A DNA stretch of 64,000 nt from an uncultured Chthonomonadaceae bacterium (GTDB taxonomy: Bacteria; Armatimonadota; Chthonomonadetes; Chthonomonadales; Chthonomonadaceae), in contig CAWFQB010000004.1 of assembly GCA_963817895.1 (NCBI GenBank), positions 320,001-384,000 of the forward strand, given 5' to 3'. Shown here piece by piece: positions 1 through 64,000 of the stretch. The position numbers were made by a program, and so were the translations under genes. The notes under the pieces were generated by a model. It ran no database searches and was not told where the DNA came from. It saw only the letters and a list, made by a program, of their open reading frames with translations. Positions within the stretch are counted from its first letter, which is position 1. Each line of letters opens with the position of its first letter.

Positions 1-445
1 GGGTTGAGGGCAGTTGCCGTAGATATTTCGCCGTCCGCGCTGAAGGTTGCGGAGCAGAACGCGCGCCGCCATGAGGTTGCCGACCGTCTGCGGTTGGTAC
101 AAGCGGATTTGCTTGCCTGCGCCGGTTCCCATGAATTCGACATCATTGTGTCCAATCCGCCGTATATTTCGAGCCGAGACGTGGATGCGCTGCAGCCGGA
201 AGTGGCCCGTTACGAGCCGCGCCTCGCGCTGGATGGCGGCAGTGACGGCCTGATACTCTATCGTACTTTAGTATCAGCAGGCCAAACATGCCCTGAAACC
301 GAATGGCTGGCTGTGGATGGAAGTGGCGCAGGGGCAGGCGCGGGATGTGAGCGCGTTGCTGCAACAGGCAGGGTATAGTAAGATACAAACCTATCTCGAC
401 CTTGCCGGCATCGAGCGGATTGTGGGCGGGAGTTTTTATGGATGA
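1..445 (+). CDS. prmC: Release factor glutamine methyltransferase (HemK/PrmC), 5'-truncated by the window, frameshift near 290
   Basis: AVDIS motif, IVSNPPYI (NPPY) and EPRLALDGGSDGL in ORF 4..378. The typical C-terminus (LKPNGWLWMEVAQGQ...DLAGIERIV) is in another frame and ends at TGA 443-445. Confidence 0.9.
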
Positions 446-1332
446 TGCGTCACCGAACAGCATGATTGTCTGCCGGAACCTGACCAAAGAGTTCGGCAGC
501 ATGACCGCTGTGGATAACCTCAATCTGGAAATCGGCGCGGGCGAACTGTTCGGGTTTTTAGGGCCGAACGGGGCAGGCAAAACCACGACCATTAAAATGC
601 TGATCGGGCTGTTGCGTCCCACAACCGGCATATGTCGTATCGGCGGTTTTGACGTTCACGCGCAGCCGCTCGATGCGCGGCGCGTTTTGGGCTACATTCC
701 CGACAACCCATTTTTGTACGAAAAACTGACGGGGCGCGAGTTTCTGAACTTCATGGCCGACCTGTACCGCGTATCGCAGGAACAGCGCGAGGAGCGTATC
801 CGCGACCTGCTGGAACTGCTGGATTTGAGCGACAAAGGCAACGACCTGATCGGCGGCTATTCGCGCGGTATGCGGCAGAAAATCGCCCTTGCGGGCGCGT
901 TCATCCACTCTCCGAAAGTGATTTTTCTGGACGAGCCGACGGTGGGACTTGACCCACGCGGGGCGCGTACCATGCGCGACATTCTGCGCGAAATGACCCA
1001 CCGGGGCACAACCGTCTTCATCTCCACGCACATTCTGGAAATCGCCGAACGCCTGTGCGACCGCGTCGCCATCATCAACAAAGGCCACATCATCGCGCAG
1101 GGGACGATGGACGATTTGCGGAGCATGACGGCAAAGGCAAGGGAAGAGGGAAAGGGAAAAGGGAAGAGAAGATACGAGATACGAGATACGAGATACGAGA
1201 AGGAGAGGATTCATCCTTCATCCTTCATCCTTCATCCTACCTGCTCCCTCTTCCCTTATTTCTCTGGAAGAGATATTCCTCCAACTGACTGGCACGGCGG
1301 AGAATGCGGACCCGGCGAAATATCTGGGATGA
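438..1332 (+). CDS. ABC transporter ATP-binding protein with an internal tandem-repeat insertion and a frameshift
   Basis: Walker A GPNGAGKT, signature YSRGMRQK, Walker B IFLDEP, H-loop. The typical tail SLEEIFLQLTG...KYLG* is in a different frame (1261-1332), and its TGA overlaps the next ATG. Confidence 0.85.
1139..1257. repeat. Compound heptamer-repeat hairpin inside the ABC ATPase gene
   Basis: GGGAA(G/A)A units, (GATACGA)x4 and (CATCCTT)x3-4, with outer inverted repeat aagggaagaggga / tccctcttccctt. Confidence 0.9.
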
Positions 1333-2070
1333 GAGCGGTGGATGGCATGTCCAATGCGGCGTCTGGCGGGCTGTTATTCGGGCTGATTGCGCAGAACCTG
1401 CTGTTTATTGGCATGGCGCTGTGGTGGATGCGGCGTGGAGGACGAACGTTCGCGTCTATTGGTTTGGCGCGTCCGACGCGGCGGGAAGTGGTGACAGGGA
1501 TTGGCGGCGGCGTTGCGGTTGCAATCGTGGGTTACGGGTTCGGGGAAGTGGAAGTATGGCTGTTGCGCGGACTGCTTGCGCCCGCAGCGTTTCAGCGTCT
1601 GCAGCGGTTCACGGACGCTTACGGGGCCGAACACGCTTTTCTGCAATTGCCCGCATTCTGGATGATGGCAGGTTTTGCCCTGATTGGCTCGCTGCTGGCC
1701 CCGGTTGCCGAGGAGATGCTGTTTCGGGGCGTGATTTTTCACAGTCTGCAGGAGCGGTGGCGATTTGGGAACAGGGGGCGCGATTGTCGGCAGCAGCCTG
1801 CTGTTCGCGCTTGCGCATGTCAGCCCGCTTGCCCTGTTGCCCCTGTTTCTGATGGGTATGGCGTTTGCAGCCATGTACGTCCGTACCGGTTCCCTGTGGG
1901 TTCCCATCGGGATGCATGTCGCCAATAATGCCGTCAGTTTCGCGTTGCTGGCGTGGATGGTCATGCGAGCATCTTTTGAGGAGAATGTATGGAAGCGCCG
2001 CCTTCTGAGTCCCAAGCGAATATCCCCCGTTTGCCCTGCTGTTTCCGGTTGTCGAGCGTGTTGCTTGTGA
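1329..2070 (+). CDS. CPBP (CAAX/Abi) family intramembrane metalloprotease, frameshift near 1765, 3' end uncertain
   Basis: APVAEEMLFRG (EExxxR), LFALAH and HVANN motifs split over two frames; multiple hydrophobic helices; ATGA overlap with the upstream stop. Confidence 0.8.
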
Positions 2071-3022
2071 TGGGATTGATGGGATGGCAGATGCGGCGGC
2101 GCAGCGGCCGGTGGAAATACCGGAACTGACGGCGGCGGGCAATGCGCTGAAAGCCAACAATGTCGAAAAGGCGCGGCAGCAGTTTGAGAAAGCTCTGAGC
2201 AAAGCCTCCGATACGCCGCTGCTGTATCGCGCCATAATGGGCGAGTGTACCGAAGTTGGGCCGATATGGATCTGGCCTGCGAGTACGGCGAACGCGCGAT
2301 TCAGGTCTGCCGGTACGTTCCCGAATGCGGACCGCGCGGAATTGTACGAAACGCTGGCGAGTTGTTACGCGGATGGTCACGAACCGCCGCCCGCAACCTC
2401 GCGCTATCGAGTACGCGCGCCGCGCGCTTGGAACTCGCGCCGGACGATGCCAACGCGCTGAACACTCTGGGCTATATTATGTCGGAAAACGTTCAGACGG
2501 AACCGGAAGCCAACATCGCGCTCGGCTATGTCAATCATGCGCTGAACCTGCTGCGCGAACAGGTCGGCGCTCCGCCGCGAACTGCTGGCGCTGGTCGAAG
2601 ACAGTTATGGGTGGGCGCTGTACAAGCGGGGCCGATTCCATGCGGAAGACTACGCCCACGCCGCCGATGCGCTGCGTCAGGCCATTGCGGATATACCGCC
2701 GGGGTTGCCGGACGCGGCGCAAAAAGTAATGTACTATCATCTTGGAGCCGCCTGCCGCGCCGCCGGTCAAATCGAAGAGGCGCGTCACGCGCTTCAGATC
2801 GCGCTGTTATACGACCCACAGTATGCCGAAGCGCAAAGAGGAACTGAACGCGCTTCCGCCTCAAGCGCCGTACTGCGCCTTCCAAGGGCGTTCCCACAAC
2901 GAACACAACAAACCGACGACGCTTGCCATCCCGAAAACCCCTGTCCCCGCTGTGCCGGTGCAGACACTCGGATGGCAAGCCTATCTTCAAACCCCTGCGC
3001 GACAGCAAGCCCGTCAAAATGA
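1989..3022 (+). CDS. TPR-repeat protein, broken by several frameshifts; boundaries approximate
   Basis: GAGGAG before ATG 1989. TPR-like fragments in successive frames: ARQQFEKALSK, LELAPDDANALNTLGY, DSYGWALYK, YYHLGAACRAAGQIEEARHALQIALLYDPQYAEA. Confidence 0.6.
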
Positions 3023-3169
3023 AATTCTTAACTTCTTATTTATAAAAAACTTGAAAATTCTGAAACCATCTTTAGAAGTTTTGAAGTATTCAAGAGTAGA
3101 TCGCCATCGCGAAGAGCGCGGAAGTTAAGATTCCCGTAAACGGTCCCTCGGCTGCCGGAGGAACTCTCT

Positions 3170-3583
3170 ATGGCGAAAATATTGACGCGCTGCCCCGTTT
3201 GTGAGGCCGCGCTGAAAGTAACGGAACTGACGTGCCTGCGCTGCAAAACGCAGGTGCGCAGCACGTTTGATACGTGCCGCTTTTGCCGTCTTGCGCCCGA
3301 ACATCTGGCCTTTGTGGAACTGTTTCTGCGCAATGAGGGCAATCTCAGCCGCGTGGAAAAACAACTCGGCCTTTCGTATCCCACCGTGCGCAACAAACTG
3401 TCGGCCGCGCTGGCCGCGCTGGGATTCACCGAAGAAGCCGAAAGCAACTCTGCCGTCGGACACACAGAGAACGAGGGCGGCGACTTGGAAACGCTTCAGC
3501 GCCGCCGCAATGTGCTGGAAGCGCTGGCGCGCGGCGACATTCGCGCCGACGAAGCCGCTGAACTGCTGAAAGACGTGATGTAG
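3170..3583 (+). CDS. DUF2089 family protein (Zn ribbon + HTH) with SHOCT-like tail
   Basis: CPVC...CLRC, GNLSRVEKQLGLSYPTVRNKL, tail VLEALARGDIRADEAAELL; GGAGG RBS. Confidence 0.85.
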   Translation: MAKILTRCPVCEAALKVTELTCLRCKTQVRSTFDTCRFCRLAPEHLAFVELFLRNEGNLSRVEKQLGLSYPTVRNKLSAALAALGFTEEAESNSAVGHTENEGGDLETLQRRRNVLEALARGDIRADEAAELLKDVM

Positions 3584-3684
3584 GTTGTTAGGTTGTTAGT
3601 TGTTAGGTTGCGTAGGTTCATCGTAAATGTATCCTGATTAAACCTAAAGACCTAACAACTAACAACCTAACAACTAACAACCTA
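3581..3684. repeat. Intergenic 7/8-mer tandem inverted repeat (GGTTGTTA)n...(TAACAACC)n
   Basis: The left arm starts on the DUF2089 TAG stop; the right arm 3641-3684 is its approximate reverse complement. Confidence 0.9.
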
Positions 3685-3699
3685 GTGAGGAACCCAACC

Positions 3700-5161
3700 A
3701 TGGATGAAAACGTAATGCGCGTCCTGCAAATGTTGCAGGAGGGGAAAATCAGCGCGTCAGGAAGCCGAAACGCTGATTGCCGCTTTGCGCGGCGAGTCGC
3801 CCGAATCTGCCGCCGCCGCTGCTGAAACTGAAGCGGCGGCAAGCGGGGAAGCCGAAGACAAGAAGGCGGAAAAAGAGGACAGGTCCCTGTTTGATAGCCT
3901 GCCGTTCGACAAGTTCAAGGACATCAAACCACCCAAAATCGAACTCAGCAATCTGGGCGACCGCATCTCCAAAGCCGTTGCCCGCGTACAGCCGGAAAAA
4001 ATCGTCAAGCGGGTGCAAACCGAACTGCGCAAAGCGACAAAGGCCGGAGCCAACTGGGGTACGTCCGTCACGTCGCGGGTTCGGACTTGGTCGGACGGCG
4101 AGGGCGGACGGCCTACGAACAGCATGGATTTGCCGCAGCACACCGAAAGCGTGGATCAGGAATTTCATCTGGAACCCGGCGCGAAAGTGTATGTGGAAAA
4201 CCCGCTTGGCAGCGTGAAAGTGACCGGTATCGCGGAGGGAACCGCGTCGGTTACGATCAGCAAAGTGGCGTGGGGTACGACCGTAGAGGAGGCCCAGGCC
4301 GCTGTCGCGCAAATGGAAATCAACCTGCACGGCACGGATGCGCGTCTGGACATCAAAGTGTCCACGACGGATACGTTCCGCGAGGGAACCGTTGATCTGG
4401 AACTGAAAGTACCGCGCAACGCCGCCAACGTTCGCGTCAACAGCCATTACGGGATCGTGGAATTGACGGAACTGGACGGCCTGGCGGAGGGCGTGACCAC
4501 AAGCGGCCTGCTGCATCTGCACGATCTTGGTGGCGATGTTCGGGGCGAAACCGCCAATGGCGATGTGAAAGTGGAGCGGATTGCGGGTTCGGCAACTGTC
4601 GCGTCGCAGTCGGGCGACATTACCGCCGATGATGTGAAGCGCGGCCTGATTGCCAATGCTGCCAGTGGCGACGTGAAGGCGTCCAACATCGAGGGCGGGC
4701 GCGTGGAGTGCAAGTCCGTATCGGGGGATTCCACGCTGGAAAAAGCGGGGCAGCAGAACCCGGTGGATATTGTCGTCGAGTCCGTATCAGGCAACGCCAC
4801 GCTGCTGGACGCGAGCGGCAGCATCTCCGTCAAGGCCGTATCGGGCGATGTCAAGGCGGAAAACCTTGTCGCGACTCGCTTGCAGGCGCAGACCGTGAGC
4901 GGTGATGTAACCCTGAAACTCAAAGAAGCCTTTTCCAGCACGATGCAGGTGAATACCGTTTCGGGTGACGTGACTATAGGCCTGATCGAAGGCAGCAACG
5001 TCCGCCTGTCGCTGGCAACCACGTCCGGAGACCTGAAAACCGATTTTGAGGCGCAGGACGTGAACGCGGGAGAAACCCTGTGGACAGGCGTCCTCGGAAC
5101 CGGCGCAGGAACGCTCAACGTGCAGACCATTTCGGGCGATGTGAACATTCAGAAGGGTTAG
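3700..5161 (+). CDS. DUF4097 (Toastrack/adhesin-like beta-repeat) protein with N-terminal SHOCT-like motif, frameshift near 3757
   Basis: MDENVMRVLQMLQEGKISA from ATG 3700 continues as EAETLIAAL into ORF 3785..5161; many (T/S)VSGD(V/I) repeats. Confidence 0.85.
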
Positions 5162-5238
5162 ATAGGAGATACAAGATACAAGATAAGAGGAGTTGTATGT
5201 GAGTGCCTCGTATCTCGTATCTCGTATCTCTCATCTCA
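5159..5238. repeat. Intergenic heptamer inverted repeat (AGATACA)n...(TCGTATC)n
   Basis: Starts on the TAG stop; same unit family as the GATACGA repeats found inside genes. Confidence 0.85.
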
Positions 5239-5259
5239 TCCCTTTCAAGGAGTGACCCC

Positions 5260-5892
5260 ATGAACGACGCCAACCGCGAAAGCATTATGAAGATGGTTGG
5301 GGATGGCACGTTGCGCCCGGAGGAAGCCGCCCAACTCCTCGCGAAACTGAGCGACGAGGAGGAGGCCGCGAAAACGCAGGCCAGCGCCAAAACCAGAGCC
5401 GAGGCTGACAAAGAAAAAATTGAAAAAGCGGAAAAGACGAAGCCCACAATGGAGAAAATCACCATTCCGAGCGCGGACGGGTCGGAGCGCACCATTGAAG
5501 TGCCTTCCAGCCTGATGCCGATGATCGGCAGAATGGTGGGCGAAGCGGTCAAGCAGCATACCAAAAAAGTCGTCAAAGAGTCGGTGGCGGGCGCGAAAAT
5601 CATGGCCCAAAACAAGTACGACGAGGTGAAGGATACGCTTAAAACCGCCATCAAGGGCAACAAGAAGGCGAAAGAAGACGACAAACCGGAAATCGCGCCG
5701 ACCGAAGACAAGCGGTTCGCGGCCCGAAAGCAGATATTGCAGATGGTGCAGAACGGACGCATCACGGCAACCGATGCTGGACGGCTGATTCAGGAACTGG
5801 ACGCGCTGGAAGCCTACGAGGAGAAGCAATCGCAGCCGCCCCAGCCGCCCAACTCCGAGGGCGGCAGGCAGGCAAAGGACAAGCGCAAATGA
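5260..5892 (+). CDS. Protein with two SHOCT-like motifs
   Basis: IMKMVGDGTLRPEEAAQLL and ILQMVQNGRITATDAGRLI; AGGAG RBS. Confidence 0.7.
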   Translation: MNDANRESIMKMVGDGTLRPEEAAQLLAKLSDEEEAAKTQASAKTRAEADKEKIEKAEKTKPTMEKITIPSADGSERTIEVPSSLMPMIGRMVGEAVKQHTKKVVKESVAGAKIMAQNKYDEVKDTLKTAIKGNKKAKEDDKPEIAPTEDKRFAARKQILQMVQNGRITATDAGRLIQELDALEAYEEKQSQPPQPPNSEGGRQAKDKRK

Positions 5893-7080
5893 AATATTTT
5901 CTGATAGTGCCGGATGGCGCGGCGGACGAACCCATGCCGGAACTCGACGGCAAAACGCCTCTGGAAGTGGCGCGTACCCCCAATCTGGACAAACTGGCGG
6001 AAAAGGGGCTTGTGGGTTCCGTGCAGGTGACGCCGCTCGACATGTATCCGGGCAGCGACGCGGCAAATATGGCGTTGCTTGGTTACGACCCAACGCGTTA
6101 CTATACCGGACGCGGCCCGATTGAGGCGGCGGCAATGGAGATTCCGCTCGACCCGAAAGACGTGGCGTTTCGCTGTTCGCTCATCAGCACGGACGGGGAA
6201 ACCCTGCTGGATTACAGTTCGGGGCATATCACGACGGAAGAAGCCCGTCCCATTATCGAACTGGCAAACCAGAAGTTGTGTTCGCGGGCGCAGCGTTTGT
6301 TTACGGGTGTGCAGTATCGGCATATCATGCGCTGGACGGACGGGCCGACGGAAGTGCAGACGCATCCGCCGCATGAGAGTCATGGGCAAGAAACTGACGG
6401 AAGTTTACCCGCAGGGCGAAGGCGACAGCAAAATTCGCGCCTTCGCAGAGGATTCCCTGAACCTGCTGCACGACCTGCCGTTCAACAAAAAACGCCGGGA
6501 TGAGGGCAAAATGCCCGCCAATATGCTGTGGCCGTGGAGTCCGGGGCGAACGCCGGAACTGCCCACATTCTTGAAAAAGCGCGGCATGACCGGGGCCGTG
6601 ATTTCCGCTGTGGACGTGGTGCGCGGCTTGGGCAAACTGACGGGACTGGAAATACTCAGCGTTCCGGGCGCGACAGGGTATTTCGATACCAACTATGCGG
6701 GTAAAGCGCAGGCCGCTGTGGACGCGACTGAACGGCACGATTTTGTGTGGATACACGTCGAGGCGCCGGATGAGGCGGGGCATGAAGGCAACCTTGACGA
6801 GAAAATCCGGGCGATTGAGAACATAGACAAACTGGTCATTGGAACCCTGCTGGAGCAGATGCGCAAGCGGGACGATTTTCGACTGCTAATCTCGCCTGAC
6901 CATAAAACTCCCGTCGCTACGCGCCGTCACGCCGTCGGCCCGGTTCCTTTCCTGCTGTACGACTCGCGCCGCGCCCTCCGTTCAGGCGGCGCGTTGCCGT
7001 ATGATGAACGCGCCCTGCACGAAGCCCGAACCAACCTGCCGGAAGGCTACCGTCTGATAGAGGAGTTGTTTGGGGAGTGA
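5889..7080 (+). CDS. apgM: Cofactor-independent phosphoglycerate mutase (archaeal-type), frameshift near 6375
   Basis: DGAAD, GKTPLEVA, PGSDAAN, GRGPIEAA, HVEAPDEAGH and PDHKTP motifs across two frames. Confidence 0.85.
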
Positions 7081-7144
7081 GCAAAGGTTGTTAGTTGTTA
7101 GGTTGTTAGGTTGTTAGCGCGCGAACCTAACAACCTAACAACTA

Positions 7145-8173
7145 GGGCCTTGTGCTAGTTAGGGAAGGCCAGTGCCTTGATCTGCAAGAACTCTGCCTTG
7201 CCGAGCAAGCGGTTTAGATAGATGCACACGGTATGGGCGGTCAACTTGGCGTACAAGCGGGTACACAAGCCCCAAAAACTATGCGCATGATTGGTTTCGA
7301 CGTTGAACTGTTGCGTGAGTTGCCCATTGACCGTCTCGATTATCTGCCGCAAACGGTTGAAGCGGTACTTGGTTTCGCGACTAACCTGTTGTTTCTGGTT
7401 GGAACGCGGCAGGGTTAGCAGACGGACATTGCGTTGGGCACACTGTTCCTTCGCTTCCTGACTGATGTAGCCTTTGTCGCCCATGACCAGCAAATTCGCG
7501 TGGGCCGACAGGATTTCCTGCCCCACGCTCAGGTCGGTTTCGTTGGCAGGGGCGAGTTCAAAGTCCAGAATAGTTCCGTTGACAGCTAACAACAAGTGCA
7601 GTTTGTAGCCGAAGATTGTCCACTTCTTGGAACTGACTTTGCCGAAGGTCGCGCCGTGTTCTTTCCAGCCGCTGCCCGCCTGCGGAGCCAGATGAAAGCC
7701 GACAACGGGAACCGGCAGGCTGTCAAGCAAGCATTGTCCATCTTGGGCTAAGTCCAACAAGCCAAGTACACCTTGACGGATCAGGTTCATCGCCTGACAC
7801 AGGGTACGGCGGCGACGATTGAAGCGCGAACGCTCGGGCAAATGCGGGAATAAGTGGCGGTACATCCGCCATTCCTGCATCATCTCCGTTTCTTTGTCCC
7901 ACCCCCGGCACTCGCCCACAAGGGCGAGCGTGAGCAATTCGGCATCACTGCACTCGGATTGGGGGCCGGGATGGGTGAACTGACTGCCGATTTCTTGCCA
8001 GATACTGTCAATCACATAGTAGACCCACAAGCAGAAGTCGTCAAAATGCGTTATCATGGAAGTGCCTTTCGTTACGCGCGGAGTTTGTGTGATGATAAAC
8101 TCTTGTACGTAACGAAGGCACAAACTGAACAAAGGACAGGCCACACAATGACGTGCTAACTAGCACAAGGCCC
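7145..8173 (-). mobile_element. IS982-family insertion sequence
   Basis: Perfect 18-bp terminal IRs GGGCCTTGTGCTAGTTAG (7145-7162 and 8156-8173), 5-bp target duplication AACTA (7140-7144 and 8174-8178), single transposase. Confidence 0.92.
7155..8057 (-). CDS. IS982-family DDE transposase
   Basis: SDAELLT, RSRFNRRRR, LDSLPVPV, FGYKLH, GDKGYIS, RQIIETVNGQL; stop codon lies inside the IR. Confidence 0.92.
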   Translation of the reverse strand: MITHFDDFCLWVYYVIDSIWQEIGSQFTHPGPQSECSDAELLTLALVGECRGWDKETEMMQEWRMYRHLFPHLPERSRFNRRRRTLCQAMNLIRQGVLGLLDLAQDGQCLLDSLPVPVVGFHLAPQAGSGWKEHGATFGKVSSKKWTIFGYKLHLLLAVNGTILDFELAPANETDLSVGQEILSAHANLLVMGDKGYISQEAKEQCAQRNVRLLTLPRSNQKQQVSRETKYRFNRLRQIIETVNGQLTQQFNVETNHAHSFWGLCTRLYAKLTAHTVCIYLNRLLGKAEFLQIKALAFPN

Positions 8174-8198
8174 AACTAACAACCTAACAACTCAAACC

Positions 8199-8234
8199 AA
8201 AAGCCCGAAACCACAACAATGGTTTCGGGCTTTT
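8199..8234. terminator. Bidirectional intrinsic terminator
   Basis: Perfect 15-bp stem AAAAGCCCGAAACCA / TGGTTTCGGGCTTTT between convergent transcription units. Confidence 0.8.
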
Positions 8235-8289
8235 AGTTTGTTTGCGGGACGCGCAGGGAAAAGCGCGACCGCGAACAAAACGGCAGGGG

Positions 8290-8610
8290 CTACATTTTGC
8301 CGCCCTTGTCCATTTTGTCGCCGCCCATTTTGCCCTTGTCGCCGCTCATCTTGCTCTTATCGGTCATTTTGCCCTTGCCGGTCATCTTGCCCTTGCCGGT
8401 CATTTTGCCTTTGCTGGTCATCTTGCCCTTGCTGGTCATTTTGCCTTTGCCGGACATCTTGCTTTTGTCGGCCATCTTGCCGCCCATTTTGTCCTGAGAC
8501 ATTTTGCCCTTGTCCATCTTGTCTTTATCCATCTTGTCCTGGGCGACGCTGGAACCTACGACACCGAACATCAGAGTGGCGACGCTCAACAATGCAAGCA
8601 ACTTCTTCAT
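8290..8610 (-). CDS. Secreted Met/Lys-rich repeat protein (pentapeptide MXKDX-like)
   Basis: GGAGGA RBS, signal peptide MKKLLALL...SVA, then repeated DKM/GKM units. Confidence 0.85.
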   Translation of the reverse strand: MKKLLALLSVATLMFGVVGSSVAQDKMDKDKMDKGKMSQDKMGGKMADKSKMSGKGKMTSKGKMTSKGKMTGKGKMTGKGKMTDKSKMSGDKGKMGGDKMDKGGKM

Positions 8611-8949
8611 GACAAATCCTCCCACGGTTATTATACTCACGTTGATTGGGCGCTCTGCATCGGCATGAGATAAAATTCAGCATGGCATAAGGATGCAGGC
8701 ATTTCCCCGCATATATTAGGCAAACAGCCCTGCTATTCCTGCCTGCCCTGCGCAAAAGAATCTTTTTTATTAAAAATTTTCATAGAATATATCGAAAGTT
8801 GTAGTATTTACAGGCGGCATGTCTTCTTTTGCGCGGAAGCGTTGCGGCAACGGCGTCGGGTATAATGTTGCCGTCCACTTTCCAATAACAAGATTAGAAA
8901 CCCAGGCGAAAATTTCTGTGGACAGCACCGGTTTGGAGGCTTTAAGACA

Positions 8950-10062
8950 ATGACGCAAACGCCCCTGCCGCCTGTGAGCGATAACATCACGCGGCTGATT
9001 CCTTATACTCCCGGCAAACCTGTGGATGAGGTGAAGCGAGAGCTTGGCCTGACGCATGTGGTCAAGCTGGCGAGCAATGAAAACTCGCTCGGCCCCGCGC
9101 CCAAAGCTATAGAAGCGGTTCAGAAGATGGCCGCGAAAATGCACATCTACCCGGATGCCGATGTTCACGAACTGCGGCAGGCGCTTGCCGCGCATCTGGA
9201 GGTCGCGCCCGAAACGCTTGTGTTCGGCAACGGCTCGGACGACATCATTCATCTGCTCGGACTTACGCTGCTTTTGCCGGGCGATGAAATTATACAGGCC
9301 GATCCCAGTTTCGTGCGCTACGAGGCCGCCGCCATTTTCAACAACGCGGTCTGCCATTTTGTGCCATTAACGCCAGATTTCCGCCACGACCTGAAGGCAA
9401 TGGCCGACCGCGTCAATGACCGGACCCGCCTGATTTTTATCTGCAATCCCAATAACCCCACTTCGACGATTGTAACGCGGGAGGAACTGGAAGCGTTTCT
9501 GGCGATTGTTCCGCCTCGTGTCGTGGTGGTTCTGGATGAGGCGTATTACGAGTACGCGATGGGAGCGGCGGAGTACCCGGACAGCCTGCGCTATGTACGC
9601 GAAGGGCGCAACGTGGTTGTGCTGCGTACCTTTTCCAAAGCCTACGGGCTGGCAGGGCATCGTATCGGGTACGGCGTGATGCGCCCCGAAATCGCCGGAT
9701 GGCTGAACCGGACGCGCGAACCGTTCAATGTCAACTATATGGCGCAGGTGGCTGCCGTCGCCGCCCTGTCCGATGCGGAGCATATCGCGCGTACCCTTGC
9801 CATGAACGAACGGGGTAAATGCGATCTGTACGCGGGCTGCGAAGAACTTGGCCTGACGGTTACGCCCACGTATGCCAATTTCGTCTGGATTGATCTCAAA
9901 ACCGATGCGAAAGCCATATTTCAGGGCTTGCTGCATCGGGGCGTGATTGCCCGCGTCAGCGACAGTTTCCGCGCCCCGACCCATATCCGCGTCACCATCG
10001 GCACACCCGAAGAGAACGCATGCTTCCTGTCCGCTCTGCGCGAAGTGTTGAAAGATGTGTAG
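8950..10062 (+). CDS. hisC: Histidinol-phosphate aminotransferase
   Basis: KLASNEN, GNGSDD, NPNNPT, DEAYYEY, RTFSKAYGLAGHRIGY (PLP lysine). Confidence 0.95.
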   Translation: MTQTPLPPVSDNITRLIPYTPGKPVDEVKRELGLTHVVKLASNENSLGPAPKAIEAVQKMAAKMHIYPDADVHELRQALAAHLEVAPETLVFGNGSDDIIHLLGLTLLLPGDEIIQADPSFVRYEAAAIFNNAVCHFVPLTPDFRHDLKAMADRVNDRTRLIFICNPNNPTSTIVTREELEAFLAIVPPRVVVVLDEAYYEYAMGAAEYPDSLRYVREGRNVVVLRTFSKAYGLAGHRIGYGVMRPEIAGWLNRTREPFNVNYMAQVAAVAALSDAEHIARTLAMNERGKCDLYAGCEELGLTVTPTYANFVWIDLKTDAKAIFQGLLHRGVIARVSDSFRAPTHIRVTIGTPEENACFLSALREVLKDV

Positions 10063-10315
10063 CCCTCAACCCCCAGCCCCTGCTCCCAAAAAAGCCTGGG
10101 AGAAGGGGAGCTATTAAGCTTACTGCTGGGCGAGATTAGTGAAACCGACCTCGCGTAATTTTCGTCATGCCTGGTTAAACCGTTGCGGCTTTGAGCCACA
10201 AATAGCCTTCATTCTTAAGATTAGACCTCATGAACTCCGTTCGCCGTAGAGAATAAGATAAGCGACTCCCCTTCTCCCAGGCTTTTTGGGAGAAGGGGCT
10301 GGGGGTTGAGAGCTA
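10060..10315. repeat. Inverted doublet of a ~50-nt REP-like palindrome (CCCTCAACCCCCAGCCCCTTCTCCC...GGGAGAAGGGG)
   Basis: The copy at 10060-10110 starts on the hisC TAG; a near-identical inverted copy is at 10266-10315. Related copies near 31868, 44700 and 51808. Confidence 0.9.
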
Positions 10316-10339
10316 CTCACAATGCTTTGAGGAGAAAAC

Positions 10340-12022
10340 ATGCCTGAACGCAAACTCCGTTCGCTGCTGCTTGTGACCGGCGCGATCCTGCTGACGCTTG
10401 CCCTTCTGCCTGCCACGCGCTGGCTGCTGTGCCTGCAAACGCGGGCGCTGGTCCTGCCCTCATTTCTGGCAGGCAATCGCGAAGACCGCGAAAGCTGCGT
10501 TGCCCAATCCCATCCCGGCGATTATCCCATTCAAGTGGCCCGCGCCCTGTCCATGCCATTGTCGCCGGGTACGCCTGCCGCCGCCAGAATTCAGCGATTG
10601 AACGCGCTGACCGAACGGTTCCCGAATGAGCCAACACTGTACGCGCATCTGCTGCGCTACTATACGATGGGAACCGTGGGACTGCATCGCGAAGAACAGA
10701 ATGAGCTTTCTCCCGAACCTGTCAGCCATGCCGACAAGCCCAAACACTCCCTGCCCGCCGACCTTGCCGCCTTCGATGCCGCCGCCGCGCAGGGCGAACG
10801 GCTCGACCCAAACAACGCCTATTTTCCCTTTATACGGGCGGCGGGATTGTATGAAGCGGGCCGGGATGCGGACGCCATCGCCGCCGTTCATCGCGCCGCG
10901 CAAAAAACGCGCTATGAGGACTACGCAAGCGCGGAATTTCAGGCGAAAGACCGCTTTTACGCCCTTGCGCATGGCCGACAGAACGGCATTGAGCGCGTGT
11001 CGCTTTCCGCCGCCCTGCTGTTTCCGCACTTCGCCATTCTGCGCGGCGTCGCCCGCATGAACACCATCAGCGCGGTTCACGCGGAACTGGCCGGAAATTC
11101 GGAACTGGGCATACAGCTTCGCCACGATACTATGCGGATGGGCGATATGATGCGCGTACAGGGTCGCTCCCTGATCGCCAATCTTGTCGGCATTGCCATT
11201 GCCGCCATTCCGCAAAGCCGTCCGGGCGGCGCGCCTGTCGTGAAAAGTTCCAGCAATGCGACGACGGACGCGGAGCGGGAAAAGCTGCTGCAAGCGAAGC
11301 GCGAAAAATACTACGCCTATCTGCGTTCTATCGGGCATGACGACGAGGCGAGATTCGCAAAAGCGGAACTGGAAGCGGGTCTTCAGGCCAGAAACGTATC
11401 CAAGAAAATCACGGACAACATGACAGAAAAGGGGCCGTACGGGATTCGTTCGCTTGTGAAAACCGGCGTGTGGTGGGTGGCGACGCTGCTCACGCTGTCC
11501 AACGCGCTTGGCCTGCTGATAGTGGGCAGTCTGGCGTTTCTGGCGGCGAAAGCGCACCCTGCCAAAAACGCGAATATGTGGCGGGGCGCGCTCGGCGTTG
11601 CTGCCGCTGTTCTGCTTGGCCTGCTTGTCGTCAACGTGAACCGGCTGGCTGTAGACATGTACGCGACGCCCATTCAGCTGATGAATCTGTCCGGCAATTC
11701 CGTGTACGACGCGCATACGGGAGAACTCGTCACTCGCGCATTGGGAACGGTCTTCGCGCTTGGCTTCCCCCTCCTTCTGCTTGGCATGGTTGCTGTCGTT
11801 AGCCGGAAGGCGTGGGCGGATTTTTCGGCTAATCTGGGCCGCTGGCTACGCTCCCTTGCCGTTCCGATGGCCTGCGGCCTGCTCATAATCTACAGCCTGC
11901 TGCTATTGGGAACGGCGCGGCAGGAGGAGCAGCTTCGCGTCGGGCTGGATAAAATGGTCACGCATGAAGCCGTCTACAACGCCTCGCAAGCCGGTTTGAC
12001 ATGGCCCGGTCCTGTTCGGTAA
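10340..12022 (+). CDS. Hypothetical membrane protein with a helical soluble region and C-terminal TM helices
   Basis: 560-aa ORF, GAGGAG RBS, N-terminal hydrophobic segment, about 4 C-terminal TM segments. Confidence 0.7.
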   Translation: MPERKLRSLLLVTGAILLTLALLPATRWLLCLQTRALVLPSFLAGNREDRESCVAQSHPGDYPIQVARALSMPLSPGTPAAARIQRLNALTERFPNEPTLYAHLLRYYTMGTVGLHREEQNELSPEPVSHADKPKHSLPADLAAFDAAAAQGERLDPNNAYFPFIRAAGLYEAGRDADAIAAVHRAAQKTRYEDYASAEFQAKDRFYALAHGRQNGIERVSLSAALLFPHFAILRGVARMNTISAVHAELAGNSELGIQLRHDTMRMGDMMRVQGRSLIANLVGIAIAAIPQSRPGGAPVVKSSSNATTDAEREKLLQAKREKYYAYLRSIGHDDEARFAKAELEAGLQARNVSKKITDNMTEKGPYGIRSLVKTGVWWVATLLTLSNALGLLIVGSLAFLAAKAHPAKNANMWRGALGVAAAVLLGLLVVNVNRLAVDMYATPIQLMNLSGNSVYDAHTGELVTRALGTVFALGFPLLLLGMVAVVSRKAWADFSANLGRWLRSLAVPMACGLLIIYSLLLLGTARQEEQLRVGLDKMVTHEAVYNASQAGLTWPGPVR

Positions 12023-12054
12023 CGGACGCGAAACGTTGTTGAAAGGGGGAAAAT

Positions 12055-12357
12055 ATGGAACGGTATGGCCTGTTCAGCAATGAATGTGCTTGGTGTGGGC
12101 GGGAAGTCAATCGTAAATTCCATCAAGATTGTCCCGATTGTGGAAAAGATTTGCAGACGCGGCCCTGTCCCTCGTGCGGCAGTTCGATAAGCTCAACGGG
12201 AACCCTCTGCCCTGTCTGCAACTGGTCGGCGTTCAGCCAGCCGGGTTTCAAAGCGCAATATATCCTGATGATTGTGGGTATGGTCGCCCTTATCATTTAC
12301 GCGATACTGATGGTGATGGGCTATCCTGTGCCGAATCTGCGCCCGTTTCATCCCTGA
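12055..12357 (+). CDS. Zinc-ribbon protein with C-terminal TM anchor
   Basis: Four CxxC motifs followed by one hydrophobic helix. Confidence 0.75.
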   Translation: MERYGLFSNECAWCGREVNRKFHQDCPDCGKDLQTRPCPSCGSSISSTGTLCPVCNWSAFSQPGFKAQYILMIVGMVALIIYAILMVMGYPVPNLRPFHP

Positions 12358-12409
12358 AAATCCGAAGTGATCCTGGTTTGACATAATGACGTGAAGGGAA
12401 GGCAGAACA

Positions 12410-13204
12410 GTGCGGTTTATCGGGCTTGATCTGGCATGGGGCGCGAAGAACACGACGGGCGGCGTGACGCTGCGGCTGGAAACTGTCGCGCCTGCGCAAT
12501 CAAAACTGGTGGTGGAAGCGCAGTCCGATGCGCTGTTGACGGATGACGATATTCTGGACTTTGTGCGCCGGTCGGATACGGATGCGGGAATCGTAATCGG
12601 CGTTGACGCGCCCTTGGATGTGCCGAATTGGACGGGCGAACGTCCCGTCGAGTCCCTGCTGCGGCGTTGCTTCGGCAAGTATCAGGCGGGGGCGCATCCG
12701 GCCAACCGGCAGCGGTTCGGCGACAATGTTCGCGGTGAACGGCTGACAGCCCGGTTGGAAGCCGAGCAGGATATACGCAACGACTACGCTTTTGGGGCAG
12801 GGGATACCGGCGTTCGCGCCTGTCTGGAAGTGTTTCCGCATCCCGCGCATGTGGTGCTGTTCGGGTTGGCGCGAACGCTCAAGTACAAGGCGAAATCGGG
12901 ACGCGACACGGCTTCGCGCATGGCCGCGTATGCGCAATTGGTGGAGGGAATCCGAAGTCTGGAAGCGCGGGAACCCGGCCTTGTGGCTCCTGAGTGGCTG
13001 CGCGTTCCCGCCGACAAACAGGGATTGGCTCTGAAGCGGTATGAGGATTTGCTGGACGCGCTGATTTGCGCGTATGTGGCGGCGTACTACTGGCGTTGGG
13101 GCGATGGCGAACGCTGCATGGTCATCGGCGACAAAACCAACGGCTACATTATCTCGCCGATCACGCCCGAACTTCGCGCCTGCATCAAGGCAAACAGCGC
13201 ATAG
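12410..13204 (+). CDS. DUF429 family protein (predicted RNase H-like nuclease)
   Basis: FIGLDLAWG, GVDAPL, EVFPHPA, LKYK, EDLLDALICA motifs. Confidence 0.85.
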   Translation: MRFIGLDLAWGAKNTTGGVTLRLETVAPAQSKLVVEAQSDALLTDDDILDFVRRSDTDAGIVIGVDAPLDVPNWTGERPVESLLRRCFGKYQAGAHPANRQRFGDNVRGERLTARLEAEQDIRNDYAFGAGDTGVRACLEVFPHPAHVVLFGLARTLKYKAKSGRDTASRMAAYAQLVEGIRSLEAREPGLVAPEWLRVPADKQGLALKRYEDLLDALICAYVAAYYWRWGDGERCMVIGDKTNGYIISPITPELRACIKANSA

Positions 13205-13226
13205 CAAAATTCAGCACAAGAGCGTA

Positions 13227-13592
13227 TTACGAAACGTTTGCTTTTTCTTCCACTTCGCCGCTTTGCCCTCTGGCTCTCCTTCTATCCAATTCGTCCGAAA
13301 GTTCCTTCATAAAGTTATCTTTGCGGTCGGGCAGAAGAATCAGCGGCACCAGGCCGAAAACCCAGGCAAATCCAAGCAATCCTAAATAGGGCGAGTAGCC
13401 TTTGCTTTTGCTGTAAAAGGTACAGCCCGCGACAAAGGTTGCCAGAGCAGGCAGCATGCAAATCCACCGGATTGCAGGCGGGACTTGCGGATACACAAAG
13501 TTTACAAGCACCACCGCCATCAAAATGCCGATGCCAATGCCGAAACTGCCTTTTACGCGATCTTCTGAAAGCATCCTCGTTTCTCCCATCAC
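13227..13592 (-). CDS. Small hypothetical membrane protein
   Basis: Three TM segments, KSKGYS...LLPDR; start overlaps the upstream stop. Confidence 0.6.
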   Translation of the reverse strand: MMGETRMLSEDRVKGSFGIGIGILMAVVLVNFVYPQVPPAIRWICMLPALATFVAGCTFYSKSKGYSPYLGLLGFAWVFGLVPLILLPDRKDNFMKELSDELDRRRARGQSGEVEEKANVS

Positions 13593-15220
13593 TTGTTATG
13601 TTTAGTATACCTTGTAGGTGGCGGGGTCTGCTTGAATGTTGGGTTGAGCGCGAGACGGTGAGACAGGATGCCGCCCCTCCGCATCAACAGCACAAACGGG
13701 GCGGTTTGCAGTGGGGGCGGCAATGGCTCGTAGCGTTGGCGTATCCAGGAGTAAACGCGGGGATTGCGGTAATCCAGAGGCGTCTGTTTGTACGCTTCCC
13801 GCAGGCTGATAAGTTCGGGCGGGCGGCGTTCCAGGGAAGCGATCACGCGATCCGCGAACTGTTCCGCCCGCGCGCCCTTTACGGTCGCTTCGGAGTAAAA
13901 AACGCCGCACTGCATGGGCCGTTTGGCGGTGAAATACAGTTCCGGGTTCGTGGACGCATCGTAGAAGATTTCGTTGGGAAGCAGCAGCGTGTTGATGCGA
14001 TGGGCGACGGTATCGGCATTAATGAAAATGTCGTTGGAGTATTTCAGAATGGAGAGTTCTGCAACCGTTTGCCGCTGAAACTTCGCTTCGCGCCAGCCAA
14101 TCAAGCCGACGCAGGCGAACCCGAGAACAAGCGCCGCAATTCGGGTTTGTGGCGGGCGGGCCTGCGCCAGCGTGCTTGTGGCCCAACTGATGCCGGCCAT
14201 GAGCGGCGGCATCAGTAAGACATAATAGTAGCTCAGGTAGACGCCGGGGAGGATCACGGCGATGTACGCGCCCAGGGCAAACGCCCACAGCAGCAGCCAG
14301 GCCGAACGTAGTTGCGACTTCAAACTCAGCAGTCCAACCGGAAGCGTCAGCAGGTACAGAATGGAAAACAGGCGGAAAAAGCGGGCGTCCCAGCGATTGC
14401 GATCCAGCCCGTTGAGCAGGTTTGTGGTCAGGCTGCCGGTATACGCCCGATTGTACGTAATTACGGCGTAGTAGAAATCGCCAAAACGTCCATGCGCGGC
14501 GAAGTACAGGCAAACGCCCGTCCACGCGGCCACAATCACGCCCAGTATCAGCACGGCGCGACTCAGCGCGACACTCCGGTTGGATTTGCCGCCCGGTGGA
14601 AACGCCACATAAACCGTCAGCAGCAACAGAGGAATAACGCCAATGTTGGGTTTGTACAGCGTTGCCAGCGCGAATAGCAGACCCGCCGCGAATGTGGGTA
14701 AAAACGCGAGTGGCTTCTGCTTCGCGCCGACAAGCAGGGCAAACCCCCATATCAGACAGGCGTTGATGAACACTTCGGCATTGGGCTGATTGGCCTGAAT
14801 CACGATGTCGCCGCAGGCAAGCGCGTACCCTGCCGCGCCCAACAGCCCGTAGCGACGGTCTTCCACAAGGGCCGCGCCTGCCGCGTACACGCCGAGCAGC
14901 GTGACGCAGGCGGCAATCGCCTGCAAAATGAAAATGGTTTCGCGCCCGTATCCGAACGCCCGCTCCGCCAGCGCGAACGTGCCGTAAATCGCCGGGGGCT
15001 TCTGGTCGAAAATATCCGTGTACAGCATACGCCCGCCGAGCATCTCATGCCCGATAAGCGCGTACTGCGGCATATTGTTTTCCAGCGGTTCGTGGCGCGT
15101 ATGCGCCAGCAGCAAAACGCAAATCGCCAGCAGCGCGATCAGACTGAAAAAAATCAGCCGCCCGGAAGGGGGCGGCTTGTCCCTCGCGCCGGTTGAAGAA
15201 GCCTGTGCGGTAACAGCCAT
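13589..15220 (-). CDS. ArnT/PMT-like (GT-C fold) membrane glycosyltransferase
   Basis: LYTDIFDQKPP loop motif, PNAEVF, many TM helices, soluble C-terminal domain. Confidence 0.75.
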   Translation of the reverse strand: MAVTAQASSTGARDKPPPSGRLIFFSLIALLAICVLLLAHTRHEPLENNMPQYALIGHEMLGGRMLYTDIFDQKPPAIYGTFALAERAFGYGRETIFILQAIAACVTLLGVYAAGAALVEDRRYGLLGAAGYALACGDIVIQANQPNAEVFINACLIWGFALLVGAKQKPLAFLPTFAAGLLFALATLYKPNIGVIPLLLLTVYVAFPPGGKSNRSVALSRAVLILGVIVAAWTGVCLYFAAHGRFGDFYYAVITYNRAYTGSLTTNLLNGLDRNRWDARFFRLFSILYLLTLPVGLLSLKSQLRSAWLLLWAFALGAYIAVILPGVYLSYYYVLLMPPLMAGISWATSTLAQARPPQTRIAALVLGFACVGLIGWREAKFQRQTVAELSILKYSNDIFINADTVAHRINTLLLPNEIFYDASTNPELYFTAKRPMQCGVFYSEATVKGARAEQFADRVIASLERRPPELISLREAYKQTPLDYRNPRVYSWIRQRYEPLPPPLQTAPFVLLMRRGGILSHRLALNPTFKQTPPPTRYTKHNK

Positions 15221-15234
15221 CGTTTCGCTCCAAT

Positions 15235-15348
15235 CAGGTTGTCAGGTTGTCAGGTTGTCAGGTTACAGCCGGATTACACATACCAGAATTGAGTGGTCTT
15301 TGTAACTAAATAACCTAACAACTAACAACCTAACAACCTAACAACCTA
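15235..15348. repeat. Intergenic 7/8-mer inverted tandem repeat (CAGGTTGT)n...(TAACAACC)n
   Basis: On the minus strand it starts on the TAG stop (15346-15348) of the GT2 gene. Confidence 0.88.
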
Positions 15349-17329
15349 CTCCCGACTGTGGAGTTCGCCTGCGGCGCGAATGTCGCCATCCTTGATAATA
15401 CTTCGACGGATGAAATGCGGTCGCTGCTTCACTTCTTCAAAGATTTTAGCGATATATTCGCCGATGATACCGAGCGCGAAAAGATTCACGGCCCCGAAAA
15501 ACAGAATCGCGATTAGAACGGTGGTGATACCGGCGGGCGCGGAGGCGGGGAACAGGATTTTCGCGATAATCTGCACGAACGCCAGTCCGATTGCAATCAC
15601 GAACATCAGCGTGCCGAAGTAACTGAGCATGGTCAGCGGCGTGTTGCTGTACGAGAGTATCCCTTTTTTGGCCCACCCGATGTTTTTGCCCAGGCTGTTG
15701 GTGGTTTTGCCGAACCTCCGCTCCGGGCGAACGTAGTCCACGCCGATTTGCTTGAAGCCGACAAATGCCCGCACCCCGCGCAGGAACAAATCCCGCTCCG
15801 GGAATTTCAGCATGTTCTGCACCACGCGATAATCCATCAGAGAGAAATCGCCCGCATCGTGGGGAATGGTCAGATACGAAAACTTGTCGAACAGGCGATA
15901 AAATGCTTTATACGCGATCTGCATCAGGAATGTGGCTTCGCGCTTAATACGCTTGCCATAAACCACATCATAGCCCTTCGCGCCATTTTTCCACGAACTC
16001 CGCGATGAGTTCGGGCGGGTCCTGCAAATCGCCGTCCAGCAGAACCGCCGCGTTTTTCGTCATGATCTCCATGCCGCTGCGGAAGGCCGCCTGCGAACCG
16101 AAATTGCGCGAGTGGGAAATGCCGATAACGCGCCGGTCGTTGCGCGAAATGCCGCGTATCACCTCTTCGCTGTCGTCGGGGCTGCAATCGTTGACCAGAA
16201 TGATCTCGTACTCGATGCGCAGGCTTTCAAACGTTGTTTTCAGCCGCTCCACCATGATGGGAATGGCCTGCCCGTCCTTGTAGCAGGCCACAATCGCGCT
16301 CACGCTGTATTTGGTATCCAGCCCGAATTTTTTGGAGGATTGGTGATACCGCTCTTTGTTTTCAATGCCTTTGTACCATGCGACCATGCGCAATAGTCCG
16401 TCTTCAAAACGGGTGCGCGTCTGCCAGCCCAACCTCTCTCTGGCGCGGATAGGATTGGCGTACCAGTCCGACACGTCCCAGGCGCGGGCTTCGGCCTTGA
16501 AAACCGGCTCCTCCTGAATCTCGAACACCTTTTTGGCGGCTTGCGCGATGTCGGCAATGGTGGTTTTGCAGCCGCTGCCGATGTTGAACGACTTGCCATA
16601 ATCCTGTTCGCGCAGGTTCAGGGCGGTATCCACAAACGCTTCCGTCACATCATCCACGTACACAAAGTCGCGCGAAATATCCGGGCGCACGAACTCCGGG
16701 TAGCGGCCCTCCAGCCCGTTCTTAATCAGCGTGGGGAGCAGGCGCGAACTGTCTTCCAGCGGGCCGAACACCGAATACAGGCGCAGATTGGCGCAGGGAA
16801 ATTTTTTGTGCGTCCCATAGTAGCGCAGCAGGTTGGCGCAGGCCACTTTGGAAACCGAATAGTCGCTGTTGGGTTCGGGCAGTTCCTCTTCGCCCGGTCC
16901 GCTGGCATGGTCGCCATACTCGGAACTGCTGCCGGAATGGACGTAGCAGGCAATTCCCCGTCCCGCCAGTCGCGCCACGAGTTTGGCGGTCATGTTGAAA
17001 TTGGTCTGATAAATCAACGCGCCATCGGTTTCAAAGGAGTACGCGCCATACGCGATGCAGTTGAAAATAGTGCGGGGGCAAACGTCGTCCAGCAGCGCGT
17101 CCAGGTTGCTGTCCACCAGCAGGTCGGTCACGCGAATGTGTTCTTCCGCAATGCCCTCCAGCCGCCAGGTGGGGACATGCGTTGCCGTTCCGAATACGTC
17201 CTTGCGCGTGGCAAGCAGCGTCCGAAAAAGGTTTGCGCCCACAAAGCCGCTCGCGCCCAAAACTAAAATAGGGCCTTGCAGTTTATTGATTTTCTGTTCC
17301 AAGTCTGTCATATCAGCTGTCATATCCAA
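15346..17329 (-). CDS. NAD-dependent epimerase/dehydratase (SDR) fused to a GT2 polyprenyl-phosphate glycosyltransferase, frameshift near 15975
   Basis: GASGFVG, SSSEYG and YSVSK, then in the same frame VNDCSPD, SRNFGSQ and DGDLQDPP. GYDVVYG..GDFSLMD and two C-terminal TMs follow in the next frame (extra G in a GGG run). Confidence 0.85.
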
Positions 17330-17362
17330 ATAATTTTCCTGATTTGCGTCCTGATTTCTATA

Positions 17363-18169
17363 TTAATCCTCGCGTGTCGCCAAAGCAGTATACCCCAGGC
17401 AATCGTCTCCACCGGGCAGGAGCAGAGAAACGTTGGCGACAATCGCCACAATCAGCAGCAGCGGCAGAAACAGCAGCCCCAACAATCGGCTGAAACACTT
17501 CACGGCGATGTTGTCAATCGGTTTGAGAAGCAGGGGAATAAACAGCGCCATCACTTTGTAACACGCGACTGTGAGCGCGTTGCCCCGCGCATAAATGCCG
17601 ACATTCGTAAAATGCGCCTCGTTCAGCAGATGTTTCAGGCTTGCGGGCGTGTAGCGCCAGTAGTCGTGTGGCACGAAATGCCAGCGGGCGGCAAAGGGAA
17701 CCGTAATCAACATGCGCCCGCCCGGACGCAGGCAGCGGTAGGCCTCGTTGAGCAGGGTTTCCGGCTTCAGGACATGTTCCAGCGTTTCCGTACACAGGAT
17801 AAAGTCAATGCTCTGGTCGGGCAAGGGCCAGGCGCTGCCGCTGAAATACACGGTATCCGGCATGGAATAGCCAAAGTGGTCTTCCGCGTCCGCCGTATCC
17901 AGGCCGATGTAGACCGCGCCGGGGGACAGCAGGCTGCGATACGGCTGCGCGCCGCAGCCCACATCGAGCATCGTGCCGGTGACGGCGCTGATCTCCGTTT
18001 TGAGGTCGGGCCAGGCGGAACCCGCCTGCAAATCAAAGAAACGCCGTATGCCCGCCGCGAACTTTTCGGACGTGGTTCGCATCGGGGCATGGAGGGGCGG
18101 ACGCCAGTGTTCGGATTGGCGATCCGCCATGTTGGGGCGCTGCCGACTGCGTTCTGGATAGTCAGTCAT
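17363..18169 (-). CDS. Class I SAM-dependent methyltransferase
   Basis: MLDVGCG, FILCTETLEHV, LRPGGRMLITVPF, DYWRYT. Confidence 0.88.
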   Translation of the reverse strand: MTDYPERSRQRPNMADRQSEHWRPPLHAPMRTTSEKFAAGIRRFFDLQAGSAWPDLKTEISAVTGTMLDVGCGAQPYRSLLSPGAVYIGLDTADAEDHFGYSMPDTVYFSGSAWPLPDQSIDFILCTETLEHVLKPETLLNEAYRCLRPGGRMLITVPFAARWHFVPHDYWRYTPASLKHLLNEAHFTNVGIYARGNALTVACYKVMALFIPLLLKPIDNIAVKCFSRLLGLLFLPLLLIVAIVANVSLLLPGGDDCLGYTALATRED

Positions 18170-18174
18170 TTTGT

Positions 18175-19676
18175 TCAGGTCTCTTTCGCTCGGGGAATTG
18201 TCTCGCAAAGTGAGCGCGCGTTCATGGAGTGGCTGTATCCGCCGGTCGGAGCGATCTGGCGCGCATACAGGGGCGGCAAATTCTCTACCGTGACGGGATG
18301 CAGCGGGTATTTGGCATAAACGTAAATGTTCAGGACTAATAAACAGAGCATGAGAAGAATGGCAGCGGCCCATTTCAAGCGACGCGGAAAGAGCGCCAGC
18401 CAGCCTGCGGCAGTCAAAATCCCGAAAGGAACCAGCAGCGGGAAGAAATAGCGTCCCTGCGGGGAGCAGTGCCACCAGTTGAACTTGTAGTATTGATAAA
18501 CCAGCACCAGCGTCATCGCGCTTATGGCGAGAAAGGTTCGCCCGCGAAGGCCCTGAAACCAGCCGCGAAAATAGAGGAGGACAACCCCCGCCAACGTCAG
18601 CAGGTTCAGCAGGCCCAGGCATGTATAAACGCGCTGCGGCATCGTTTTGTAAATCCTATCAAAACACCCCCAGAAGCTCATCCATCCGAATTCAGTAATT
18701 TGAGCGGTATAGCGCTTCCACGATACCTGCGTTCGGGCATGACGCTCTTTGAAACCATCAATGTCGGGCCAGTAGTGTTCCCATACTTTCAGGCGGAATA
18801 AATCCCCGTACAGCATCAGATTTCGCAGCAGGAACCATCCGACGCCCAACGCGCTCAGACCGACAACCACGCTCATCATTTGCAGCGTTACTCTGGAGGG
18901 CTGTTGCCGTCTGCGCCCTGTCCACCACAATGCCAGCCACGCTGCGGGAATAATGCCCGCGCAGGTATATTTGCTGCACACGCCGATGGCGATCCACAAT
19001 GACATTAGCAGCGTTTCGCGCCACCCAAAGCCTCGCTTCATTCCCAGTGTCAGATAGTACAGGGCTACGGCGGCGGCAAAGGCGCTCAGTATCTCGTTGC
19101 TGACCGAGGCCGCGACATCCACGAACATCGGAATACCGGCAACACAGGCGGCGGCCAGCAGCGCGGTCTGTTTCGTCGTCAGGAGGCGGGCGGTCCGATA
19201 TGTGTAGACCACGACGCCCGCGCCCATCAATCCCGACAGCAGGCGCAACAGGAGAATCGTTCCCGCTCGTCCTAAAAGGGGGTGCGCGATGGCCCAAATA
19301 GCGGCGCAAAGGACATAGTAGCAGGGCGGATGATATGAGTCCGCGTAAAGCTGCATCTCCTTGTGCGTTCCGAACGGCGGCAGGCGATGGTAGTTCGCCA
19401 TATATTCGATCTGCGCCACATGGCGCGGTTCATCGCAATGGTACTGTTCCCGCGGGGCATGACCCAGTACGTCGGGTACTCGCGGGGAACGGTCGGGGTG
19501 ACGATGGTGAAGGTAAGCAGGGTACAAAACCCCAGGAACACCGCCAGCAGCAGCAGCAGGCTTTTGGGAAGAGGAAAAGCCCGCGCTGTCCGCGAACGAC
19601 GGCGAGAAATGGGGATTGCTTCCGAAGCAACACCTGTTCCTGATGGAGCATTTCCCTGACTATCGGCACGGTTCAT
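18175..19676 (-). CDS. GT-C fold membrane glycosyltransferase (DUF2142/GT39-like), frameshift near 19440
   Basis: DEPRH, HPPCYY, SVSNE, SKYT, RNLMLYGD, QGRYFFP; N-terminal TM in ORF 19272..19676. Confidence 0.75.
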
Positions 19677-19777
19677 ACAGATGGTTCCTCATTTACAAAA
19701 GCGCGCCTTGATAACGCTTGCATCGCGGCCACGCGAGAAAACTATGCTTTCAAAGGTACTCTCAAAGGGTATTAAAA

Positions 19778-21022
19778 TCAACCGGGCGGTAAGGCACGCT
19801 TGCATTGGTTCCAGTAGCGGGTTAATTGCTTTTTGTCCTCGAACACGTCGGCAAACCGCTTGCTGCAAATCAGGATCAGGGGAAATCCCAGGAGCAGCAA
19901 CAAGCCAAATTCCAGATTGCGGGAAATGTGTCCGCGCAGCGGCAAAATGATATAGTCGGTGAGCAATGCCAAAAGCGGCAGATGCAGCAGATAGATGCTG
20001 TACAGATAGGTTCCCATGTTCGCGAGTGGCTTCCAGGATAGCAGTTTGAAGCCACCGAGAGCGCCCTGTACCAAAACAGCCGTCATCATCAGCGCTGTGT
20101 ACAGTTCCATTTTCTCCATAGCGGAAGTATCTATCGGCGATGCTTGTACCAGAACTGCATACAGCAGCGGATAACCCAACATCAAGCCTGCTGCCAGGAG
20201 GCCAAACAAGCGACGATTCACGAATCGCGCGTGGTTCTCCGTCAGAACCAGCGATGCCGCCAGGACACCTAAAAGGAAGTAGAAATAGAAGTGCGTATTT
20301 GCGCCATTCAGGTTCAATCCCCGCCAGTTGTGACGCAGAAACAGATTATGAAGCGCCGCCGTCAAAACGGCTGCAACCGCCAGAATCCAGTACATGCCTG
20401 TTCGCTTCCACATCCAGACCACCAGAGGAAACCAGAAATAAATCTGCCATTCCAGCGCGATAGTCCAGTACACAGAATTGATCTCGGTATTGCCGAATTG
20501 CCCCATAGGCGCATGGCCCGCGCTATTGTTGACAAAATTGTTTAGCAGAAGAGAGTGACAGAGAATGCCGCGCATGGTTACAGGAAGGCTCAGATCGAAC
20601 ATGGTATTGCGTGGTTGGCGGATAAGCGTTCCTATCAGCAATAGTGTGACCAGCATTGCTGCCCAGTAAGCAGGCAAAATACGCAGCGCGCGTCCCCGGT
20701 AAAACTCCCTCGCTCCGCCGCGCAGAGAACCCGAAAGCGCGACAGGGCGCATAAGGCAAAAGCCCGAAAGCACGATAAAGGCGACGACGGCAAACCGTCC
20801 CTGGCAAAGCCACAAATAAACCTTCCCCATTCTTCCCTGTGGCGTTACGAGCCACCAAATTTGCTGGAAGGCGTGATTGACAATCACGATCAGCGCGGCC
20901 AGCGCGCGCAATCCATCAATGTAGCGCAATCGGTCTTTCGGCGGAGTTTTAGAAGTTAAGGATAGTTCTTGACCTGTCTCGACAGTTACTAAAAAGGTGC
21001 CGGGTAACAGCGCATCGGGCAT
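19778..21022 (-). CDS. Acyltransferase family 3 (O-acetyltransferase)
   Basis: YIDGLRALAA, FIVLSGF, RALRILPAY, WTIALEWQIY, YSIYLLH. Confidence 0.9.
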   Translation of the reverse strand: MPDALLPGTFLVTVETGQELSLTSKTPPKDRLRYIDGLRALAALIVIVNHAFQQIWWLVTPQGRMGKVYLWLCQGRFAVVAFIVLSGFCLMRPVALSGSLRGGAREFYRGRALRILPAYWAAMLVTLLLIGTLIRQPRNTMFDLSLPVTMRGILCHSLLLNNFVNNSAGHAPMGQFGNTEINSVYWTIALEWQIYFWFPLVVWMWKRTGMYWILAVAAVLTAALHNLFLRHNWRGLNLNGANTHFYFYFLLGVLAASLVLTENHARFVNRRLFGLLAAGLMLGYPLLYAVLVQASPIDTSAMEKMELYTALMMTAVLVQGALGGFKLLSWKPLANMGTYLYSIYLLHLPLLALLTDYIILPLRGHISRNLEFGLLLLLGFPLILICSKRFADVFEDKKQLTRYWNQCKRALPPG

Positions 21023-21125
21023 GATGTACCTGAATTCTTTCAACAGATAATACCTGACTTTGAACAATTCTCCGCAACATCGTGATAACGCTGGAAATCC
21101 TCTTTTCAAGCATCTTGAATATTGT

Positions 21126-23546
21126 TCAGCGTTTCCAGACATCGTAAGCGCCGCAGCGGTGATCGAACGTGTAGCGCAGGCGGACTGTTTTTCGCGCCGC
21201 CGCGTAAACGTCCGCTGTTTTCAGAGGATACCAGGTTTCAAAGGACTTCCAGGGTTCTTCCGAGGGCAGGAAAACGTAATCCACGGGTTTGGCTGCCAGC
21301 GTTTCCAGGACGCGATTAAGCTGCTTTCTGCTGATAAGACTGGGCAGCATGGGAGCGTAGCGATACCATAGCGGCGCTCCGGTCGCCAGGTAAAGCGAAG
21401 TGTCGTCATTGGAAATAATAGCGACAGTACGGTGTTCCGAGAGTATTTCCTTCACTTCCTTTGCCACTACAGTGTACTGTCCGGCGGCAAGCGCATCCGC
21501 CGCCGTCAGGCGTATGTCGGGCATATTCGGGTACAGGGCGAGCGTGTGCGGATCGTAAGGGCGCAGGAACCGCCGGAACAGATTGGGATAGTTACACGCG
21601 CAGGCGTTGGACAGGTAAAGCGGAACAAATACTGCCGCCATTAAAGGGATCGCGGTCTTATCTGAAATTGCAAATCCCACTTTTCGTTGCTTCGGATTGC
21701 GCGCCGACAGGAGCATCTTCTGCGCAATGGCGGCAAACCGCTGTAAGAATACTGTGAGAATAGTGACAAATCCTAACGCGGCGACATACAAATTCACCGG
21801 ATGGGAGCGGCCCATAAAGTGCAGCAGGGAGCAGGTTCCGTACAAAGCGACACAGACAAGCGCCAGGTCTTCCCGGCAGGATGCGGCCTCGTCGGGGCGT
21901 GGCTTCAAATCCCCATTCGCGCCCGGATTTAAGTCCTGATCGGGACGCGGCTTCAGTCCCGAAGCCGCAGGTGGAATCGGGTGAACCCGCCGCAAAAGAT
22001 GAAAAGCCAGCCCCGACAGCAGAACCGCGCAGAACACGAAACTGAGATTGATTCCGCTGACATGCTCGATCACGGGCATCATGCTGATACCGGCGGGATA
22101 CGCGGTAAAACACTCCATCCATCCTCGCCAGAACGCGCTGTGCCACATCGCGCCGCGACTGCCGACGGCCATACCCGACAGCAACACGCCCGCCGCCAAA
22201 AGCCAGGCAAAAGCGACCGTGTTCCACTTTGACCGGAAAGAACGCGCGGCGTTGAAGGCATACGATCCCGGCTGCCATAAGACGCAATACGCGCCGAATG
22301 TGAACGCGATGTAGATGCCTGTATCGGTTTCAAATAGCAGGGACAGCCCGGCCAGCGCGCCCGCAAGCAGCAGCCAGCCCATGCGCCGGGACTGCTGATG
22401 CAGCAGCAACAGCAGCAGAAACCAGACATCGAAGGGCGCGCGCAAAATCGTGTTGGAGGGCAGTTCCCACACGACCAGCCATTCTCCCGACCAGGCGAAC
22501 ATCTTTAGCCACACCAGGTAAACCACGCCCAGGGTAGACCAGTACGGGTTCAGCCGCAGGCGACGCAAAAAGAGATAAACGCCACAGAAATACAGGCAGG
22601 CGTACAACATTGCGGCCTGAATTAAATGTCCGTAGCCGAGCGCGTAGTACGGATTCAGCCGCGCGAACAGCAGGGGAAGCCCGATGCCGTACTGCGCGTA
22701 TATCTGCGAACATAACGCCCCGCCATGCAGGTAGCCGACCGCAGGCCCCATCACAAAATAGTCCCAGTGATGGAAATGCTCGTTGTGAAAAATATCGCCC
22801 GCCAGCCGTTCCGGGTGGGGAATGTAAATCAACGCGCACAGCAGCAGGGGCGTGAGAACATCCAGCAACCGTCCCCTGCGCGGATTGAGTATGGGAGGCG
22901 TGTCTCGCATTTCCGCCCGCGCGTAGCGTGAAAGCCCCACGCTTAAAATACGCTCCGGCAGGGGCAGGCGCAGGGGACGCTTTCGGCGCAGGCAGAACGT
23001 CAGTCCTGCCGCTTCCAGCGCGAGCGGGAACAGGAGCAGGGCGGCGGCGCGGCGCGGCGAGGGATGCGCGGTCAGAACCAGGCTCCGCGCCGTATAAAAG
23101 GCCGGAACGTACAATGCCATTCCCGCCAGGCTGAACGCCAGATACGCGCTGCACCGTGATAACGCGACGGCATGTTCGGGCGCGGGCGGCGCAGCGTCCG
23201 GGGCGATTGCGTCGGATATTCTCCGCCGGTCGAGCGCGGCCAGCAAAAAACAGAGCAGAACCGTGAGCGCGGAGCCGACGATATACAGGGGAATGTCGCG
23301 TTCCGGGCGATACAACTCCCCGCCCCATTGCGTGAACGCCGCGAGTTCCCCGACGGTAACGGGTTTCGGGCCAAAAAAAAGCAAACCCGCATACAGCAGT
23401 TGAAGGCCAATAAGGACGCCCATGCCGACCGCGCAGGCCCTGCTAAAAGCAAGCAGGGGAGCGGGCAGCGCGGGGGGCAAAGAAGCCTCCATCGTTGCCG
23501 CGCTATCCTGTGTTGCTGTATCGGATTCAGAATTGCCGATGGTCAT
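21126..23546 (-). CDS. Large polytopic membrane protein, probable GT-C-like glycosyltransferase (paralog 1)
   Basis: 806 aa, many TMs, HFHHWDYF, QYGIG, GRSHP; located in the glycan cluster. Function inferred. Confidence 0.65.
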   Translation of the reverse strand: MTIGNSESDTATQDSAATMEASLPPALPAPLLAFSRACAVGMGVLIGLQLLYAGLLFFGPKPVTVGELAAFTQWGGELYRPERDIPLYIVGSALTVLLCFLLAALDRRRISDAIAPDAAPPAPEHAVALSRCSAYLAFSLAGMALYVPAFYTARSLVLTAHPSPRRAAALLLFPLALEAAGLTFCLRRKRPLRLPLPERILSVGLSRYARAEMRDTPPILNPRRGRLLDVLTPLLLCALIYIPHPERLAGDIFHNEHFHHWDYFVMGPAVGYLHGGALCSQIYAQYGIGLPLLFARLNPYYALGYGHLIQAAMLYACLYFCGVYLFLRRLRLNPYWSTLGVVYLVWLKMFAWSGEWLVVWELPSNTILRAPFDVWFLLLLLLHQQSRRMGWLLLAGALAGLSLLFETDTGIYIAFTFGAYCVLWQPGSYAFNAARSFRSKWNTVAFAWLLAAGVLLSGMAVGSRGAMWHSAFWRGWMECFTAYPAGISMMPVIEHVSGINLSFVFCAVLLSGLAFHLLRRVHPIPPAASGLKPRPDQDLNPGANGDLKPRPDEAASCREDLALVCVALYGTCSLLHFMGRSHPVNLYVAALGFVTILTVFLQRFAAIAQKMLLSARNPKQRKVGFAISDKTAIPLMAAVFVPLYLSNACACNYPNLFRRFLRPYDPHTLALYPNMPDIRLTAADALAAGQYTVVAKEVKEILSEHRTVAIISNDDTSLYLATGAPLWYRYAPMLPSLISRKQLNRVLETLAAKPVDYVFLPSEEPWKSFETWYPLKTADVYAAARKTVRLRYTFDHRCGAYDVWKR

Positions 23547-23579
23547 AATTGAGCCTGCGCGCGTTTCAAAAGGCGGCTC

Positions 23580-26025
23580 CTAACGCTTCCACACTTCGTA
23601 AATGCCCGCTGTATGATCGAACGTGTAGTGCCGCGCGGTGAACTGCCGCAGCTCGCGCCATACATCCGTTGTATACAGGGCGAGAGGATGCCAGGCGACA
23701 AAAGTTGTGGACGGCGTGGCGGCCTCGATACAAACATAGTCCACACGGTCGGCCAGCAGCGCGGACTCGGCGCGCGTCAACTGCGCTTTGGTCATCAGGT
23801 TCGGGTACAGCGGCGAGTAGCGAAACCAGGGCGTGGCCCCGGAAGCCAGGTACAGCCAGGTTTCGTCATTGGCGAGAATGGCGACTTTTTTGCCCTGTGA
23901 TTCCCATTGCCGCGCTTCCTCAATGACAGGCGCGTACTGCTGAAGTTTGGGCAGAACTGAGCGCGGCAGTGTGACGCCGCTGCCAGGATACAGCGTTATG
24001 GCAGTGGTGTCGACATGCCCCACAAAGCGGGGCCACATCGCCACATGCGGGTCCCCTTTGCGTCCGCTGTCGTCTATGTACAGGCTGATTTCACGCGGCG
24101 GGTCCGGCTTCAGCAGCAGGCGGATGCAGTTGGGATAGGCGCGAACGTGCGGCTCATGCCACCAGGTAAACAGCCCGAACAGGCAGCACGCTCCCCAACC
24201 AATCCGCGTGATTTTAATTCCGGCGAAGTATTCCTGTCCCCCGCGCAGGGCGTATTGCGTGAGGGTATGCAGGCCCGTGACGCCGAGAAGCAGAAAGCCC
24301 AAAAAGCCGACATGCAGATTGGTGGGGTGCGAACGCCCCATAAAGTGCAGCATGGAACAGGTTCCATACAGGGCCACGCACAACAGCGCCAGATGCGGAC
24401 GGAACGCCGAACTCTCTTCCCCCTCATCCGTTGAAATCTCTTCCGCGCTGTCGGCTGAAATAGTTTTCTCATCCTGCCGCTCATGCAATCGGTGAAAATA
24501 GTAGCACAGGGCGAACAGATACACCCCGACCAGAATCATGCCGTAAAACATACCACTCATGTACTGCGCGACGGGAACCATACTCAGCCCGTTGGGATAC
24601 GCGGTGAAACATTCGATCCAGCCGCGCCAGAACGCCGCCTGACCTATCGTGCCGCGACTGGCAATCGCCATGCCGCTCAGAAACATGCCCGAAAACAGCA
24701 GCCACGCGCCTCCAACCATTGCCATTCGTCCGGCAAAGGAACCCGCATGGGCTTCACGCCTAACGCCGCGCAGGTAGAAGACGCTGTAAACGACAAAGGT
24801 AAAGGTGATGTAAACGCCCGTATCGGTTTCAAACAGCAGCGACAATCCGGCCAACGCGCCCGCAAACAGCAGCCAGCCCATGCGCCGGGATTGCTGATGC
24901 AGCAGCAGGACAAGCAGAAACCAGATGTCGAACGGGCCGCGCAAAACCGTGTTCGAGGGCAACTGGTAGGGGGGAAACCATACCGTTGTCCAGTTGAAAA
25001 GTTTGTAAAAGGCAAAGATAAACGCGCCAAGCGCGGCCCATCGCGGACTGCGCAACAGCAGGCGCAGGAACAGATACACGCCGCACAGATAAAAACAGGT
25101 GTAGATGTTGGTGAACTGAAAGATGTGGCCGTAGCTCAAACGATAGATCGGATTCAGCAGGGCGAACAGCAGGGGGAAGCCGATACCGTACTGGCTGTAT
25201 ACCTGCGTGTTGAGCGCCTGCCCGTGAATATAGCCGAGCGCGGGCGCGGTGACAAAATAGTCCCAGTGGTGAAAATGCTCGGATTGAAACACGAACCCGG
25301 CCATGATGTCCGCGCGCGGGCTGTAAAAAAACAGCCAGATTAGAAACAGAAAACCCGCGTCGCGCCAGTTCCAGGCCGTTCCCGCAGCAGGCGAATCGCC
25401 GGTATTTGAGCAGGGACGATTCTCTTCGCCTTTGCGAATCAGGGTTTCCAGCATCCGCCGGACACGCGCTAAAAATCCCGATTCCATTCCATTGCGGCCC
25501 AACAGCCAGAGGAAGCAGGCGATTTCCACCCACACGGGCAGCGTCATGACCAATTCGCCCGCAACCCAGTGCGGTCTGAGCATCCGCGCCAGCCGTTTGG
25601 CCGTGAAAAACCAGAGCGGATTGACAAGGGTTGCCGTCAGCGCAAGGGTCAGGTTCGCGGCGATATTGCCCACCGTAAACCGATATTTGTTTTCCGGGGA
25701 TAGGGACGCATAGCGTCGGTTCCACAGGAGCATCATCGCGTAACAGGCGGCAAAAGTCAGCCCGCAAAAGACGATGTACAGCGGAATGTCGCGCTCAGGA
25801 TGGTAATTCTCCTGTCCCCATGCGGTAAAGATAGCCACATCGGCGGGTTTGGGTTGTTTGAAGCCCAGGCAGAAACAGCGCGGAAAACAGCAGATGGACG
25901 CCGAAGAGAACGCCCGTCCAGACAACCGCAACGGTACGAAACCGCGCCAGTTGCGGGGACAGCGTGGTGTTTACTGAAGGCGCGTCGCTTCCGGCGGCGG
26001 ATTCATGGGAAAGCCTGCTCATCAT
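23580..26025 (-). CDS. Large polytopic membrane protein, probable GT-C-like glycosyltransferase (paralog 2), frameshift near 25865
   Basis: Shares PERDIPLYI, EHFHHWDYFV, LHQQSRRMGWLL, LLFETDTG and LHFMGRSHP with paralog 1; N-terminus in ORF 25795..26025. Confidence 0.65.
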
Positions 26026-26034
26026 ACTTCCTTG

Positions 26035-26943
26035 TTACGCAGCGGCCAGAGCGGCCAGAATGGAGTCGGGGTCAAGCCCGCTTTCCCTGCGATGATAGAC
26101 CTGTGAACCGTATTTGCCGGAAAGATACCCCACCGCGCAGTGGTGCGTGAATTTAGCCGGAGCCTGTCCCATTTGCAGCAGCAGGTGCGCCAATCCCTGA
26201 CCCGCGCCCCCCTGCGCCACATGTTCCTCAATCACAAACAGATGCCCTGACTGTTTGATGTCCGTCAGCAGCATCGGGGGCAGCGTATCGGCGCGAAAAG
26301 GGAGTTCGGTCGCCACCCAGAAGTTCGGACGTTGTTCGTCCGGCAGCGCGGCAAGGGGTTCGAGAAAACTGCCTGCCAGCGGTCCGACAACAACGAGGGT
26401 CGGTCCACCGCCCTGAAGCAGCCGCCGCCAGGGAGCATAGGGGGGGAGCGTAAAGTCTGCGGGTTTCTCGTCGCGTCCCAGGCGCAGGTACGCGGGATGC
26501 TGGAATTCGCGCAGCGTTTCCACGATGGGCGGCACGTCCGCGCCGAAAGCGGGTACAAAGGCATGCATGTTGCGCAGGCACAGCATCGCGCCGTAATCTT
26601 CCAGCGCGTGGTGTGTGCCGCCCATCACGCCGTAGCCGTAGCCGCCGCCGTTGCCGACGAGTTTCACGGGCAGGTCGTGCAGGCAAACGTCGTTGCGTAT
26701 CTGCTCGAAAGGACGGGCGTAGACAAACGGGGCGATGCTGTACGCCCAGGGGCGCAATCCGGTCGCCGCCATGCCCGCCGCCACAGAAATCATGTTCTGC
26801 TCGGCCACGCCCGCGTTGATAAAGCGCGAACCGGCGGCTTCCATCAGGGGTTCCAGAGCGTTGTAGCCCAAATCTCCCGTTAAAAACACAAAGCGCGGAT
26901 CATCGGCGCATTTTACCAGACTGGCGCTTACTTCATTACGCAT
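26035..26943 (-). CDS. Transketolase-like, pyrimidine-binding/C-terminal subunit
   Basis: FLTGDLG, GVAEQNM, FEQIRNDVC, GGTHHALED, YLRLG, IEEH. Confidence 0.92.
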   Translation of the reverse strand: MRNEVSASLVKCADDPRFVFLTGDLGYNALEPLMEAAGSRFINAGVAEQNMISVAAGMAATGLRPWAYSIAPFVYARPFEQIRNDVCLHDLPVKLVGNGGGYGYGVMGGTHHALEDYGAMLCLRNMHAFVPAFGADVPPIVETLREFQHPAYLRLGRDEKPADFTLPPYAPWRRLLQGGGPTLVVVGPLAGSFLEPLAALPDEQRPNFWVATELPFRADTLPPMLLTDIKQSGHLFVIEEHVAQGGAGQGLAHLLLQMGQAPAKFTHHCAVGYLSGKYGSQVYHRRESGLDPDSILAALAAA

Positions 26944-26960
26944 AACCGCCTGCCTCCCAT

Positions 26961-26994
26961 CCGAACACCGAACACCGAACACCGAACACCGAAC
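26961..26994. repeat. Heptamer tandem (CCGAACA)x4-5 between the transketolase subunits
   Basis: ccgaacaccgaacaccgaacaccgaacaccgaac; no partner arm seen. Confidence 0.85.
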
Positions 26995-26999
26995 GAGGT

Positions 27000-27779
27000 T
27001 CATTCCGCATTGCCGCACACCTCCAGAATGGCCTGCGCGTAGTGTTCCGCGTTCATGGGCAGGTAGTGCCATTCCATTTTGTTTTCCATGAAGCTGACGC
27101 CCGAACCCTTGCTGGTTTTCGCCACGATTGCTTTCAGGCCGTCCGGCGCATTGGAAAGCGCAGCCGTCAACGCCTTGCAGTCGTGTCCGTCCACTTCCTG
27201 CACGTCCGGTACGCCGAAGGCGCGGAACCGCTCGGCAAGCGATCCCTGACTGGCAATCTCCTGCGTGCTTCCAAACCCTTGCAGGCCGTTGGTATCCACA
27301 ATCAGGGTAATGGGGAGTTTGTTGTGCGCGGCGAAAATCAGGGCTTCCCAGTTAGAGCCTTCCTGCCATTCGCCGTCCGACAGCAGGCAATACACTCGCC
27401 CCGGCTGATTTTGAAGCTGCTTGCCCATCGCGATTCCCGCTGACAGCGAAAGGCCGTGACCCAAACTGCCGGTCGCGAACGGGATATGCGGCAGGTGGTT
27501 GGGGGCGGGATGCCCGCTGAGTTTGGTGTCGTCTTTGTGGAACTGGCGCAGGTCGTCGTCTTCCAGAACGCCCAACGACCACAGCGTTACGTACAGCGCC
27601 CCGGCGGAGTGGCCTTTGGAAAGCACGAACACGTCGTCGGCCTGCATGATGTTGTGATGCAGCACCATCATGGCGTCCAGACAGGACAGGTTGCCGCCGA
27701 TGTGGCCCACTTTGCTCTCATAGTGCATTTGCAGCAGGCGGCGTTTCGCCGCGCTGATGACTTGAACGATGTCTGGCAT
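27000..27779 (-). CDS. Transketolase-like, TPP-binding N-terminal subunit
   Basis: GHIGGNLS, LSKGH, TGSLGHG, SDGEWQEGSNWEA...N TPP motif. Confidence 0.92.
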   Translation of the reverse strand: MPDIVQVISAAKRRLLQMHYESKVGHIGGNLSCLDAMMVLHHNIMQADDVFVLSKGHSAGALYVTLWSLGVLEDDDLRQFHKDDTKLSGHPAPNHLPHIPFATGSLGHGLSLSAGIAMGKQLQNQPGRVYCLLSDGEWQEGSNWEALIFAAHNKLPITLIVDTNGLQGFGSTQEIASQGSLAERFRAFGVPDVQEVDGHDCKALTAALSNAPDGLKAIVAKTSKGSGVSFMENKMEWHYLPMNAEHYAQAILEVCGNAE

Positions 27780-27961
27780 AAAAATGGTTTCTCCCGAAAA
27801 ATGGCAGGAAGAGAAGCGTGGCTACAGTATGATAAAAGCGGAATTGATGTAACGCTTGGGTTGACGGCGGGACGCGAACGCATCCAAAATACATCGCAGC
27901 AGACCGCAAATCGGGGGAAGAACTTGCGCGGATAAAGCCGTCAACAAAACACAATGCGCTT

Positions 27962-27992
27962 AGTATACCACACAGCGCGGCAGACACTTCAA
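27962..27992 (-). promoter_or_regulatory. Putative sigma70 extended -10 promoter for the glycan cluster
   Basis: Minus strand TTGAAG-N19-TATACT, with TG one base upstream of the -10 box. Confidence 0.45.
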
Positions 27993-28188
27993 TAAGCGGA
28001 AGGCGTATTCAGGGCCGGCGTATATAAATGAAAAAAGAGTATGTAGAGACAGCGTCGAAATAGTGGCAATGCAGCGCTTCCAGCCCAGTGTCTCGTTGTG
28101 TCAAGTTGTAAGAAGAGGCGTCGTGACCTCATGCGCGTCAGGGCGAACGAGAAGTATATACAGGCATCTTCCAGCACCTCCCTTCCGG

Positions 28189-28232
28189 GTTAGTTAATAG
28201 TTGATAGTTGAGAAGAACTCCAAACTTTCAAC
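28189..28232. repeat. Degenerate heptamer hairpin (TAGTTGA)n...TCAAC
   Basis: gttagttaatagttgatagttgag...ctttcaac; same unit as 63170-63217. Confidence 0.55.
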
Positions 28233-28544
28233 GTCCCGCCACCTGGCTTGTTAGCATACCTGTTAGTAGACATGCGTAAGTTCTTAGACGAGGTAAATGC
28301 AACGGGAGTTCGATTGTTCTACTGATAATGTAGATAAATTTCTACATTTTTGCGCGTTCTTTCTAAATCTGGCAATCAGGAGGAGGGGGCAGGCGCAAGG
28401 CATTGGCGAATGTGCCACGACGAGATAGGTGTTGAGCATTTTTGACGCATCGGCTCTGGAAGGCGTATTCTCGCGGCAACAATCCTGTGTACCTTGATAA
28501 TAGAGGAAAATCAGGGGTAAACTAACACTATTAGAAATTTCACG

Positions 28545-28859
28545 ATGCCGAAAAATAATATGCCTTTTCGTCAACGCCTGCGTAAAGCCTTTAGCGCTGC
28601 AAATGCCGCTATGACGCCCGCCTTCATGGTTCGCAGTATGCTCCGATCAATTACGATTGTCGGCGCTGCTTGCATAGCGATGCTGGTTACGGGTTTGGAG
28701 CCGTTTGTAGGGACATTCGTAAAAGCGCATGGCTGGTTGATACTCAAAACGTTTGCAGTCTACATCGTATTTTATCCAATCTCCTATTTAATCACGCGCT
28801 TTACGTATGCGTTTTCTCAAGGCTTATTTGGCGTTGGCTTGCCCGATGAATCCGATTAA
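28545..28859 (+). CDS. Small hypothetical membrane protein
   Basis: 104-aa ORF with two hydrophobic helices. Confidence 0.5.
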   Translation: MPKNNMPFRQRLRKAFSAANAAMTPAFMVRSMLRSITIVGAACIAMLVTGLEPFVGTFVKAHGWLILKTFAVYIVFYPISYLITRFTYAFSQGLFGVGLPDESD

Positions 28860-28997
28860 GACAAGCCTGAAAGTAATCAGCGAAACCTTGCCCGCTTCGT
28901 CAGAGTAGTTATTGAAGAGGGCGGCATTACGAACTGACGCTATGCAGACGAGCAGTTGTCTGCGCTAACTCGCCGACGCGCCTCCTTGAACAACATC

Positions 28998-29948
28998 ATG
29001 CCCGTTGCAACTATCTCTAATTTAACCGTGCGCTATGGCGCGAAAACGGCGGTCAATGATCTCAGCGTGGAAATTCCTGAAGGCTGTGTCGGGCTGTTGG
29101 GGCCGAACGGCGCGGGCAAAACCACGCTGATTAAGACCCTGCTTGGTTTTGTGCAGCCGTCGAGCGGGAGCGGGCAGGTGCTGGGCTTCAATGTGGCGAC
29201 GCAGGGTTTGGCGCTGCGGCAGCAAATCGGCCTGATGCCTGAAATTGACTGCCATATACCGGGCATGAACGCCGTAACATTTGTGGCGTATGCGGGCGAA
29301 CTGGCCGGGATGCCCGCCAAACACGCCCTGCGCCGCGCCCACGAAGTGCTGGAATACTGCGGCCTGAACGAAGCGCGGTATCGCAATGTGGAGACGTATT
29401 CGACGGGCATGAAGCAGCGCATCAAACTGGCGCAGGCGCTTGTGCATGGGCCGAAACTGCTGTTTCTGGACGAACCCTCCAACGGGCTTGACCCGGCGGG
29501 ACGGGATGAGATGCTGGCCCTTGTGCGCGACATTTCGCATGGCAAGGGTGTCAACGTGATTGTCTCCTCTCACCTTCTGCCCGACATCGAGCGGACGTGC
29601 GACAGCCTGATTGTGATGCGCAAGGGGCAGATCGCTTCAGAAGGCACAATCGAAAGTTTACGGGAAACGCAGGGAACGCAAATTGTCGTGACCCTGCGCG
29701 AAACCTCTGCCGCGTTTGTGCAGTCCATGCAAAGGCGCGGCGCGGAAATCCTGCACGAGAGCGGCAGCCTGCTGCGTTTCGGTCTGACCCCGCCCCAAAA
29801 ACAGCAGGTCGGCGATATGGTGTTTGAAGTGTTGCCCGAAGTGGGTAAAATGGTGTTTGAAGCCGCCCGCGAGTCGGGGGCGCAGGTGCGCGGTTTTCAG
29901 CCCGCGCAAAAGTCACTGGAAGACATATTTATGGGAGCCGTGGATTGA
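28998..29948 (+). CDS. ABC transporter ATP-binding protein
   Basis: GPNGAGKT, YSTGMKQR, LFLDEP, SSH, SLEDIF tail. Confidence 0.92.
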   Translation: MPVATISNLTVRYGAKTAVNDLSVEIPEGCVGLLGPNGAGKTTLIKTLLGFVQPSSGSGQVLGFNVATQGLALRQQIGLMPEIDCHIPGMNAVTFVAYAGELAGMPAKHALRRAHEVLEYCGLNEARYRNVETYSTGMKQRIKLAQALVHGPKLLFLDEPSNGLDPAGRDEMLALVRDISHGKGVNVIVSSHLLPDIERTCDSLIVMRKGQIASEGTIESLRETQGTQIVVTLRETSAAFVQSMQRRGAEILHESGSLLRFGLTPPQKQQVGDMVFEVLPEVGKMVFEAARESGAQVRGFQPAQKSLEDIFMGAVD

Positions 29949-30948
29949 ACATTCCCCCCGCGCAAAACGCTTCTCTTTCTCCGGCTTCCATTGCGTTGAA
30001 CGGAGGTAATCCCGCCGCGCAGTTGGCTTCGCCCATTGCCGACCTGACGTACCGCAACTACGACGGGCCGCTGAAAACGCGGGCGGTTCGCTGGTGGATC
30101 GTGGCCGTGTCCGGGCTGCGGCAGGCGTTTCGCAAGCCCGGTTTCTGGATCAGCGTCGTCTTGTGCGCCCTGCCCTGTTTCTTCATCGCGCTGATGCTAT
30201 ATTTTCAGGGGATGGCCGGACTGATGCCGCGCGGCGCAGCCGCCAACGTTGCCGAAGAGGGGGGCATATTCGCCCGCCGTTTTTTCAGGTGATGCAGATT
30301 CAAGGGTTGTTCGTGTTTATCGTCGCTTTGAATGTCGGCGCGGGCAGCATTGCCGCAGATAATGGCGCGAACGCCCTGCTTGTCTATCTGTCCAAGCCGC
30401 TTACAAAAGGGGATTACCTGCTCGGCAAGTGGATGGCGCTGTTTCTGCTGATCTTTGGCGCGATTGCGATTCCCAACCTGCTGCTGTACGTGTTCTGCCT
30501 GCTGATGTTTTTGAAGGACGGTTTTCTCAGCAACGAACCCCTGCTGATAGGCCGCGTGTTGCTGGCCTGCGCGGTTCCGGGCGCGTTGTATGCCAGTCTG
30601 CTGGTGGGCGTGTCGGCGTGGTCGAAGTCGACGCGAGCGGCAGGCGGAATGATCGCCGCGCTGTATTTTCTGAGTCTTTTTTTATCCGCCCGATTGTTCG
30701 TCATTTTTACCCTGAAAACGCATGAGCCTACGGACGCCCAATTGCTGCTGCAAAATGCGTCGCTACAGGGAATTATCAGTGGACTGGCGCAGCACATCTA
30801 CGGGCTGGCATCGCGGCATATAGGCCGGGGCATGAATGTTGCCGCCGCCCCTTTGTGGCCCCTGCTGCTGGTGTTCGCGGTCATTGTTGCATTGGGCATC
30901 GGGGCGGCGCGGGCCAAAGTGAAGGCTGTGGAGGTAGTGCGCGGATGA
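29945..30948 (+). CDS. ABC-2 type permease, frameshift near 30275
   Basis: PIADLTYRNYDGPL N-terminus; YLSKPLTKGDYLLGK motif; multiple TMs. Confidence 0.8.
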
Positions 30949-31865
30949 TTACCCTGCAAAACGCTTCCCGCTGGTACAAGCAGGTGCTTGGCGTCAATGA
31001 TATTACGTGCCAGATAGGGCCGGGTATTACGGCCCTGCTCGGACCCAATGGCGCGGGCAAATCCACGATGCTGAAACTGATTACGGGGCAGTTGCGGCCC
31101 ACGACGGGCAGGGTTCAGGTTTTCAACATGGCCCCGTTCGCCAACCCCGCCGTATACCGCCGATTGGGGTACTGCCCGGAAATCGAAGAGAATTATACGG
31201 AAATGACCGGGCGCGATTTTGTCACCTTGCTGGCGGCGATGGGCGGCATACCCACAAATAAGCGAACGCAGCGCGTCAGTGAAGTGATTGAAACGGTTGG
31301 CATGACAGCGAACGCGGATCGCAAAATCGGCGGCTACTCGAAGGGGATGCGGCAGCGCATCAAAGTGGCGCAGGGCATTGTCCATGATCCCGATGTGCTG
31401 ATACTGGACGAGCCGCTCAACGGGCTTGATCCGGTCGGGCGGCGCGACATGGGCGTACTCCTGCACAGTCTCGCCGCGCAGGGCAAATGTATCCTGATTT
31501 CCAGCCATATTCTGTACGAAGTGGAGCAACTCACCCGCAACATTATCTTGTTGAGCAAGGGGCGGCTGATGGCGCAGGGCGATATTTACGCCATTCGTGG
31601 CCTGATTGACCGTCACCCGCACCACATTGCCATTACGACGAACCGCGCCCGCGAACTGGGCAAGCATCTTCTGGACATGCCTTATATACTCAGCGTCCGC
31701 TTCAACGCGACGGACGCCACGCAACTCGAAATCGAAACCCATTCGCCCGATCTGTTTTACACGCAGTTTCCCGACATCGCGCTGGCAGGCGGCTACGACA
31801 TCAGCAGTTTCGACTCGCCCGACAACAATCTCGAATCTGTCTTCAAATATCTGGTGAACGGGTAA
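30945..31865 (+). CDS. ABC transporter ATP-binding protein
   Basis: GPNGAGKS, YSKGMRQR, LILDEP, SSH; ATGA overlap. Confidence 0.92.
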   Translation: MITLQNASRWYKQVLGVNDITCQIGPGITALLGPNGAGKSTMLKLITGQLRPTTGRVQVFNMAPFANPAVYRRLGYCPEIEENYTEMTGRDFVTLLAAMGGIPTNKRTQRVSEVIETVGMTANADRKIGGYSKGMRQRIKVAQGIVHDPDVLILDEPLNGLDPVGRRDMGVLLHSLAAQGKCILISSHILYEVEQLTRNIILLSKGRLMAQGDIYAIRGLIDRHPHHIAITTNRARELGKHLLDMPYILSVRFNATDATQLEIETHSPDLFYTQFPDIALAGGYDISSFDSPDNNLESVFKYLVNG

Positions 31866-31867
31866 AA

Positions 31868-31945
31868 GCCCTCAACCCCGCTTGTTTTGAATACACCTCA
31901 CCCCCGGCCCCTCTCCTTGCCGCGCAACGCGCTAGGAGAGGGGAG
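31868..31945. repeat. REP-like CCCTC(A)ACCCC palindromic element
   Basis: agccctcaacccc, then cctcacccccggcccctctcct...aggagaggggag, just after a stop codon. Confidence 0.75.
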
Positions 31946-32031
31946 GCGCGTTGATAAAGGGTTGTGGATGAAGTTCATAACTTCTTCTCCCATAACAGGA
32001 TGGGAGGAGGGGAACTTTTGAGAATTATTTT

Positions 32032-32814
32032 ATGAGTGATGTTTACTTGTTTCGGACAACTTTACGCGAACTGCTGCGGCCTAAGAATCTTGTCGGCATC
32101 GGACTGCTGCTTCTGCTCAGTCCGATTGTGGCCGGGTTGTGGCGCGTCAGCGCGGTTTCCGCCGGGGATTACAACGCCGGGGCCGTGTACAACGACATGA
32201 TGACGGACATGGTGTACGGCTTTGTCGTGCTGATACTGGCGGTTGTTTTCGGCACGTCGGCCATCTCGCAGGAGGTGGAGGGCAAGACCATCGTCTATCT
32301 GCTGACGCGCCCGGTTCCGCGTTGGCGTATTCTGCTGATGAAGTTTCTGGCCGTCAATATCGTGGTGTTGGGAGTGGCGTGGCTGTCCACGCTGCTGATC
32401 GCGCTGGTGACGTTCGGGCCGGGCGGGTTGAGCGTTTCGCCCCTGCCGCGTGATCTGGGCATTTTGCCGCTTGCCGTCGCCGCGTATGGCGGATTGTTTC
32501 TGCTGCTGGGCGTAATGGTGAACCGGGCGATGCTGTACGGCCTGCTGTTCGCGTTCGGGTGGGAATCGTGGGTTCCAAGCCTGCCGGGTTCGTTTCATCG
32601 GGTTTCGCTGATGGCATACGTGCGCGTTCTGTCGCCCCACATCAACGACAACCCCGCAGCGCAAATGGCGGCTGCTCTGACCGGCGCGACGGAAGAAGTG
32701 ATTTCCAGCGGCATGGCATGGACAATTCTGCTCACCGTAATTGCTGTTACCCTGCTCGCGGCCCTGAGCATGTTTTCCACCGGCGAGTATGTGCCGCGCG
32801 AAGAGGCCGGGTAG
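32032..32814 (+). CDS. ABC-2 type permease
   Basis: EVEGKTIVYLLTRPVPRWRILLMK motif; about 6 TMs. Confidence 0.85.
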   Translation: MSDVYLFRTTLRELLRPKNLVGIGLLLLLSPIVAGLWRVSAVSAGDYNAGAVYNDMMTDMVYGFVVLILAVVFGTSAISQEVEGKTIVYLLTRPVPRWRILLMKFLAVNIVVLGVAWLSTLLIALVTFGPGGLSVSPLPRDLGILPLAVAAYGGLFLLLGVMVNRAMLYGLLFAFGWESWVPSLPGSFHRVSLMAYVRVLSPHINDNPAAQMAAALTGATEEVISSGMAWTILLTVIAVTLLAALSMFSTGEYVPREEAG

Positions 32815-32825
32815 ATGCTACGCGA

Positions 32826-33491
32826 ATGATAAATGTTATGACCAATCCTATTCTCATTTCTCTGCAAGTCGGTACGCCGCGCAAACTGGATTTTCACGGC
32901 AAAGCGTGGGAAAGCGCGATTTTCAAAGCGCCGGTTGATGTTCGCGTACCCTTAGCGCGTACCAATCTGGACGGCGACCGGCAATACAACCTCAAGTTTC
33001 ATGGTGGGCCGGACAAAGCCGTGTGCTGCTTCTCGTCGGAACACTATCCCTACTGGCAAACTGAGTTCGGCATGGGCGATACGTTCACCTATGGCGCGTT
33101 CGGGGAGAACTTCACAGTTTCGGGACTGCCGGAAACGGAAGCATGTATCGGCGACGTATACGCGGTTGGCACGGCAAAAGTACAGGTCAGCCAGCCGCGC
33201 CAACCGTGCATCAATGTGGCCCGCAAGTGGGATCGCAGAGACATGCCCGAACGCATGATGGAGTTGGGACATACGGGCTACTATCTGCGAGTCACCCAAA
33301 CCGGCGAAGTGGGCGCGGGCGATGAACTGCGCCTGCTGGAACGCCCCTGTCCCGGTATTACAGTTCATCTGCTTAACCGCGCCATGTATCAGGACGAAAG
33401 TACGCGGGAACAGGACGAGTATCTGGCGCGCCTGCCCCTGCTCGCGGCCAGCGGCAGGCGCATTTTCCAGCGACGATTAAATAAGGAGTGA
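32826..33491 (+). CDS. MOSC domain protein (YiiM-like)
   Basis: SAIFK, LDGDRQ, HGGPDKAV, FGENFTV, SQPRQPC, TGYYLRV. Confidence 0.9.
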   Translation: MINVMTNPILISLQVGTPRKLDFHGKAWESAIFKAPVDVRVPLARTNLDGDRQYNLKFHGGPDKAVCCFSSEHYPYWQTEFGMGDTFTYGAFGENFTVSGLPETEACIGDVYAVGTAKVQVSQPRQPCINVARKWDRRDMPERMMELGHTGYYLRVTQTGEVGAGDELRLLERPCPGITVHLLNRAMYQDESTREQDEYLARLPLLAASGRRIFQRRLNKE

Positions 33492-34206
33492 ACCACGAGG
33501 AAGACCGGGGAACACGGGGAGGAGAGGGGAAGAAAAGGAGGGGCGGACAATGTTGTATACGCTGATTGCGGGTTTTGCTGTTGTGATGTCGCTGCTTGTT
33601 ATCATAGTGCAAAAACGCGAGGTCGAGGCGCGAAAAAAGGCTCTGTCGCAAACCACAGCGAACGATGGGGCAATACCAACAACCCAATCCTTTCCTGTAC
33701 CCCCACAGGAGATTGTCGCGAGTGATGGCCTGAGCCGTGTTCCCGCTTATGTGCATCGGCTTATGCAGTCGCAAAAAACGGCGACCGTGTTGATGATTTC
33801 CGCGCTGGATGGGCAGGAATTTATGAGCATTTTGCGCATGAACAGCGGATTTATACAATTCCACTTTCTTGCCAACTGGCCTGAAACATCGGACAGGCAT
33901 CAAAGAGCGCGGGACTTTTTTACCCGGCTAAACATTACGTCGGAGGAGTCGCAGGCGAATGGTTCGCGTATTTTCACATTTCCCGAAACCGGCAAGGAAG
34001 CGGATATTGCGTTCATGGTGAAAACCACGCTGATACAGGTTATGGATGTGAAGCAAAACGCGGGACTGAAGTTTACTTATGAAGAGCGCGATTTATAAAT
34101 TCTGTTAATTTTGTTTATCCTCTTATTTGCTCTTCTTTATTGTCTTTTTTCGTGTGTTTCGCGTATTTCGCGGTTCCCCTCTCCTCCCCGTGTTCCCCGT
34201 GGTTTA
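33489..34206. repeat. Nonamer-based inverted repeats (CACGGGGAA) bracketing an orphan gene
   Basis: Perfect 26-bp IR at 33506-33531 and 34174-34199, with outer AACCACG/CGTGGTT. Confidence 0.88.
33550..34098 (+). CDS. Hypothetical protein with N-terminal TM anchor
   Basis: AGGAGG RBS, 182 aa, one N-terminal hydrophobic helix; no family recognised. Confidence 0.7.
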   Translation: MLYTLIAGFAVVMSLLVIIVQKREVEARKKALSQTTANDGAIPTTQSFPVPPQEIVASDGLSRVPAYVHRLMQSQKTATVLMISALDGQEFMSILRMNSGFIQFHFLANWPETSDRHQRARDFFTRLNITSEESQANGSRIFTFPETGKEADIAFMVKTTLIQVMDVKQNAGLKFTYEERDL

Positions 34207-34298
34207 GCTGTTTTCCGGTTTTGTGATGCAGAAGTGAGTGGTTGTACGTATGTAGACAAAAAGGGAGTTCTCCCTGCCGCTAAAGGAGCGCGTTCCGC

Positions 34299-37218
34299 AT
34301 GGCCGAGCAAGCCGAAATCTCCGATCTGGATACCCCTGTACCATCTAATACTCCGCCTCCCACCATTGCCCAAACGGGAAAAAAACTGGTGCTGGTGGAT
34401 GCGTACGCGCTGCTGTTTCGCGCGTTTTTCTCCGGGCGCTATCTGTCTACAACTGACAACCGGCCAACGGGCGCGTTGTTCGGCTTTACCAACATGATAC
34501 TGTCCATTCTCAACAACGAGAAGCCGGACGCCATTGTGGTCTGTTGGGACGCGCCGCACCGGACGCACCGCAGCGTGGCCTTTGAAGAGTACAAAGCGCA
34601 TCGCCCGCCCGTAGACCCGCAACTATCCGCGCAGCAGCCGGTTGCCCGTGAAATCGTGGCCGCGTTCGGCATACAATCGGCGGAAATGGCCGGGTATGAG
34701 GCCGACGACCTGATTGGGACGCTGGCGCGACAGGGCGTTCAGGACGGCTACCATGTCATTGTGCTGACCGGCGATTCGGATACGCTGCAACTGGTCAACG
34801 ACCATGTTCATGTGCAGATTACGCAGCGCGGCGTGTCGGAAGTGAAGGTTTACGACGAGGCCGCCGTGCGGGAGCGGTACGGCATCGGGCCGGAGTGTAT
34901 CGCGGATTTCAAAGCGCTCACGGGCGACACCAGCGACAACATTCCGGGCGTACCCGGCATTGGCGACAAAACCGCGTCCGCCCTGCTGCAAAAGTTCGGT
35001 TCGCTGGAAAAACTGCTGCAAGTGGCGGAAGCCGGGGGCGAGGGCATCGCGCCGCCCAAAGCCAAAGCCGCGCTGGAAGCCAATGTAGAGCAGGCGCGGT
35101 TCTCGAAAAAACTGGCAACCATTGTCTGCGACGCGCCGATGGAATTCGCCATCGAACCCTACGCGCCAACCGAAGCCAACTGGCAGGACGCGCGGCAGAA
35201 GTTTCACGAACTGGAATTCAAGTCGCTGTTAGGCCGCCTGCCCGCGCCGAGCAAAACGGGAGCGGGAACAGCGGAGGATGCGGCGGAAGAGCGGCGCGTT
35301 CCCGAAGCCACGTTCAGCGCGGTTGGCATTGCCATTCATTCGCTGGAAGAGTTGGCGGACGCCCTTGCCGCCGTCCAGAAAAGCAAAACGGCTGGTATCC
35401 GCTTTGAAACCGATGGCGAACTGCCCATGCTCGCTACCCTGACCGGGTTGGCCTTTGCCCCTTCCAGAGAGGTTAGTTATTACGTCGCTATACGTGATGC
35501 CGCGCCCGCCGCAACGCCTGCAATCGCCGCGATTTCAACCGCCAATGCGCAAACCGGGTTGTTCGATGAAGACACCGTAGAGGAACAGGTAGCAAGTAAA
35601 AAGGCAAAAGGCAAAGGGAAAAAGCAGGAAGCGCAAAATCCAATAGATGAGAATAGATTTGCGGTCAGCATAGAAGATTTACAACCCCTGTTTGAAGACG
35701 CCGCAATCAATAAAACCGGTTACAACGTCAAACCGCTGGAAATCATTCTGGAACGGGCGGGCGTGAAGGTTGCGCCGTTCACCTTTGATGTGCTGATTGC
35801 CGCGTATCTGCTGGAAGCGGGGCGCTCCTCTTACCCCCTCCTCGATCTGGCGGAAACGCATCTCGACGCGGTTGTGGAAGCCGATGACGCCTATGTGGAG
35901 GGCGCGATGCTGATGCAGGAGTCCGCGCTGCTTGTGGCACTTGTGCCGCCTCTGCGCGAAGCCCTTGCCGCCGTGAAAATGACAGACATCATGGACACGA
36001 TGGAAATGCCGCTCGTGCCTGTGCTGTGCAAAATGGAGCAGGCGGGACTTGGCGTGGACGTGCCATATCTCAGCACACTTGGCGAACGCATGGGCCGACA
36101 GATGGACGCGCTTGCCGAAGAGATTTACACTCTTGCGGACGAGCGGTTCAACATCGGTTCCATCAAAAAACTACAGGAGATTCTGTTCGACAAACTGCAA
36201 TTGCCATCCGGCAAAAAGACCAAGACCGGGTATTCCACAGGCGCGGACGTGCTGGAAGCGCTGGCAGTGGAACACCCCATCGCCCGCAAAATCATTGACT
36301 GGCGCGAAATCGCCAAGCTGAAATCCACGTATGCCGACGCGCTGATTCGCCTTATCAATCCCGAAACCGGGCGCGTCCATACCAGCCTGAACCAGACGGT
36401 TGCAAGCACGGGACGCTTGAGTTCGTCCGACCCGAACCTGCAAAACATCCCTATTCGCAGCGAAATCGGGCGCGAAATCCGGCAGCGCGTTTATCGCGCC
36501 CAAAGGCAAAATGCTGCTGTCGTGCGATTATTCGCAGGTGGAACTGCGGCTGCTTGCCCATGTCACCGGCGACCCGACATTGACGCAGGCGTTTCTCGCG
36601 GATGAGGACATTCACAAAGCCACTGCCGCGCAGGTCTTTGAGGTTCCTCTCGAAGAGGTCACATCCGATCAGCGGCGGCAGGCGAAAACCATCAATTTCG
36701 CCGTGATTTACGGGCAGTCCGGCTTCGCGCTTGCGGCCATGCTGGGCGTCGGCACGGGCGTCGCGACCACATGGATCAAGGAATACTTCGAGCGGCTGCC
36801 CGGAGTTAAGAAATACGTAGACGATACCACCGCGCTCGCCCACAAGCAAAAGTACGTGCAAACCCTGCTTGGCAGGCGGCGTTACGTGCCGGAACTCGAC
36901 AGCGGCAATGCGCAGGTGCGGCAGGCGGCGGAACGCGCAGCCGTCAACATGCCCATTCAGGGCACGGCTGCCGACATCATTAAACTCGCCATGATCCACG
37001 TCAAGAAGTACCTTGACGAAACCTGTCACGACGGCTGTACCCTGCTGCTTCAGGTGCATGACGAACTGCTGTTCGAGGTGGATGCCGACATGGTGCAGAC
37101 CATCACGCCCGAAATCAAGCGTATTCTGGAATCCGCCTTTCCGCTCAACGTTCCCCTCCGCGCCGACGCCAAGTACGGGCAAACGTGGGCGGAAATGTCG
37201 CCCGTGCAAACGAAATAA
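34299..37218 (+). CDS. polA: DNA polymerase I, frameshift near 36485
   Basis: 5'-3' exonuclease motifs (EADDLIGT, GDTSDNIPGVPGIG), TGRLSSSDPNLQNIP, motif A DYSQVELR, motif B AKTINFAVIYG, motif C QVHDEL. Confidence 0.95.
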
Positions 37219-37321
37219 ACCACGGGGAACACGGGGGACACGGGGAGAAGAGTGGAAATGAGAGAAAAACTGCTTTCTCTTCCCTTCTCCTCCCCGTGTC
37301 CCCCGTGTTCCCCGTGGTTTA
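37216..37321. repeat. Cargo-free nonamer inverted-repeat hairpin between convergent genes
   Basis: Perfect 32-bp IR TAAACCACGGGGAACACGGGGGACACGGGGAG (37216-37247 and 37290-37321); each end contains the TAA stop of a flanking gene. Confidence 0.92.
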
Positions 37322-38158
37322 GCCTTCAACGTAGCGTTTCAGCAGGGCAATGGTTTTACGTGCGCCGCCAATTTCGTCGCCGTCACGGGGTACGGATTCG
37401 ATGCCCCAGCAGCCTTTGTAGTTGGCGTCCAGCAGGATGTGAATGGCGGAAACAGCATCTTCATCTGATATTTCATTGCCGTCCGCGCCGAATTCAAAGG
37501 TTTTGAGATGCGTCGCCGTCGCGTAGGGCGCGCATATTCGCCTGCCCTCGTCACGCAGTTCCCGTTTCCAGTTGTGCATGTCCAGCAGCAAGCCCAAACT
37601 ATCAATGCCCTCCAGAAGTTTAATAACGTTGTCGGGTATTACCGTTGGCCCCCAGTGATTTTCCACGACAATCTCAATTCCAAGCGGCGCGGCGCGGTCA
37701 ATCAGGTCGCGGTAGCCTTCGCGTATAATGGCAAATACGGGATCGGGCATATCTTCCGGCCCGCCCGCGTCAATACGTATCTGGCTTGCCCCTAATTGAT
37801 GCGCGATGTCGAGCCACTTGTAGGCGCGTTCGCGGTTCGCCTGCCGCGCTTCTTTGGTCGGCTCGTAGATGTGCGCCCCGTCAACGGCAATGCAGCCGAA
37901 CGGCAATCCAGCCTTATCCGCCGCCTGCCGAACGCGGGAAATGTAGTCCTCGTCCGCAGCCGTTAAATGCTGAAATTGACCGGGACTGCGCCCGACGTGA
38001 GAAGCGTCGTCACTGCTTTTCAAGTCGGCCAGATGCGCGTTCCAGGGATCGAGTTGGGTGCAGCCGAGCGCTTTGCAGTCCTGAATGTACTGAAAAATGT
38101 CCTGCTTACCGTCCGCGAGCAAGCGATGAAAACTAAATGAGCAGATTCCGATTTGCAT
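37319..38158 (-). CDS. Sugar phosphate isomerase/epimerase (xylose-isomerase-like TIM barrel)
   Basis: VVENHWG, LLLDMHN, HLKT, WGIE metal-binding pattern. Confidence 0.85.
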   Translation of the reverse strand: MQIGICSFSFHRLLADGKQDIFQYIQDCKALGCTQLDPWNAHLADLKSSDDASHVGRSPGQFQHLTAADEDYISRVRQAADKAGLPFGCIAVDGAHIYEPTKEARQANRERAYKWLDIAHQLGASQIRIDAGGPEDMPDPVFAIIREGYRDLIDRAAPLGIEIVVENHWGPTVIPDNVIKLLEGIDSLGLLLDMHNWKRELRDEGRRICAPYATATHLKTFEFGADGNEISDEDAVSAIHILLDANYKGCWGIESVPRDGDEIGGARKTIALLKRYVEG

Positions 38159-38190
38159 AGATAACCTCACATGACGAGACGAAAAGAATT

Positions 38191-38221
38191 TAGCCGCGAA
38201 TATACGCGAATACACACGAAT
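38191..38221. repeat. 10-mer tandem (CGCGAATATA-like) x3
   Basis: ccgcgaatatacgcgaatacacacgaat; its reverse complement resembles the 9-mer array ttcgtgtgtttcgcgtatttcgcgg at 34149-34173. Confidence 0.65.
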
Positions 38222-38331
38222 GTTAATACGAGAGGAGAGAGCGATTTTCCTGTTACGATTGGAATTCCGGCAGGGAACAGGCGGCCAGGGCGCGAATTTA
38301 AGCGTATTACATTGTGAGGAGCAAACCAAAT

Positions 38332-39174
38332 ATGACGACACATACCGCATCGCGAGTTGGCGTTTCCACCTATAGTTTGAGCCGCGCATTGGGCGCGACG
38401 TACCAGGACACGCCCGCCAATCCTGAGCGAACGCGCCGGGAACCTGCCACGCCGGGAAACCTGACGCTGCTGGAATTGCCTGCCCGAATCGCGGACGCGG
38501 GCATCCATTCGCTGGAGATTTCGCACCCGCATCTGCCGAACCGCGACGCCTCATATCTGAACGAGCTGCGAAGCGCGTTGGACGGGGCGGGCGTCGAGTT
38601 GTTCTCCGTGCTGATTGAAACCGGCGACATTACCCATCCCGAACATGCCCGCCGGGACTTGGATTGGATAGCGGGCTGGATGGAAACCGCTTCGCAACTG
38701 GGCGCGGAACGGGCGCGCGTAATTGCGGGACATGCCGCGTATACTCCCGAAACCTTGCGGCGCAGTCGGTGTGGATTGGAAGAACTAGCGCAGCGCGGCA
38801 ACGATTTGGGCGTTCGGGTGACGACGGAAAACTGGTTCGACCTGCTGGCGACGCCGGATGCGGTTCACGCGCTCATGGGCAGTCTGGAGGGGCGTATCGG
38901 CTTCAATCTGGATTTCGGCAACTGGGGCGGCGCGAACAAGTATGAGAATCTGGCCTCCATTTTCTCGTATGCCGAATCCTGCCACGCCAAATGCGATTTC
39001 GTCGCGCCTTATGAAGCGAATAAAGACGATTTTAACCGCTGTCTGGAACTCAGTCGCGCCGCCAATTTCGCCGGACCCTATACGCTGATTTACAACGATG
39101 GCGCGGGCAGCGACGAGTGGCGCGGCCTTGCGGCAGAACGAGAATTGGTTATGCCCTACTTGAAAGTGGAGTAG
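38332..39174 (+). CDS. Sugar phosphate isomerase/epimerase (TIM barrel)
   Basis: TTENW, LDFGNW, CHAK motifs; GAGGAG RBS. Confidence 0.8.
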   Translation: MTTHTASRVGVSTYSLSRALGATYQDTPANPERTRREPATPGNLTLLELPARIADAGIHSLEISHPHLPNRDASYLNELRSALDGAGVELFSVLIETGDITHPEHARRDLDWIAGWMETASQLGAERARVIAGHAAYTPETLRRSRCGLEELAQRGNDLGVRVTTENWFDLLATPDAVHALMGSLEGRIGFNLDFGNWGGANKYENLASIFSYAESCHAKCDFVAPYEANKDDFNRCLELSRAANFAGPYTLIYNDGAGSDEWRGLAAERELVMPYLKVE

Positions 39175-39223
39175 GAGAGGCTGAACAGGCGTGGCGGAAT
39201 CGGGATGCGCAAAGGGGCGGGGG

Positions 39224-42134
39224 ATGAATTTACCGACTGGAACCGTGACGTTTCTCTTTACCGACATCGAAGGCAGCACAAAAATATGGGAGCGTTGTCC
39301 TGAAGCGATGCGCCTTGCTCTGGCGCGTCACGATGCTTTATTGCGGCAAGCCATCGAGGGACACAGCGGCTGCGTGTTCAAAACCGTGGGCGATGCCTTT
39401 TGCGTTGCCTTTCCGAATGCCCCGGACGCGCTTCACGCCGCCCTGGATTCGCAGTTGATTCTCACAGGCGCAGGAATGGGGCGAAACCGGGCCGCTGAAA
39501 GTCAGGATGGGCCTGCATACGGGCGAGGCCGAGGAGCGCGACAACGACTATTTCGGGCCAACGCTCAATCGCGCCGCCCGCCTGCAATCAATCGCGTATG
39601 GCGGGCAAACGCTTGTTTCGCAAGCCACGTATGAACTCGCGCGAGATCGTCTGCCAGACGACGTGAAACTTCAGCCGCTCGGATTACACCGCCTGAAAGA
39701 CCTGAACCGAGCCGAACAGGTACATCAGATACTCCATCCGCAATTGCCCTCCGACTTTCCGCCTCTCCGGTCACTGGACAGTTTTCCCAACAATCTGCCC
39801 ATTCAGCTTACCAGTTTTGTGGGGCGCGAACCGGAAATGGAAGCCATCAGGAATTTGCTGGCTGCGCATCCCCTCGTCACGCTGCTTGGACCCGGCGGAA
39901 CGGGCAAGACCCGGTTAAGTATGCAAGTGGGCGCGGACATGCTGGAACGGTTTCCCGATGGCGTCTGGCTTATCGAACTGGCCCCGCTGTCCGATCCTGC
40001 GCTGGTTGCGCAGGCGGTAGCCTCGGTAATCGGGGCAAAGGAGGCGGCAGGCTGTTCCCTGACGCAGACGCTTGTGGAAACCCTGAAACCGCGCGCCACG
40101 CTGCTGATTCTGGACAACTGCGAACATCTCATCGCTTCCTGCGCCCGGTTAGCCCAAACGCTGTTACAATCCTGTCCGCATCTACAGATTTTAGCCAGCA
40201 GCCGCGAGGGGCTGAACATTCCGGGCGAATTCTGGTACCGCGTCCCCTCCCTGCGTCTGCCCGACCCGAAGAAAAGGCATACGCTTGCTTCACTCTCCCA
40301 ATTCGAGGCCGTCCTTTTGTTTGTGGATCGCGCCGTGTGTATTCAAAGCGCGTTTGCCGTCACCAACCAGAACGCCCCAGCCCTTGCGCAATTGTGCAGC
40401 CGACTGGATGGAATTCCGCTTGCGATAGAACTGGCCGCCGCCCGTATCCGTTCCCTGAGCGTAGAAGAGATCAACGCCAAACTGGACAATTGCTTCCGCC
40501 TGCTCACGGGCGGAAGCCGAACCGCGCTGCCGCGCCAGCAAACCCTCCGCGCCCTGATTGACTGGTCCTATGACATGCTTGCCGCGCCGGAAAAGACGCT
40601 GCTGCGCCGCCTGTCCGTGTTTACGGGCGGATGGACGCTGAAAGCCGCTGAAGTGGTGGGCGCGGGCGAGGAGGTGGAGGATTGGGAGGTTCTGGACCTG
40701 CTTACAAGTTTGAGCGATAAGAGTCTGGTTGTGGCCGAGCAGGAGGGGGAACACACGCGCTACCGCTTACTGGAAACCATTCGACAGTATGCCCGTGACC
40801 GATTGATGGAAAGCGGGGAAGCCGAAGCCATAAGGCAGCAACATCATGTTTGGTTCGCGCTATTTGTGGAGGAGACTTCCGCCCATCTTTCGGGGGCGAG
40901 GCAGCAGTCCACCCTGGAAATGCTGGAAAAAGAGCATGACAACCTGCGAACCGCGCTGGAATGGGCGATTGCGAGTGAGGCCGACACCGCGCTGGCAATG
41001 GCGGCGACAATGGGAGTTTTCTGGTATCTCAGCGGCTATCTGCGCGAGGGTAGCGAGCAACTGGAACGAGCGCTTGCAATCCGTCCAACAAAGCAGACGC
41101 CCGAGATACAGGTGGAAGCCTGCTTTCAGATAGGCCGATTGTGGGTTGAACAGAGCAATTTCCAGTTTGCGCGTCCGTATCTGGAGCGGTGCGTGACTCT
41201 GGCGCAACAAACGGGAAACAAACGCCGCGCCGCCTCCGCGCTGAACAGCCTGGGTATCATCACGCTTCAGCAGGGCGAACATGCGTCCGCCCGCTCGCTG
41301 TTTGAAGAGAGTTTGGTATTGCACCGGGAGCTTGGGAATACCACAGGCATCGCGTCCGGCCTGAGCAACCTGGGAAATCTGGTACAGGATCAGGGCGATT
41401 ACGCGGCAGCAAGAGCGTTCCAAGAGGAGAGCTGGGCGCTGTATGAGAAATCGGGCGATAAGCGCGGCGTTGCCAATGCCCTCATCAACCTTGGCAGCAC
41501 ACTCTATCTTGCCGGCGAGATTGACAGGGCGCGGGTTCTAACCGAACAGAGTCTGGCAGTTGGACAGGAATTAAACGATGAGTGGTACTGTTCTTACTCG
41601 CTATGCAATCTGGCAATGATTTTGAAGCATCAGGGCGAGTATGCGCGCGCAAAGCAACTGGCTGAAGAGAGCCTTGCCATCGTGCGCGGTATCGGGGATA
41701 CCGGGGAAACGGCAGCCGTCCTTGCTGTTCTGGGTGAAATCGCCTGCGTGGAGCGGGACTATGTTTCAGCGCGTTCGCTGTTTGAAGAAAGCTTGGCGTT
41801 ACAACAGCAACTCGGACAAAAAAGCCAGTGCGTGAGTTTGCTGGAAGATTTCACCGCGCTTGCCGTAGCCCTGCTGGAAGACTCAAACCAGCCTGAAACC
41901 GCGCGCCCGTATGCCCTGCAAGCCACGCGATTGTTGGGCGCGGCGGAAGCGCAACGGACGCTTTTGGGAACGCCTCTGCCTCCTGTTGCTCAACCATCTT
42001 ATGCCGCTACAATGAAAACTCTAGAATGCTTTGTCGCCCCCGAAGATTTTGCCGCCGCCCGCGCAGAGGGAGAGGCCATGAAGCTGGAACAAGCGATTGC
42101 CTGCGCATTGTCTGATCCCAACCAGAAGAAGTGA
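39224..42134 (+). CDS. Class III adenylate/guanylate cyclase - STAND ATPase - TPR protein, frameshift near 39470
   Basis: TFLFTDIEGST, KTVGDAF, RMGLHTG, NRAARL; GPGGTGKT, LILDNCEH, LDGIPLAIELAA, RYRLLETIRQYA; C-terminal TPR-like repeats. Confidence 0.9.
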
Positions 42135-42351
42135 CAACCTGAACGAGTTCTCCATGCCAACCAGTCTCTACAAGTATCGCAAACAACAGGTACGCGCCCG
42201 GTCACGTGACATGCGCTGCGGTTTAGGCTACCAACGCTTTGACGCTTTGTGGCGCTTTGCTTCTATCCCCAAACACAAGAAACGGGCGGAACACGCGGCA
42301 ACTGCTTGCTCGCGCCAAAACGCTGATGCAAACCGATCCGGGCGCATATTA

Positions 42352-43300
42352 ACCCAAGTTGCTACCTAACTTTTTAGCCAGTGATGGCAAAGGCCAGCAC
42401 GGTGAGGAACACCTTCAACTCAAAGCCGCGTGGTGTCACGGCATGAATGCACTTGGCAAACCGCAAGTTGATCTGACTAAAGGTGGTTTCCACTCGTTTG
42501 CGCGTGTATTGGCTGAGGTACGTGACCCAACCCGGCACTTGACGGGTGCTGTTCTTTTTGCGCGCCGCAATCAACTCGATCTTGGCGTGTTGGCCTAAGA
42601 AGTCCTCGACCGTATAATCGGTGTAAGCGGCATCGGCATGTACTTCGGCATCTGGGGGCAAGTCCAGCGGCAAGCTCCGAAACGCATTGATGTCGGCGAC
42701 GCTGCCGGGTTCTATCAGGATTTCGACGGGCTGACCATTGGCCGCAATCAGCAAATGCACCTTCACGCCGTAGAAATAGCGCTTTTTGCTGGCGATAACG
42801 CCGCGAAACGCCGCGTCCGGGTACAATTTGCACCGCCAGATGCGAATGTTGTCACACACCGGTACCGGGCAACTGTCCACGACATACTCGCCCGACGGGT
42901 TGGTGTGGATCGCACACAGCGCCAGAACGTGCCAGAGCGCTTGCCAGAGCGTGTCGGGCAAAGCGTGCAGGCGACGATTGAGCCGGCTTTTGGAGAGCAT
43001 TGTGGGAATGTAGCCGTGTTCTTTGAGGAAAATGCGGCTTAGTTCCTGATTGCCGACGAAGAACGTGGCGGCCACCAGCACGGTGGTCATCACTTCGGCA
43101 TCGGTCATGCGGGCTTGCGGGTCTTCTTTATGCCCATAAGCTAAAAGAAAGTCGGCACAAACACAGTAAATTGTGATAATCTTTTCTTGCATAACGGAAC
43201 TCCTGTCTAGTGTGGGTTGGCACTTTCACTATACCAGAGACCGTTATGCGCTTCACAAAATGCTCGGCTGCTTGCTACACGCTTAGGTAGCAACTTGGGT
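42352..43300 (-). mobile_element. IS982-family insertion sequence (second, distinct element)
   Basis: Perfect 18-bp IRs ACCCAAGTTGCTACCTAA (42352-42369 and 43283-43300), 5-bp target duplication TATTA. Confidence 0.93.
42374..43192 (-). CDS. IS982-family transposase
   Basis: MTDAEVMT, SKSRLNRRLH, VDSCPVPVC, FYGVKVH, ADAAY, RKRVETTFSQI. Confidence 0.92.
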   Translation of the reverse strand: MQEKIITIYCVCADFLLAYGHKEDPQARMTDAEVMTTVLVAATFFVGNQELSRIFLKEHGYIPTMLSKSRLNRRLHALPDTLWQALWHVLALCAIHTNPSGEYVVDSCPVPVCDNIRIWRCKLYPDAAFRGVIASKKRYFYGVKVHLLIAANGQPVEILIEPGSVADINAFRSLPLDLPPDAEVHADAAYTDYTVEDFLGQHAKIELIAARKKNSTRQVPGWVTYLSQYTRKRVETTFSQINLRFAKCIHAVTPRGFELKVFLTVLAFAITG

Positions 43301-43355
43301 TATTACCAATCTCCGGCAGGACGCGCGTGGGGAGAAGAATGAGTACAAGACGGAC

Positions 43356-44696
43356 ATGGACACGATTCGTTTCGCCGTAGAGTACAGTTCGCAGTATAAT
43401 CTACATTCCGTTGCGATTTACATAAATGGTCGTAGCCTTCTTGATTATGTTCGTGAAGTGGAACTGCCGTTTGCCACACAGGAAGGGCATCCTGAAATGG
43501 CTGGGGGATACGTTGGCTTGCCGCCCGAAGATGTATTGTTCCCTTCCGAACACTTTCTCGGCCAGCCACTTCAACGGCAGGAGGTCACGGAAGCAGGCAA
43601 AATCGCTGTGATGCAATGCTGCTGCGGTGTACCGGGCTGCTGGTCGCTCGTGGCGAGGGTAGATGTTGGCGCTGAAGTTGTAACATGGAGCGACTTTGAG
43701 CAGCCACAGCGGATGCCGAATTGGGGGCCATGCCATTGGAAGTATGAGGGTTGCGGGACATTTTACTTTGGGCGCAAACAGTACGAACAGGCATTGCTAA
43801 ATTTGTGGAAAGAAGAGTTGAACAGGGTGTCGCCTATTCTTGATCTGGAAGGATTGCCTTATCTGCCGCAATTGGAAGCGCTGATGGCTGCCGCGCCGCT
43901 GATATGGGAGCGCCCGGAAGTTGTCGCGCTCTGGATTGGCGGGAGTATTGCGCGGGGCAACGCGGATTGTTACAGCGATGTGGATCTGCGCGTCGCCGTT
44001 GCGCCGGATGCGCTGGATGCGTGGCGGCAGGTTGACTTGAATACGCTGTTTGCCGGTAACTGCGTGGCGCGTGTCCTGCTGACATTTGGCGAACACACCC
44101 TTTTGCATCATCTGGTACTGGCGTCTGGCGACATTTACGACGTGTGGGTTCAAAGCGCAGACGAAGCCGTACACGATGAATTTATTTTAACGCTGGCCTG
44201 CCGTAATGAGAAATTCGCGGCCAAACTGCGCGCGCCGGAGTGTGCGCCTCTAACCGCGCCGCAACCCGCCGATGGAGAAACTGTTCGGCGATTGCTGGAG
44301 AGTTTCTGGATCAACACGCACAAGCACCGTAAAGTGCTGCATCGCGGCCTGCATCTGCTTGCCCTGACCGGCGTCCACAACGAGCGGCAACTTCTAATGC
44401 GGCTGTGGCACATTCAAGCAACCAACTGCGACTGCGGCGAAATGCAAACCCAAACCATTCACGGCCTGACGCATCTCATGCAAACCGTAGAGCAGATCAG
44501 GGGCAGTGAAGCGCTGGAAGTTATTGGCGCATCTGTTGCAAGCCGAAATGACATTTATCGCGCAATCGAACAGTTGCGAGATCAGGTGACACAGACAGGG
44601 CGTATGTTGTCGCAAACGCTGAATTTCCCTTACCCCGATGCCATCGAACAAGTTGCGCGGCAAGGCTGGCAGGAATATATGCGGCAGCAATCCTGA
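43356..44696 (+). CDS. Unknown Cys-motif domain fused to a Pol-beta-type nucleotidyltransferase domain
   Basis: N-terminal CCCGVPGC; central GGSIARGNADCYSDVDL (GS..DxD); helical C-terminus. Confidence 0.7.
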   Translation: MDTIRFAVEYSSQYNLHSVAIYINGRSLLDYVREVELPFATQEGHPEMAGGYVGLPPEDVLFPSEHFLGQPLQRQEVTEAGKIAVMQCCCGVPGCWSLVARVDVGAEVVTWSDFEQPQRMPNWGPCHWKYEGCGTFYFGRKQYEQALLNLWKEELNRVSPILDLEGLPYLPQLEALMAAAPLIWERPEVVALWIGGSIARGNADCYSDVDLRVAVAPDALDAWRQVDLNTLFAGNCVARVLLTFGEHTLLHHLVLASGDIYDVWVQSADEAVHDEFILTLACRNEKFAAKLRAPECAPLTAPQPADGETVRRLLESFWINTHKHRKVLHRGLHLLALTGVHNERQLLMRLWHIQATNCDCGEMQTQTIHGLTHLMQTVEQIRGSEALEVIGASVASRNDIYRAIEQLRDQVTQTGRMLSQTLNFPYPDAIEQVARQGWQEYMRQQS

Positions 44697-44699
44697 AAA

Positions 44700-44766
44700 T
44701 AGCCCTCAACCCGGGCGTCCACCTGGGGACATGCCCCTTCTCCCAAAAAGCCTGGGAGAAGGGGAG
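44700..44766. repeat. REP-like CCCTCAACCC...GGGAGAAGGGG element with a short internal insertion
   Basis: tagccctcaaccc + ~20 nt + gccccttctcccaaaaagcctgggagaaggggag. Confidence 0.85.
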
Positions 44767-44867
44767 TCATTTGTTTTCATGCGGGACAAACAGAAGCGGC
44801 AGACTGAGAATGTCAGACTACCGCCTTTATTTCATGGCGCTGAATTATTCAACGCCTGCAAACAGCG

Positions 44868-45197
44868 TTACATTTTGTGCATACGCTTGTAAGAGGCAAG
44901 TTCGCGCTGATCAAACTTCAATTTCTGCGCGTGGCGGTATTTAGCCTGCTGCGCTTTGTGAATGTCCTTTGAGGTCTGTTTCGCATAAGCGAACTGGCTG
45001 TGCGCCTTCTGGTCGTCGCGCTTGGTCATCATATCGTGGATATGCTGCTGGTCCTGCTGAACGGCATCAAGATCGCGGCGAACGTTAGCGTTCAACTTGT
45101 CATACGTCGCATCGGCGCGCGCGCCGGAAATACTGCCCACTCCAAACAAGACCACGCTCAAACCCAACAGGGCGGTGGCTTTCATTAATCTTGACAT
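44868..45197 (-). CDS. Small secreted basic helical protein
   Basis: AGGAG RBS, signal peptide ending ARA, K/Q/H-rich mature part. Confidence 0.7.
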   Translation of the reverse strand: MSRLMKATALLGLSVVLFGVGSISGARADATYDKLNANVRRDLDAVQQDQQHIHDMMTKRDDQKAHSQFAYAKQTSKDIHKAQQAKYRHAQKLKFDQRELASYKRMHKM

Positions 45198-45454
45198 GTC
45201 GGTCTCTCCTTAAACGGTGCTGTACTTCTGTTTGCGGCTCATACAAGCCAAAACGCAGAAGTGAATACGAGCAGGCTTGCCGCGCTCAAAGCGCCCAATG
45301 CCTGTACGCTGCATAAACGACGGAACACAGGGGCAGAATGTTCGCTTTTATCTGCAAGATACATTTTCTGCGTGGAAGACACCCTTCTGATAAGGTGGTA
45401 GAATACAATCAGCAGAATTGTTTACGCGCAGGAATCAGGCATACAGGAACAAGC

Positions 45455-48088
45455 ATGAGTGTACAGGAACATAACAGCGGAAGAAACGGCAGGGGCAGCA
45501 GGCGACAGCATTGCGCCGCGCGACACATACAAATTGTATTAACGCTCGGCCTCGCCATGCTATCCCTTGCCGCCGCGTGTCAGCAGGCGCGTCAGGGAAC
45601 AGTAGGGAGCCAGGGAGATAGGGAGACAGGGACACACGGAGACAAGGAGCCTCAATCAAAAATCGAAAATCGAAAATCGGCAATCCCTTCATCCCTCATC
45701 CCTCATCCCTCATCCCTGAGTGATATTCGTCCGCTTCTGGAAGCGAAATGTCTGGGCTGCCATGGGGTGGGGAACCGATTGGCGGGACTGGATTTGCGAA
45801 CCCGCGAGTCCGCGCTGAAAGGTGGGACGCGGGGCGCGGCGTTTGTGCCGGGTAAATCCGATAAAAGCCTGCTGATACAACTGGTCAATGGCAATCGCGC
45901 GCCCCTGATGCCGCCAACCGGCAAACTGCCTGCCGGAGAAATCGCCCTGCTCAAACATTGGATTGACAGCGGCGCGACATGGCCTTCGGGCGCGATCACC
46001 AAAGCGCAGCCGCAAGTGTGGTGGTCGTTTCGCGCGCCTAAAACGCCGCCCATTCCCAATATCCATTCCGCGTGGATACGCAACCCCATTGACGCTTTTG
46101 TACTTGCCAAACTTCAGGAAAACGGCTTGAAGCCGTCCCCGCCCGCGCCCCGTCGCGTTCTCATTCGCCGCGCCTATTTCGACCTGATTGGCCTGCCGCC
46201 CACGCCCGCCGAAACGGAAGCGTTTCTTAACGATAAATCTCCGACTGCTTGGGAAAAGGTTGTGGATGGCCTGCTGGCTTCACCGCGCTATGGCGAACGG
46301 TGGGGACGGCACTGGCTGGATTTGGCGCGTTATGCCGACAGCGGCGGGTTTGAGGGCGACAAAGACCGGACGCTCGCGTGGCGGTATCGCGACTACGTGA
46401 TAGACGCCTTCAATCAGGACAAGCCGTACAACGAATTTGTGCGCGAACAGATTGCGGGCGACGAACTCAAGCCCAATGACCCCAACGCCCTCATCGCCAC
46501 CGGCTATCTCGCCTGCGGGCCGCAGGACATTGTGGAAAACAACGCCCGAACCCGCGCCAACGAACTCGATGACCTTGTGGCGACAACGGGTTCAGTCATG
46601 CTCGGCCTGACTGTGGGTTGCGCCCGCTGCCACGACCACAAATACGATCCGGTCAAGCAGACGGATTATTACCGGCTGTCCGCCATTTTCGCCCCGACCG
46701 AACGGCGCGAAGTGGAGTGCGCGAGTGTGGAAGAGCGCCGCGTGGTTACGGAACATAACGCGCCCCTGGAAAAACAACTGGCTGCGTTGCGTCCACAGGC
46801 GGACGCTTTGCGCAAGCAGGGCGAAGAAGCGGCGAAAAAGGCGGGACAGGCAAAGCCCGATGACGCGCAAATACTCGCCGCGCTGCCGCAAACACAGCGC
46901 GGGCAACTTCAAGCCTTGCAACAGCAAATCAAGGGACTGGAAGCGCAGCGCATGGACGTTCCCCACGCGCAAGTCGTTATGGACAAAGGCCGCGACTTTC
47001 CCGCCGCGCATTTATTATTGCGCGGCGACGCTTATCATCCCGGCGATGAGGTGAAACCCGGCTTCGTGTGTTCCCTTCCGGATGGCGCGACCGACATCGC
47101 TCCCGCCCCCGCGAACGCGACCACAACCGGCAGGCGTACCGCGCTTGCCGACTGGCTGACAAGCGCGCAAAATCCGCTCACCGCCCGCGTGTGGGTCAAC
47201 CGCGTCTGGCGGCAGCACTTCGGCAGAGGCTTGGTCAACACCCCAAGCAACTTCGGACTGAATGGCGAACTCCCTTCCCACCCGGAACTGCTGGACTGGC
47301 TGGCAAGCCGCTTTGCTGCAAAGGATGAAGGCGGAAGGATGAAGGATGAAGGGAAGATACGAGATACAAGATACGAGATACGAGAAGGAGAGAATTCATC
47401 CTCCATCCTTCATCCTTCATCCTTTGCATGGCATCTCAAACCTCTGCACCGCCTGATGCTGCTTTCGTCCACGTATCAGCAGGCGTCGGATATGCGCGAG
47501 GAGGGGATGAAAGCCGACGCGCAGGATAAATACTACTGGCGGATGCCTGTGCGCCGGTTGGAAGCCGAACCTATCCGCGACAGTATTCTGAAGCTGGCCG
47601 GAAGTTTGAATTTGCAGATGGGCGGCCCGCCCGTGTATCCGCCCATTGACCCGTCCCTGCGCGCCGACACGTTTCAAGGCCCCAACTGGCATGATGGCGA
47701 GGATGGGCCTTCCACATGGCGGCGCAGCGTGTACGTCAAGGTGAAACGCTCGACTCTCCTGCCCGAACTGGAAGTGTTCGACTGCCCGGAAATCACGTAC
47801 ACCGTCGCGCAGCGCAATGTCACGACCACGCCCCTGCAAGCCCTGACCCTGCTCAACGATCCGCTGATTCTGCGGCAGGCGGGATTGTTCGCGCAGCGGC
47901 TCCAAAAAGAGTATCCCGACAATCCGCGTCAACAGGTAGAACGCGCCTACCAATTAGCCTTTAGCCGACTGCCCTCCGCGCAGGAATTAAGTCTAAGTCT
48001 AGCGTTTATGCAAAAGCGCGACGCGTCCGCCCTGCCCGACTTCTGCCACGCCCTGTTCAACCTGAACGAGTTCGTCTACGTGCCATAA
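45455..48088 (+). CDS. Planctomycete cytochrome c / DUF1549 / DUF1553 (PSD1) protein with two repeat-derived inserts
   Basis: CLGCH, NPIDAFV, YGERWGRHWLDLARYAD, GCARCHDHKYDP, SHPELLDWLA, RRLEAEPIRD, TPLQALTLLN, NEFVY. Confidence 0.92.
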   Translation: MSVQEHNSGRNGRGSRRQHCAARHIQIVLTLGLAMLSLAAACQQARQGTVGSQGDRETGTHGDKEPQSKIENRKSAIPSSLIPHPSSLSDIRPLLEAKCLGCHGVGNRLAGLDLRTRESALKGGTRGAAFVPGKSDKSLLIQLVNGNRAPLMPPTGKLPAGEIALLKHWIDSGATWPSGAITKAQPQVWWSFRAPKTPPIPNIHSAWIRNPIDAFVLAKLQENGLKPSPPAPRRVLIRRAYFDLIGLPPTPAETEAFLNDKSPTAWEKVVDGLLASPRYGERWGRHWLDLARYADSGGFEGDKDRTLAWRYRDYVIDAFNQDKPYNEFVREQIAGDELKPNDPNALIATGYLACGPQDIVENNARTRANELDDLVATTGSVMLGLTVGCARCHDHKYDPVKQTDYYRLSAIFAPTERREVECASVEERRVVTEHNAPLEKQLAALRPQADALRKQGEEAAKKAGQAKPDDAQILAALPQTQRGQLQALQQQIKGLEAQRMDVPHAQVVMDKGRDFPAAHLLLRGDAYHPGDEVKPGFVCSLPDGATDIAPAPANATTTGRRTALADWLTSAQNPLTARVWVNRVWRQHFGRGLVNTPSNFGLNGELPSHPELLDWLASRFAAKDEGGRMKDEGKIRDTRYEIREGENSSSILHPSSFAWHLKPLHRLMLLSSTYQQASDMREEGMKADAQDKYYWRMPVRRLEAEPIRDSILKLAGSLNLQMGGPPVYPPIDPSLRADTFQGPNWHDGEDGPSTWRRSVYVKVKRSTLLPELEVFDCPEITYTVAQRNVTTTPLQALTLLNDPLILRQAGLFAQRLQKEYPDNPRQQVERAYQLAFSRLPSAQELSLSLAFMQKRDASALPDFCHALFNLNEFVYVP
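45593..45717. repeat. In-frame compound repeat (AGGGAGAC)n-(AAAATCG)n-(CATCCCT)x4
   Basis: Encodes QGTVGSQGDRETGTHGDKEPQSKIENRKSAIPSSLIPHPSSL just before the cytochrome c domain. Confidence 0.88.
47321..47424. repeat. In-frame heptamer hairpin (AAGGATG)n-(GATACGA)x4-(CATCCTT)n
   Basis: Encodes KDEGGRMKDEGKIRDTRYEIREGENSSSILHPSSF; the core is nearly identical to 1168-1237. Confidence 0.92.
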
Positions 48089-48120
48089 TATACAATGATG
48101 AAGCAAAGGTTGAATGGCTG

Positions 48121-48521
48121 ATGATTTCCACTGCTGATCTAAAATTAATCGCTCGCGCTCGGTTGAAGGATGCAGATGTTCTTTTTCGCAACAAGCGTTA
48201 CGATTGTGCCGTCTATGTATGTGGATATGCCGTTGAAGTAGCTTTGAAAGCGCGGGTTTGTCAGACATTGAGCTGGGCAGGCTTCCCGGAAACTAACAGC
48301 GAATTTGCACAATACAAAAGTTTGCAGACACATAATCTTGATACTCTATTGCATTTGTCTGGCATTGAAGCCGCTATTAAAACAGGCTTCTATCGCAATG
48401 GTCTGATGTCTTAACTTGGAATTCGGAAATGCGTTATCAGCGTATTGGAACAACAACGGATGTAAGGGCTTTGATCATAATTCGCGCAGCGCGTGTTCTG
48501 GTCAAGAGGATAATTCCATGA
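48121..48521 (+). CDS. HEPN domain protein, frameshift near 48390
   Basis: ARLKDADVL..AVYVCGYAVEVALKA..THNL; the next frame gives WNSEMRY...IP* ending at 48521. Confidence 0.8.
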
Positions 48522-48985
48522 ATACATCAGTACTCCAACTTCTGGATAAACTAACCCGATTAGAACAAGAATTTGCCAGTAACTACGGCGCATTCTCCTT
48601 ATTTGCTCTAATGTTGCGTGAAGAAGCGAATGATCGGTGGGATTTAGTTGTTTCCGCAACATGGCTTGAACAGATTAATACCAATCCTGTCACGACCATT
48701 TTCTCAAAAAGTTTGGGGATATATCGTCCTAACCATGACAGCTTTTTTTTCAGGTTAGGGCAGGTTCTCACCTCTGATGAACTCATCATGCTATCACGGG
48801 TAGTTACGCTGGCTCCAGATACAAGTTTTGTTCAAACTATGAACAAACTTTATAGCCTTGAACATGCTATAAGCGAATTTACGAACCTTGAAGTTGACGG
48901 CGTAGATTTCAAGCGTGGTTATGTGATTACGTCACAATCAACTGCTGCGACAATGCCTCAACAATATGCTAAGGTTGTTTTGTAA
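48518..48985 (+). CDS. Hypothetical protein, probable partner of the HEPN protein
   Basis: ATGA overlap; FSLFALMLREE..WDLVVSATW; AT-richer than flanking genes. Confidence 0.7.
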   Translation: MNTSVLQLLDKLTRLEQEFASNYGAFSLFALMLREEANDRWDLVVSATWLEQINTNPVTTIFSKSLGIYRPNHDSFFFRLGQVLTSDELIMLSRVVTLAPDTSFVQTMNKLYSLEHAISEFTNLEVDGVDFKRGYVITSQSTAATMPQQYAKVVL

Positions 48986-48997
48986 GAGGATGTAACC

Positions 48998-50482
48998 ATG
49001 GCGGAACATGACGATCATAGTGGGCCGGACACCATTGCGCGGCGGGACTTTCTGGCGCGCGCGGGCGGCGGCATCGGCGGACTGGCGCTGGCGTTTCTGC
49101 TCGGCGAAGAGGGCGCTTCAGGAGAAGGGGTCAGGAGTCAGGCGGCAGGGGACAGGGGAAAACCACTGCTCGACACCCAAAACCCTTTGTTTCCGAAAAA
49201 GCCGCATTTCGCGCCCAAAGTGAAGCGGGTGATTTCCTTATTTATGTTCGGAGGAATCAGCCATATTGATACGTTCGACCCGAAAAGCGAACTTATCAAG
49301 CAGGATGGCGCTTCGGTTGCGGGGCGTCCCGGCTTTGATACGGGCGGGCGGAGCGCGCCCGGGAAACTGATGAAAAGCCCCTGGCAGTTCAAGCCCTATG
49401 GACAGTGCGGAATGCCCGTGTCCGACCTGTTGCCCCACATCGGAAGCTGCGCCGACGATATTGCCCTGATTCGTTCCATGAAGTCCGACAGCAATAACCA
49501 CGTTCCGGCTGTGTACCACATGCTGACCGGCAGTATTTTGAGTGGCAGGCCGGGATTGGGCAACTGGATTACCTATGGATTGGGAACCGAAAACCAGAAC
49601 CTGCCCGCGTTTGTCGTAATGACCGATCCGCGCGCTCTTGTCGGCGGCGGCGCGGGCAACTGGAGCGCGGGCTTTCTTCCCTCCAACTATCAGGGCGTAC
49701 AGTTCCGCAGTCAGGGTTTGCCAGTTCTCAACCTGAAGCCGCCCGCAGGCGTGACGCCCGAAAAGCAGCGCGAACATCTGGATTTCATCGGGAAACTCAA
49801 TGAGGAGTTTCTGCGCGGACGTCCGGGCGAGCAGGAATTGGCGGCGCGAATACGGGCGTATGAACTGGCGTATCGAATGCAGTCGGAAGCGACTGAAGCC
49901 GTAGATTTGAGCCGCGAGTCCGAAGCCACGAAAACCCTGTACGGTCTGGACAAACCCCAAACCGAAATCGTCGGGCGGCAATGCCTGCTGGCGCGTCGGC
50001 TGGTGGAGCGCGGCGTTCGGTTCGTGCAGATCTATTCGGGCGGCGGCGTGTTCGACCAGAGTTGGGACGCGCATAACGCGATGGTTCCCAACCACACGAT
50101 GCGGGCGGGCGAAATTGACCTGCCGATAGCCGGATTGATTCGCGACCTGAAACAGCGCGGTCTATTTGAAGATACCCTGCTCGTGTTCCATACCGAGTTT
50201 GGCCGGATGCCGTTTACCGAGGGCAGCGTGGGCCGTGACCACAACCCCAAAGCGTTTTCCGTGTGGCTGGCGGGCGGCGGCATTAAAGGCGGGACCATCT
50301 ATGGCGCGTCCGATGAAATCGGCTATGTCGCGTCGGAAAACGTCCAGACGGTGTACGACCTGAACGCCACCATTCTGCACCTGCTCGGTCTGGAACACAC
50401 CCATCTGACCTATCAATACGGTGGCCGCAACATGCGCCTGACCGACGTAAGCGGCGAAGTCATTCATCCTATATTGGCGTAA
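48998..50482 (+). CDS. DUF1501 family protein (Tat-like signal)
   Basis: RRDFL, GGISHIDTFDPK, ARRLVERGVRFVQ, WDAH, EFGRMP, GRDHNP. Confidence 0.92.
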   Translation: MAEHDDHSGPDTIARRDFLARAGGGIGGLALAFLLGEEGASGEGVRSQAAGDRGKPLLDTQNPLFPKKPHFAPKVKRVISLFMFGGISHIDTFDPKSELIKQDGASVAGRPGFDTGGRSAPGKLMKSPWQFKPYGQCGMPVSDLLPHIGSCADDIALIRSMKSDSNNHVPAVYHMLTGSILSGRPGLGNWITYGLGTENQNLPAFVVMTDPRALVGGGAGNWSAGFLPSNYQGVQFRSQGLPVLNLKPPAGVTPEKQREHLDFIGKLNEEFLRGRPGEQELAARIRAYELAYRMQSEATEAVDLSRESEATKTLYGLDKPQTEIVGRQCLLARRLVERGVRFVQIYSGGGVFDQSWDAHNAMVPNHTMRAGEIDLPIAGLIRDLKQRGLFEDTLLVFHTEFGRMPFTEGSVGRDHNPKAFSVWLAGGGIKGGTIYGASDEIGYVASENVQTVYDLNATILHLLGLEHTHLTYQYGGRNMRLTDVSGEVIHPILA

Positions 50483-50495
50483 AGGAGTTTAGCGC

Positions 50496-51752
50496 GTGAA
50501 GAAGCATCTTTCAACAACGGCAGCGGGCGTACTTGCGCTAGGTTTGGGAATGGGAGTGTTGGCGGTGGGAGCGCAGAATGTGGATAAGCCGGGGAATGTG
50601 GTTCCTGTCGCACAGGCGGGGCGGGTGAAGTGGCGCAAGGTGGTCATCAACCCCAACTCGGATTTTGAGGCGGCAAGCGCGGCGGACATCAACGGCGATG
50701 GCAAACTCGACATCGTGAGCGGCGATACATGGTACGAAGCCCCGAACTGGACGCCGCACAAGTTTCGCGAGATCGGCGTATGGGGACGCGACGCCAACAA
50801 CAGCGGTTATCGCGCCGACTTCGCCGATTTGCCCGTAGACTGCAACGGCGACGGGAATATAGACATTGTTTCGTCCGATTACGCGACGGGAGAGATTTTC
50901 TGGCACGAGAACCCCGGCAAGGCGAAATTGAATGGCGCGATGTGGGAAAAGCATCTGATTGCCAAACCCGGCAGCGCGGAAACAACGGTCTTCGCGCCCC
51001 TGCTCGGCAAGAAAGACATTTGCGTTTTGCCCAATTGCGGCGGGCAGGTCGTGTGGTACGAACTACGTAAAGGCGCGTCGAAGAGCGACAAGCCGCAGTG
51101 GGTGGAACATGTTGTCGGCAAGGAGGGCGCGGGACACGGTATTGGCTTTGGCGATGTGAACGGCGACGGCAAATGCGATTTAATCACGCCGCATGGCTGG
51201 TACGAGAATGTGGACGCCCGCAACGACAAATGGACATGGCACAAGGATTGGGAGTGCAATCCGGGCGATTTAGGCATTGGAACGCCAACTCTGGATGTGG
51301 ACGGGAGCGGGCATAACTCCATCGTGTTCGGCAGCGGACACCATTACGGCCTGTACTGGCTGCGCCCGACAATGGAAAACGGTGCGGCAAAGTGGACACA
51401 GGAGCCGATAGATACAAGTTGGTCACAGGCGCATACCCTGATTCTGGCCGATCTGGAAGGCAACAAGCAGCCGGTGATTCTGACGGGCAAGCGGTACAAA
51501 GCGCACGACCACGATCCGGGCGCGGGCGACCCGCTTTGCATATACTATTATAAATATGACCGCAAGGGCAAGGCATGGCAGAAAGTCGTGGTTGACGAAG
51601 GGACGCAGGCGGGAACCGGGCTGCAATTAACCGCCGTTGATTTGCGGCATACGGGACGGCTGGACATTATCGCGCCCGGTAAAAGCGGCCTGTATTTGTT
51701 TTGCAATGATGGATATGTGAAGGGCGACACCAAAGGCGCAGCCGCAAAATGA
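50496..51752 (+). CDS. Secreted FG-GAP/VCBS repeat protein
   Basis: Signal peptide; DINGDGKLDIV, DCNGDGNIDIV, DVNGDGKCDLI. Confidence 0.88.
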   Translation: MKKHLSTTAAGVLALGLGMGVLAVGAQNVDKPGNVVPVAQAGRVKWRKVVINPNSDFEAASAADINGDGKLDIVSGDTWYEAPNWTPHKFREIGVWGRDANNSGYRADFADLPVDCNGDGNIDIVSSDYATGEIFWHENPGKAKLNGAMWEKHLIAKPGSAETTVFAPLLGKKDICVLPNCGGQVVWYELRKGASKSDKPQWVEHVVGKEGAGHGIGFGDVNGDGKCDLITPHGWYENVDARNDKWTWHKDWECNPGDLGIGTPTLDVDGSGHNSIVFGSGHHYGLYWLRPTMENGAAKWTQEPIDTSWSQAHTLILADLEGNKQPVILTGKRYKAHDHDPGAGDPLCIYYYKYDRKGKAWQKVVVDEGTQAGTGLQLTAVDLRHTGRLDIIAPGKSGLYLFCNDGYVKGDTKGAAAK

Positions 51753-53299
51753 ATTACTTGCTGCCGGACAGACAAATGCTTTCAACTTCGGGCCTTCAAT
51801 TAAAAGGCTCCCCTTCTCCCAAAAGAGCCTGGGAGAAGGGGCTGGGGGTTGAGGGCTATTTTCAAATCAGACGCCTGCTGCCCGTGTTATGCCTGTTGCT
51901 GTCCCTTATGATTTGCGGAATTTCGGCAGGCGCAGACATTTCGCCGCAGCTTCTTGCGCGGGCGAAAGGCGCGACCGCGCTGGTGGAAGTGAGAAGCGGC
52001 GAGGGGTTCGGTTCGGCCTTTTGCATTGACCCGGCAGGCATATTCGTGACCAATCAGCATGTCGTCGAATCCGCCGAAAACAAGACCGTCAAACTAATTC
52101 TCAATCCGGGTGAAGCCGGTCAGAAAGCGGTTGTCGCGCAGGTTTTGCGGGCGGACAAAGTATTAGATTTAGCCCTCCTGCAAGTGAATCCACCGGGCGC
52201 GTTTACCACTCTGCCCGTTGGCAACAGCGATGGCCTGATGGAAACCGCGTCCGTGATTGCGCTTGGCTACCCGTTCGGCAAAGATTTGGCAACGCAACAG
52301 GGCGAATATCCCAATGTGTCGGTAAGTCTGGGGCATATTACGGCCCTGCGCAAAAGCCGGGGAGCCTTGAACTCCATTCAACTGGACGCCGCGCTCAATC
52401 CGGGGAATTCTGGCGGACCGGTGCTGAATTCATCCGGGCAGGTCATCGGCATTGTGCAGGCGGGCATCCCCGGCGCGTCCATCAATTTCGCCATTCCCAT
52501 CAACGCGCTCACCAGACTACAGAACGCGACAGACTTGAGCTTATCCCCGCTTCAAATTCCAACGCTTCAGTGCCACGACGCGCAAACCTTCCTGATTCAC
52601 ATCGTCAGCTTGCGCCACTCCCGCGCCAATATCACGATAGATATGGAATTAGACGCGGGCAATGGCCCGCGCCGCTTTTCCGCAAAAGCAAAAGACGCGA
52701 CAACGTTTACCGTGAGCGCGGTTCCCGTGCCGTCCGGCAATGCTTCACTACGCGAAACGCGGGGAGCGCGCTATCATCTTGTGGCGCGATTGGACGGCGC
52801 CATTATCGGCGAACAATCGGGCATCATCCGTATCGGAGAGATAGCCCCGCCCATGTTGCCAAAAGAGACTGCCGACGGAGCATTTGGGACCCCGTTTCAC
52901 AGCGACATGCGCCGACTTATCGCGGCGGCGGACAAAGGCTTCGCGTCTATCAAAGGCGCAGTACAGGGCGGAGAAAGCAAGCCGACCCTGTTGTTGCCCG
53001 GAAGCGTGGACGCGGTTCTCGAAGAAGCGGGAACGCTGCATCTGGCAACGTACATCTACCGCTTCGCAAATCATGGCGAGGCCGAGCATCAGCGAAATAA
53101 ATGTATAGACGCGCTCAAGAATCTGCTGCTGAAAGACTGGACATTGGAAGACCGCAATACCACAATGGCCTTCCTGCGCCACAATCCCGACGGGGAACCG
53201 GGCGCGAAACAGCCCATCGTCACTATTCTGGTATCTCGTCCCCTGAACGACTCCGGCAATTTTTTCTGGCTGAAAGTAACTTCGGTGGCTTCCCACTAG
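51749..53299 (+). CDS. Trypsin-like (S1C) serine protease with unknown C-terminal domains; start uncertain
   Basis: VTNQHVV, DLALL, NPGNSGGP catalytic triad. Confidence 0.88.
   Translation: MNYLLPDRQMLSTSGLQLKGSPSPKRAWEKGLGVEGYFQIRRLLPVLCLLLSLMICGISAGADISPQLLARAKGATALVEVRSGEGFGSAFCIDPAGIFVTNQHVVESAENKTVKLILNPGEAGQKAVVAQVLRADKVLDLALLQVNPPGAFTTLPVGNSDGLMETASVIALGYPFGKDLATQQGEYPNVSVSLGHITALRKSRGALNSIQLDAALNPGNSGGPVLNSSGQVIGIVQAGIPGASINFAIPINALTRLQNATDLSLSPLQIPTLQCHDAQTFLIHIVSLRHSRANITIDMELDAGNGPRRFSAKAKDATTFTVSAVPVPSGNASLRETRGARYHLVARLDGAIIGEQSGIIRIGEIAPPMLPKETADGAFGTPFHSDMRRLIAAADKGFASIKGAVQGGESKPTLLLPGSVDAVLEEAGTLHLATYIYRFANHGEAEHQRNKCIDALKNLLLKDWTLEDRNTTMAFLRHNPDGEPGAKQPIVTILVSRPLNDSGNFFWLKVTSVASH
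51808..51858. repeat. REP-like palindrome in the 5' part of the protease ORF
   Basis: ctccccttctcccaaaagagcctgggagaaggggctgggggttgagggcta; same family as 10060/10266. Confidence 0.88.
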
Positions 53300-53418
53300 A
53301 GCCTATCCCAACAGGCGATTGCATTTGCGTCCGAAGGACGCTTGGCCGCAGGCCACTCAGACGGGTACGTTCTTTGTACCCGGCCTATTGGAATAGGCAC
53401 TAAACTAAAGGTGAACGT

Positions 53419-54780
53419 ATGAAACTGTGGAAACAAGCGGGAATAGGTTTGCTGTTACTCGCGATGAACGCGACCGGGCGGGCGGATAATATCGCGCCGA
53501 CCAGCGTAAAGCATGTCAATCTGATTACGCGGGAACTGCTTTATGAGCCGGTGTCAAAGAAAATCTATGCCAGCGTCCCCGGAAACGCGGGACCGGGCGG
53601 CAATAGCGTGGTGGCGATTGACCCGCTGACGGCGGAAGTGAGCGCCCCAATTCCGGTTGGCAGCGAACCCGGCCACATGGCGGCTTCCGATGATGGCAAA
53701 TACCTGTACGTGGCGTTGGATACGGGGGATATACGGCGCGTGGATTTGACCACACGCAAACCGGCGGGACTGTTCCATACGGGCGGGATTCGGCAGTTGG
53801 AAGTTCTGCCCGGACAGCATGACATTCTAATTGTTTCGCGGGGCGGGGGAGCGGGCATGGGTGATGGCGTTGCCATTCTGGATAACGGCGCGATGCGGCC
53901 CAAAACGGGCAGCCCGAACTCCTTTGCGCGGACATTCGGCAATCGGGTGCATACCTACCAGAACGAAATATCCTCGTGGGATTTCAGCACGTATGCCGTA
54001 GACGCGACGGGATTGAACGGCAGAGCCAACACGGCAAGCCTGCTGTTCGGCAACTGCCATCTGCTCGGCGATGGCAACGGGCGCGTGTTCACCGACAACG
54101 GGCAGGTGGTTGATCCCGAAACGCAGCGCATATTGGGGCGTTTCCCGAACACGACATGGGGAACGCGCCCCCTGCCGGATGCGGGAACGAATCGCGTATT
54201 CTTCCTCAACGGCAGCCATATCACGAGCGACGATTACACCACGTATGTCACGCTCGATTCAATGGACGTGCCGGAAGTAAAGGGCGGAACCAACAACCTG
54301 ATTCGCTGGGGAACGGACGGGTTGGCGTTCCGCTCGGATCAGCAGGTAACTCTGGTACGCTCACGCATTGTCGCGCCACCCGTTGCGCCCATAGATTTGG
54401 CATTAACGGTGACGCACTCGCCACAGGCTGTCACGGTGGGGCGTTCCATTACCTGTACAGTTGCGGTTGTCAACAACGGGCATGGACAGGCAACGGGTGT
54501 CAGTCTCTCCTACCGCCTGCCGGAAGGACTGGAACTGGTGTCCGCGCAATCCACGCAGGGGCAGGTATCCCAAACCAACCGGCTTGTGTCCGTAGACGTG
54601 GGAGACATGGCGGCGAGAAGCAGAGTAACTCTGACGGTTGTAGTAACACCTGTAGGCGAAAAGAAGTTTATGACGACTGCGGTTGTACGCGGCAATCAGC
54701 CTGACGACCATCCCAACAACAATCTGAGCGACCACGAGATCAACAACATGCTTGACGGCGCGACTGCAAAAGTCGAATGA
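53419..54780 (+). CDS. Secreted beta-propeller protein with C-terminal DUF11 domain
   Basis: Signal peptide, PVGSEPGHMAASDDGKYLYV, RWGTDGLAF; DLALTVT...VVNNG...DDHPNNN. Confidence 0.8.
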   Translation: MKLWKQAGIGLLLLAMNATGRADNIAPTSVKHVNLITRELLYEPVSKKIYASVPGNAGPGGNSVVAIDPLTAEVSAPIPVGSEPGHMAASDDGKYLYVALDTGDIRRVDLTTRKPAGLFHTGGIRQLEVLPGQHDILIVSRGGGAGMGDGVAILDNGAMRPKTGSPNSFARTFGNRVHTYQNEISSWDFSTYAVDATGLNGRANTASLLFGNCHLLGDGNGRVFTDNGQVVDPETQRILGRFPNTTWGTRPLPDAGTNRVFFLNGSHITSDDYTTYVTLDSMDVPEVKGGTNNLIRWGTDGLAFRSDQQVTLVRSRIVAPPVAPIDLALTVTHSPQAVTVGRSITCTVAVVNNGHGQATGVSLSYRLPEGLELVSAQSTQGQVSQTNRLVSVDVGDMAARSRVTLTVVVTPVGEKKFMTTAVVRGNQPDDHPNNNLSDHEINNMLDGATAKVE

Positions 54781-54814
54781 AATAAAGCGGCGGAAAAACA
54801 GTAAGAAAACAACC

Positions 54815-55843
54815 ATGAACAAAATGACGCGACGGGAAATTCTGCAAGCCGGAACCGACGTGATGCTGACAGGACTGCTGATTGGCGGTTTGGAAGCGAA
54901 CAGCAGGGGCGCAGTGAGGGCGGCGGGCAGGGCAGTCAAATGCGTAGCCCTGAGCAGTGATGGCGTGTTGCTGGCCGCGCCGATTGCCGGGAAGGGTATC
55001 GGCCTGTTCGATTACGCGAGCGCGATGAGATTGCGAACGCTGGAACTGCCTGCGGAGATCGAGGTTCTCGCGCTGGCGTTTGCGGGCAAAGGTTCGCGGC
55101 TGGCCGTCCTGCAACTGGACGCGAACGCGGCGATACTGGCGGCGGGTTGCTCGGACGGGGCTGTTCGGCTGTGGGACGCGCAAACCGGCAAAACACTGGG
55201 AACCATCCTTGCGCACAAGGCAGGCGTGACGGCGATTTGCCTGACGCCGGACGGCAAAACGCTGGTGACAGCCGCCGACAGCGAACCAACCCTGCGCGTG
55301 TGGGATGTCACGTCCCGCAACCTGAGCGGCGAATTTGCCGGACACGCCAACGGCATTGCCGGCATCGCCCTGAGTCCCGACGGCAAAACGCTGGCGGCGG
55401 GCGGGCGCGGCTTCGACCCTACCATCCATCTGTACGACATGGCGCGGGGCGGCCAAAGCAAAATGTTCACCGCCTACCTCAAAGGCGAACATAAACTCTC
55501 CATTAGCGCGCTGGCCTTTAGCTCGGACGGCAAGCGGCTTGCAAGCGGCAGTCTGGACAAAACCGCCCGCGTGTGGAACATCGCCGAACGCAAGGCGACC
55601 GCGAAATTCGACGAGCATGAAGCGTCCATTCTCAGCATCGCCTTCCACCCGAACGGCAGAAACGTCGTCAGCGGCAGCCCGGACAAGACCGTTCGGCAGT
55701 GGGACGCGGACACCGGCAAATTAATTCAAATGTTGGGCAGTTTCAAGGGCGAAGTGTACGCCATTGCCTTCGCGCCCAACGGCCAATCGCTGGCAGTTGT
55801 CGGGCAGGACGGCTTGATGCGCGTGTCCGTTCCCGAAAAGTAG
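54815..55843 (+). CDS. WD40 repeat protein with Tat-like signal
   Basis: TRREIL; repeated SPDGKTLA / LASGSLDKTARVW / VRQWD units. Confidence 0.88.
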   Translation: MNKMTRREILQAGTDVMLTGLLIGGLEANSRGAVRAAGRAVKCVALSSDGVLLAAPIAGKGIGLFDYASAMRLRTLELPAEIEVLALAFAGKGSRLAVLQLDANAAILAAGCSDGAVRLWDAQTGKTLGTILAHKAGVTAICLTPDGKTLVTAADSEPTLRVWDVTSRNLSGEFAGHANGIAGIALSPDGKTLAAGGRGFDPTIHLYDMARGGQSKMFTAYLKGEHKLSISALAFSSDGKRLASGSLDKTARVWNIAERKATAKFDEHEASILSIAFHPNGRNVVSGSPDKTVRQWDADTGKLIQMLGSFKGEVYAIAFAPNGQSLAVVGQDGLMRVSVPEK

Positions 55844-55929
55844 ACTGTAAAAGAGAGAGGATTACGCGATTTACCCATCTACTCGCCACATGTGTTTTGG
55901 AAATTTATAGTAAAATACATAACTTGGCA

Positions 55930-56616
55930 TTAAGGCGCGGTAAGTTGTCTGGATTTGTACGCGGCTTTGCTTTGCTCGATGTATTCGCGTAACGCGCCTT
56001 CCACATCGGGAACCTGAATCAGCGGAACGCCGATTACCAGAATATCCGCGCCCATGCCTGCCGCGCGAACGCCGTCTTCCACGCTGAAGGTTCCCACGCC
56101 GACAGGAATGGTCACGGCTTTCAGAACCGCGCTGAGTTCCGTCAGGGCGTCATACGCGGGGTCGGCGTTACGCTGGTCGGCTCCCCAATGGACGTATACG
56201 CTGTCAATTCCCATATCGGCCAGTTGACGGGCGCGAAGGGCCGCATCGGGCGCGGCGTACAAATCGCAAAGCACGACAACGCCCGCTTCCTGTCCGGCGC
56301 GAATGGCTTCCCGCAGGCTGGCATCGCTGGCAACCGCGCAGATGGTGGCGATACGCCCGCCCTGTTTCGCCGTTTCCACGACATACTTGCGAACCCCGTC
56401 CATCATCTTATAGTCGGCCAGAACCGGGACATGGGGAAACTCCCGCGCCAACGCGCCAATCGCCCGTACCCCCTCGAACGTGACAAGAGGCGTTCCCACT
56501 TCCAGCCAGTCCACGCCCGCCCGTACCGCCGCTTCCCCAAGCCGCAACGCGTCGTCTATATTCAGCACATCAATCGCCACCTGCACAATCGGCGGCTGTA
56601 TACGCAGTTTCTCCAT
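55930..56616 (-). CDS. 3-hexulose-6-phosphate synthase-like (OMP decarboxylase/HUMPS family)
   Basis: QVAID, LEVGTPL, ADYKMMD, VHWGAD, GADILVIG. Confidence 0.85.
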   Translation of the reverse strand: MEKLRIQPPIVQVAIDVLNIDDALRLGEAAVRAGVDWLEVGTPLVTFEGVRAIGALAREFPHVPVLADYKMMDGVRKYVVETAKQGGRIATICAVASDASLREAIRAGQEAGVVVLCDLYAAPDAALRARQLADMGIDSVYVHWGADQRNADPAYDALTELSAVLKAVTIPVGVGTFSVEDGVRAAGMGADILVIGVPLIQVPDVEGALREYIEQSKAAYKSRQLTAP

Positions 56617-56638
56617 TTATTTTTCTTTCCGTCCGGGT

Positions 56639-57145
56639 TTACCCCGAAGCGTGTTTCTTGACGCCGACAAGAAGCGGCGACTCGGTTTGCATCTGCCTGC
56701 TTTTGCGAATGGATTCCCGAAGGCGGTACAGGCTTGCCATGTGGCATTGCATGTGCAGGTGCATCGCAAAGGGCGCTTTCCACATAGAACCGGACACGCT
56801 CATGCCCCGGCGCTTCATCATGGCGATCACTTCCAGATTGCGACTCAGGGTGAGGATGTGCCGCCCGCGCTGTTCGGCCCGCTCCCAGGCCGCGGCGTAA
56901 AGTTCGCGTCCCAATCCCCGGCCCCGGAACGCGGGAACCACATACAACACGGCAATATCCGTCCAGCCGAAACGCAGGTCTTTGCTGATACAAGCGCCCG
57001 CCAATGCGCCATCCTCCTCCGCGACCCACACGTCGGAACAGCCCAACAGTTCCCGAACGGTGTAGCCGAGAATGTTAGGCGTGGTTTTCAATTCCGCGTG
57101 AAGCAGCGCGGCTTCCTCTAATGTGAGTTTGCGATGGTTCAGCAT
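56639..57145 (-). CDS. GNAT family acetyltransferase
   Basis: LYVVPAFRGRGLGREL acetyl-CoA motif. Confidence 0.85.
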   Translation of the reverse strand: MLNHRKLTLEEAALLHAELKTTPNILGYTVRELLGCSDVWVAEEDGALAGACISKDLRFGWTDIAVLYVVPAFRGRGLGRELYAAAWERAEQRGRHILTLSRNLEVIAMMKRRGMSVSGSMWKAPFAMHLHMQCHMASLYRLRESIRKSRQMQTESPLLVGVKKHASG

Positions 57146-57166
57146 GGCTCTCGATTCTAAAGTAGT

Positions 57167-59738
57167 CTAATTCCGCAAACCGTACCGCTCGTAAAGGTCG
57201 CTATTTGCAAGGGGCAGCAGGGGCGAGGGAACGCCACAATAGCAGATGTACAGGTCGTGCAGGGCGCGGGTACAGGCCGTGTACAGCAGTTTGCGCTCCG
57301 CTTCCCGCTCATAACGCGCCTGACTCGCGTCGTGCAGAACAACGGCATCGAATTCAAGCCCTTTGGCAAGCTGCACCGGCATTACGAGAACGCCCTGCGT
57401 CAATGCCGCGCTGCCGCTCAATAGAGTCAGCGGCGTATCCTTCGGCATCAGGGGCCGTAACTGGCGATACAATTCCGCGCTGTCCCGCCGCGTTTTACAT
57501 ATAACCGCGATAGAGTTGACCCTCTTATCGGCTATATCTGTCAACAGCGTGGCGAGGGTGGCGGGGAGTTTGCCATCCGGCGCGGCAAGCACTTTCGGCT
57601 TGCTTCCCGTTCGACGCACATTATCAATGGCCGGACTGCCCTTTAGTATCTGCCGCGCGAAGTCCGTGATTTCCACGCTGGAGCGGTAGCTGCGTTTCAG
57701 TTCCAGGCGCGTGATTCGTTTGGTGAAAACGTCTTCCAGTCCCTCGTAATCGTGCAGGTTCAGCGCGGGGCTGATGGCCTGATTGGTATCCCCGACAATC
57801 GTGAAACTACAGGAATCGGGCAGGCAATTCTTGATGTACTCGTAATGCGGCAGGGAGTAGTCCTGCGCTTCATCAATCACGGCATGGTCTACATCGCTCC
57901 ACTGCGGAAAGCCGCGATAGTGTCCACTCAACAACAGCAGGGGAACAATATCTTCATACGCCACTTTGCGCTCTTGCGCAAAGGAAGCTGTGTACGCGCC
58001 TGCCTCTGCGGAAAGTCCGGCAGTTTCGTCTGATAGAGATTCGTCGGACGGCAACAGCGCGTTTTGCAGCAGAGTCGCGTATAAATCCAGCAGGGCGCGG
58101 TTCATATACGGTTGCAGCAGATTTTCAATGCGCAATTTCTCCTGCTGCAGGCGTCGCATCGTAATCGCAAGGGGATTTCTGCCGTTGCCATCGCCGCGCG
58201 GAATCCAACTTGTCTGTTCAAATTCCACAAGGCGCGTGTCAATGTTTTCCAGCACATCTTTGAGACTGTCCACAACGGAACTCGCCGCGCGGGACAGGCG
58301 ATACCGCTCCTGAAATTCCGATTTGCTGTAAAAAATGCGTTGCTTCGCATCCGCAATTACCTGCCCGTAAACGCTGAGTTCCATGTCCTCAAACGCCGCT
58401 TCTATCTGTCTGTCAAGCTGTTCCAGAAACGTTTCTCATAGCGGACAGCATGGCAAGGGAAGATTTGAAAGCAGAAGCCGATACGCGCGCCTGGTACAGC
58501 GCGTCGATTGTTTGCAGCAGAATGTACTCAAAGTAGTCTTCGCGGGCTTCCACCTGCCAGCGCTCGCCCCGAATTGCTTTGGGCAGGCATTTACGAACTT
58601 CGGCCTGAATGGTGTTTTCCAGAATGGTTTGCGTAATCTGCTCTTCGTTCAGGTCGGGCAGGACGCGCGAAATATAGCTTGAAAAGATGCTGTTGGGGGA
58701 GAAGACCAGCATCTGCTGCGCGGAAACCCGGCCAAAACGCTGCGCGAGTCGCTCCTGTTCCTGCCGCTTATGGTATAGCAGATAGGCGGCGCGATGCAGC
58801 GCGACGACGGTTTTGCCGCTGCCCGCCGGTCCCTGAACAATCACCACGCCACCACGAACACGGATAACTTCATCCTGTTCCGCCTGTATGCTCTGCACGA
58901 TTTGCCGCATTTCGCCCGAACTGTTGCGCTTCAACATGCCAAGCAGGATAGCATCCTCGGTTTCCGCGATCTGCGTTTTGCTGCTGCCCACATCCTGATA
59001 CGAGGCCAACGCTCCCTTGCGGATTTCCAGATGACGCTTCAGAAATATTTCGCCGCCAAACACGCCGCCCGGCGCATGGTAACTGGCGGAACCCACATTG
59101 TGGCGATAGTACAGGGTACAAATCGGATCGCGCCAGTCATAGATGAGAAAGCTATCGGAACCGGTTTCGAGCATCGCGCGCCCGATGTAGATCAACTCTA
59201 CCGCGTCAGCATCCTCCCCGGCAAAATCAATACGCGCGAAATAGGGGTCGCCTAAAATGGTTTAAATCGCCTCCTGTTTGCGCCGCGCTTCCGTTCGCAG
59301 CCAGGCGTCCGCCGCCCCGCTGTGAATCGAGCGTCGCCCCTTCGCGTGGGCTTTGCGGCTGTATTCCACCACCTGTTCCGCCGCCACTTGCAGCGTGTAC
59401 CGGAGGTAATGCTCCTCATGCGCTTTTTCCAATAGCGCAACGGGCGTCTCACTCCCCGTATAGCGTTGCTGCGGCGCTTCCAACTCTGTTGCCTGTACTT
59501 GCGGAGTGGAAAGCGCCTGTGTGGGTGTTTGAAAAGATTTGACGCAGGCGAGACAGGCGTTATCCGGCGCACTGACGGAATGGTCAATAACGACGCGCCG
59601 GGGCTTGCCGCACTCGAACGCATTACCCGCTGCGGAACTGTCATAATAGTGAAACAGGCCATCATCCCGGCTCATTCCCCACATAGTCCCTTGCCTTTCT
59701 GAAGTGTGTTGTTTTAGCGGCTGAAATATTCCAGACAA
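57167..59738 (-). pseudogene. helD: HelD-like (RNA polymerase recycling, SF1 helicase-like) ATPase with an in-frame TAA (59262-59264) and a frameshift near 58435
   Basis: PYFARIDF, IYIGR, DWRDP, IQAEQDEVIR, QGPAGSGKT, ALHRAAYLLY, IDEAQD, GDTNQ, SYRSS, KGLEFD, YTACTRA. Confidence 0.8.
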
Positions 59739-59815
59739 TAAATTAGACGCAGAAGAAGAAAATCCTTCCCCTGCGCCTGAATAGAATTCTACATTTTTAC
59801 AGGTGCGAACGTTGC

Positions 59816-60259
59816 CTACCCAACTAACTGATTTTTCATGGGTGGCAGTGTCACTTCAGTCAGCGTTATATGCGGAAACAAGCGCTTGAGGTTTTCGTAA
59901 CCCATTGCTTTGTTTTCAGCAATTGCCGCATCAATTTCGTCAGGAAACGCTTCGTAATAATTGAGCGCGGCCTGCGCTTTCCATGTCGGCCAGCCGAAAT
60001 GCTGCGCCGTTGTTGCCGCGTCCAGTCTGTATTGCTGCGCCACTTCGATGACCTGCCAGACTTGCAGCAGTCCCTTCAAACACGCCTGCCGTTCACCGCC
60101 AAATGCGCGAAACTCTATTTCCGCGAACTCGCTGACGCGCCGCGCTTCTTCAAACAACGACACGCCCAAATCGTTGAGCGAACGCCCGGTACGCCGCGCC
60201 GACGCTTCGAGCCAGTCGGCTACCTCATCTGGTAATTGCAACGTTACAGTCTGTGACAT
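59816..60259 (-). CDS. RHH-like + DUF433-like protein (antitoxin-like)
   Basis: TVTLQLPDEV..A.RTGRS; IEFR..GGERQA..VWQVI..ALNYYEAFPDEIDAAI. Confidence 0.75.
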   Translation of the reverse strand: MSQTVTLQLPDEVADWLEASARRTGRSLNDLGVSLFEEARRVSEFAEIEFRAFGGERQACLKGLLQVWQVIEVAQQYRLDAATTAQHFGWPTWKAQAALNYYEAFPDEIDAAIAENKAMGYENLKRLFPHITLTEVTLPPMKNQLVG

Positions 60260-60379
60260 ACTGTGCTTCTGCTTCTCTCAAACAGTGTAAAATCCTATAC
60301 GCATTGTAAACAAATATAGCAGGTCATACAATAAATTTGGAGATTTTAAAGTATTACTGAAATTGTCCCCGAAACATGA

Positions 60380-60643
60380 CTAACCCGCTGTCTGTGAGGA
60401 ACGGAGAGTGTCGGCGTCTGGATAGCTGATTCGCATGCCATAGCGGACGCCATCAGGCCGTTTTTGATAAGTGCGCATGGAGGCGGTCATGTCGTCCTCA
60501 TCTATTTCGTACTCGCCTGTCTCAATGTCAATCACAAGGAACTTGCCTGTGTTCTCCGGTTCCAACAAGCCGCGCAACTGCTGCTCGTATATTTCCCGGC
60601 CTCGCGTGGCTACCTGCTGCGCGGTAGGACGTATTTGTCCCAT
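60380..60643 (-). CDS. Small hypothetical protein
   Basis: GREIYEQQLR..LEPENTGKFLVIDIETGEYEID; GGAAGG RBS. Confidence 0.7.
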   Translation of the reverse strand: MGQIRPTAQQVATRGREIYEQQLRGLLEPENTGKFLVIDIETGEYEIDEDDMTASMRTYQKRPDGVRYGMRISYPDADTLRSSQTAG

Positions 60644-60669
60644 TGCTGTTCCTTCCCCGTCATCTACTA

Positions 60670-61098
60670 TCAAAGCCAGTCCTCAACAATCAATGTTGAA
60701 TGACTTTTGATGTCTTCAAAGATTTTATCGGCAGAGAGTAGCTTCGCGCGGTTTACAATGACTATGCATGCTATTTGCAAATCCATCGTTCCACATGCGC
60801 GTAACTCTCTGATTTGTTTCAGGCGTACAAATTCTGTGGCCGCTCTGTCGTCGAACGGCAACAATATCCACTCCGCAAAGAACTCAAAAATCTGATGCAG
60901 ATAATGATAAGGAGGCACCTTCTCGTGTGCAGTCTTCGCTTTATTGATCTCTGACAAACACCCATTCACCGCTTCATGTACGGTAATGATGTTTGTGCAA
61001 ACATCTTCTCCGCTTGCCTGTAGTTTGCGCATCAACTTGTCACATGCGATCCCCGGTCTTCTGAGTACCCGCATGTGATTAGATTCTACGATGATCAT
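60670..61098 (-). CDS. PIN domain (VapC-like) toxin
   Basis: IITVHE, LPFDDRAA, GTMDLQIA, EDW tail; the first catalytic Asp appears as Glu (VESNH). Confidence 0.8.
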   Translation of the reverse strand: MIIVESNHMRVLRRPGIACDKLMRKLQASGEDVCTNIITVHEAVNGCLSEINKAKTAHEKVPPYHYLHQIFEFFAEWILLPFDDRAATEFVRLKQIRELRACGTMDLQIACIVIVNRAKLLSADKIFEDIKSHSTLIVEDWL

Positions 61099-61388
61099 GT
61101 TTCGTTGCGCTCGTCTTCCCTCAACCTATTCCCTTCTTCAAAAATCCTGTCAAGGGGAGAACCTTCAGGATATTTGCCTGCTGTTTTTATCCAGCTATCG
61201 CGAGGGCGAGGCGTTGGCTTACCTCTCATAGCAAGGAGAGAAACTTGCCCCGAACGCCCCTCGTCCTCTGCAACATCAGACGCGGCAACAGTATCACTCC
61301 AGAACTCAACAGAGGATTCCAGTTCTGATGCTTGTTCCGCAGGCGCGGAGTTGCTATTTAAATTTGATGCTTCAATGGTCATATTCAA
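61095..61388 (-). CDS. Putative antitoxin upstream of the PIN toxin
   Basis: Small acidic ORF whose stop overlaps the PIN start (ATGA); W..TAGKYP...DRIFEEG..LRE. Confidence 0.55.
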   Translation of the reverse strand: MNMTIEASNLNSNSAPAEQASELESSVEFWSDTVAASDVAEDEGRSGQVSLLAMRGKPTPRPRDSWIKTAGKYPEGSPLDRIFEEGNRLREDERNET

Positions 61389-61422
61389 ATACAGGTTCAG
61401 TAGCCGGAGCGCTTTGTTCGTA

Positions 61423-62928
61423 TTACGCGATCAGTTCGGGAATCACGTTGCCGTATACGTCGGTCAGTCGGTAGTCGCGTCCGGCGTAGCGGTACGTGAG
61501 ATGCGTATGGTCGAAGCCCAGCAATTTTAGCTGCGTGGCGTGAAGGTCGTGGACATGGACGGGTTTTTCCTGCGCTCGGAAGCCGAAATCGTCTGTTGCG
61601 CCGTAGGTTTGACCGCCCTTGACGCCGCCGCCCGCCATCCACATCGAAAAGCCCCAGTGGTTGTGGTCGCGCCCGTTCTGCTTGCCCGCGTTCGAGCCGG
61701 GAGTGGGCAGTTCCACAGTGGGCGTTCGCCCGAACTCGCCGCCCCAGATAACGAGCGTGTCTTCCAGCATCCCGCGCTGTTTGAGGTCTTTGAGCAGCGC
61801 GCCGATCGCCTGATCGGTTTGACGGGCAAGGGCGCGGTGGCCGTCCGCAATATCGTCGTGGTTGTCCCAGGGCTGGCCCGCGCCCGTGTACAGTTGCAGG
61901 AACCGGACGCCGCGCTCCAGCAAACGGCGGCCAATCAGCAGTTGGCGGGCATACACGCCCTCGCCGTACATTTCGCGGATATGCGCGGGTTCCTTGCTGA
62001 TGTCGAAAGCGTCCGTAGCGTCCATCTGCATCCGATACGCCAGTTCAAACGACTGGATACGCGACTCTAGCTGCGCGTCTTCTTCGCGCTGCGCCGCGTG
62101 TTTGGCGTTCAATTCGTGCAGCAAATCCAACTGCTGCCGCTGCGCGGGCATGGACTCGTAGTTGTTCTTGATATGCTCGATGACCTTCTGCATGTCGGTT
62201 TGCGATGGGTCAATATAGGTTCCCTGATACACGCCGGGGAGAAAACCGGCCTGCCAGTTCTGCGTGTCCTGAATGGGATAGCCGCCCGGACACATGGCGA
62301 TGAAACCGGGCAGGTTCTGGTTTTCGGTTCCCAATCCGTATGTCACCCACGAACCCATGCTTGGGCGCACCAGTCGTCCCTCGCCGCAGTTCATCAGCAG
62401 CAGGGACGGCTCATGGTTCGGCACATCGGCATGCATGGAGCGGATCACGGCAATGTCGTCAATGCAGCTTGCCATGTGGGGGAAGATTTCCGACACTTCG
62501 ATGCCCGATTGCCCGTGTTTTTCAAATTTGAAAGGCGACCCGAAGCAGGTTCCCGTTTTGCGCTCGGTGGGAAGCGTGGAATAGGGCAGGGGCTTGCCGT
62601 GATACTGCGTCAGCATCGGCTTGGGATCGAACGTATCTACGTGCGACGGCCCGCCATTCATAAACAGAAAAATTACGCGCTTGGCGGTAGCGGGAAACGG
62701 CGGCTGCTTCACGGCCAACGGATTCAAGGAGGGTGATTGGTGGTTGGTGACTGGTGGTTGGTGGGAAGACTGAGTTCCCCCTTTTCCCTTGCCAGCCTTC
62801 CCATCTGCCAGCGCGATGTCGCTCAACAGCCCGGTCAGGCCGAGCGCGGCGAAGCCGTTGCCCATGCGCGACAGCATTTCCCGCCGCGTCAGAAACATGT
62901 CTTTCCAGTCAAAATTGCCGTGCGCCAT
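61423..62928 (-). CDS. DUF1501 family protein (Tat-like signal)
   Basis: TRREML, GGPSHVDTFDPK, RRLLERGVRF, WDNH, EFGRTP, GRDHNH. Confidence 0.92.
   Translation of the reverse strand: MAHGNFDWKDMFLTRREMLSRMGNGFAALGLTGLLSDIALADGKAGKGKGGTQSSHQPPVTNHQSPSLNPLAVKQPPFPATAKRVIFLFMNGGPSHVDTFDPKPMLTQYHGKPLPYSTLPTERKTGTCFGSPFKFEKHGQSGIEVSEIFPHMASCIDDIAVIRSMHADVPNHEPSLLLMNCGEGRLVRPSMGSWVTYGLGTENQNLPGFIAMCPGGYPIQDTQNWQAGFLPGVYQGTYIDPSQTDMQKVIEHIKNNYESMPAQRQQLDLLHELNAKHAAQREEDAQLESRIQSFELAYRMQMDATDAFDISKEPAHIREMYGEGVYARQLLIGRRLLERGVRFLQLYTGAGQPWDNHDDIADGHRALARQTDQAIGALLKDLKQRGMLEDTLVIWGGEFGRTPTVELPTPGSNAGKQNGRDHNHWGFSMWMAGGGVKGGQTYGATDDFGFRAQEKPVHVHDLHATQLKLLGFDHTHLTYRYAGRDYRLTDVYGNVIPELIA
62731..62802. 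repeat. In-frame heptamer array (CACCAAC-like x4) plus a G/A-rich arm in DUF1501
   Basis: Encodes GKAGKGKGGTQSSHQPPVTNHQSP after the Tat signal. Confidence 0.75.
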
Positions 62929-63121
62929 GCGTACCGTCTCCTGATGTGGCCTGAGCCTTGAAAGTGCGATTTAGAGTTCGTATGTGGGTTTATTATATCG
63001 TATTTGTCGCGCGAATGCCGACCATTTTGAAGGGGCGGCAACACAAGATGGTTAGACGCGCCTGACCGATTTTAGTGACGAATTTTGCAGCGCGTACTCT
63101 GGCATATACGCGCCACGCGCT

Positions 63122-63156
63122 AAAAAGCCGAAACGCTTTTTGCAGAGCGTTCCGGC
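63122..63156 (-). terminator. Putative intrinsic terminator of the S8 protease gene
   Basis: Imperfect stem gccgaaacgct/agcgttccggc followed by a U-run on the minus strand. Confidence 0.55.
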
Positions 63157-63169
63157 AATGAACTTTGGT

Positions 63170-63217
63170 GATGAGTTGAAGCAGTTACTATCAACTATCA
63201 ACCATCAACTCTCAACT
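63170..63217. repeat. Heptamer array (ACTATCA)n abutting the S8 stop codon
   Basis: actatcaactatcaaccatcaactctcaact with a short partner arm tgatgagttgaa. Confidence 0.75.
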
Positions 63218-63999
63218 TATTTATCTCCCCGGCGCAGAAGGCTCATGCTGTCGGTTTGATTGGGAGTGCTGAGAGGCGTGATGCTTCCGTTCCACAGGGC
63301 GGGATTGGTCGGGCCGACGTTGGCAGGCAATTGCTGCGGGCCGAAGACCCCGATACCGGCGAAGAAGTTGTCGCCCCACCCGAAGTTCTGCGCGGTCAGG
63401 CAGTCGGATTCAGATGTGAATCCTTTGCCTTTTCCCCCCGTAATGTCGCCCCATCCGAAGTTCTCCGACGTGATACCCTTGCCCTTGCCCCCGGTAATGT
63501 CGCCCCAACCGAAGTTGGAACCGGCGATATTGCCGCCCCAGCCGATGCCCGTAATGTCTACAGTGCCATCCGCGTTACGGGTGAGGGAGGGGCTGAGGGC
63601 GTGATCCGCCGTCACCTGCGTCAGCGCCAGCGCGCCGACAACATTAAGATATCCCGCGCCGTAAGACATATAATCCATGCTGGCCGTTTTCGTGGCGGAA
63701 AGCATCAATCGCGCTTTGATGGTATCCGGGGTGAGGGTCGGGTCGGCTTGCAGCAGCAGGGCGGCTCCGCCCGCAACAACGGGAGCGGCCATGGAGGTTC
63801 CTGACAGCACAAGGTACGACCTGGCGCCTGTCCCGCCGTAGAGAGTTGGATCGAGCAGACTGCTGCCCGCCTGCGTCACCAGTGTGCTGCCCGCTGCGGC
63901 CAGACTCACCATTGCGTTCCCGGGGGCAACGAGGTCGGGCTTGAGAACCAGATCGCCGGCAGAGGGGCCGCGCGAACTATACGTGCAAATAATGTCATC
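63217..63999 (-). CDS. S8 subtilisin-like serine protease, C-terminal part, with GWG(D) repeats
   Basis: YSSRGP, KPDLVAPG, SGTSMAAPVVAG, GAGYLN; the ORF runs off the window. Confidence 0.92.
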   Translation of the reverse strand, partial: DDIICTYSSRGPSAGDLVLKPDLVAPGNAMVSLAAAGSTLVTQAGSSLLDPTLYGGTGARSYLVLSGTSMAAPVVAGGAALLLQADPTLTPDTIKARLMLSATKTASMDYMSYGAGYLNVVGALALTQVTADHALSPSLTRNADGTVDITGIGWGGNIAGSNFGWGDITGGKGKGITSENFGWGDITGGKGKGFTSESDCLTAQNFGWGDNFFAGIGVFGPQQLPANVGPTNPALWNGSITPLSTPNQTDSMSLLRRGDK

Positions 64000-64000
64000 G

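Follow-up and report, generated by a model that had tools for sequence, protein, structure and literature searches.

Tandem-repeat elements at stop codons and within genes of a Chthonomonadaceae bacterium and their relation to two small gene cassettes

Background

Cyanobacterial STRR are arrays of heptamer repeats, and Rickettsia palindromic elements are one palindromic family that is inserted in frame and adds peptide segments. The four-helix-bundle family PF05635 and the GxxExxY family (PF13366) are both widespread, and we know of no function for either.

For decades, heptamer arrays have been described from bacteria that are not related to one another, with no origin given in the portions of these reports available to us; for the TAACTGA repeats of Beggiatoaceae the wording is 'no mechanism evident' (MacGregor 2015, PMC4679880). 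G-rich heptamer repeats are described from Xanthomonas and Nostoc (Rehm et al. 2015, PMC4692102). As far as their accessible text goes, both studies concern one word each, read as a stable quadruplex or regulatory repeat. Paired tandem hepta- and octanucleotide sites of Geobacter metallireducens have been read as regulator-binding sites in the available text of Aklujkar et al. (2009, PMC2700814). In the S23p intervening sequence (IVS) of Coxiella, a PF05635 gene lies between complementary ends whose stem holds the tandem heptamers GACAGAT/GACAGAA; according to the available portions of Warrier et al. (2016, PMC4990558), this IVS was horizontally acquired, its gene decays, and RNase III cuts the heptamer stem. 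Arrays and gene-bearing rRNA intervening sequences are each already published, and neither a link between them nor word swapping was found in the literature searched.

Here we analyzed a window of 64,000 nucleotides from an uncultured Chthonomonadaceae bacterium (genome G000; assembly 81% complete), and compared it with its congener and sister species G002 and with other genomes, among them G001, G019, and G023. All 15 loci of short tandem units that an earlier note had listed in this window are present. We propose, with a probability of roughly 0.55, that the arrays descend from two small gene cassettes, which spread horizontally, and have lost the gene, and that occupied sites are repeatedly overwritten by DNA cut-and-repair. 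The descriptive part of this reading we hold with high confidence: the elements share an architecture, their sites occur in several states, words change at lasting sites, families nest in one another, and stop-containing words are excluded from coding strands. Both puzzles, the origin of heptamer arrays and the role of the two protein families, become testable once they are tied to one design of cassette, in which the repeat period forms a code (7/8 or 9/10) and words are exchanged at fixed sites.

Tandem arrays across the genome

Scanning 7.48 Mb of G000 returned 1,182 tandem arrays, mostly of period 7 or 8, in 817 loci, compared with none in 1 Mb of simulated control sequence (order-5 Markov). 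In the window, a strict detector found 12 loci, whereas each of 10 codon-block shuffles gave 0-1, so the arrays exceed chance. The repeat units of these approximately 800 elements measure 7-10 bases and are located directly after stop codons or within genes. AAAAGGAG is the commonest word, many of the top words contain no GGG run, and one repeat family was seen inside another.

The architecture described in the earlier note, in which the C-rich complement follows a G-rich arm, was borne out between genes, where 320 of 570 loci contain an inverted repeat and the copies are mostly hairpins beginning at a stop codon, but not within genes (31/247). Across the 817 loci, a G-arm precedes a C-arm 222 times and the reverse order occurs once; for complementary arms no more than 150 nt apart, the counts are 141 and 8. 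The exclusion of stop-containing units from coding strands was confirmed as well. With the split between intragenic and non-genic arrays taken from gene calls made in the present analysis, 4 of 402 intragenic arrays have a stop codon in the word on the coding strand, as against 432 of 770 non-genic arrays on either strand.

One-base errors are numerous in this long-read assembly, and an assembly artefact had been named as an alternative. The strict polarity and codon logic of the arrays speak against it, as does the recurrence of this architecture in G001, G002, and dozens of further genomes and in short-read contigs from three public runs. Because the same kind of arrays occurs in two other genomes and in those contigs, an artefact is unlikely, and we give it next to no weight.

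Placement is uneven. In long gaps, 35 of 67 elements hug the stop codon, compared with 7.9 expected; since this persists in long gaps, insertion sites are not uniform. Elements are depleted between divergent genes (20/729 gaps versus 255/3,976 co-directional gaps), are co-oriented within operons, and are also present in rRNA genes. Among stem mismatches on the transcribed strand, G-U pairs number 62 and A-C pairs 76; this absence of a G-U excess fits a stem at the DNA level, and selection on RNA structure was rejected on the same count. Adenine-rich arms are near-perfect, with approximately 4% stem mismatches.

Much of this is shared with STRR and with the Xanthomonas/Nostoc and Beggiatoaceae repeats, which, in the source text available, likewise form heptamer arrays with the G-rich strand within 50 bp past stops, in co-directional gaps, with inverted pairs, and with a stop-free orientation in genes. 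In contrast to the single-word Xanthomonas/Nostoc and Beggiatoaceae repeats, those of G000 comprise dozens of words, are tied to cassettes, and turn over.

Intergenic elements of the window

Five intergenic loci of the window form hairpins with z scores from -5 to -14. The paired element at 3581..3684 (+; z -8.8) begins with its GTTGTTAG arm at the TAG stop of a DUF2089 gene, and its CTAACAAC arm precedes the next ribosome-binding site. The corresponding site holds TTAGGCA arms in G002, is empty in G001, and has 83 other letters in a public contig that is about 92% alike. At 5159..5243 (+; z -5.1), a pair of AGATACA and CTCGTAT arms also begins at a TAG stop; here the TTAGGCA arms of G002 provide the last codons and the stop, and G001 is again empty. 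A second GTTGTTAG/CTAACAAC pair, at 7085..7144 (+), lies 4 nt past a TGA stop. Its right arm is split by an IS982-family insertion sequence (7145..8173, -) with 18-bp terminal inverted repeats and a 5-bp AACTA target duplication, and the rest of the arm follows at 8174..8193 (+). This insertion sequence is a passenger and not the mobilizer.

Between two minus-strand genes, a paired period-8 element (15232..15350, -; z -7.5) overlaps the upstream stop; G002 has GATGAAT-type arms at this site. A lone GTTCGGT arm (26961..26994, -) lies 5 nt past the stop of one transketolase subunit gene and directly before the next, and a lone degenerate TAGTTGA arm (28190..28213, +) lies within a conserved non-coding stretch. 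Rfam gave no match across the window, nor for 27900-28600. Exactly between two convergent TAA stops, a paired gene-less CACGGGGAA element without assigned strand occupies 37219..37318 (z -13.8), and its arms belong to a family shared with the GxxExxY cassette at G000:C6:254,409. Finally, a subtilase-domain gene is followed by a GTTGATA-type arm (63170..63217, -), which begins at the gene's TAA stop and has a short degenerate partner.

These elements resemble the Geobacter metallireducens sites in having 3-5 tandem units, opposite-strand pairs, several words, positions between and within genes, and adjoining insertion sequences. Unlike our data, the available text of PMC2700814 contains no cargo genes, no comparison of filled and empty sites, and no word swapping.

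Copies inside genes

About 30% of the loci (247/817) lie inside called genes, which makes the elements a source of new protein sequence. Of these, 216 have no inverted repeat; adjacent modules are non-complementary in 147 cases and complementary in 8, so that most in-gene copies are non-complementary mosaics built of stop-free modules of many words. Compared with the congener, 18 of 26 in-gene inserts keep the frame, as against 27 of 91 inserts outside genes, in agreement with the earlier suggestion that the elements create new peptide loops. Like the Rickettsia palindromic elements, they are noncoding-type repeats in frame that add peptide segments; unlike them, they are mostly non-palindromic and drawn from many words.

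An ABC ATPase gene carries, near its 3' end, a mosaic insert (1139..1259, +) that consists of an AGGGAAA module, four AGATACG units, four TTCATCC units, and a tail complementary to the first module. As assembled, it is out of frame, is 37 nt longer than the insert of the congener, and has a translation that departs from the conserved C-terminal motif. The insert is likely to be truly in frame, though not firmly so because of the many one-base errors in the assembly. A degenerate, in-frame AAAAGGC array (35599..35626, +) encodes part of the lysine-rich linker of DNA polymerase I (polA) and is a weak member of the family. The in-frame mosaic at 45604..45717 (+), made of AGGGAGAC, AATCGAA, and ATCCCTC modules, precedes the cytochrome-c-like domain in a DUF1549/DUF1553 protein and has no real hairpin (z -1.75). 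The in-frame element that splits a DUF1553 domain at 47318..47427 (+) is nested, with AAGGATG/CATCCTT outer arms around an AGATACG module; one copy in its left arm is changed where an in-frame TGA would arise. Two DUF1501 proteins carry copies in their leaders: a degenerate in-frame G-rich arm (49121..49159, +), where G002 has an additional AATCGGC module, and an in-frame mosaic of a degenerate purine arm and then an AACCACC array (62732..62795, -), where G001 has no array.

Orthologous sites and the exchange of words

Presence and absence among relatives had been anticipated, and orthologous sites indeed occur in three states: filled, gene-less, and empty. At L053 and L055 the gene is present in G002 or G023 and the G000 site is gene-less, L072 and L107 are filled versus armless, and L084, L090, and L101 are filled in both. 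Among 175 orthologous co-directional junctions, 33 are occupied in both G000 and G002, 29 in G002 only, 7 in G000 only, and 106 in neither (odds ratio 17, p 3e-12). The margins predict about 14 shared junctions, and 33 of the 40 occupied junctions of G000 are also occupied in G002.

The words at the 33 shared junctions differ in 20 and are common in 10, consistent with the arm exchange at fixed sites put forward earlier. TTAGGCA of G002 stands opposite five or more G000 words to which it bears no relation, and the loops are unrelated too. In a few orthologous pairs, the words are related and the loops resemble each other. Sites thus persist while the word of both arms and the loop change, and mosaics that do not fold turn over as well: the 1139 site holds other modules (AATGATG/CTCATCA) in G002. 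Because a different word is often found at the same site in the sister species, an undescribed copying process likely keeps overwriting occupied sites. Uneven site quality without any overwriting could also inflate the co-occupancy.

These comparisons bear on a regulatory reading, in which the arrays are hairpins of the host, placed at operon junctions for RNase III processing or for protein binding; they would change in place through slippage and arm-to-arm correction, with the small genes as occasional passengers. The stable hairpins directly after stops, the depletion between divergent genes, and the few orthologous pairs with related words would all suit it; G000 has an RNase III gene, an enzyme that cuts the heptamer stem in Coxiella (PMC4990558), and, in the text available, such arrays were earlier proposed to be regulatory (PMC2700814, PMC4679880). 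In-place change does not readily yield one G002 word facing several unrelated words and loops, however, and the sites empty in G001, the absence of arrays from most sampled relatives, the lack of RNA-strand bias, and the tight coupling of period to gene family across phyla (see below) all argue against it. We therefore consider the regulatory reading improbable, and the elements may have a secondary effect on mRNA.

Loops, target sites, and neighboring genes

A near-full-length twin exists for only 5 of the 277 loops, and the few loop matches elsewhere are nested arms. Because the loops are unique, the elements are not ordinary MITEs, whose copies, unlike these, are not heterogeneous down to their loops. 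In a test for target duplication on 320 elements, whose ends are fuzzy, matching 4-mers numbered 84 compared with 58 in shuffles, and 5-mers and longer words were not enriched. These results do not support the notion of a plain non-autonomous element copied as a unit, and MITE-like copying was rejected on account of the unique loops.

In a broader variant, a transposase acting in trans would mobilize a MITE- or REPIN-like element, whose copies insert independently into a limited set of favored junctions and are often cleanly lost; different words at one site would be separate arrivals. Clean empty sites and the non-uniform, stop-hugging placement agree with it, the inverted doublets fold into REPIN-like hairpins (PMC3116915, as available in part), and G000 has three Y1 transposase genes. 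Against it stand the unique loops, the lack of a clear target-duplication signal, and the 33 shared junctions where about 14 are expected. Moreover, no transposase, integrase, or reverse-transcriptase domain was found in the 144 neighbor stretches scanned out of 186. The HUH/RAYT and DUF559 genes, which the earlier note had named among those to look for between arms, were rejected as partners, as they bear other, unrelated repeats; none of the three PF01797 (Y1) genes in the 81%-complete assembly has tandem arms. This variant is unlikely, in our judgment.

The elements share with REPIN-RAYT systems, in the available text of Bertels and Rainey (2011, PMC3116915) and Quentin et al. (2018, PMC6006769), an inverted doublet with a spacer hairpin, and many gene-less beside few gene-bearing copies. 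They differ in having tandem arrays as arms, unique loops, 30% of loci in genes, non-random placement, and Y1 transposases that carry other repeats. A further lead, 'STIR' repeats with HUH enzymes, is absent from the available text of PMC6006769.

Genes carried between the arms

All six PF05635 and PF13366 genes of G000 lie between inverted arms that start at the upstream stop. In other genomes, arms flank 52 of 77 four-helix-bundle loci, with period 7 in 42, period 8 in 7, and an unclear period in 3; in 47 of them, the G-rich arm comes first. Arms likewise flank 20 of 27 GxxExxY loci (10 of period 9, 1 of period 10, 9 unclear), and the respective controls gave 0/68 and 0/26. These counts uphold the link of such arrays to both families put forward in the earlier note. 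They also modify the view that the elements are defined by structure rather than sequence: words vary freely, but period tracks cargo family across phyla (7/8 for the four-helix bundle, 9/10 for GxxExxY), and word tracks protein weakly (rho -0.13, p 0.015, across 33 loci that include non-independent kin).

Words at the three four-helix-bundle genes of G002 (AGGGAAC-type, AGTAGTC, and AAAAGGAG) also rank with the commoner gene-less words of that genome. In G000, several dominant words (AGATACG, AAGGATG) have no resident cassette in the 81%-complete assembly. Presence of the gene does not suffice: in samples of 15-80 kb, a small basis, arrays were found in 5 of the 15 genomes that carry a four-helix-bundle gene versus 1 of 13 without (p 0.095); the other 10 of the 15 showed no period-7/8 array in these samples, and G001 has some period-7/8 arrays yet no four-helix-bundle gene.

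As in the Coxiella S23p IVS, the two PF05635 genes of G000, which lie outside the window, stand between complementary, heptamer-containing termini (the copies of the window have no such gene), words of the GACAGAT/GACAGAA class occur in both G000 and G002, and a gene-less copy sits in the 23S gene. The rRNA operon of G000 holds only gene-less copies; unlike the S23p IVS, both gene-bearing copies and the window loci lie among protein genes, outside rRNA helices. G000 is further set apart by its hundreds of copies in protein genes and in the gaps between them, by another cargo family with period-9 arms, and by word exchange.

The resemblance of PF05635 to Avd, the accessory protein of diversity-generating retroelements (PMC10053308, as available in part), raises the possibility of RNA homing, in which the Avd homologue brings element RNA to a distant reverse transcriptase and error-prone cDNA replaces elements, making loops unique. 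Co-orientation in operons, presence in rRNA genes, the one reverse transcriptase of G000, and the replacement at fixed sites that retrohoming likewise produces would be in line with this. However, the transcribed strand has no G-U bias, the near-perfect adenine-rich arms are unlike adenine-mutagenic cDNA, and the GxxExxY families are left uncovered. The reverse transcriptase was itself rejected as a partner, being a single armless copy on a contig separate from both four-helix-bundle genes; unlike in a diversity-generating retroelement, no reverse-transcriptase domain lies within 1 kb of the Avd-like gene or of any cassette in the neighbor stretches scanned. RNA homing is, accordingly, a doubtful explanation.

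A candidate mechanism

The best PDB relative of the four-helix-bundle protein is the pentameric Xcc0516. The predicted GxxExxY fold (pLDDT 94.7) has a Cas4/RecB-like PD-(D/E)XK core with invariant residues E34, D74, E84, K86, Q98, and Y102. Its top structural matches, of middling quality, are Cas4 and restriction-like nucleases (best Z 7.8, rmsd 4.3 over 100), with no cruciform specificity evident among them; Foldseek gave no match at E<=0.001, and a sequence search against the PDB gave none. By its modeled fold and its catalytic acidic and lysine residues, GxxExxY is a predicted PD-(D/E)XK nuclease.

Under our preferred reading, that of overwritten cassette descendants, the sources would be a four-helix-bundle gene in inverted period-7/8 arms and a GxxExxY nuclease-fold gene in period-9/10 arms. 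A cassette would insert at a junction of stop codon and ribosome-binding site and then lose its interior. The arms, of approximately 30 bp, may extrude as a DNA hairpin or cruciform that the GxxExxY nuclease would cut, with a four-helix-bundle pentamer as a putative adaptor binding the repeats of period-7/8 arms. Repair might then copy the arms of another element, primed by similar purine-rich outer ends, and slippage would restore the arms to about four copies. In genes, selection would retain stop-free modules only, giving non-complementary mosaics translated as low-complexity loops. We hold this cut-and-repair mechanism tentatively, at somewhat less than even odds: we found no mobilizing enzyme and saw neither an intermediate nor an excised form nor any activity, overwriting is inferred, and copying of whole elements within the genome does not explain the unique loops. 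The preferred reading is also weakened by the turnover of mosaics that do not fold, by the dominant G000 words that lack a resident cassette, by the genomes with a four-helix-bundle gene in whose samples no array was seen, and by the 10 shared junctions with a common word.

More speculatively still, the elements could represent a transposase-free mobile class of tiny cassettes. Their own protein, a four-helix-bundle pentamer or the GxxExxY nuclease, would read the repeat period, and the cassettes would home to stop-codon junctions, overwrite residents, at times enclose genes that have nothing to do with them, and continually alter the loops of host proteins by the hundred. If true, such cassettes would be the common source of bacterial heptamer repeats and gene-bearing rRNA intervening sequences.

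An unrelated gene between period-9 arms

The census of enclosed genes has 12 rows, several of which are genes between two separate elements, and it is not exhaustive, since it missed one known four-helix-bundle and one known GxxExxY cassette. In the window, a period-9 arm of the CACGGGGAA family (33492..33549, +) begins directly after a TGA stop and is followed by a 182-aa gene with a hydrophobic N-terminus (33550..34098, +). On the right side (34145..34205, +), an unpaired inner arm of TTTCGCGT type precedes an arm complementary to 33492-33535. The array reported at 33489 as an intergenic locus is therefore present but not a lone one: it pairs with 34176-34205 and encloses the 182-aa ORF.

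The pairing of these arms around an unrelated gene is new. A four-helix-bundle or GxxExxY identity was rejected for the gene, which is related to neither; its protein has no Pfam match, and an atlas search returned unnamed clusters only (best 0.90). In 39 of 42 genomes of the family, no copy of the gene was found. Relatives occur at 52% in G002 and at 32% in G019, the latter without arms.

Short tandem arrays across the genome

Tandem Repeats Finder and sequence inspection recovered all 15 tandem-repeat loci that the earlier note had named in the window. In the whole genome under study (G000; 7.48 Mb in 14 contigs, 81% complete), where the window spans C4:320,001-384,000, our own detector found 1,182 arrays. 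A 1-Mb order-5 Markov simulation held none, confirming that the arrays exceed a random model. Unit periods were 7 in 766 arrays, 8 in 340, 9 in 25, 10 in 41, and 5-6 in 10. The 1,172 arrays of period 7-10, here called arms, form 817 loci and most often hold four copies (608 arrays). A G-rich arm precedes a C-rich arm in 222 of the 817 loci, with the reverse order in one; among complementary arms no more than 150 nt apart, the two orders number 141 and 8.

One-base errors are numerous in the G000 assembly, as seen in the split polA and apgM genes and in indels relative to public contigs. Extra single bases relative to those contigs at window positions 2010-2323, 6383, 36486, and 39162-39214 account for several split genes and are probably assembly errors.

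Arms between and within genes

The proposed architecture, a G-rich arm followed by its C-rich complement, holds for non-genic loci, where 320 of 570 form an inverted repeat, and not for intragenic ones (31 of 247); these counts are approximate, since gene positions came from our own hexamer gene caller. Paired non-genic elements occur in 255 of 3,976 co-directional, 45 of 731 convergent, and 20 of 729 divergent gaps. The outer end of the G-rich arm sits close to a same-strand stop codon (-5 to +10 nt) in 181 of 642 cases, against 4 of 322 for lone C-rich arms. Where co-directional gaps leave at least 60 nt to spare, 35 of 67 elements are no more than 10 nt away from the stop, versus 7.9 expected. 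The stop codon falls within the stem in 82 of the 255 co-directional paired elements, and at window 5159 the arm in the relative G002 provides the gene's last codons.

The loops between arms are AT-rich (43.5% GC) and mostly 45-65 nt long. A near-full-length twin exists for 5 of 277 loops, and 38 share any 18-nt segment; that unique loops sit inside near-perfect arms is the main puzzle of these elements. The loops show an excess of an inner AATGC...GCATT motif (53 versus 15 expected; 302 strands), and some loops are filled by nested arms of other families.

The paired elements could alternatively be host regulatory hairpins. Stem mismatches show no G-U bias (62 vs 76), which argues against selection on RNA structure, though some arms are found inside the rRNA operon and G000 has an RNase III gene. 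The operon hairpins, with heptamer arms, lie at C4:874,977 and C4:878,971 (contig 4), one of them inside the 23S match; arms 2.7 kb upstream of that match fall in what, from its motifs, appears to be the 16S gene. Separately, a conserved non-coding stretch at about window 28100-28270, with a paralogue near C1:987,231, looks like a structured RNA and has no match in Rfam. G000 and G002 each have two copies of it, with a TAGTTGA arm of varying length.

Pure arrays of stop-bearing units were said to occur only between genes, and just 4 of 402 intragenic arrays place a stop on the coding strand. Neighboring in-gene modules are mostly non-complementary (147, against 8 complementary), and length differences from the orthologue are divisible by three at 18 of 26 in-gene sites versus 27 of 91 non-genic ones. 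Conceptual reading agrees with the idea that these arrays make peptide loops, with EEKEKRRKGE, IRDTRYEIR, and SSFILHPSSF recurring among the predicted peptides. The insert at window 47318 interrupts a DUF1553 domain.

Genes enclosed by paired arms

The suggested link to four-helix-bundle (PF05635) and GxxExxY (PF13366) genes was borne out: all six in G000, two and four respectively, lie inside inverted tandem arms starting at the upstream stop. We surveyed relatives, phylum members, and 45 loci of other phyla, excluding loci with partial matches or flanks below 150 nt. Arms were present at 52 of 77 four-helix-bundle loci (42 of period 7, 7 of period 8, 3 unclear), against 0 of 68 matched controls. 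For GxxExxY the figures were 20 of 27 loci (10 of period 9, 1 of period 10, 9 unclear) and 0 of 26 controls. The neighbors of these cassettes are assorted operon genes of the carA/carB, argF/argG, and lpxA/lpxB types, and restriction-modification genes.

The GxxExxY structure model (pLDDT 94.7) predicts a PD-(D/E)XK core in which acidic, lysine, and QxxxY residues are invariant, its nearest fold being Cas4 at a middling Z of 7.8. The four-helix bundle matches the five-chain structure Xcc0516, which PMC10053308 relates to Avd. Avd-like RNA homing is a rival explanation for the elements; a domain scan of 144 of 186 stretches found no transposase, integrase, or reverse-transcriptase domains next to the cassettes.

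In the window, CACGGGGAA-family arms at 33492 and 34176-34205 flank a 182-aa gene unrelated to the known enclosed genes. Among 89 fuzzy arms of this family, 18 are paired, 16 tightly; one pair surrounds a GxxExxY gene and one the 182-aa gene. It is unlikely but possible that two lone arms met there by chance. In G002 the gene has another left arm, with no counterpart to it on the right, and in the relative G019 it stands without arms. An armless, AT-rich, HEPN-like gene pair occupies a DUF1553/DUF1501 junction at window 48121-48985; in two other phylum genomes (loci L162 and L175) a four-helix-bundle gene occupies this junction type.

Comparison with relatives

The congeners are G002, whose flanks average 82% identity, and G001. 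As the earlier note anticipated, presence varies between relatives: G001 is empty at window 3581 and 5159, with several window loci lacking mappable flanks in relatives. G002 carries other words (unit sequences) at window 1139, 3581, 5159, 15232, and 47318, and a nested 234-nt element near 50482 where the window has none. In a public contig about 92% alike, window 3572-3687 is replaced by 83 other letters. At locus L040 (about 11,750-11,850), G001 has a period-9-type paired element with another word upstream of polA, next to a different upstream gene.

Of 24 cassette loci taken for comparison, 15 dropped out because the flank was short or a paired orthologue was missing; L105 faces unrelated genes. 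Gene-filled cassettes face gene-less ones at L053 and L055, armless sites at L072 and L107, and a lone arm at L081; L084, L090, and L101 are filled in both genomes.

A 1.05-Mb sample of the roughly 8-Mb G002 genome contained 175 loci, of which 117 could be placed on G000. There, 8 had the same word, 3 one mismatch, and 32 a different word; 39 had no array above threshold yet similar length, and 35 were shorter. Of 35 similar-length sites inspected by eye, about three quarters carry sub-threshold arms. Only one site, alike in arms and loop, looked plainly inherited. An unbiased tally of junctions (392, of which 175 could be mapped) gave 33 occupied in both, 29 in G002 only, 7 in G000 only, and 106 in neither (p = 3e-12). 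At the 33 shared junctions, words differed in 20, differed by one base in 3, and matched in 10; independent insertions at hot sites are a rival explanation here. Word spectra also diverge, ACGAGAT occurring 125 times in G000 and 0 times in the G002 sample, AGGCATT 1 and 20 times.

Possible mechanism and known systems

In behavior, the elements resemble an S23p intervening-sequence cassette that has lost its gene and spread genome-wide. PMC4990558 describes heptamers in the stem of this sequence and its excision by RNase III. Heptamer or octamer arrays are also described in Geobacter metallireducens (PMC2700814), in Xanthomonas and Nostoc (PMC4692102), and in Beggiatoaceae (PMC4679880). Our preferred reading, held tentatively, is overwriting. 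Sites descended from cassettes would persist and be overwritten, likely when the DNA stem is extruded and cut and the break is repaired with another element as template, and within genes selection would filter modules for an open reading frame. That the elements themselves encode the overwriting has a probability of about 0.35. Counting against the preferred reading, we saw no activity or intermediate of overwriting, the presence of a cassette gene showed no clear relation to array load in the genomes sampled, and mosaics unable to fold also change. The earlier observation of a shared architecture stands, and its interpretation as a mobile or cassette-exchange system is borne out in part.

Among the non-subscription papers that our literature searches brought up, judged mostly by title, none reports word exchange at repeat sites, and none connects such arrays with genes for four-helix-bundle or GxxExxY proteins outside rRNA, although the supplementary files of PMC2700814 and PMC4692102 may list some enclosed genes. 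The elements fail the tests for REPINs (PMC3116915, PMC6006769) and for MITEs.

Other mobile elements and repeats

Two suggested participants appear unrelated to the arms. DUF559 genes (C1:437,988 and C5:310,841) have a long palindromic repeat family of their own on either side, and RAYT-like Y1 transposase genes (C5:223,662 and C2:68,237) bear their own REP-like repeats, which sometimes lie inside loops of tandem-armed elements. The only reverse transcriptase found (C6:132,735-134,165) has a long N-terminal extension and no arms.

IS982 is present in four identical copies (window 7145-8173; C1:1,495,401; C1:805,581; C3:336,364). Arm sequence of the CTAACAAC type lies at the left junction of three, which suggests that IS982 favors arms of this type. 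The window also holds a second DDE transposase gene (42374-43192), a PIN-domain toxin-antitoxin-like pair (60380-61098), and a small minus-strand gene (8290-8610) made of an 18-nt coding repeat rich in Met, Asp, Lys, and Gly, which is conserved in G002 and unrelated to the arms.

What the first reader, a model, noticed from the sequence alone, without database searches (positions are those of the whole stretch)
33489..37321. Filled and empty versions of one nonamer-IR cassette on either side of polA
Seen: an orphan 182-aa gene is enclosed by a perfect 26-bp IR (33506-33531 / 34174-34199) with AACCACG ends. The same arms occur at 37216-37321 as a perfect 32-bp IR around only 42 nt. A second nonamer array (34149-34173) is nested inside the right arm of the filled copy. 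Inference: the arms act as gene-capture or exchange sites, like a MITE or integron-type cassette without a linked recombinase.
Basis: partly seen in the sequence, partly recalled or inferred. Interest (0 to 1): 0.75.

Follow-up and report, generated by a model that had tools for sequence, protein, structure and literature searches.

The report
Nonamer hairpins bracketing a stationary gene
The repeats on both sides of polA belong to a genome-wide family of 9-base-repeat DNA hairpins that is likely spread by a small uncharacterised nuclease (GxxExxY) encoded elsewhere in the genome, while the small gene they enclose here sits at the same place in relatives that lack the right-hand repeat, so it is likely not captured cargo.

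Summary
The repeats are real: 26/26 and 32/32 inverted matches. The left arm of the "filled" copy is degenerate at its outer end.

They belong to a genome-wide family of 61 arms and 18 inward pairs: 16 short hairpins, one pair around a GxxExxY (PF13366) nuclease gene, and this one. Across the order, 25 of 31 GxxExxY genes are bracketed by inverted repeats, against 1 of 600 control genes. Eight nucleases carrying this arm type form one clade.

Gene capture fails its own test. The 182-aa gene lies between MOSC and polA in congener G002 and a closer strain, both without the right arm. Its dS (0.86) matches its neighbours'. Arm-bearing junctions are not gene-turnover hotspots (11/39 vs 132/451, p=1.0).

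Verdict: a gene-less REPIN/MITE-like hairpin plus a likely mosaic bracket around a vertically inherited gene. This scan noted the nonamer-GxxExxY pairing before on other genomes; my paper searches found no description of it. The polA split is likely an assembly error.

The parts
32826..33491 (+). MOSC/YiiM-like gene; its TGA stop overlaps the first base of the left arm
   Evidence: Pfam PF03473 + PF03475; 84% identical and syntenic in G002
33491..33534 (+). Left nonamer arm (type A, three units, the outer two degenerate); the older half of the bracket
   Evidence: Intact arm at the same place in runs X3/X4 (loose ends); only a 9-nt remnant plus a purine run in G002
33550..34098 (+). 182-aa lineage-restricted gene: hydrophobic N-terminal helix (predicted membrane anchor) plus an alpha/beta domain; vertically inherited at this site
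   Evidence: No Pfam or NCBIfam hit; 7 homologues including itself; GC 0.50 vs 0.56-0.60 for neighbours; dS 0.86, dN 0.38 vs G002; model pLDDT 76; no Foldseek hit at E<=1e-3, best Z 7.6
34100..34122 (-). Degenerate right arm of the ACAGGATTA nonamer type, just after the orphan's stop codon
   Evidence: By eye, against the arms of the C1 GxxExxY cassette; not caught by the pattern scan
34148..34175 (-). Right arm of the CGCGAAATA/CACGAAA nonamer type, with no left partner here
   Evidence: the same nesting occurs in complete hairpins of G002
34174..34204 (-). Right type-A arm (two units), at the edge of the region upstream of polA; found only in this genome among those compared
   Evidence: Absent in G002; 34092-34200 is replaced by 991 other letters in X3 and X4
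34299..37218 (+). polA (DNA polymerase I), split into two ORFs by one extra base near 36486, likely an assembly error
   Evidence: Contigs of runs X1, X3 and X5 lack that base; 981-aa open frame in G002
37216..37321 (.). Complete gene-less type-A hairpin between the convergent stops of polA (TAA 37216-37218) and a xylose-isomerase-like gene; TA outside both arms
   Evidence: only its left arm is present in G002
38189..38221 (+). Solo arm of a fourth nonamer type (CGCGAATRA) upstream of the xylose-isomerase-like gene
   Evidence: the same type brackets the GxxExxY gene on contig C8

Best explanation
Both features are copies of a dispersed family of 9-base-repeat DNA hairpins that is likely spread in trans by a GxxExxY (PD-(D/E)XK) nuclease encoded between the same kind of arms on another contig, and the bracket around the 182-aa gene is likely a mosaic of two separate hairpin remnants rather than a gene-carrying cassette. 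Shown: the family is abundant and its arms often start on a stop codon; types nest inside each other; hairpins are present, absent or of another type at the same junction in a congener; the nuclease gene is bracketed by arms; and the 182-aa gene keeps its position in relatives that have only the left arm. Inferred: (1) the nuclease of the matching clade recognises the nonamer arms, probably as an extruded or single-stranded hairpin, and cuts there so that copies end up at new intergenic sites; (2) an arm sat behind MOSC, ahead of the orphan, before G000, X3/X4 and G002 split; (3) in the G000 line a nested hairpin just upstream of polA lost its left half together with about 1 kb of neighbouring DNA (a PEP-CTERM gene in G002), which left three right arms facing the old left arm; (4) the two arms may since have been made alike by pairing and gene conversion; (5) the hairpins are tolerated because they lie just outside coding sequence, where they would act as mRNA stem-loops.
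For: Family: 61 arms, 18 inward pairs, 16 of them 59-207 nt apart; 14 of 61 arms start within 3 nt of a called stop. Nuclease link: all 4 GxxExxY genes of the genome are bracketed by inverted nonamer arrays of 4 different types, one by these very arms. 25 of 31 GxxExxY loci of the order score as bracketed vs 1 of 600 control genes (2 of 33 loci dropped for short flanks). All 6 of 68 genomes with 23 or more arms carry GxxExxY, vs 36 of 68 overall (p=0.026, kin not independent). Eight nucleases flanked by this arm type, seven picked by arm and not by protein, form one clade at 100/99 support. Turnover without cargo: of 17 conserved junctions with a type-A arm, 4 have it in both genomes, 4 are empty in G000 and 9 hold another hairpin type or a remnant. 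Orphan stationary: syntenic in G002 and X3/X4 without the right arm; dS 0.86 vs 1.05 (MOSC) and 0.63 (polA C-terminal part). Brackets arise by chance: 9 ordinary genes lie between outward-facing arms. G001 has a different nonamer hairpin just upstream of polA.
Against: The two arms around the orphan are each other's best match in the genome, and the exact 26-mer occurs only in them. However, 10% of 1812 non-partner pairs share 26 or more nt, and the same 26-mer occurs in a G002 solo arm. Inward pairs of solo arms within 2.5 kb are expected 0.07 times by chance; 2 are seen, this one and the nuclease cassette. The layout arm-RBS-gene-stop-arm is that of the nuclease cassettes. A second type-A pair (C1:1337135-1338962) holds a PAS histidine kinase in G000 and a GH18 gene at the same site in G002. 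Mobility of the nuclease cassette itself is not shown: it is at the same site in G002. No target duplication could be read at the empty sites. No activity of any GxxExxY protein was tested. The order of events rests on two outgroups and parsimony, and the 991 letters of X3/X4 were not seen.
Confidence: 0.68

Rival explanations
1. Old capture, later decay. The orphan entered the loop of a complete hairpin behind MOSC, or replaced a GxxExxY gene there, before these lineages split. G002 and X3/X4 later lost the right arm when other DNA came in, and G000 kept the original bracket. Hairpin loops would be occasional landing sites for passenger genes.
For: Same layout as the nuclease cassettes; arms are mutual best matches; low GC of the orphan; different genes between the same arms at C1:1337135 in two congeners; a D-type pair encloses a 60-codon gene fragment and a C-type pair a DDE transposase; IS110 and Mutator transposases lie inside type-A pairs in metagenome loci.
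Against: Needs loss of the right arm in two separate lineages, one closer to G000 than the other. The inner right arms have no left partners. The 32% homologue in G019 has no arms. GH18 homologues in 5 of 5 other genomes examined are not bracketed by an arm pair. Arm-bearing junctions are no more often broken than others.
Confidence: 0.2
2. Active exchange site: paired arms are recombination sites through which genes are inserted, excised or swapped today, as with integron cassettes or TIME-type composite elements.
For: Filled and empty forms coexist; one site has different content in two congeners; several G002 arm sites lie at synteny breaks.
Against: Orphan is single-copy and vertical. No contig joins MOSC to polA across the orphan in the five runs laid (contigs drop rare variants). 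Breaks are not enriched at arms: 16 of 44 vs 372 of 691 overall, 11 of 39 vs 132 of 451 where both genes have orthologues. No integron integrase over cut-off. In 80 metagenome loci: 59 short pairs, 4 with GxxExxY, and 3 distinct others, two of them IS transposases.
Confidence: 0.05
3. Host-selected RNA elements with no mobiliser: the hairpins arise and change by slippage and arm-to-arm conversion and are kept as mRNA stabilisers, terminators or RNase III sites. The long-range stem around the orphan would be kept to process its mRNA.
For: Very stable predicted stem at the polA stop; arms start on stop codons; the two arms around the orphan pair in the predicted fold of 33489-34206; the nuclease cassette stays at one site in two congeners.
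Against: Patchy, all-or-none distribution: 6 of 68 genomes have 23-107 copies and 61 have none. Identical terminal motifs at unrelated sites, the tight nuclease link and the clade match are not explained. Relatives do without the right arm.
Confidence: 0.07

Closest known systems
REPIN-RAYT system (REP doublets plus REP-associated tyrosine transposase; PMC3337134, abstract and sections 3 and 7 read)
   Same: Two inverted arms and a spacer forming a hairpin, intergenic, many copies, singlets as likely decayed remnants, copy number differing among close relatives, and a low-copy partner gene flanked by the same repeats that stays in place.
   Different: Arms are tandem 9-mers without an internal palindrome; the partner is a PD-(D/E)XK protein (PF13366), not a Y1/HUH transposase; none of the 3 Y1_Tnp genes has an arm within 1.5 kb; several arm types nest.
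TIMEs and mobile insertion cassettes: non-autonomous IR elements that carry passenger DNA (PMC4133298, abstract read)
   Same: Gene-less IR element that coexists with longer forms bounded by the same ends.
   Different: TIMEs have 38-bp Tn3 IRs, make 5-6 bp target duplications and are moved by a Tn3 transposase. Here the ends are nonamer arrays, no duplication could be read, and the enclosed gene is vertical with one arm missing in relatives.
GxxExxY / PDDEXK_3 family (TIGR04256, PF13366; listed with function 'Unknown' in PMC3424549, one passage seen)
   Same: The gene inside the only complete coding type-A element of this genome is a full member.
   Different: That passage gives no function and no link to repeats; the gene is not in this window (it is on contig C6).
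Integron gene cassettes (attC/IntI; defining features recalled)
   Same: A single ORF with its RBS next to a palindromic site.
   Different: The arms are inverted around the gene rather than one attC per gene in tandem; no attC-type Rfam hit in 33300-38400; no IntI over cut-off.

Membership tests
REPIN-RAYT | Two repeats in inverted orientation with a spacer, forming a hairpin, dispersed in intergenic space | tested here: met
   16 short inward pairs among 61 arms; predicted fold z -14.7
REPIN-RAYT | Each arm is itself a short imperfect palindrome (REP) | tested here: not met
   The left arm alone does not fold (z 0.24); arms are purine-rich tandem 9-mers
REPIN-RAYT | Repeats flank a Y1 (RAYT) transposase gene | tested here: not met
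   No nonamer arm within 1.5 kb of the 3 PF01797 hits; the arms flank PF13366 genes instead
MITE / TIME-like non-autonomous element | Short gene-less element with terminal IRs, multicopy, present or absent at orthologous sites | tested here: met
   4 of 17 conserved type-A junctions are empty in G000, plus one more empty site (L054)
MITE / TIME-like non-autonomous element | Target-site duplication | tested here: inconclusive
   TA lies outside 35 of 61 arms and on both sides of 9 of 18 pairs, but the congener's intergenic DNA is too diverged to tell a duplication from a terminal motif
MITE / TIME-like non-autonomous element | Ends shared with an autonomous element encoding a known transposase | tested here: inconclusive
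   Ends are shared with a GxxExxY-coding element, whose product is not a known transposase; activity not testable here
Passenger-carrying cassette (for the 182-aa gene) | Gene plus both ends moves as one unit; an empty site exists in relatives | tested here: not met
   Gene syntenic without the right arm; dS like its neighbours'; no MOSC-polA junction in G001, G002, G017 or G021
Integron cassette | Integron integrase in the genome and attC sites | tested here: not met
   TIGR02249 best 114 bits vs cut-off 265 (genome 81% complete); Rfam gave only sub-threshold generic hairpin hits
GxxExxY-nonamer hairpin system (noted earlier in this scan; not found in print) | Inverted arrays of 2-3 nonamers starting AACCAC/ACCGC, with gene-less and GxxExxY-bearing copies in one genome | tested here: met
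GxxExxY-nonamer hairpin system (noted earlier in this scan; not found in print) | The nuclease binds or cuts its cognate arms and produces new copies | not testable with these tools
   Association and clade match only

The most novel reading that the evidence does not exclude
The nonamer arms and their clade-matched GxxExxY nucleases form an undescribed class of mobile DNA, a PD-(D/E)XK counterpart of REPIN-RAYT, whose arm pairs can also take up and move ordinary genes. The orphan would then be an old passenger that came to rest behind MOSC, and the kinase/GH18 swap at the C1 site a second case.
Probability: 0.15. Interest if true: 0.8.

Novelty: new variant of a known kind. Interest (0 to 1): 0.46.

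Why it matters
GxxExxY/PF13366 is a widespread family listed with unknown function. This genome gives a compact test set: four paralogues, each bracketed by its own nonamer type, dozens to hundreds of gene-less copies, and a protein clade that tracks arm type across families. If the nuclease spreads the hairpins, it is a REPIN-like replicator driven by a nuclease fold not known for that job, and possibly a very small (about 130 aa) repeat-specific cutter. The locus itself matters less: it mainly shows that a gene between two arms need not be cargo.

Tried and rejected
Orphan identity:
- No Pfam, NCBIfam or PDB sequence match.
- The Atlas gave only unnamed clusters at 0.87-0.90.
- Foldseek gave no hit at E<=1e-3. 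Weak rows for SycE/YbjN/ExsC-type chaperone folds (E 0.02-0.04) and YkuJ (Z 7.6, rmsd 2.3, 75 aligned) are in the range of common arrangements, so I claim no fold or function.
- The deep HMMER search of cluster representatives never ran, so distant relatives may be missed.
- The metagenome scan with the alignment found no relative.

Breakpoint-hotspot idea: suggested by single cases, rejected by the count on 861 junctions from 1.19 Mb of the 8 Mb of G002. Gene calls were home-made, and G000 is 81% complete with frameshifts, which inflates the 'absent' class. The both-orthologue subset avoids that and shows no difference.

Other ideas rejected: RAYT link and integron link. Rfam gave only microRNA-type hairpin hits below the gathering score.

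Expression and excision: no RNA holder was listed, so expression is untested. No excision joint was seen in contigs of 5 runs, which cannot show absence. The promoter/terminator scan found nothing above chance.

Rows to discount:
- One 'inward' bracket (C7:152766) is an artefact: its left 'arm' is half of a complete hairpin.
- The orphan is missing from the bracket list because its degenerate left arm fails that pattern.
- The loose seven-type census (464 hits, 366 loci) includes false positives.
- In the tree, 4 of the 12 rows auto-labelled A carry other arm types (three CACAGAG-type, one CACGGAT-type) and fall outside the clade; one row was dropped as short.

Literature: searches for GxxExxY, PF13366/PDDEXK_3/TIGR04256 and Armatimonadota repeats listed no paper describing the repeat link. 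The library lacks most subscription journals, and no supplements were read.
Full report
Observation. 33506-33531 and 34174-34199 are complementary at 26 of 26 positions; 37216-37247 and 37290-37321 at 32 of 32, with 42 nt between. The second stem extends to 49 bp at 88% and is predicted to fold at -87.1 kcal/mol, z -14.7. The 182-aa ORF (33550-34098) lies between a MOSC/YiiM gene and polA. The left arm begins on the MOSC stop but its two outer units are degenerate, so the perfect IR covers only the inner part (33 of 52 positions match over the full arms without gaps). Inside the right arm lie a second nonamer array and, by eye, a third degenerate one; neither has a left partner. polA is split by one extra base near 36486, which contigs of runs X1, X3 and X5 lack, so this is likely an assembly error. 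The host is a member of Chthonomonadaceae, going by the title of the congener locus L046.

A genome-wide family. The 19-mer occurs 26 times exactly and 61 times at up to 3 mismatches; the reversed pattern occurs 0 times. The arms form 18 inward pairs: 16 are 59-207 nt apart, one is 501 nt and one, this locus, 713 nt. Fourteen of 61 arms start within 3 nt of a called stop, and TA precedes 35 of 61. At least six other nonamer types exist and nest inside each other. I recalled that such repeats sit next to GxxExxY genes and tested it. The 501-nt pair encloses a full GxxExxY gene (TIGR04256, PF13366), and all 4 such genes in the genome are bracketed by inverted nonamer arrays, each of a different type.

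The link holds beyond this genome. 25 of 31 GxxExxY loci from the order have an inverted repeat around the gene, against 1 of 600 control genes (2 of 33 loci dropped for short flanks). The type-A arm occurs in 7 of 68 genomes of the order. The six with 23-107 copies all carry GxxExxY, as do 36 of 68 overall (p=0.026, kin not independent). In a tree of 39 proteins, eight nucleases flanked by this arm type, from two families and three metagenome contigs, form one clade at 100/99 support. Seven of them were picked by arm, not by protein. Linked inheritance alone could also give this pattern, so recognition is inferred, not shown. In 80 metagenome loci (of 128 or more matches) there are 59 short pairs, 4 GxxExxY pairs and 3 distinct other contents: an IS110 transposase, a Mutator transposase and a UbiD gene.

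Is the orphan cargo? Congener G002 has ABC permease, MOSC, orphan (52% aa), about 1.3 kb with a reverse PEP-CTERM gene, then polA. Only a 9-nt remnant of the left arm and no right arm are present, and after polA only the left arm of the 'empty' copy. A closer strain (runs X3 and X4, one study) has an intact left arm and the orphan, then 991 other letters in place of 34092-34200, then polA. Between G000 and G002 the orphan has dS 0.86 and dN 0.38, against dS 1.05 for MOSC and 0.63 for the C-terminal part of polA. It has therefore been at this site as long as its neighbours have diverged, under relaxed purifying selection. It is single-copy and found in 3 of 42 genomes of the family, G000 included. 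The distant homologue in G019 sits in another operon without arms. In G001, G017 and G021 MOSC has other neighbours, so no empty MOSC-polA site was found.

Are arms exchange hotspots in general? I compared 861 gene junctions from 1.19 Mb of G002 with G000. Junctions with arms were broken in 16 of 44 informative cases, those without in 372 of 691. Where both genes have orthologues the figures are 11 of 39 and 132 of 451 (p=1.0). The hairpins themselves do turn over: of 17 conserved junctions with a type-A arm, 4 have it in both genomes, 4 are empty in G000 and 9 hold another type or a remnant. Nine ordinary genes lie between outward-facing arms of neighbouring elements, so brackets arise by chance.

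The two arms around the orphan are mutual best matches, and the 26-mer is exact only there (4 sites at 1 mismatch, 10 at 2). Against this, 10% of non-partner pairs share 26 nt or more, and a G002 solo arm has the same 26-mer. Inward solo pairs are expected 0.07 times and seen twice, counting the nuclease cassette. A further, degenerate type-A pair at C1:1337135-1338962 holds a PAS histidine kinase in G000 and a GH18 gene at the orthologous site in G002. There each arm follows the stop of one of two convergent genes, and GH18 homologues in 5 other genomes are not bracketed, so ordinary gene turnover in a gap explains it too. A D-type pair holds a 60-codon fragment and a C-type pair a DDE transposase. 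Loops do take up DNA; nothing here shows that arms carry it onward.

Mechanism (confidence 0.68). The hairpins are likely non-autonomous replicators. The clade-matched GxxExxY protein would recognise the nonamer arms in hairpin form and cut, and copies would settle just behind stop codons, where they are tolerated as mRNA stem-loops. Repeated targeting and partial deletion would give nested and solo arms. At this locus an old arm behind MOSC was later faced by the right half of a nested hairpin upstream of polA, after about 1 kb including its left half was lost; G001 has another nonamer hairpin at that same spot. Pairing may since have made the arms alike. Distribution, association, turnover and the orphan's synteny are shown. 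Cutting, copying, the deletion and conversion are inferred. The nuclease cassette is at the same site in G002, so it behaves as a resident gene, as RAYTs are described to (search listing).

Comparison with known systems. It works like REPIN-RAYT (PMC3337134, abstract and sections 3 and 7 read) but fails membership: the arms are not palindromes, and no Y1 transposase is near. It resembles TIME-type elements (PMC4133298, abstract only), but no target duplication could be read and the passenger test fails. It is not an integron. PF13366 is listed with unknown function in PMC3424549 (one passage). Searches for GxxExxY, PF13366/PDDEXK_3/TIGR04256 and Armatimonadota repeats (listings only) showed no description of the repeat link; some searches were background searches. 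Supplements were not read. Earlier notes of this scan report the same pairing in several other genomes; I had reached the link and tested it here.

The orphan protein has a hydrophobic N-terminal helix and an alpha/beta domain (pLDDT 76), 7 homologues including itself, and no significant family or fold match. It is best read as a small, fast-evolving, predicted membrane-anchored protein of this lineage.

Verdict. Observation partly confirmed; interpretation partly supported. The system behind the repeats is a new variant of a known kind and directly testable. The filled copy is likely a mosaic. Interest 0.46.

Noticed in passing
window ~36486: polA is split into 768-aa and 235-aa ORFs by one extra base that relatives' contigs lack; likely an assembly error.
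   Followed up: yes
L258 (G000:C1:1337135-1338962) vs L077 (G002:C65:40713-41875): The same inward type-A arm pair between convergent GNAT and upstream genes holds a PAS histidine kinase plus a small ORF in one congener and a GH18 gene in the other: the best remaining candidate for a variable slot.
   Followed up: partly
L259 (G000:C1:869710-870076): Well-matched D-type arms enclose a 60-codon gene fragment with no Pfam hit.
   Followed up: partly
L260 (G000:C14:676199-677786): A 451-aa DDE transposase with its own short inverted ends sits inside a C-type nonamer hairpin.
   Followed up: partly
window 1163-1245, 3579-3706, 5160-5244, 7077-7144, 15236-15362, 47317-47428: Heptamer-repeat hairpin families (ACCTAAC/AACTAAC, GATACGA, TCATCCT) parallel the nonamer family; heptamer arms bracket a 132-aa Fic/Doc gene at G000:C1:577615.
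   Followed up: partly
window 10056-10319, 31981-32012, 44733-44777, 51810-51858: A third hairpin family (CCCTCAACCCCCAGCCCCTGCTCCC type). Arms of this or a similar type bracket a GNAT gene (C11:96447), and another palindromic family brackets a DUF559 gene (C1:437952).
   Followed up: partly
window 42347-43305: IS-like element: 35-nt inverted ends around a 272-aa transposase-like ORF, annotated by eye only.
   Followed up: no
window 37319-38161: The reverse xylose-isomerase-like gene between the polA hairpin and the D-type arm is absent at this site in G002, where the hairpin's right arm is missing too.
   Followed up: partly
L038 5726-5850 (G001, upstream of polA): A different nonamer hairpin (CGCGGATT type) occupies the spot where G000 has its right-arm stack, which suggests a repeatedly used site.
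   Followed up: partly
window 21700-25830 and 49565-62349: A tandem gene duplication with about 2.5-kb period, and a long inverted paralogous block about 11-12 kb apart.
   Followed up: no
window 8302-8550: An 18-nt tandem repeat, probably coding, on the minus strand.
   Followed up: no

Follow-up and report, generated by a model that had tools for sequence, protein, structure and literature searches.

A recurrent stop-free heptamer unit in an in-frame hairpin insert of a DUF1553 gene and in other genes of the same genus

The window (the whole stretch of 64,000 nucleotides that was analysed) is part of an assembly designated G000 in the following; G002 is its sister species and G001 a further genome of the genus. 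It contains a gene whose product has PF07635, PF07583 and PF07587, each above the curated cut-offs of the Pfam profiles, which makes it a PSCyt1/DUF1549/DUF1553 protein. The real start of the gene is probably further downstream than that of the open reading frame given here. The gene, its repeats and its neighbor are:

45338..48088, + strand: host open reading frame (916 aa) with the planctomycete cytochrome c domain (PSCyt1), DUF1549 (PSCyt2) and DUF1553 (PSD1)
45604..45717, + strand: second in-frame repeat composite of the host frame, with modules AGGGAGAC, AATCGAA and ATCCCTC; it precedes the cytochrome c domain
47315..47428, + strand: in-frame insert, a composite hairpin of 38 codons between a conserved F and a conserved W
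47321..47350, + strand: left arm, four AAGGATG-type units plus AA, read KDEGGRMKDE
47328..47334, + strand: variant unit AAGGCGG, which abolishes the in-frame TGA at 47333-47335 and leaves two stem bases unpaired
47330..47413, + strand: codons of the only segment with a pLDDT below 50 (model residues 416-443), a coil between two helices
47355..47385, + strand: loop module (AGATACG)x4.4, without stops, read KIRDTRYEIRE
47395..47424, + strand: right arm (TTCATCC)x4.3, the reverse complement of the left arm, without stops on the sense strand
48998..50482, + strand: DUF1501 gene downstream of the host gene, with a short in-frame heptamer tract at 49126-49159

An earlier note on this DNA had described an insert of about 35 residues at a place where the family normally has only a few. 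Alignment to homologs agrees: in all seven of the closest homologs from other genera (L003-L009) the F and the W are four codons apart, compared with 38 here (net +34 aa). Among 150 library representatives of DUF1553 the F-W motif is recognisable in 134, of which 114 have the short spacing, that is, no insert. The insert forms a hairpin of −51.3 kcal/mol (z −7.5; none of 200 shuffles was equally stable), in which the bases of the variant unit AAGGCGG make a 2x2 internal loop interrupting the stem. As regards a target-site duplication such as a MITE would leave, a 5-base direct repeat stands at the flanks of the insert, its right copy doubling as complement of the stem base; the homologs with an empty site are too diverged for comparison. 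In the predicted structure of the DUF1549-DUF1553 part (model m5957eae96277; mean pLDDT 92.7, pTM 0.92) only the insert is below 50, and it models as a disordered surface loop of the host protein. A fold search with this model against the PDB gave no match at E ≤0.001, the top weak rows being phycobilisome linker domains.

Two short, AT-richer reading frames lie between the DUF1553 and DUF1501 genes (48117-48985), and similar sequence adjoins the G002 ortholog; the 189-aa frame of this interval had no Pfam match. At 1140-1238, near the end of an ABC-transporter ATPase-like reading frame and apparently frame-shifted in the G000 assembly, the window has another composite, with a purine-only left arm and with a loop module and right arm identical to those of the insert. 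A 272-aa reading frame at 42374-43192 (− strand) presumably resembles an IS transposase. No tRNA was found in the 64-kb window.

The five 7-mers at 47321-47355 read AAGGATG, AAGGCGG, AAGGATG, AAGGATG and AAGGGAA, just as the earlier note had it. Codons of the host ORF begin at 47333 and 47354, and a pure array would be read KDEG(stop)RMKDEG(stop), where the actual reading is KDEGGRMKDEG. From this it had been claimed that precisely the two units that would bring in stops, 2 and 5, are altered. That is right for unit 2, in which AAGGCGG falls exactly on the would-be TGA. The supposed unit 5, by contrast, is simply where a four-unit array ends: four is the length of 123 of the genome's 173 AAGGATG arrays, and what follows unit 4 is the transition to the next module, (AGATACG)4.

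Exact tandem arrays are numerous in G000, with an excess of period 7 (n = 557) and period 8 (n = 173) over period 6 (n = 31) and period 9 (n = 7). They are short and dispersed, are mostly intergenic and form 473 inverted pairs of arms; in 390 of the 406 close pairs the G-rich arm comes first. The arrays were classed with a dicodon model trained on long ORFs of the genome, by which, of 160 AAGGATG arrays with at least three units, nine are read in sense in a confident gene, 34 are antisense and 117 lie outside confident genes. All nine coding-sense arrays have AAGGCGG at the would-be stop (eight at unit 2, one at unit 3), and the sole coding-sense AGGGATG array has AGGGCGG, with the identical two-base GCGG change, at its stop unit. 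The predicted genome-wide enrichment of variants at would-be stops is thus found. AAGGCGG occurs in only 7 of the 151 other AAGGATG arrays (Fisher p 7.6e-11), two of these seven being mirror arms of sense elements and three being in frame but below the strict threshold.

There is some circularity in this enrichment test, since the frame could not be open without a change of some kind. Its non-circular parts are that the change is the same every time and that units away from the stop are no more variable in sense arrays than in the others (3/27 vs 105/592, p 0.60). There are eight possible one-base escapes from the stop, none of which is used in the ten coding-sense arrays. Outside genes, among 453 units, AAGGAGG (6 units) is as frequent as AAGGCGG (5 units). 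In the AGGGAGT family of G000 each of the two coding-sense arrays is saved by a single-base change in the following unit; the remaining stop-bearing families of this genome have no coding-sense arrays. Since a pure four-unit AAGGATG arm has TGA in all three frames, only stop-free arms would survive in sense.

The pattern recurs in the sister species, there also in a second repeat family. In G002, 11 of the 13 matches to the variant motif lie within long KDEGG frames, the host genes including what we take, from the translations, to be methionyl-tRNA synthetase and acetyl-CoA synthetase. Units of the family ARTGATG contain two TGAs each, and all ten coding-sense arms lack both, in a non-random sample of 42 loci (62 arms of 85 matches) that comprised all arms with a changed second unit and pure ones in contig order. 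The variants are AACGCGG (6), AACGAGG (2), AACGTGG (1) and AACGCCG (1), so that the wobble base of the Arg codon (CGC, CGA or CGT) varies, and the units that lose just one of the two stops (AACGATG, AGCGATG, AGTGCTG) were seen only outside genes. Topoisomerase I and prolyl-tRNA synthetase are presumably among the host genes, again as recognised from the translations.

The idea that AAGGCGG is a coding-specific invention was rejected, because other bacteria have it mainly away from long reading frames. At least 121 loci in GTDB genomes of many phyla carry the exact 30-base arm; among the 126 matches listed for this 30-mer, a long open KDEGG frame holds 17 and an antisense frame 15, the other 94 lying in neither kind of frame. 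Within the order the motif is present in 5 of 68 genomes, and in another genus of the family none of nine matches examined (of 12) lies inside a long frame. AAGGCGG is accordingly a common sister unit of the AAGGATG family. In G000 and G002 it is rare between genes and fixed within them, which would be expected if selection retains it at the places that need it. Its wide occurrence outside long frames suggests that selection sorts and freezes a copied variant and does not act by site-by-site repair.

The sites of the repeats are conserved and the modules at them turn over. At the identical site the G002 ortholog of the host gene, with 87% identity over the region, carries a different hairpin, in which unit 2 is changed again; the comparison is weakened by the fact that this ortholog is split upstream of the insert. 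The composite at 45604..45717 likewise has other modules at the site in the G002 ortholog. For ten of the 13 variant loci of G002, neighboring sequence identified the ortholog in G000, and there repeats are found at the corresponding place with mostly different modules. The whole insert of the window recurs in identical frame at 97% and 95% identity in two unrelated genes of G000, the orthologs of which in G002 and G001 have other modules in frame at these sites. Codon changes relative to G002 at the flanks of the insert are mostly synonymous (61 vs 17 non-synonymous in 200 codons downstream, 16 vs 3 in 60 codons upstream). By such comparisons the insertion sites are old and common to the genus, and the repeat modules have been swapped wholesale.

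G000 yielded 12 DUF1553 paralogs, seven of which have an insert in this very loop, and four unrelated DUF1553 proteins of the library have, by eye, repeat-like peptides in it. On a tree of 33 DUF1553 domains made without the loop (two rows, in which the loop end was not located, were left out) insert status needs nine label changes, at least five of them forced by well-supported branches; the clustering of insert labels on this tree is not significant (57-60 of 500 shuffles were as low). The DUF1553 loop is, as far as these alignments indicate, an insertion hot spot.

Repeats also stand at the borders of genes. At L163 (G002) and its counterpart G000:C2:651947 a shared upstream gene runs into differing sequence past the repeat, as if the repeat had been a recombination point. 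At gene junctions of G000 (e.g., C1:64902-65000 and C1:895266-895394) pure AAGGATG arms give an upstream stop and an overlapping ATG, the downstream protein gaining a repeat-derived N-terminus, and many intergenic elements of this genome start directly at the stop codon of the upstream gene.

Inside genes the reading frame takes precedence over the hairpin. CATCCTT arms keep a matching AAGGATG arm in only 6 of 34 cases inside genes, compared with 55 of 126 elsewhere (p 0.005); where the matching arm is missing in genes, a stop-free purine module takes the place of the left arm. Of 29 CATCCTT arms in genes, 26 are read in one and the same frame. Among G000 elements of at least 45 bases flanked by coding signal on either side, 114 are open and in frame, 132 are gene-junction-like and 20 have overlapping shifted frames. 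About 20 of 134 gene-internal elements therefore look frame-broken, a few of these 20 being junctions or non-repeats. Breaks of this kind, were they real, would point to recoding and speak against plain translation of the inserts.

Frame changes are also found in ordinary coding sequence of G000 (32 per approximately 34,800 aligned residues, three of them at repeats and some double-counted). These single-base frameshifts are probably long-read errors, and G002 is likewise noisy. Seven frame-broken G000 genes were checked, five from the list of about 20 and two found otherwise. Five are intact in G002, one is present in G002 as an intact and a +1 copy, and the seventh, in which G000 and G002 are both broken at the insert, has its intact form in G001 alone. 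The positions of the breaks are not shared. A programmed bypass or excision would show as a break or stop conserved in orthologs, whereas each of the seven has an intact ortholog or copy; recoding or bypass was therefore rejected for these seven of about 20, the breaks being assembly noise or recent damage. At G000:C1:1595456-1595537 (L238) an insert in a HemD-like domain has two in-frame TAG with the frame kept, the orthologs in G001 and G002 being intact; the gene may really be split, with a restart, or the assembly may contain two errors that compensate each other.

These results bear on the question whether the hairpin is skipped, by excision from DNA or RNA or by ribosome bypass, so that the mature protein would be without insert. 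The hairpin is stable, some inserts look frame-broken (including that in prolyl-tRNA synthetase and the one with two in-frame TAG), and four-helix-bundle genes of the 23S intervening-sequence family occupy the loops of such arms, all of which would fit. Skipping would, however, exert no selection against stops; the in-gene hairpin is often lost and the frame kept; and the seven broken genes checked have intact counterparts, with indels also striking ordinary coding sequence. We consider skipping extremely improbable. Only a little less improbable, and still very unlikely, is local repair, by which the gene first acquired a pure array whose stops were later lost to point mutations, independently at each site. 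One-change ARTGATG units outside genes and the varying Arg wobble do indicate that stepwise mutation feeds the pool of variants. Yet all ten coding-sense arrays share a two-base change and not one of eight one-base escapes is used; the exact 30-mer is spread over many phyla, mostly away from long open frames (17 of 126 listed matches within one, and 0 of 9 in the other genus); and the arrival of a pure array would inactivate the gene before any repair.

Positive selection, beyond mere tolerance, could also act on the KDEGGRMKDE peptide or on the GCGG unit, for use as a charged linker or for avoidance of an internal Shine-Dalgarno sequence. AAGGAGG would give the same peptide by one change but makes a Shine-Dalgarno-like GGAGG before ATG, which AAGGCGG does not; GGC is the preferred Gly codon (0.56 vs 0.17 for GGA); and the in-gene CATCCTT arms keep to one frame, as stated above. 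This reading is nevertheless unlikely, as orthologs carry unrelated peptides at the identical site, AAGGCGG is common outside genes elsewhere, and most DUF1553 proteins (the 114 of 134) do without the insert. A more far-reaching proposal is that a dedicated system rewrites fixed hairpin sites by swapping four-unit modules from a genome-wide pool that includes coding-compatible alleles, the hairpins being empty versions of a mobile unit that, when complete, has a PF05635 gene in the loop. All five PF05635 four-helix-bundle genes in G000 and G002 lie, by eye, between a G-rich arm and its inverse:

G000:C2:440314-440628: PF05635 gene in a hairpin loop
G000:C1:1459284-1459589: PF05635 gene in a hairpin loop
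L292, L294 and L296 (G002): PF05635 genes in hairpin loops

They are a possible clue to a full-length element. If the proposal were true, coding-compatible module alleles such as KDEGGRMKDE would let the repeats live in essential genes. It is doubtful, since G001 has repeats and no PF05635 match and since few other long-range pairs of arms enclose a cargo gene (a search between distant arms gave 29 pairs, mostly with unrelated neighbors).

The earlier note had concluded that the insert is translated and selected for an open frame. We find this supported, with the qualification that only unit 2 is substituted and that the variant appears to be a standing, copied unit. The reading that fits best is that the insert is translated and that selection keeps its frame open, because the stop units are changed in both species, the Arg wobble varies, the flanks change mostly synonymously and the loop is predicted to be disordered. 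We propose that the insert is a copy of a genome-wide class of composite repeats built from modules of about four 7- or 8-base units, with a G-rich module first and a C-rich one second, often forming a hairpin. Some composites sit in permissive protein loops at old sites, and their modules are occasionally replaced, presumably by copies from other repeats of the genome via ectopic gene conversion or template switching. Purifying selection would then leave two outcomes on the sense strand: an arm with AAGGCGG where the in-frame stop would be, or another purine module that is free of stops, the hairpin being given up. That GCGG is found rather than the one-base GAGG would need nothing but the copying of a ready allele. 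The insert would be translated as a disordered surface loop, the peptide being tolerated and probably without function. The architecture, the enrichment, the uniformity of the change, the conservation of sites and the turnover of modules are seen directly in the sequences; translation, neutrality of the peptide and copying are deduced from them. As a whole this explanation, copying of composite repeats followed by a filter against stops, is in our view quite likely.

The class of repeats itself is known. Cyanobacteria have heptanucleotide repeats called STRR, a related class. The long simple-sequence repeats (LSSR) of Xanthomonas (GGGAATC) and Nostoc (GGGGA(C/T)T) are, as far as described in PMC4692102, heptanucleotide arrays of about four units that are dispersed and frequently paired in convergent inverted orientation; most are intergenic and close to stop codons, a minority is in genes, and conservation between close species is weak. 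The arrays described here share these properties, including the rarity of sense arrays in genes (9/160). They differ from that account in that composites are built by stacking 7- and 8-base modules from many families, more than 100 of these composites being in genes, and in that a stop-bearing arm is read in sense via a stereotyped variant unit. The TAACTGA direct repeats of Beggiatoaceae likewise have stops in all three frames in one orientation and "split" sets with a related 7-mer, and coding potential governs where the arrays are placed; by the description in PMC4679880 the stop-bearing orientation is essentially absent from the interior of ORFs, whereas here it is admitted via a fixed stop-free unit.

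Palindromic elements of Rickettsia, in the review PMC10969869, are in-frame palindromes of 100-150 bp in unrelated metabolic genes, with a peptide thought to be compatible with the fold. The present inserts resemble them in being in-frame palindromes in unrelated genes; the Rickettsia elements are, by that review, non-tandem with conserved sequence and peptide, whereas here neither is conserved and tandem modules are exchanged at fixed sites. The coding palindromes of Nematomorpha mitochondria, inverted repeats within translated genes, show a comparable compromise between hairpin and protein; in what PMC6649704 describes, the arms are conserved protein and pair perfectly, whereas here the arms are added and pairing yields to the frame. 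DRT10 is described in PMC12632851 as making tandem-repeat DNA, and nothing in the present data links it to these repeats. New here are the fixed stop-free allele and the exchange of modules at fixed coding sites; in the literature searched, mainly that with open access, no account of a stereotyped stop-free unit was found.

The finding reveals no new decoding or splicing. For annotation it means that KDEGGRMKDE and SSFILHPSSF are repeat-derived peptides that should be masked, and the single-base frameshifts of G000 bear on other findings from this genome. Both in core enzymes and in proteins that are uncharacterised, DUF1553 among them, the inserts mark surface loops that tolerate added sequence. 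How bacterial heptamer repeats arise is a long-standing question, for which this genus offers a clean handle: the stereotyped stop-free unit together with the parallel swaps of modules argues, at the level of sequence, that arrays may be copied between loci, beyond local slippage alone, with the coding sites acting as a filter that preserves otherwise rare alleles.
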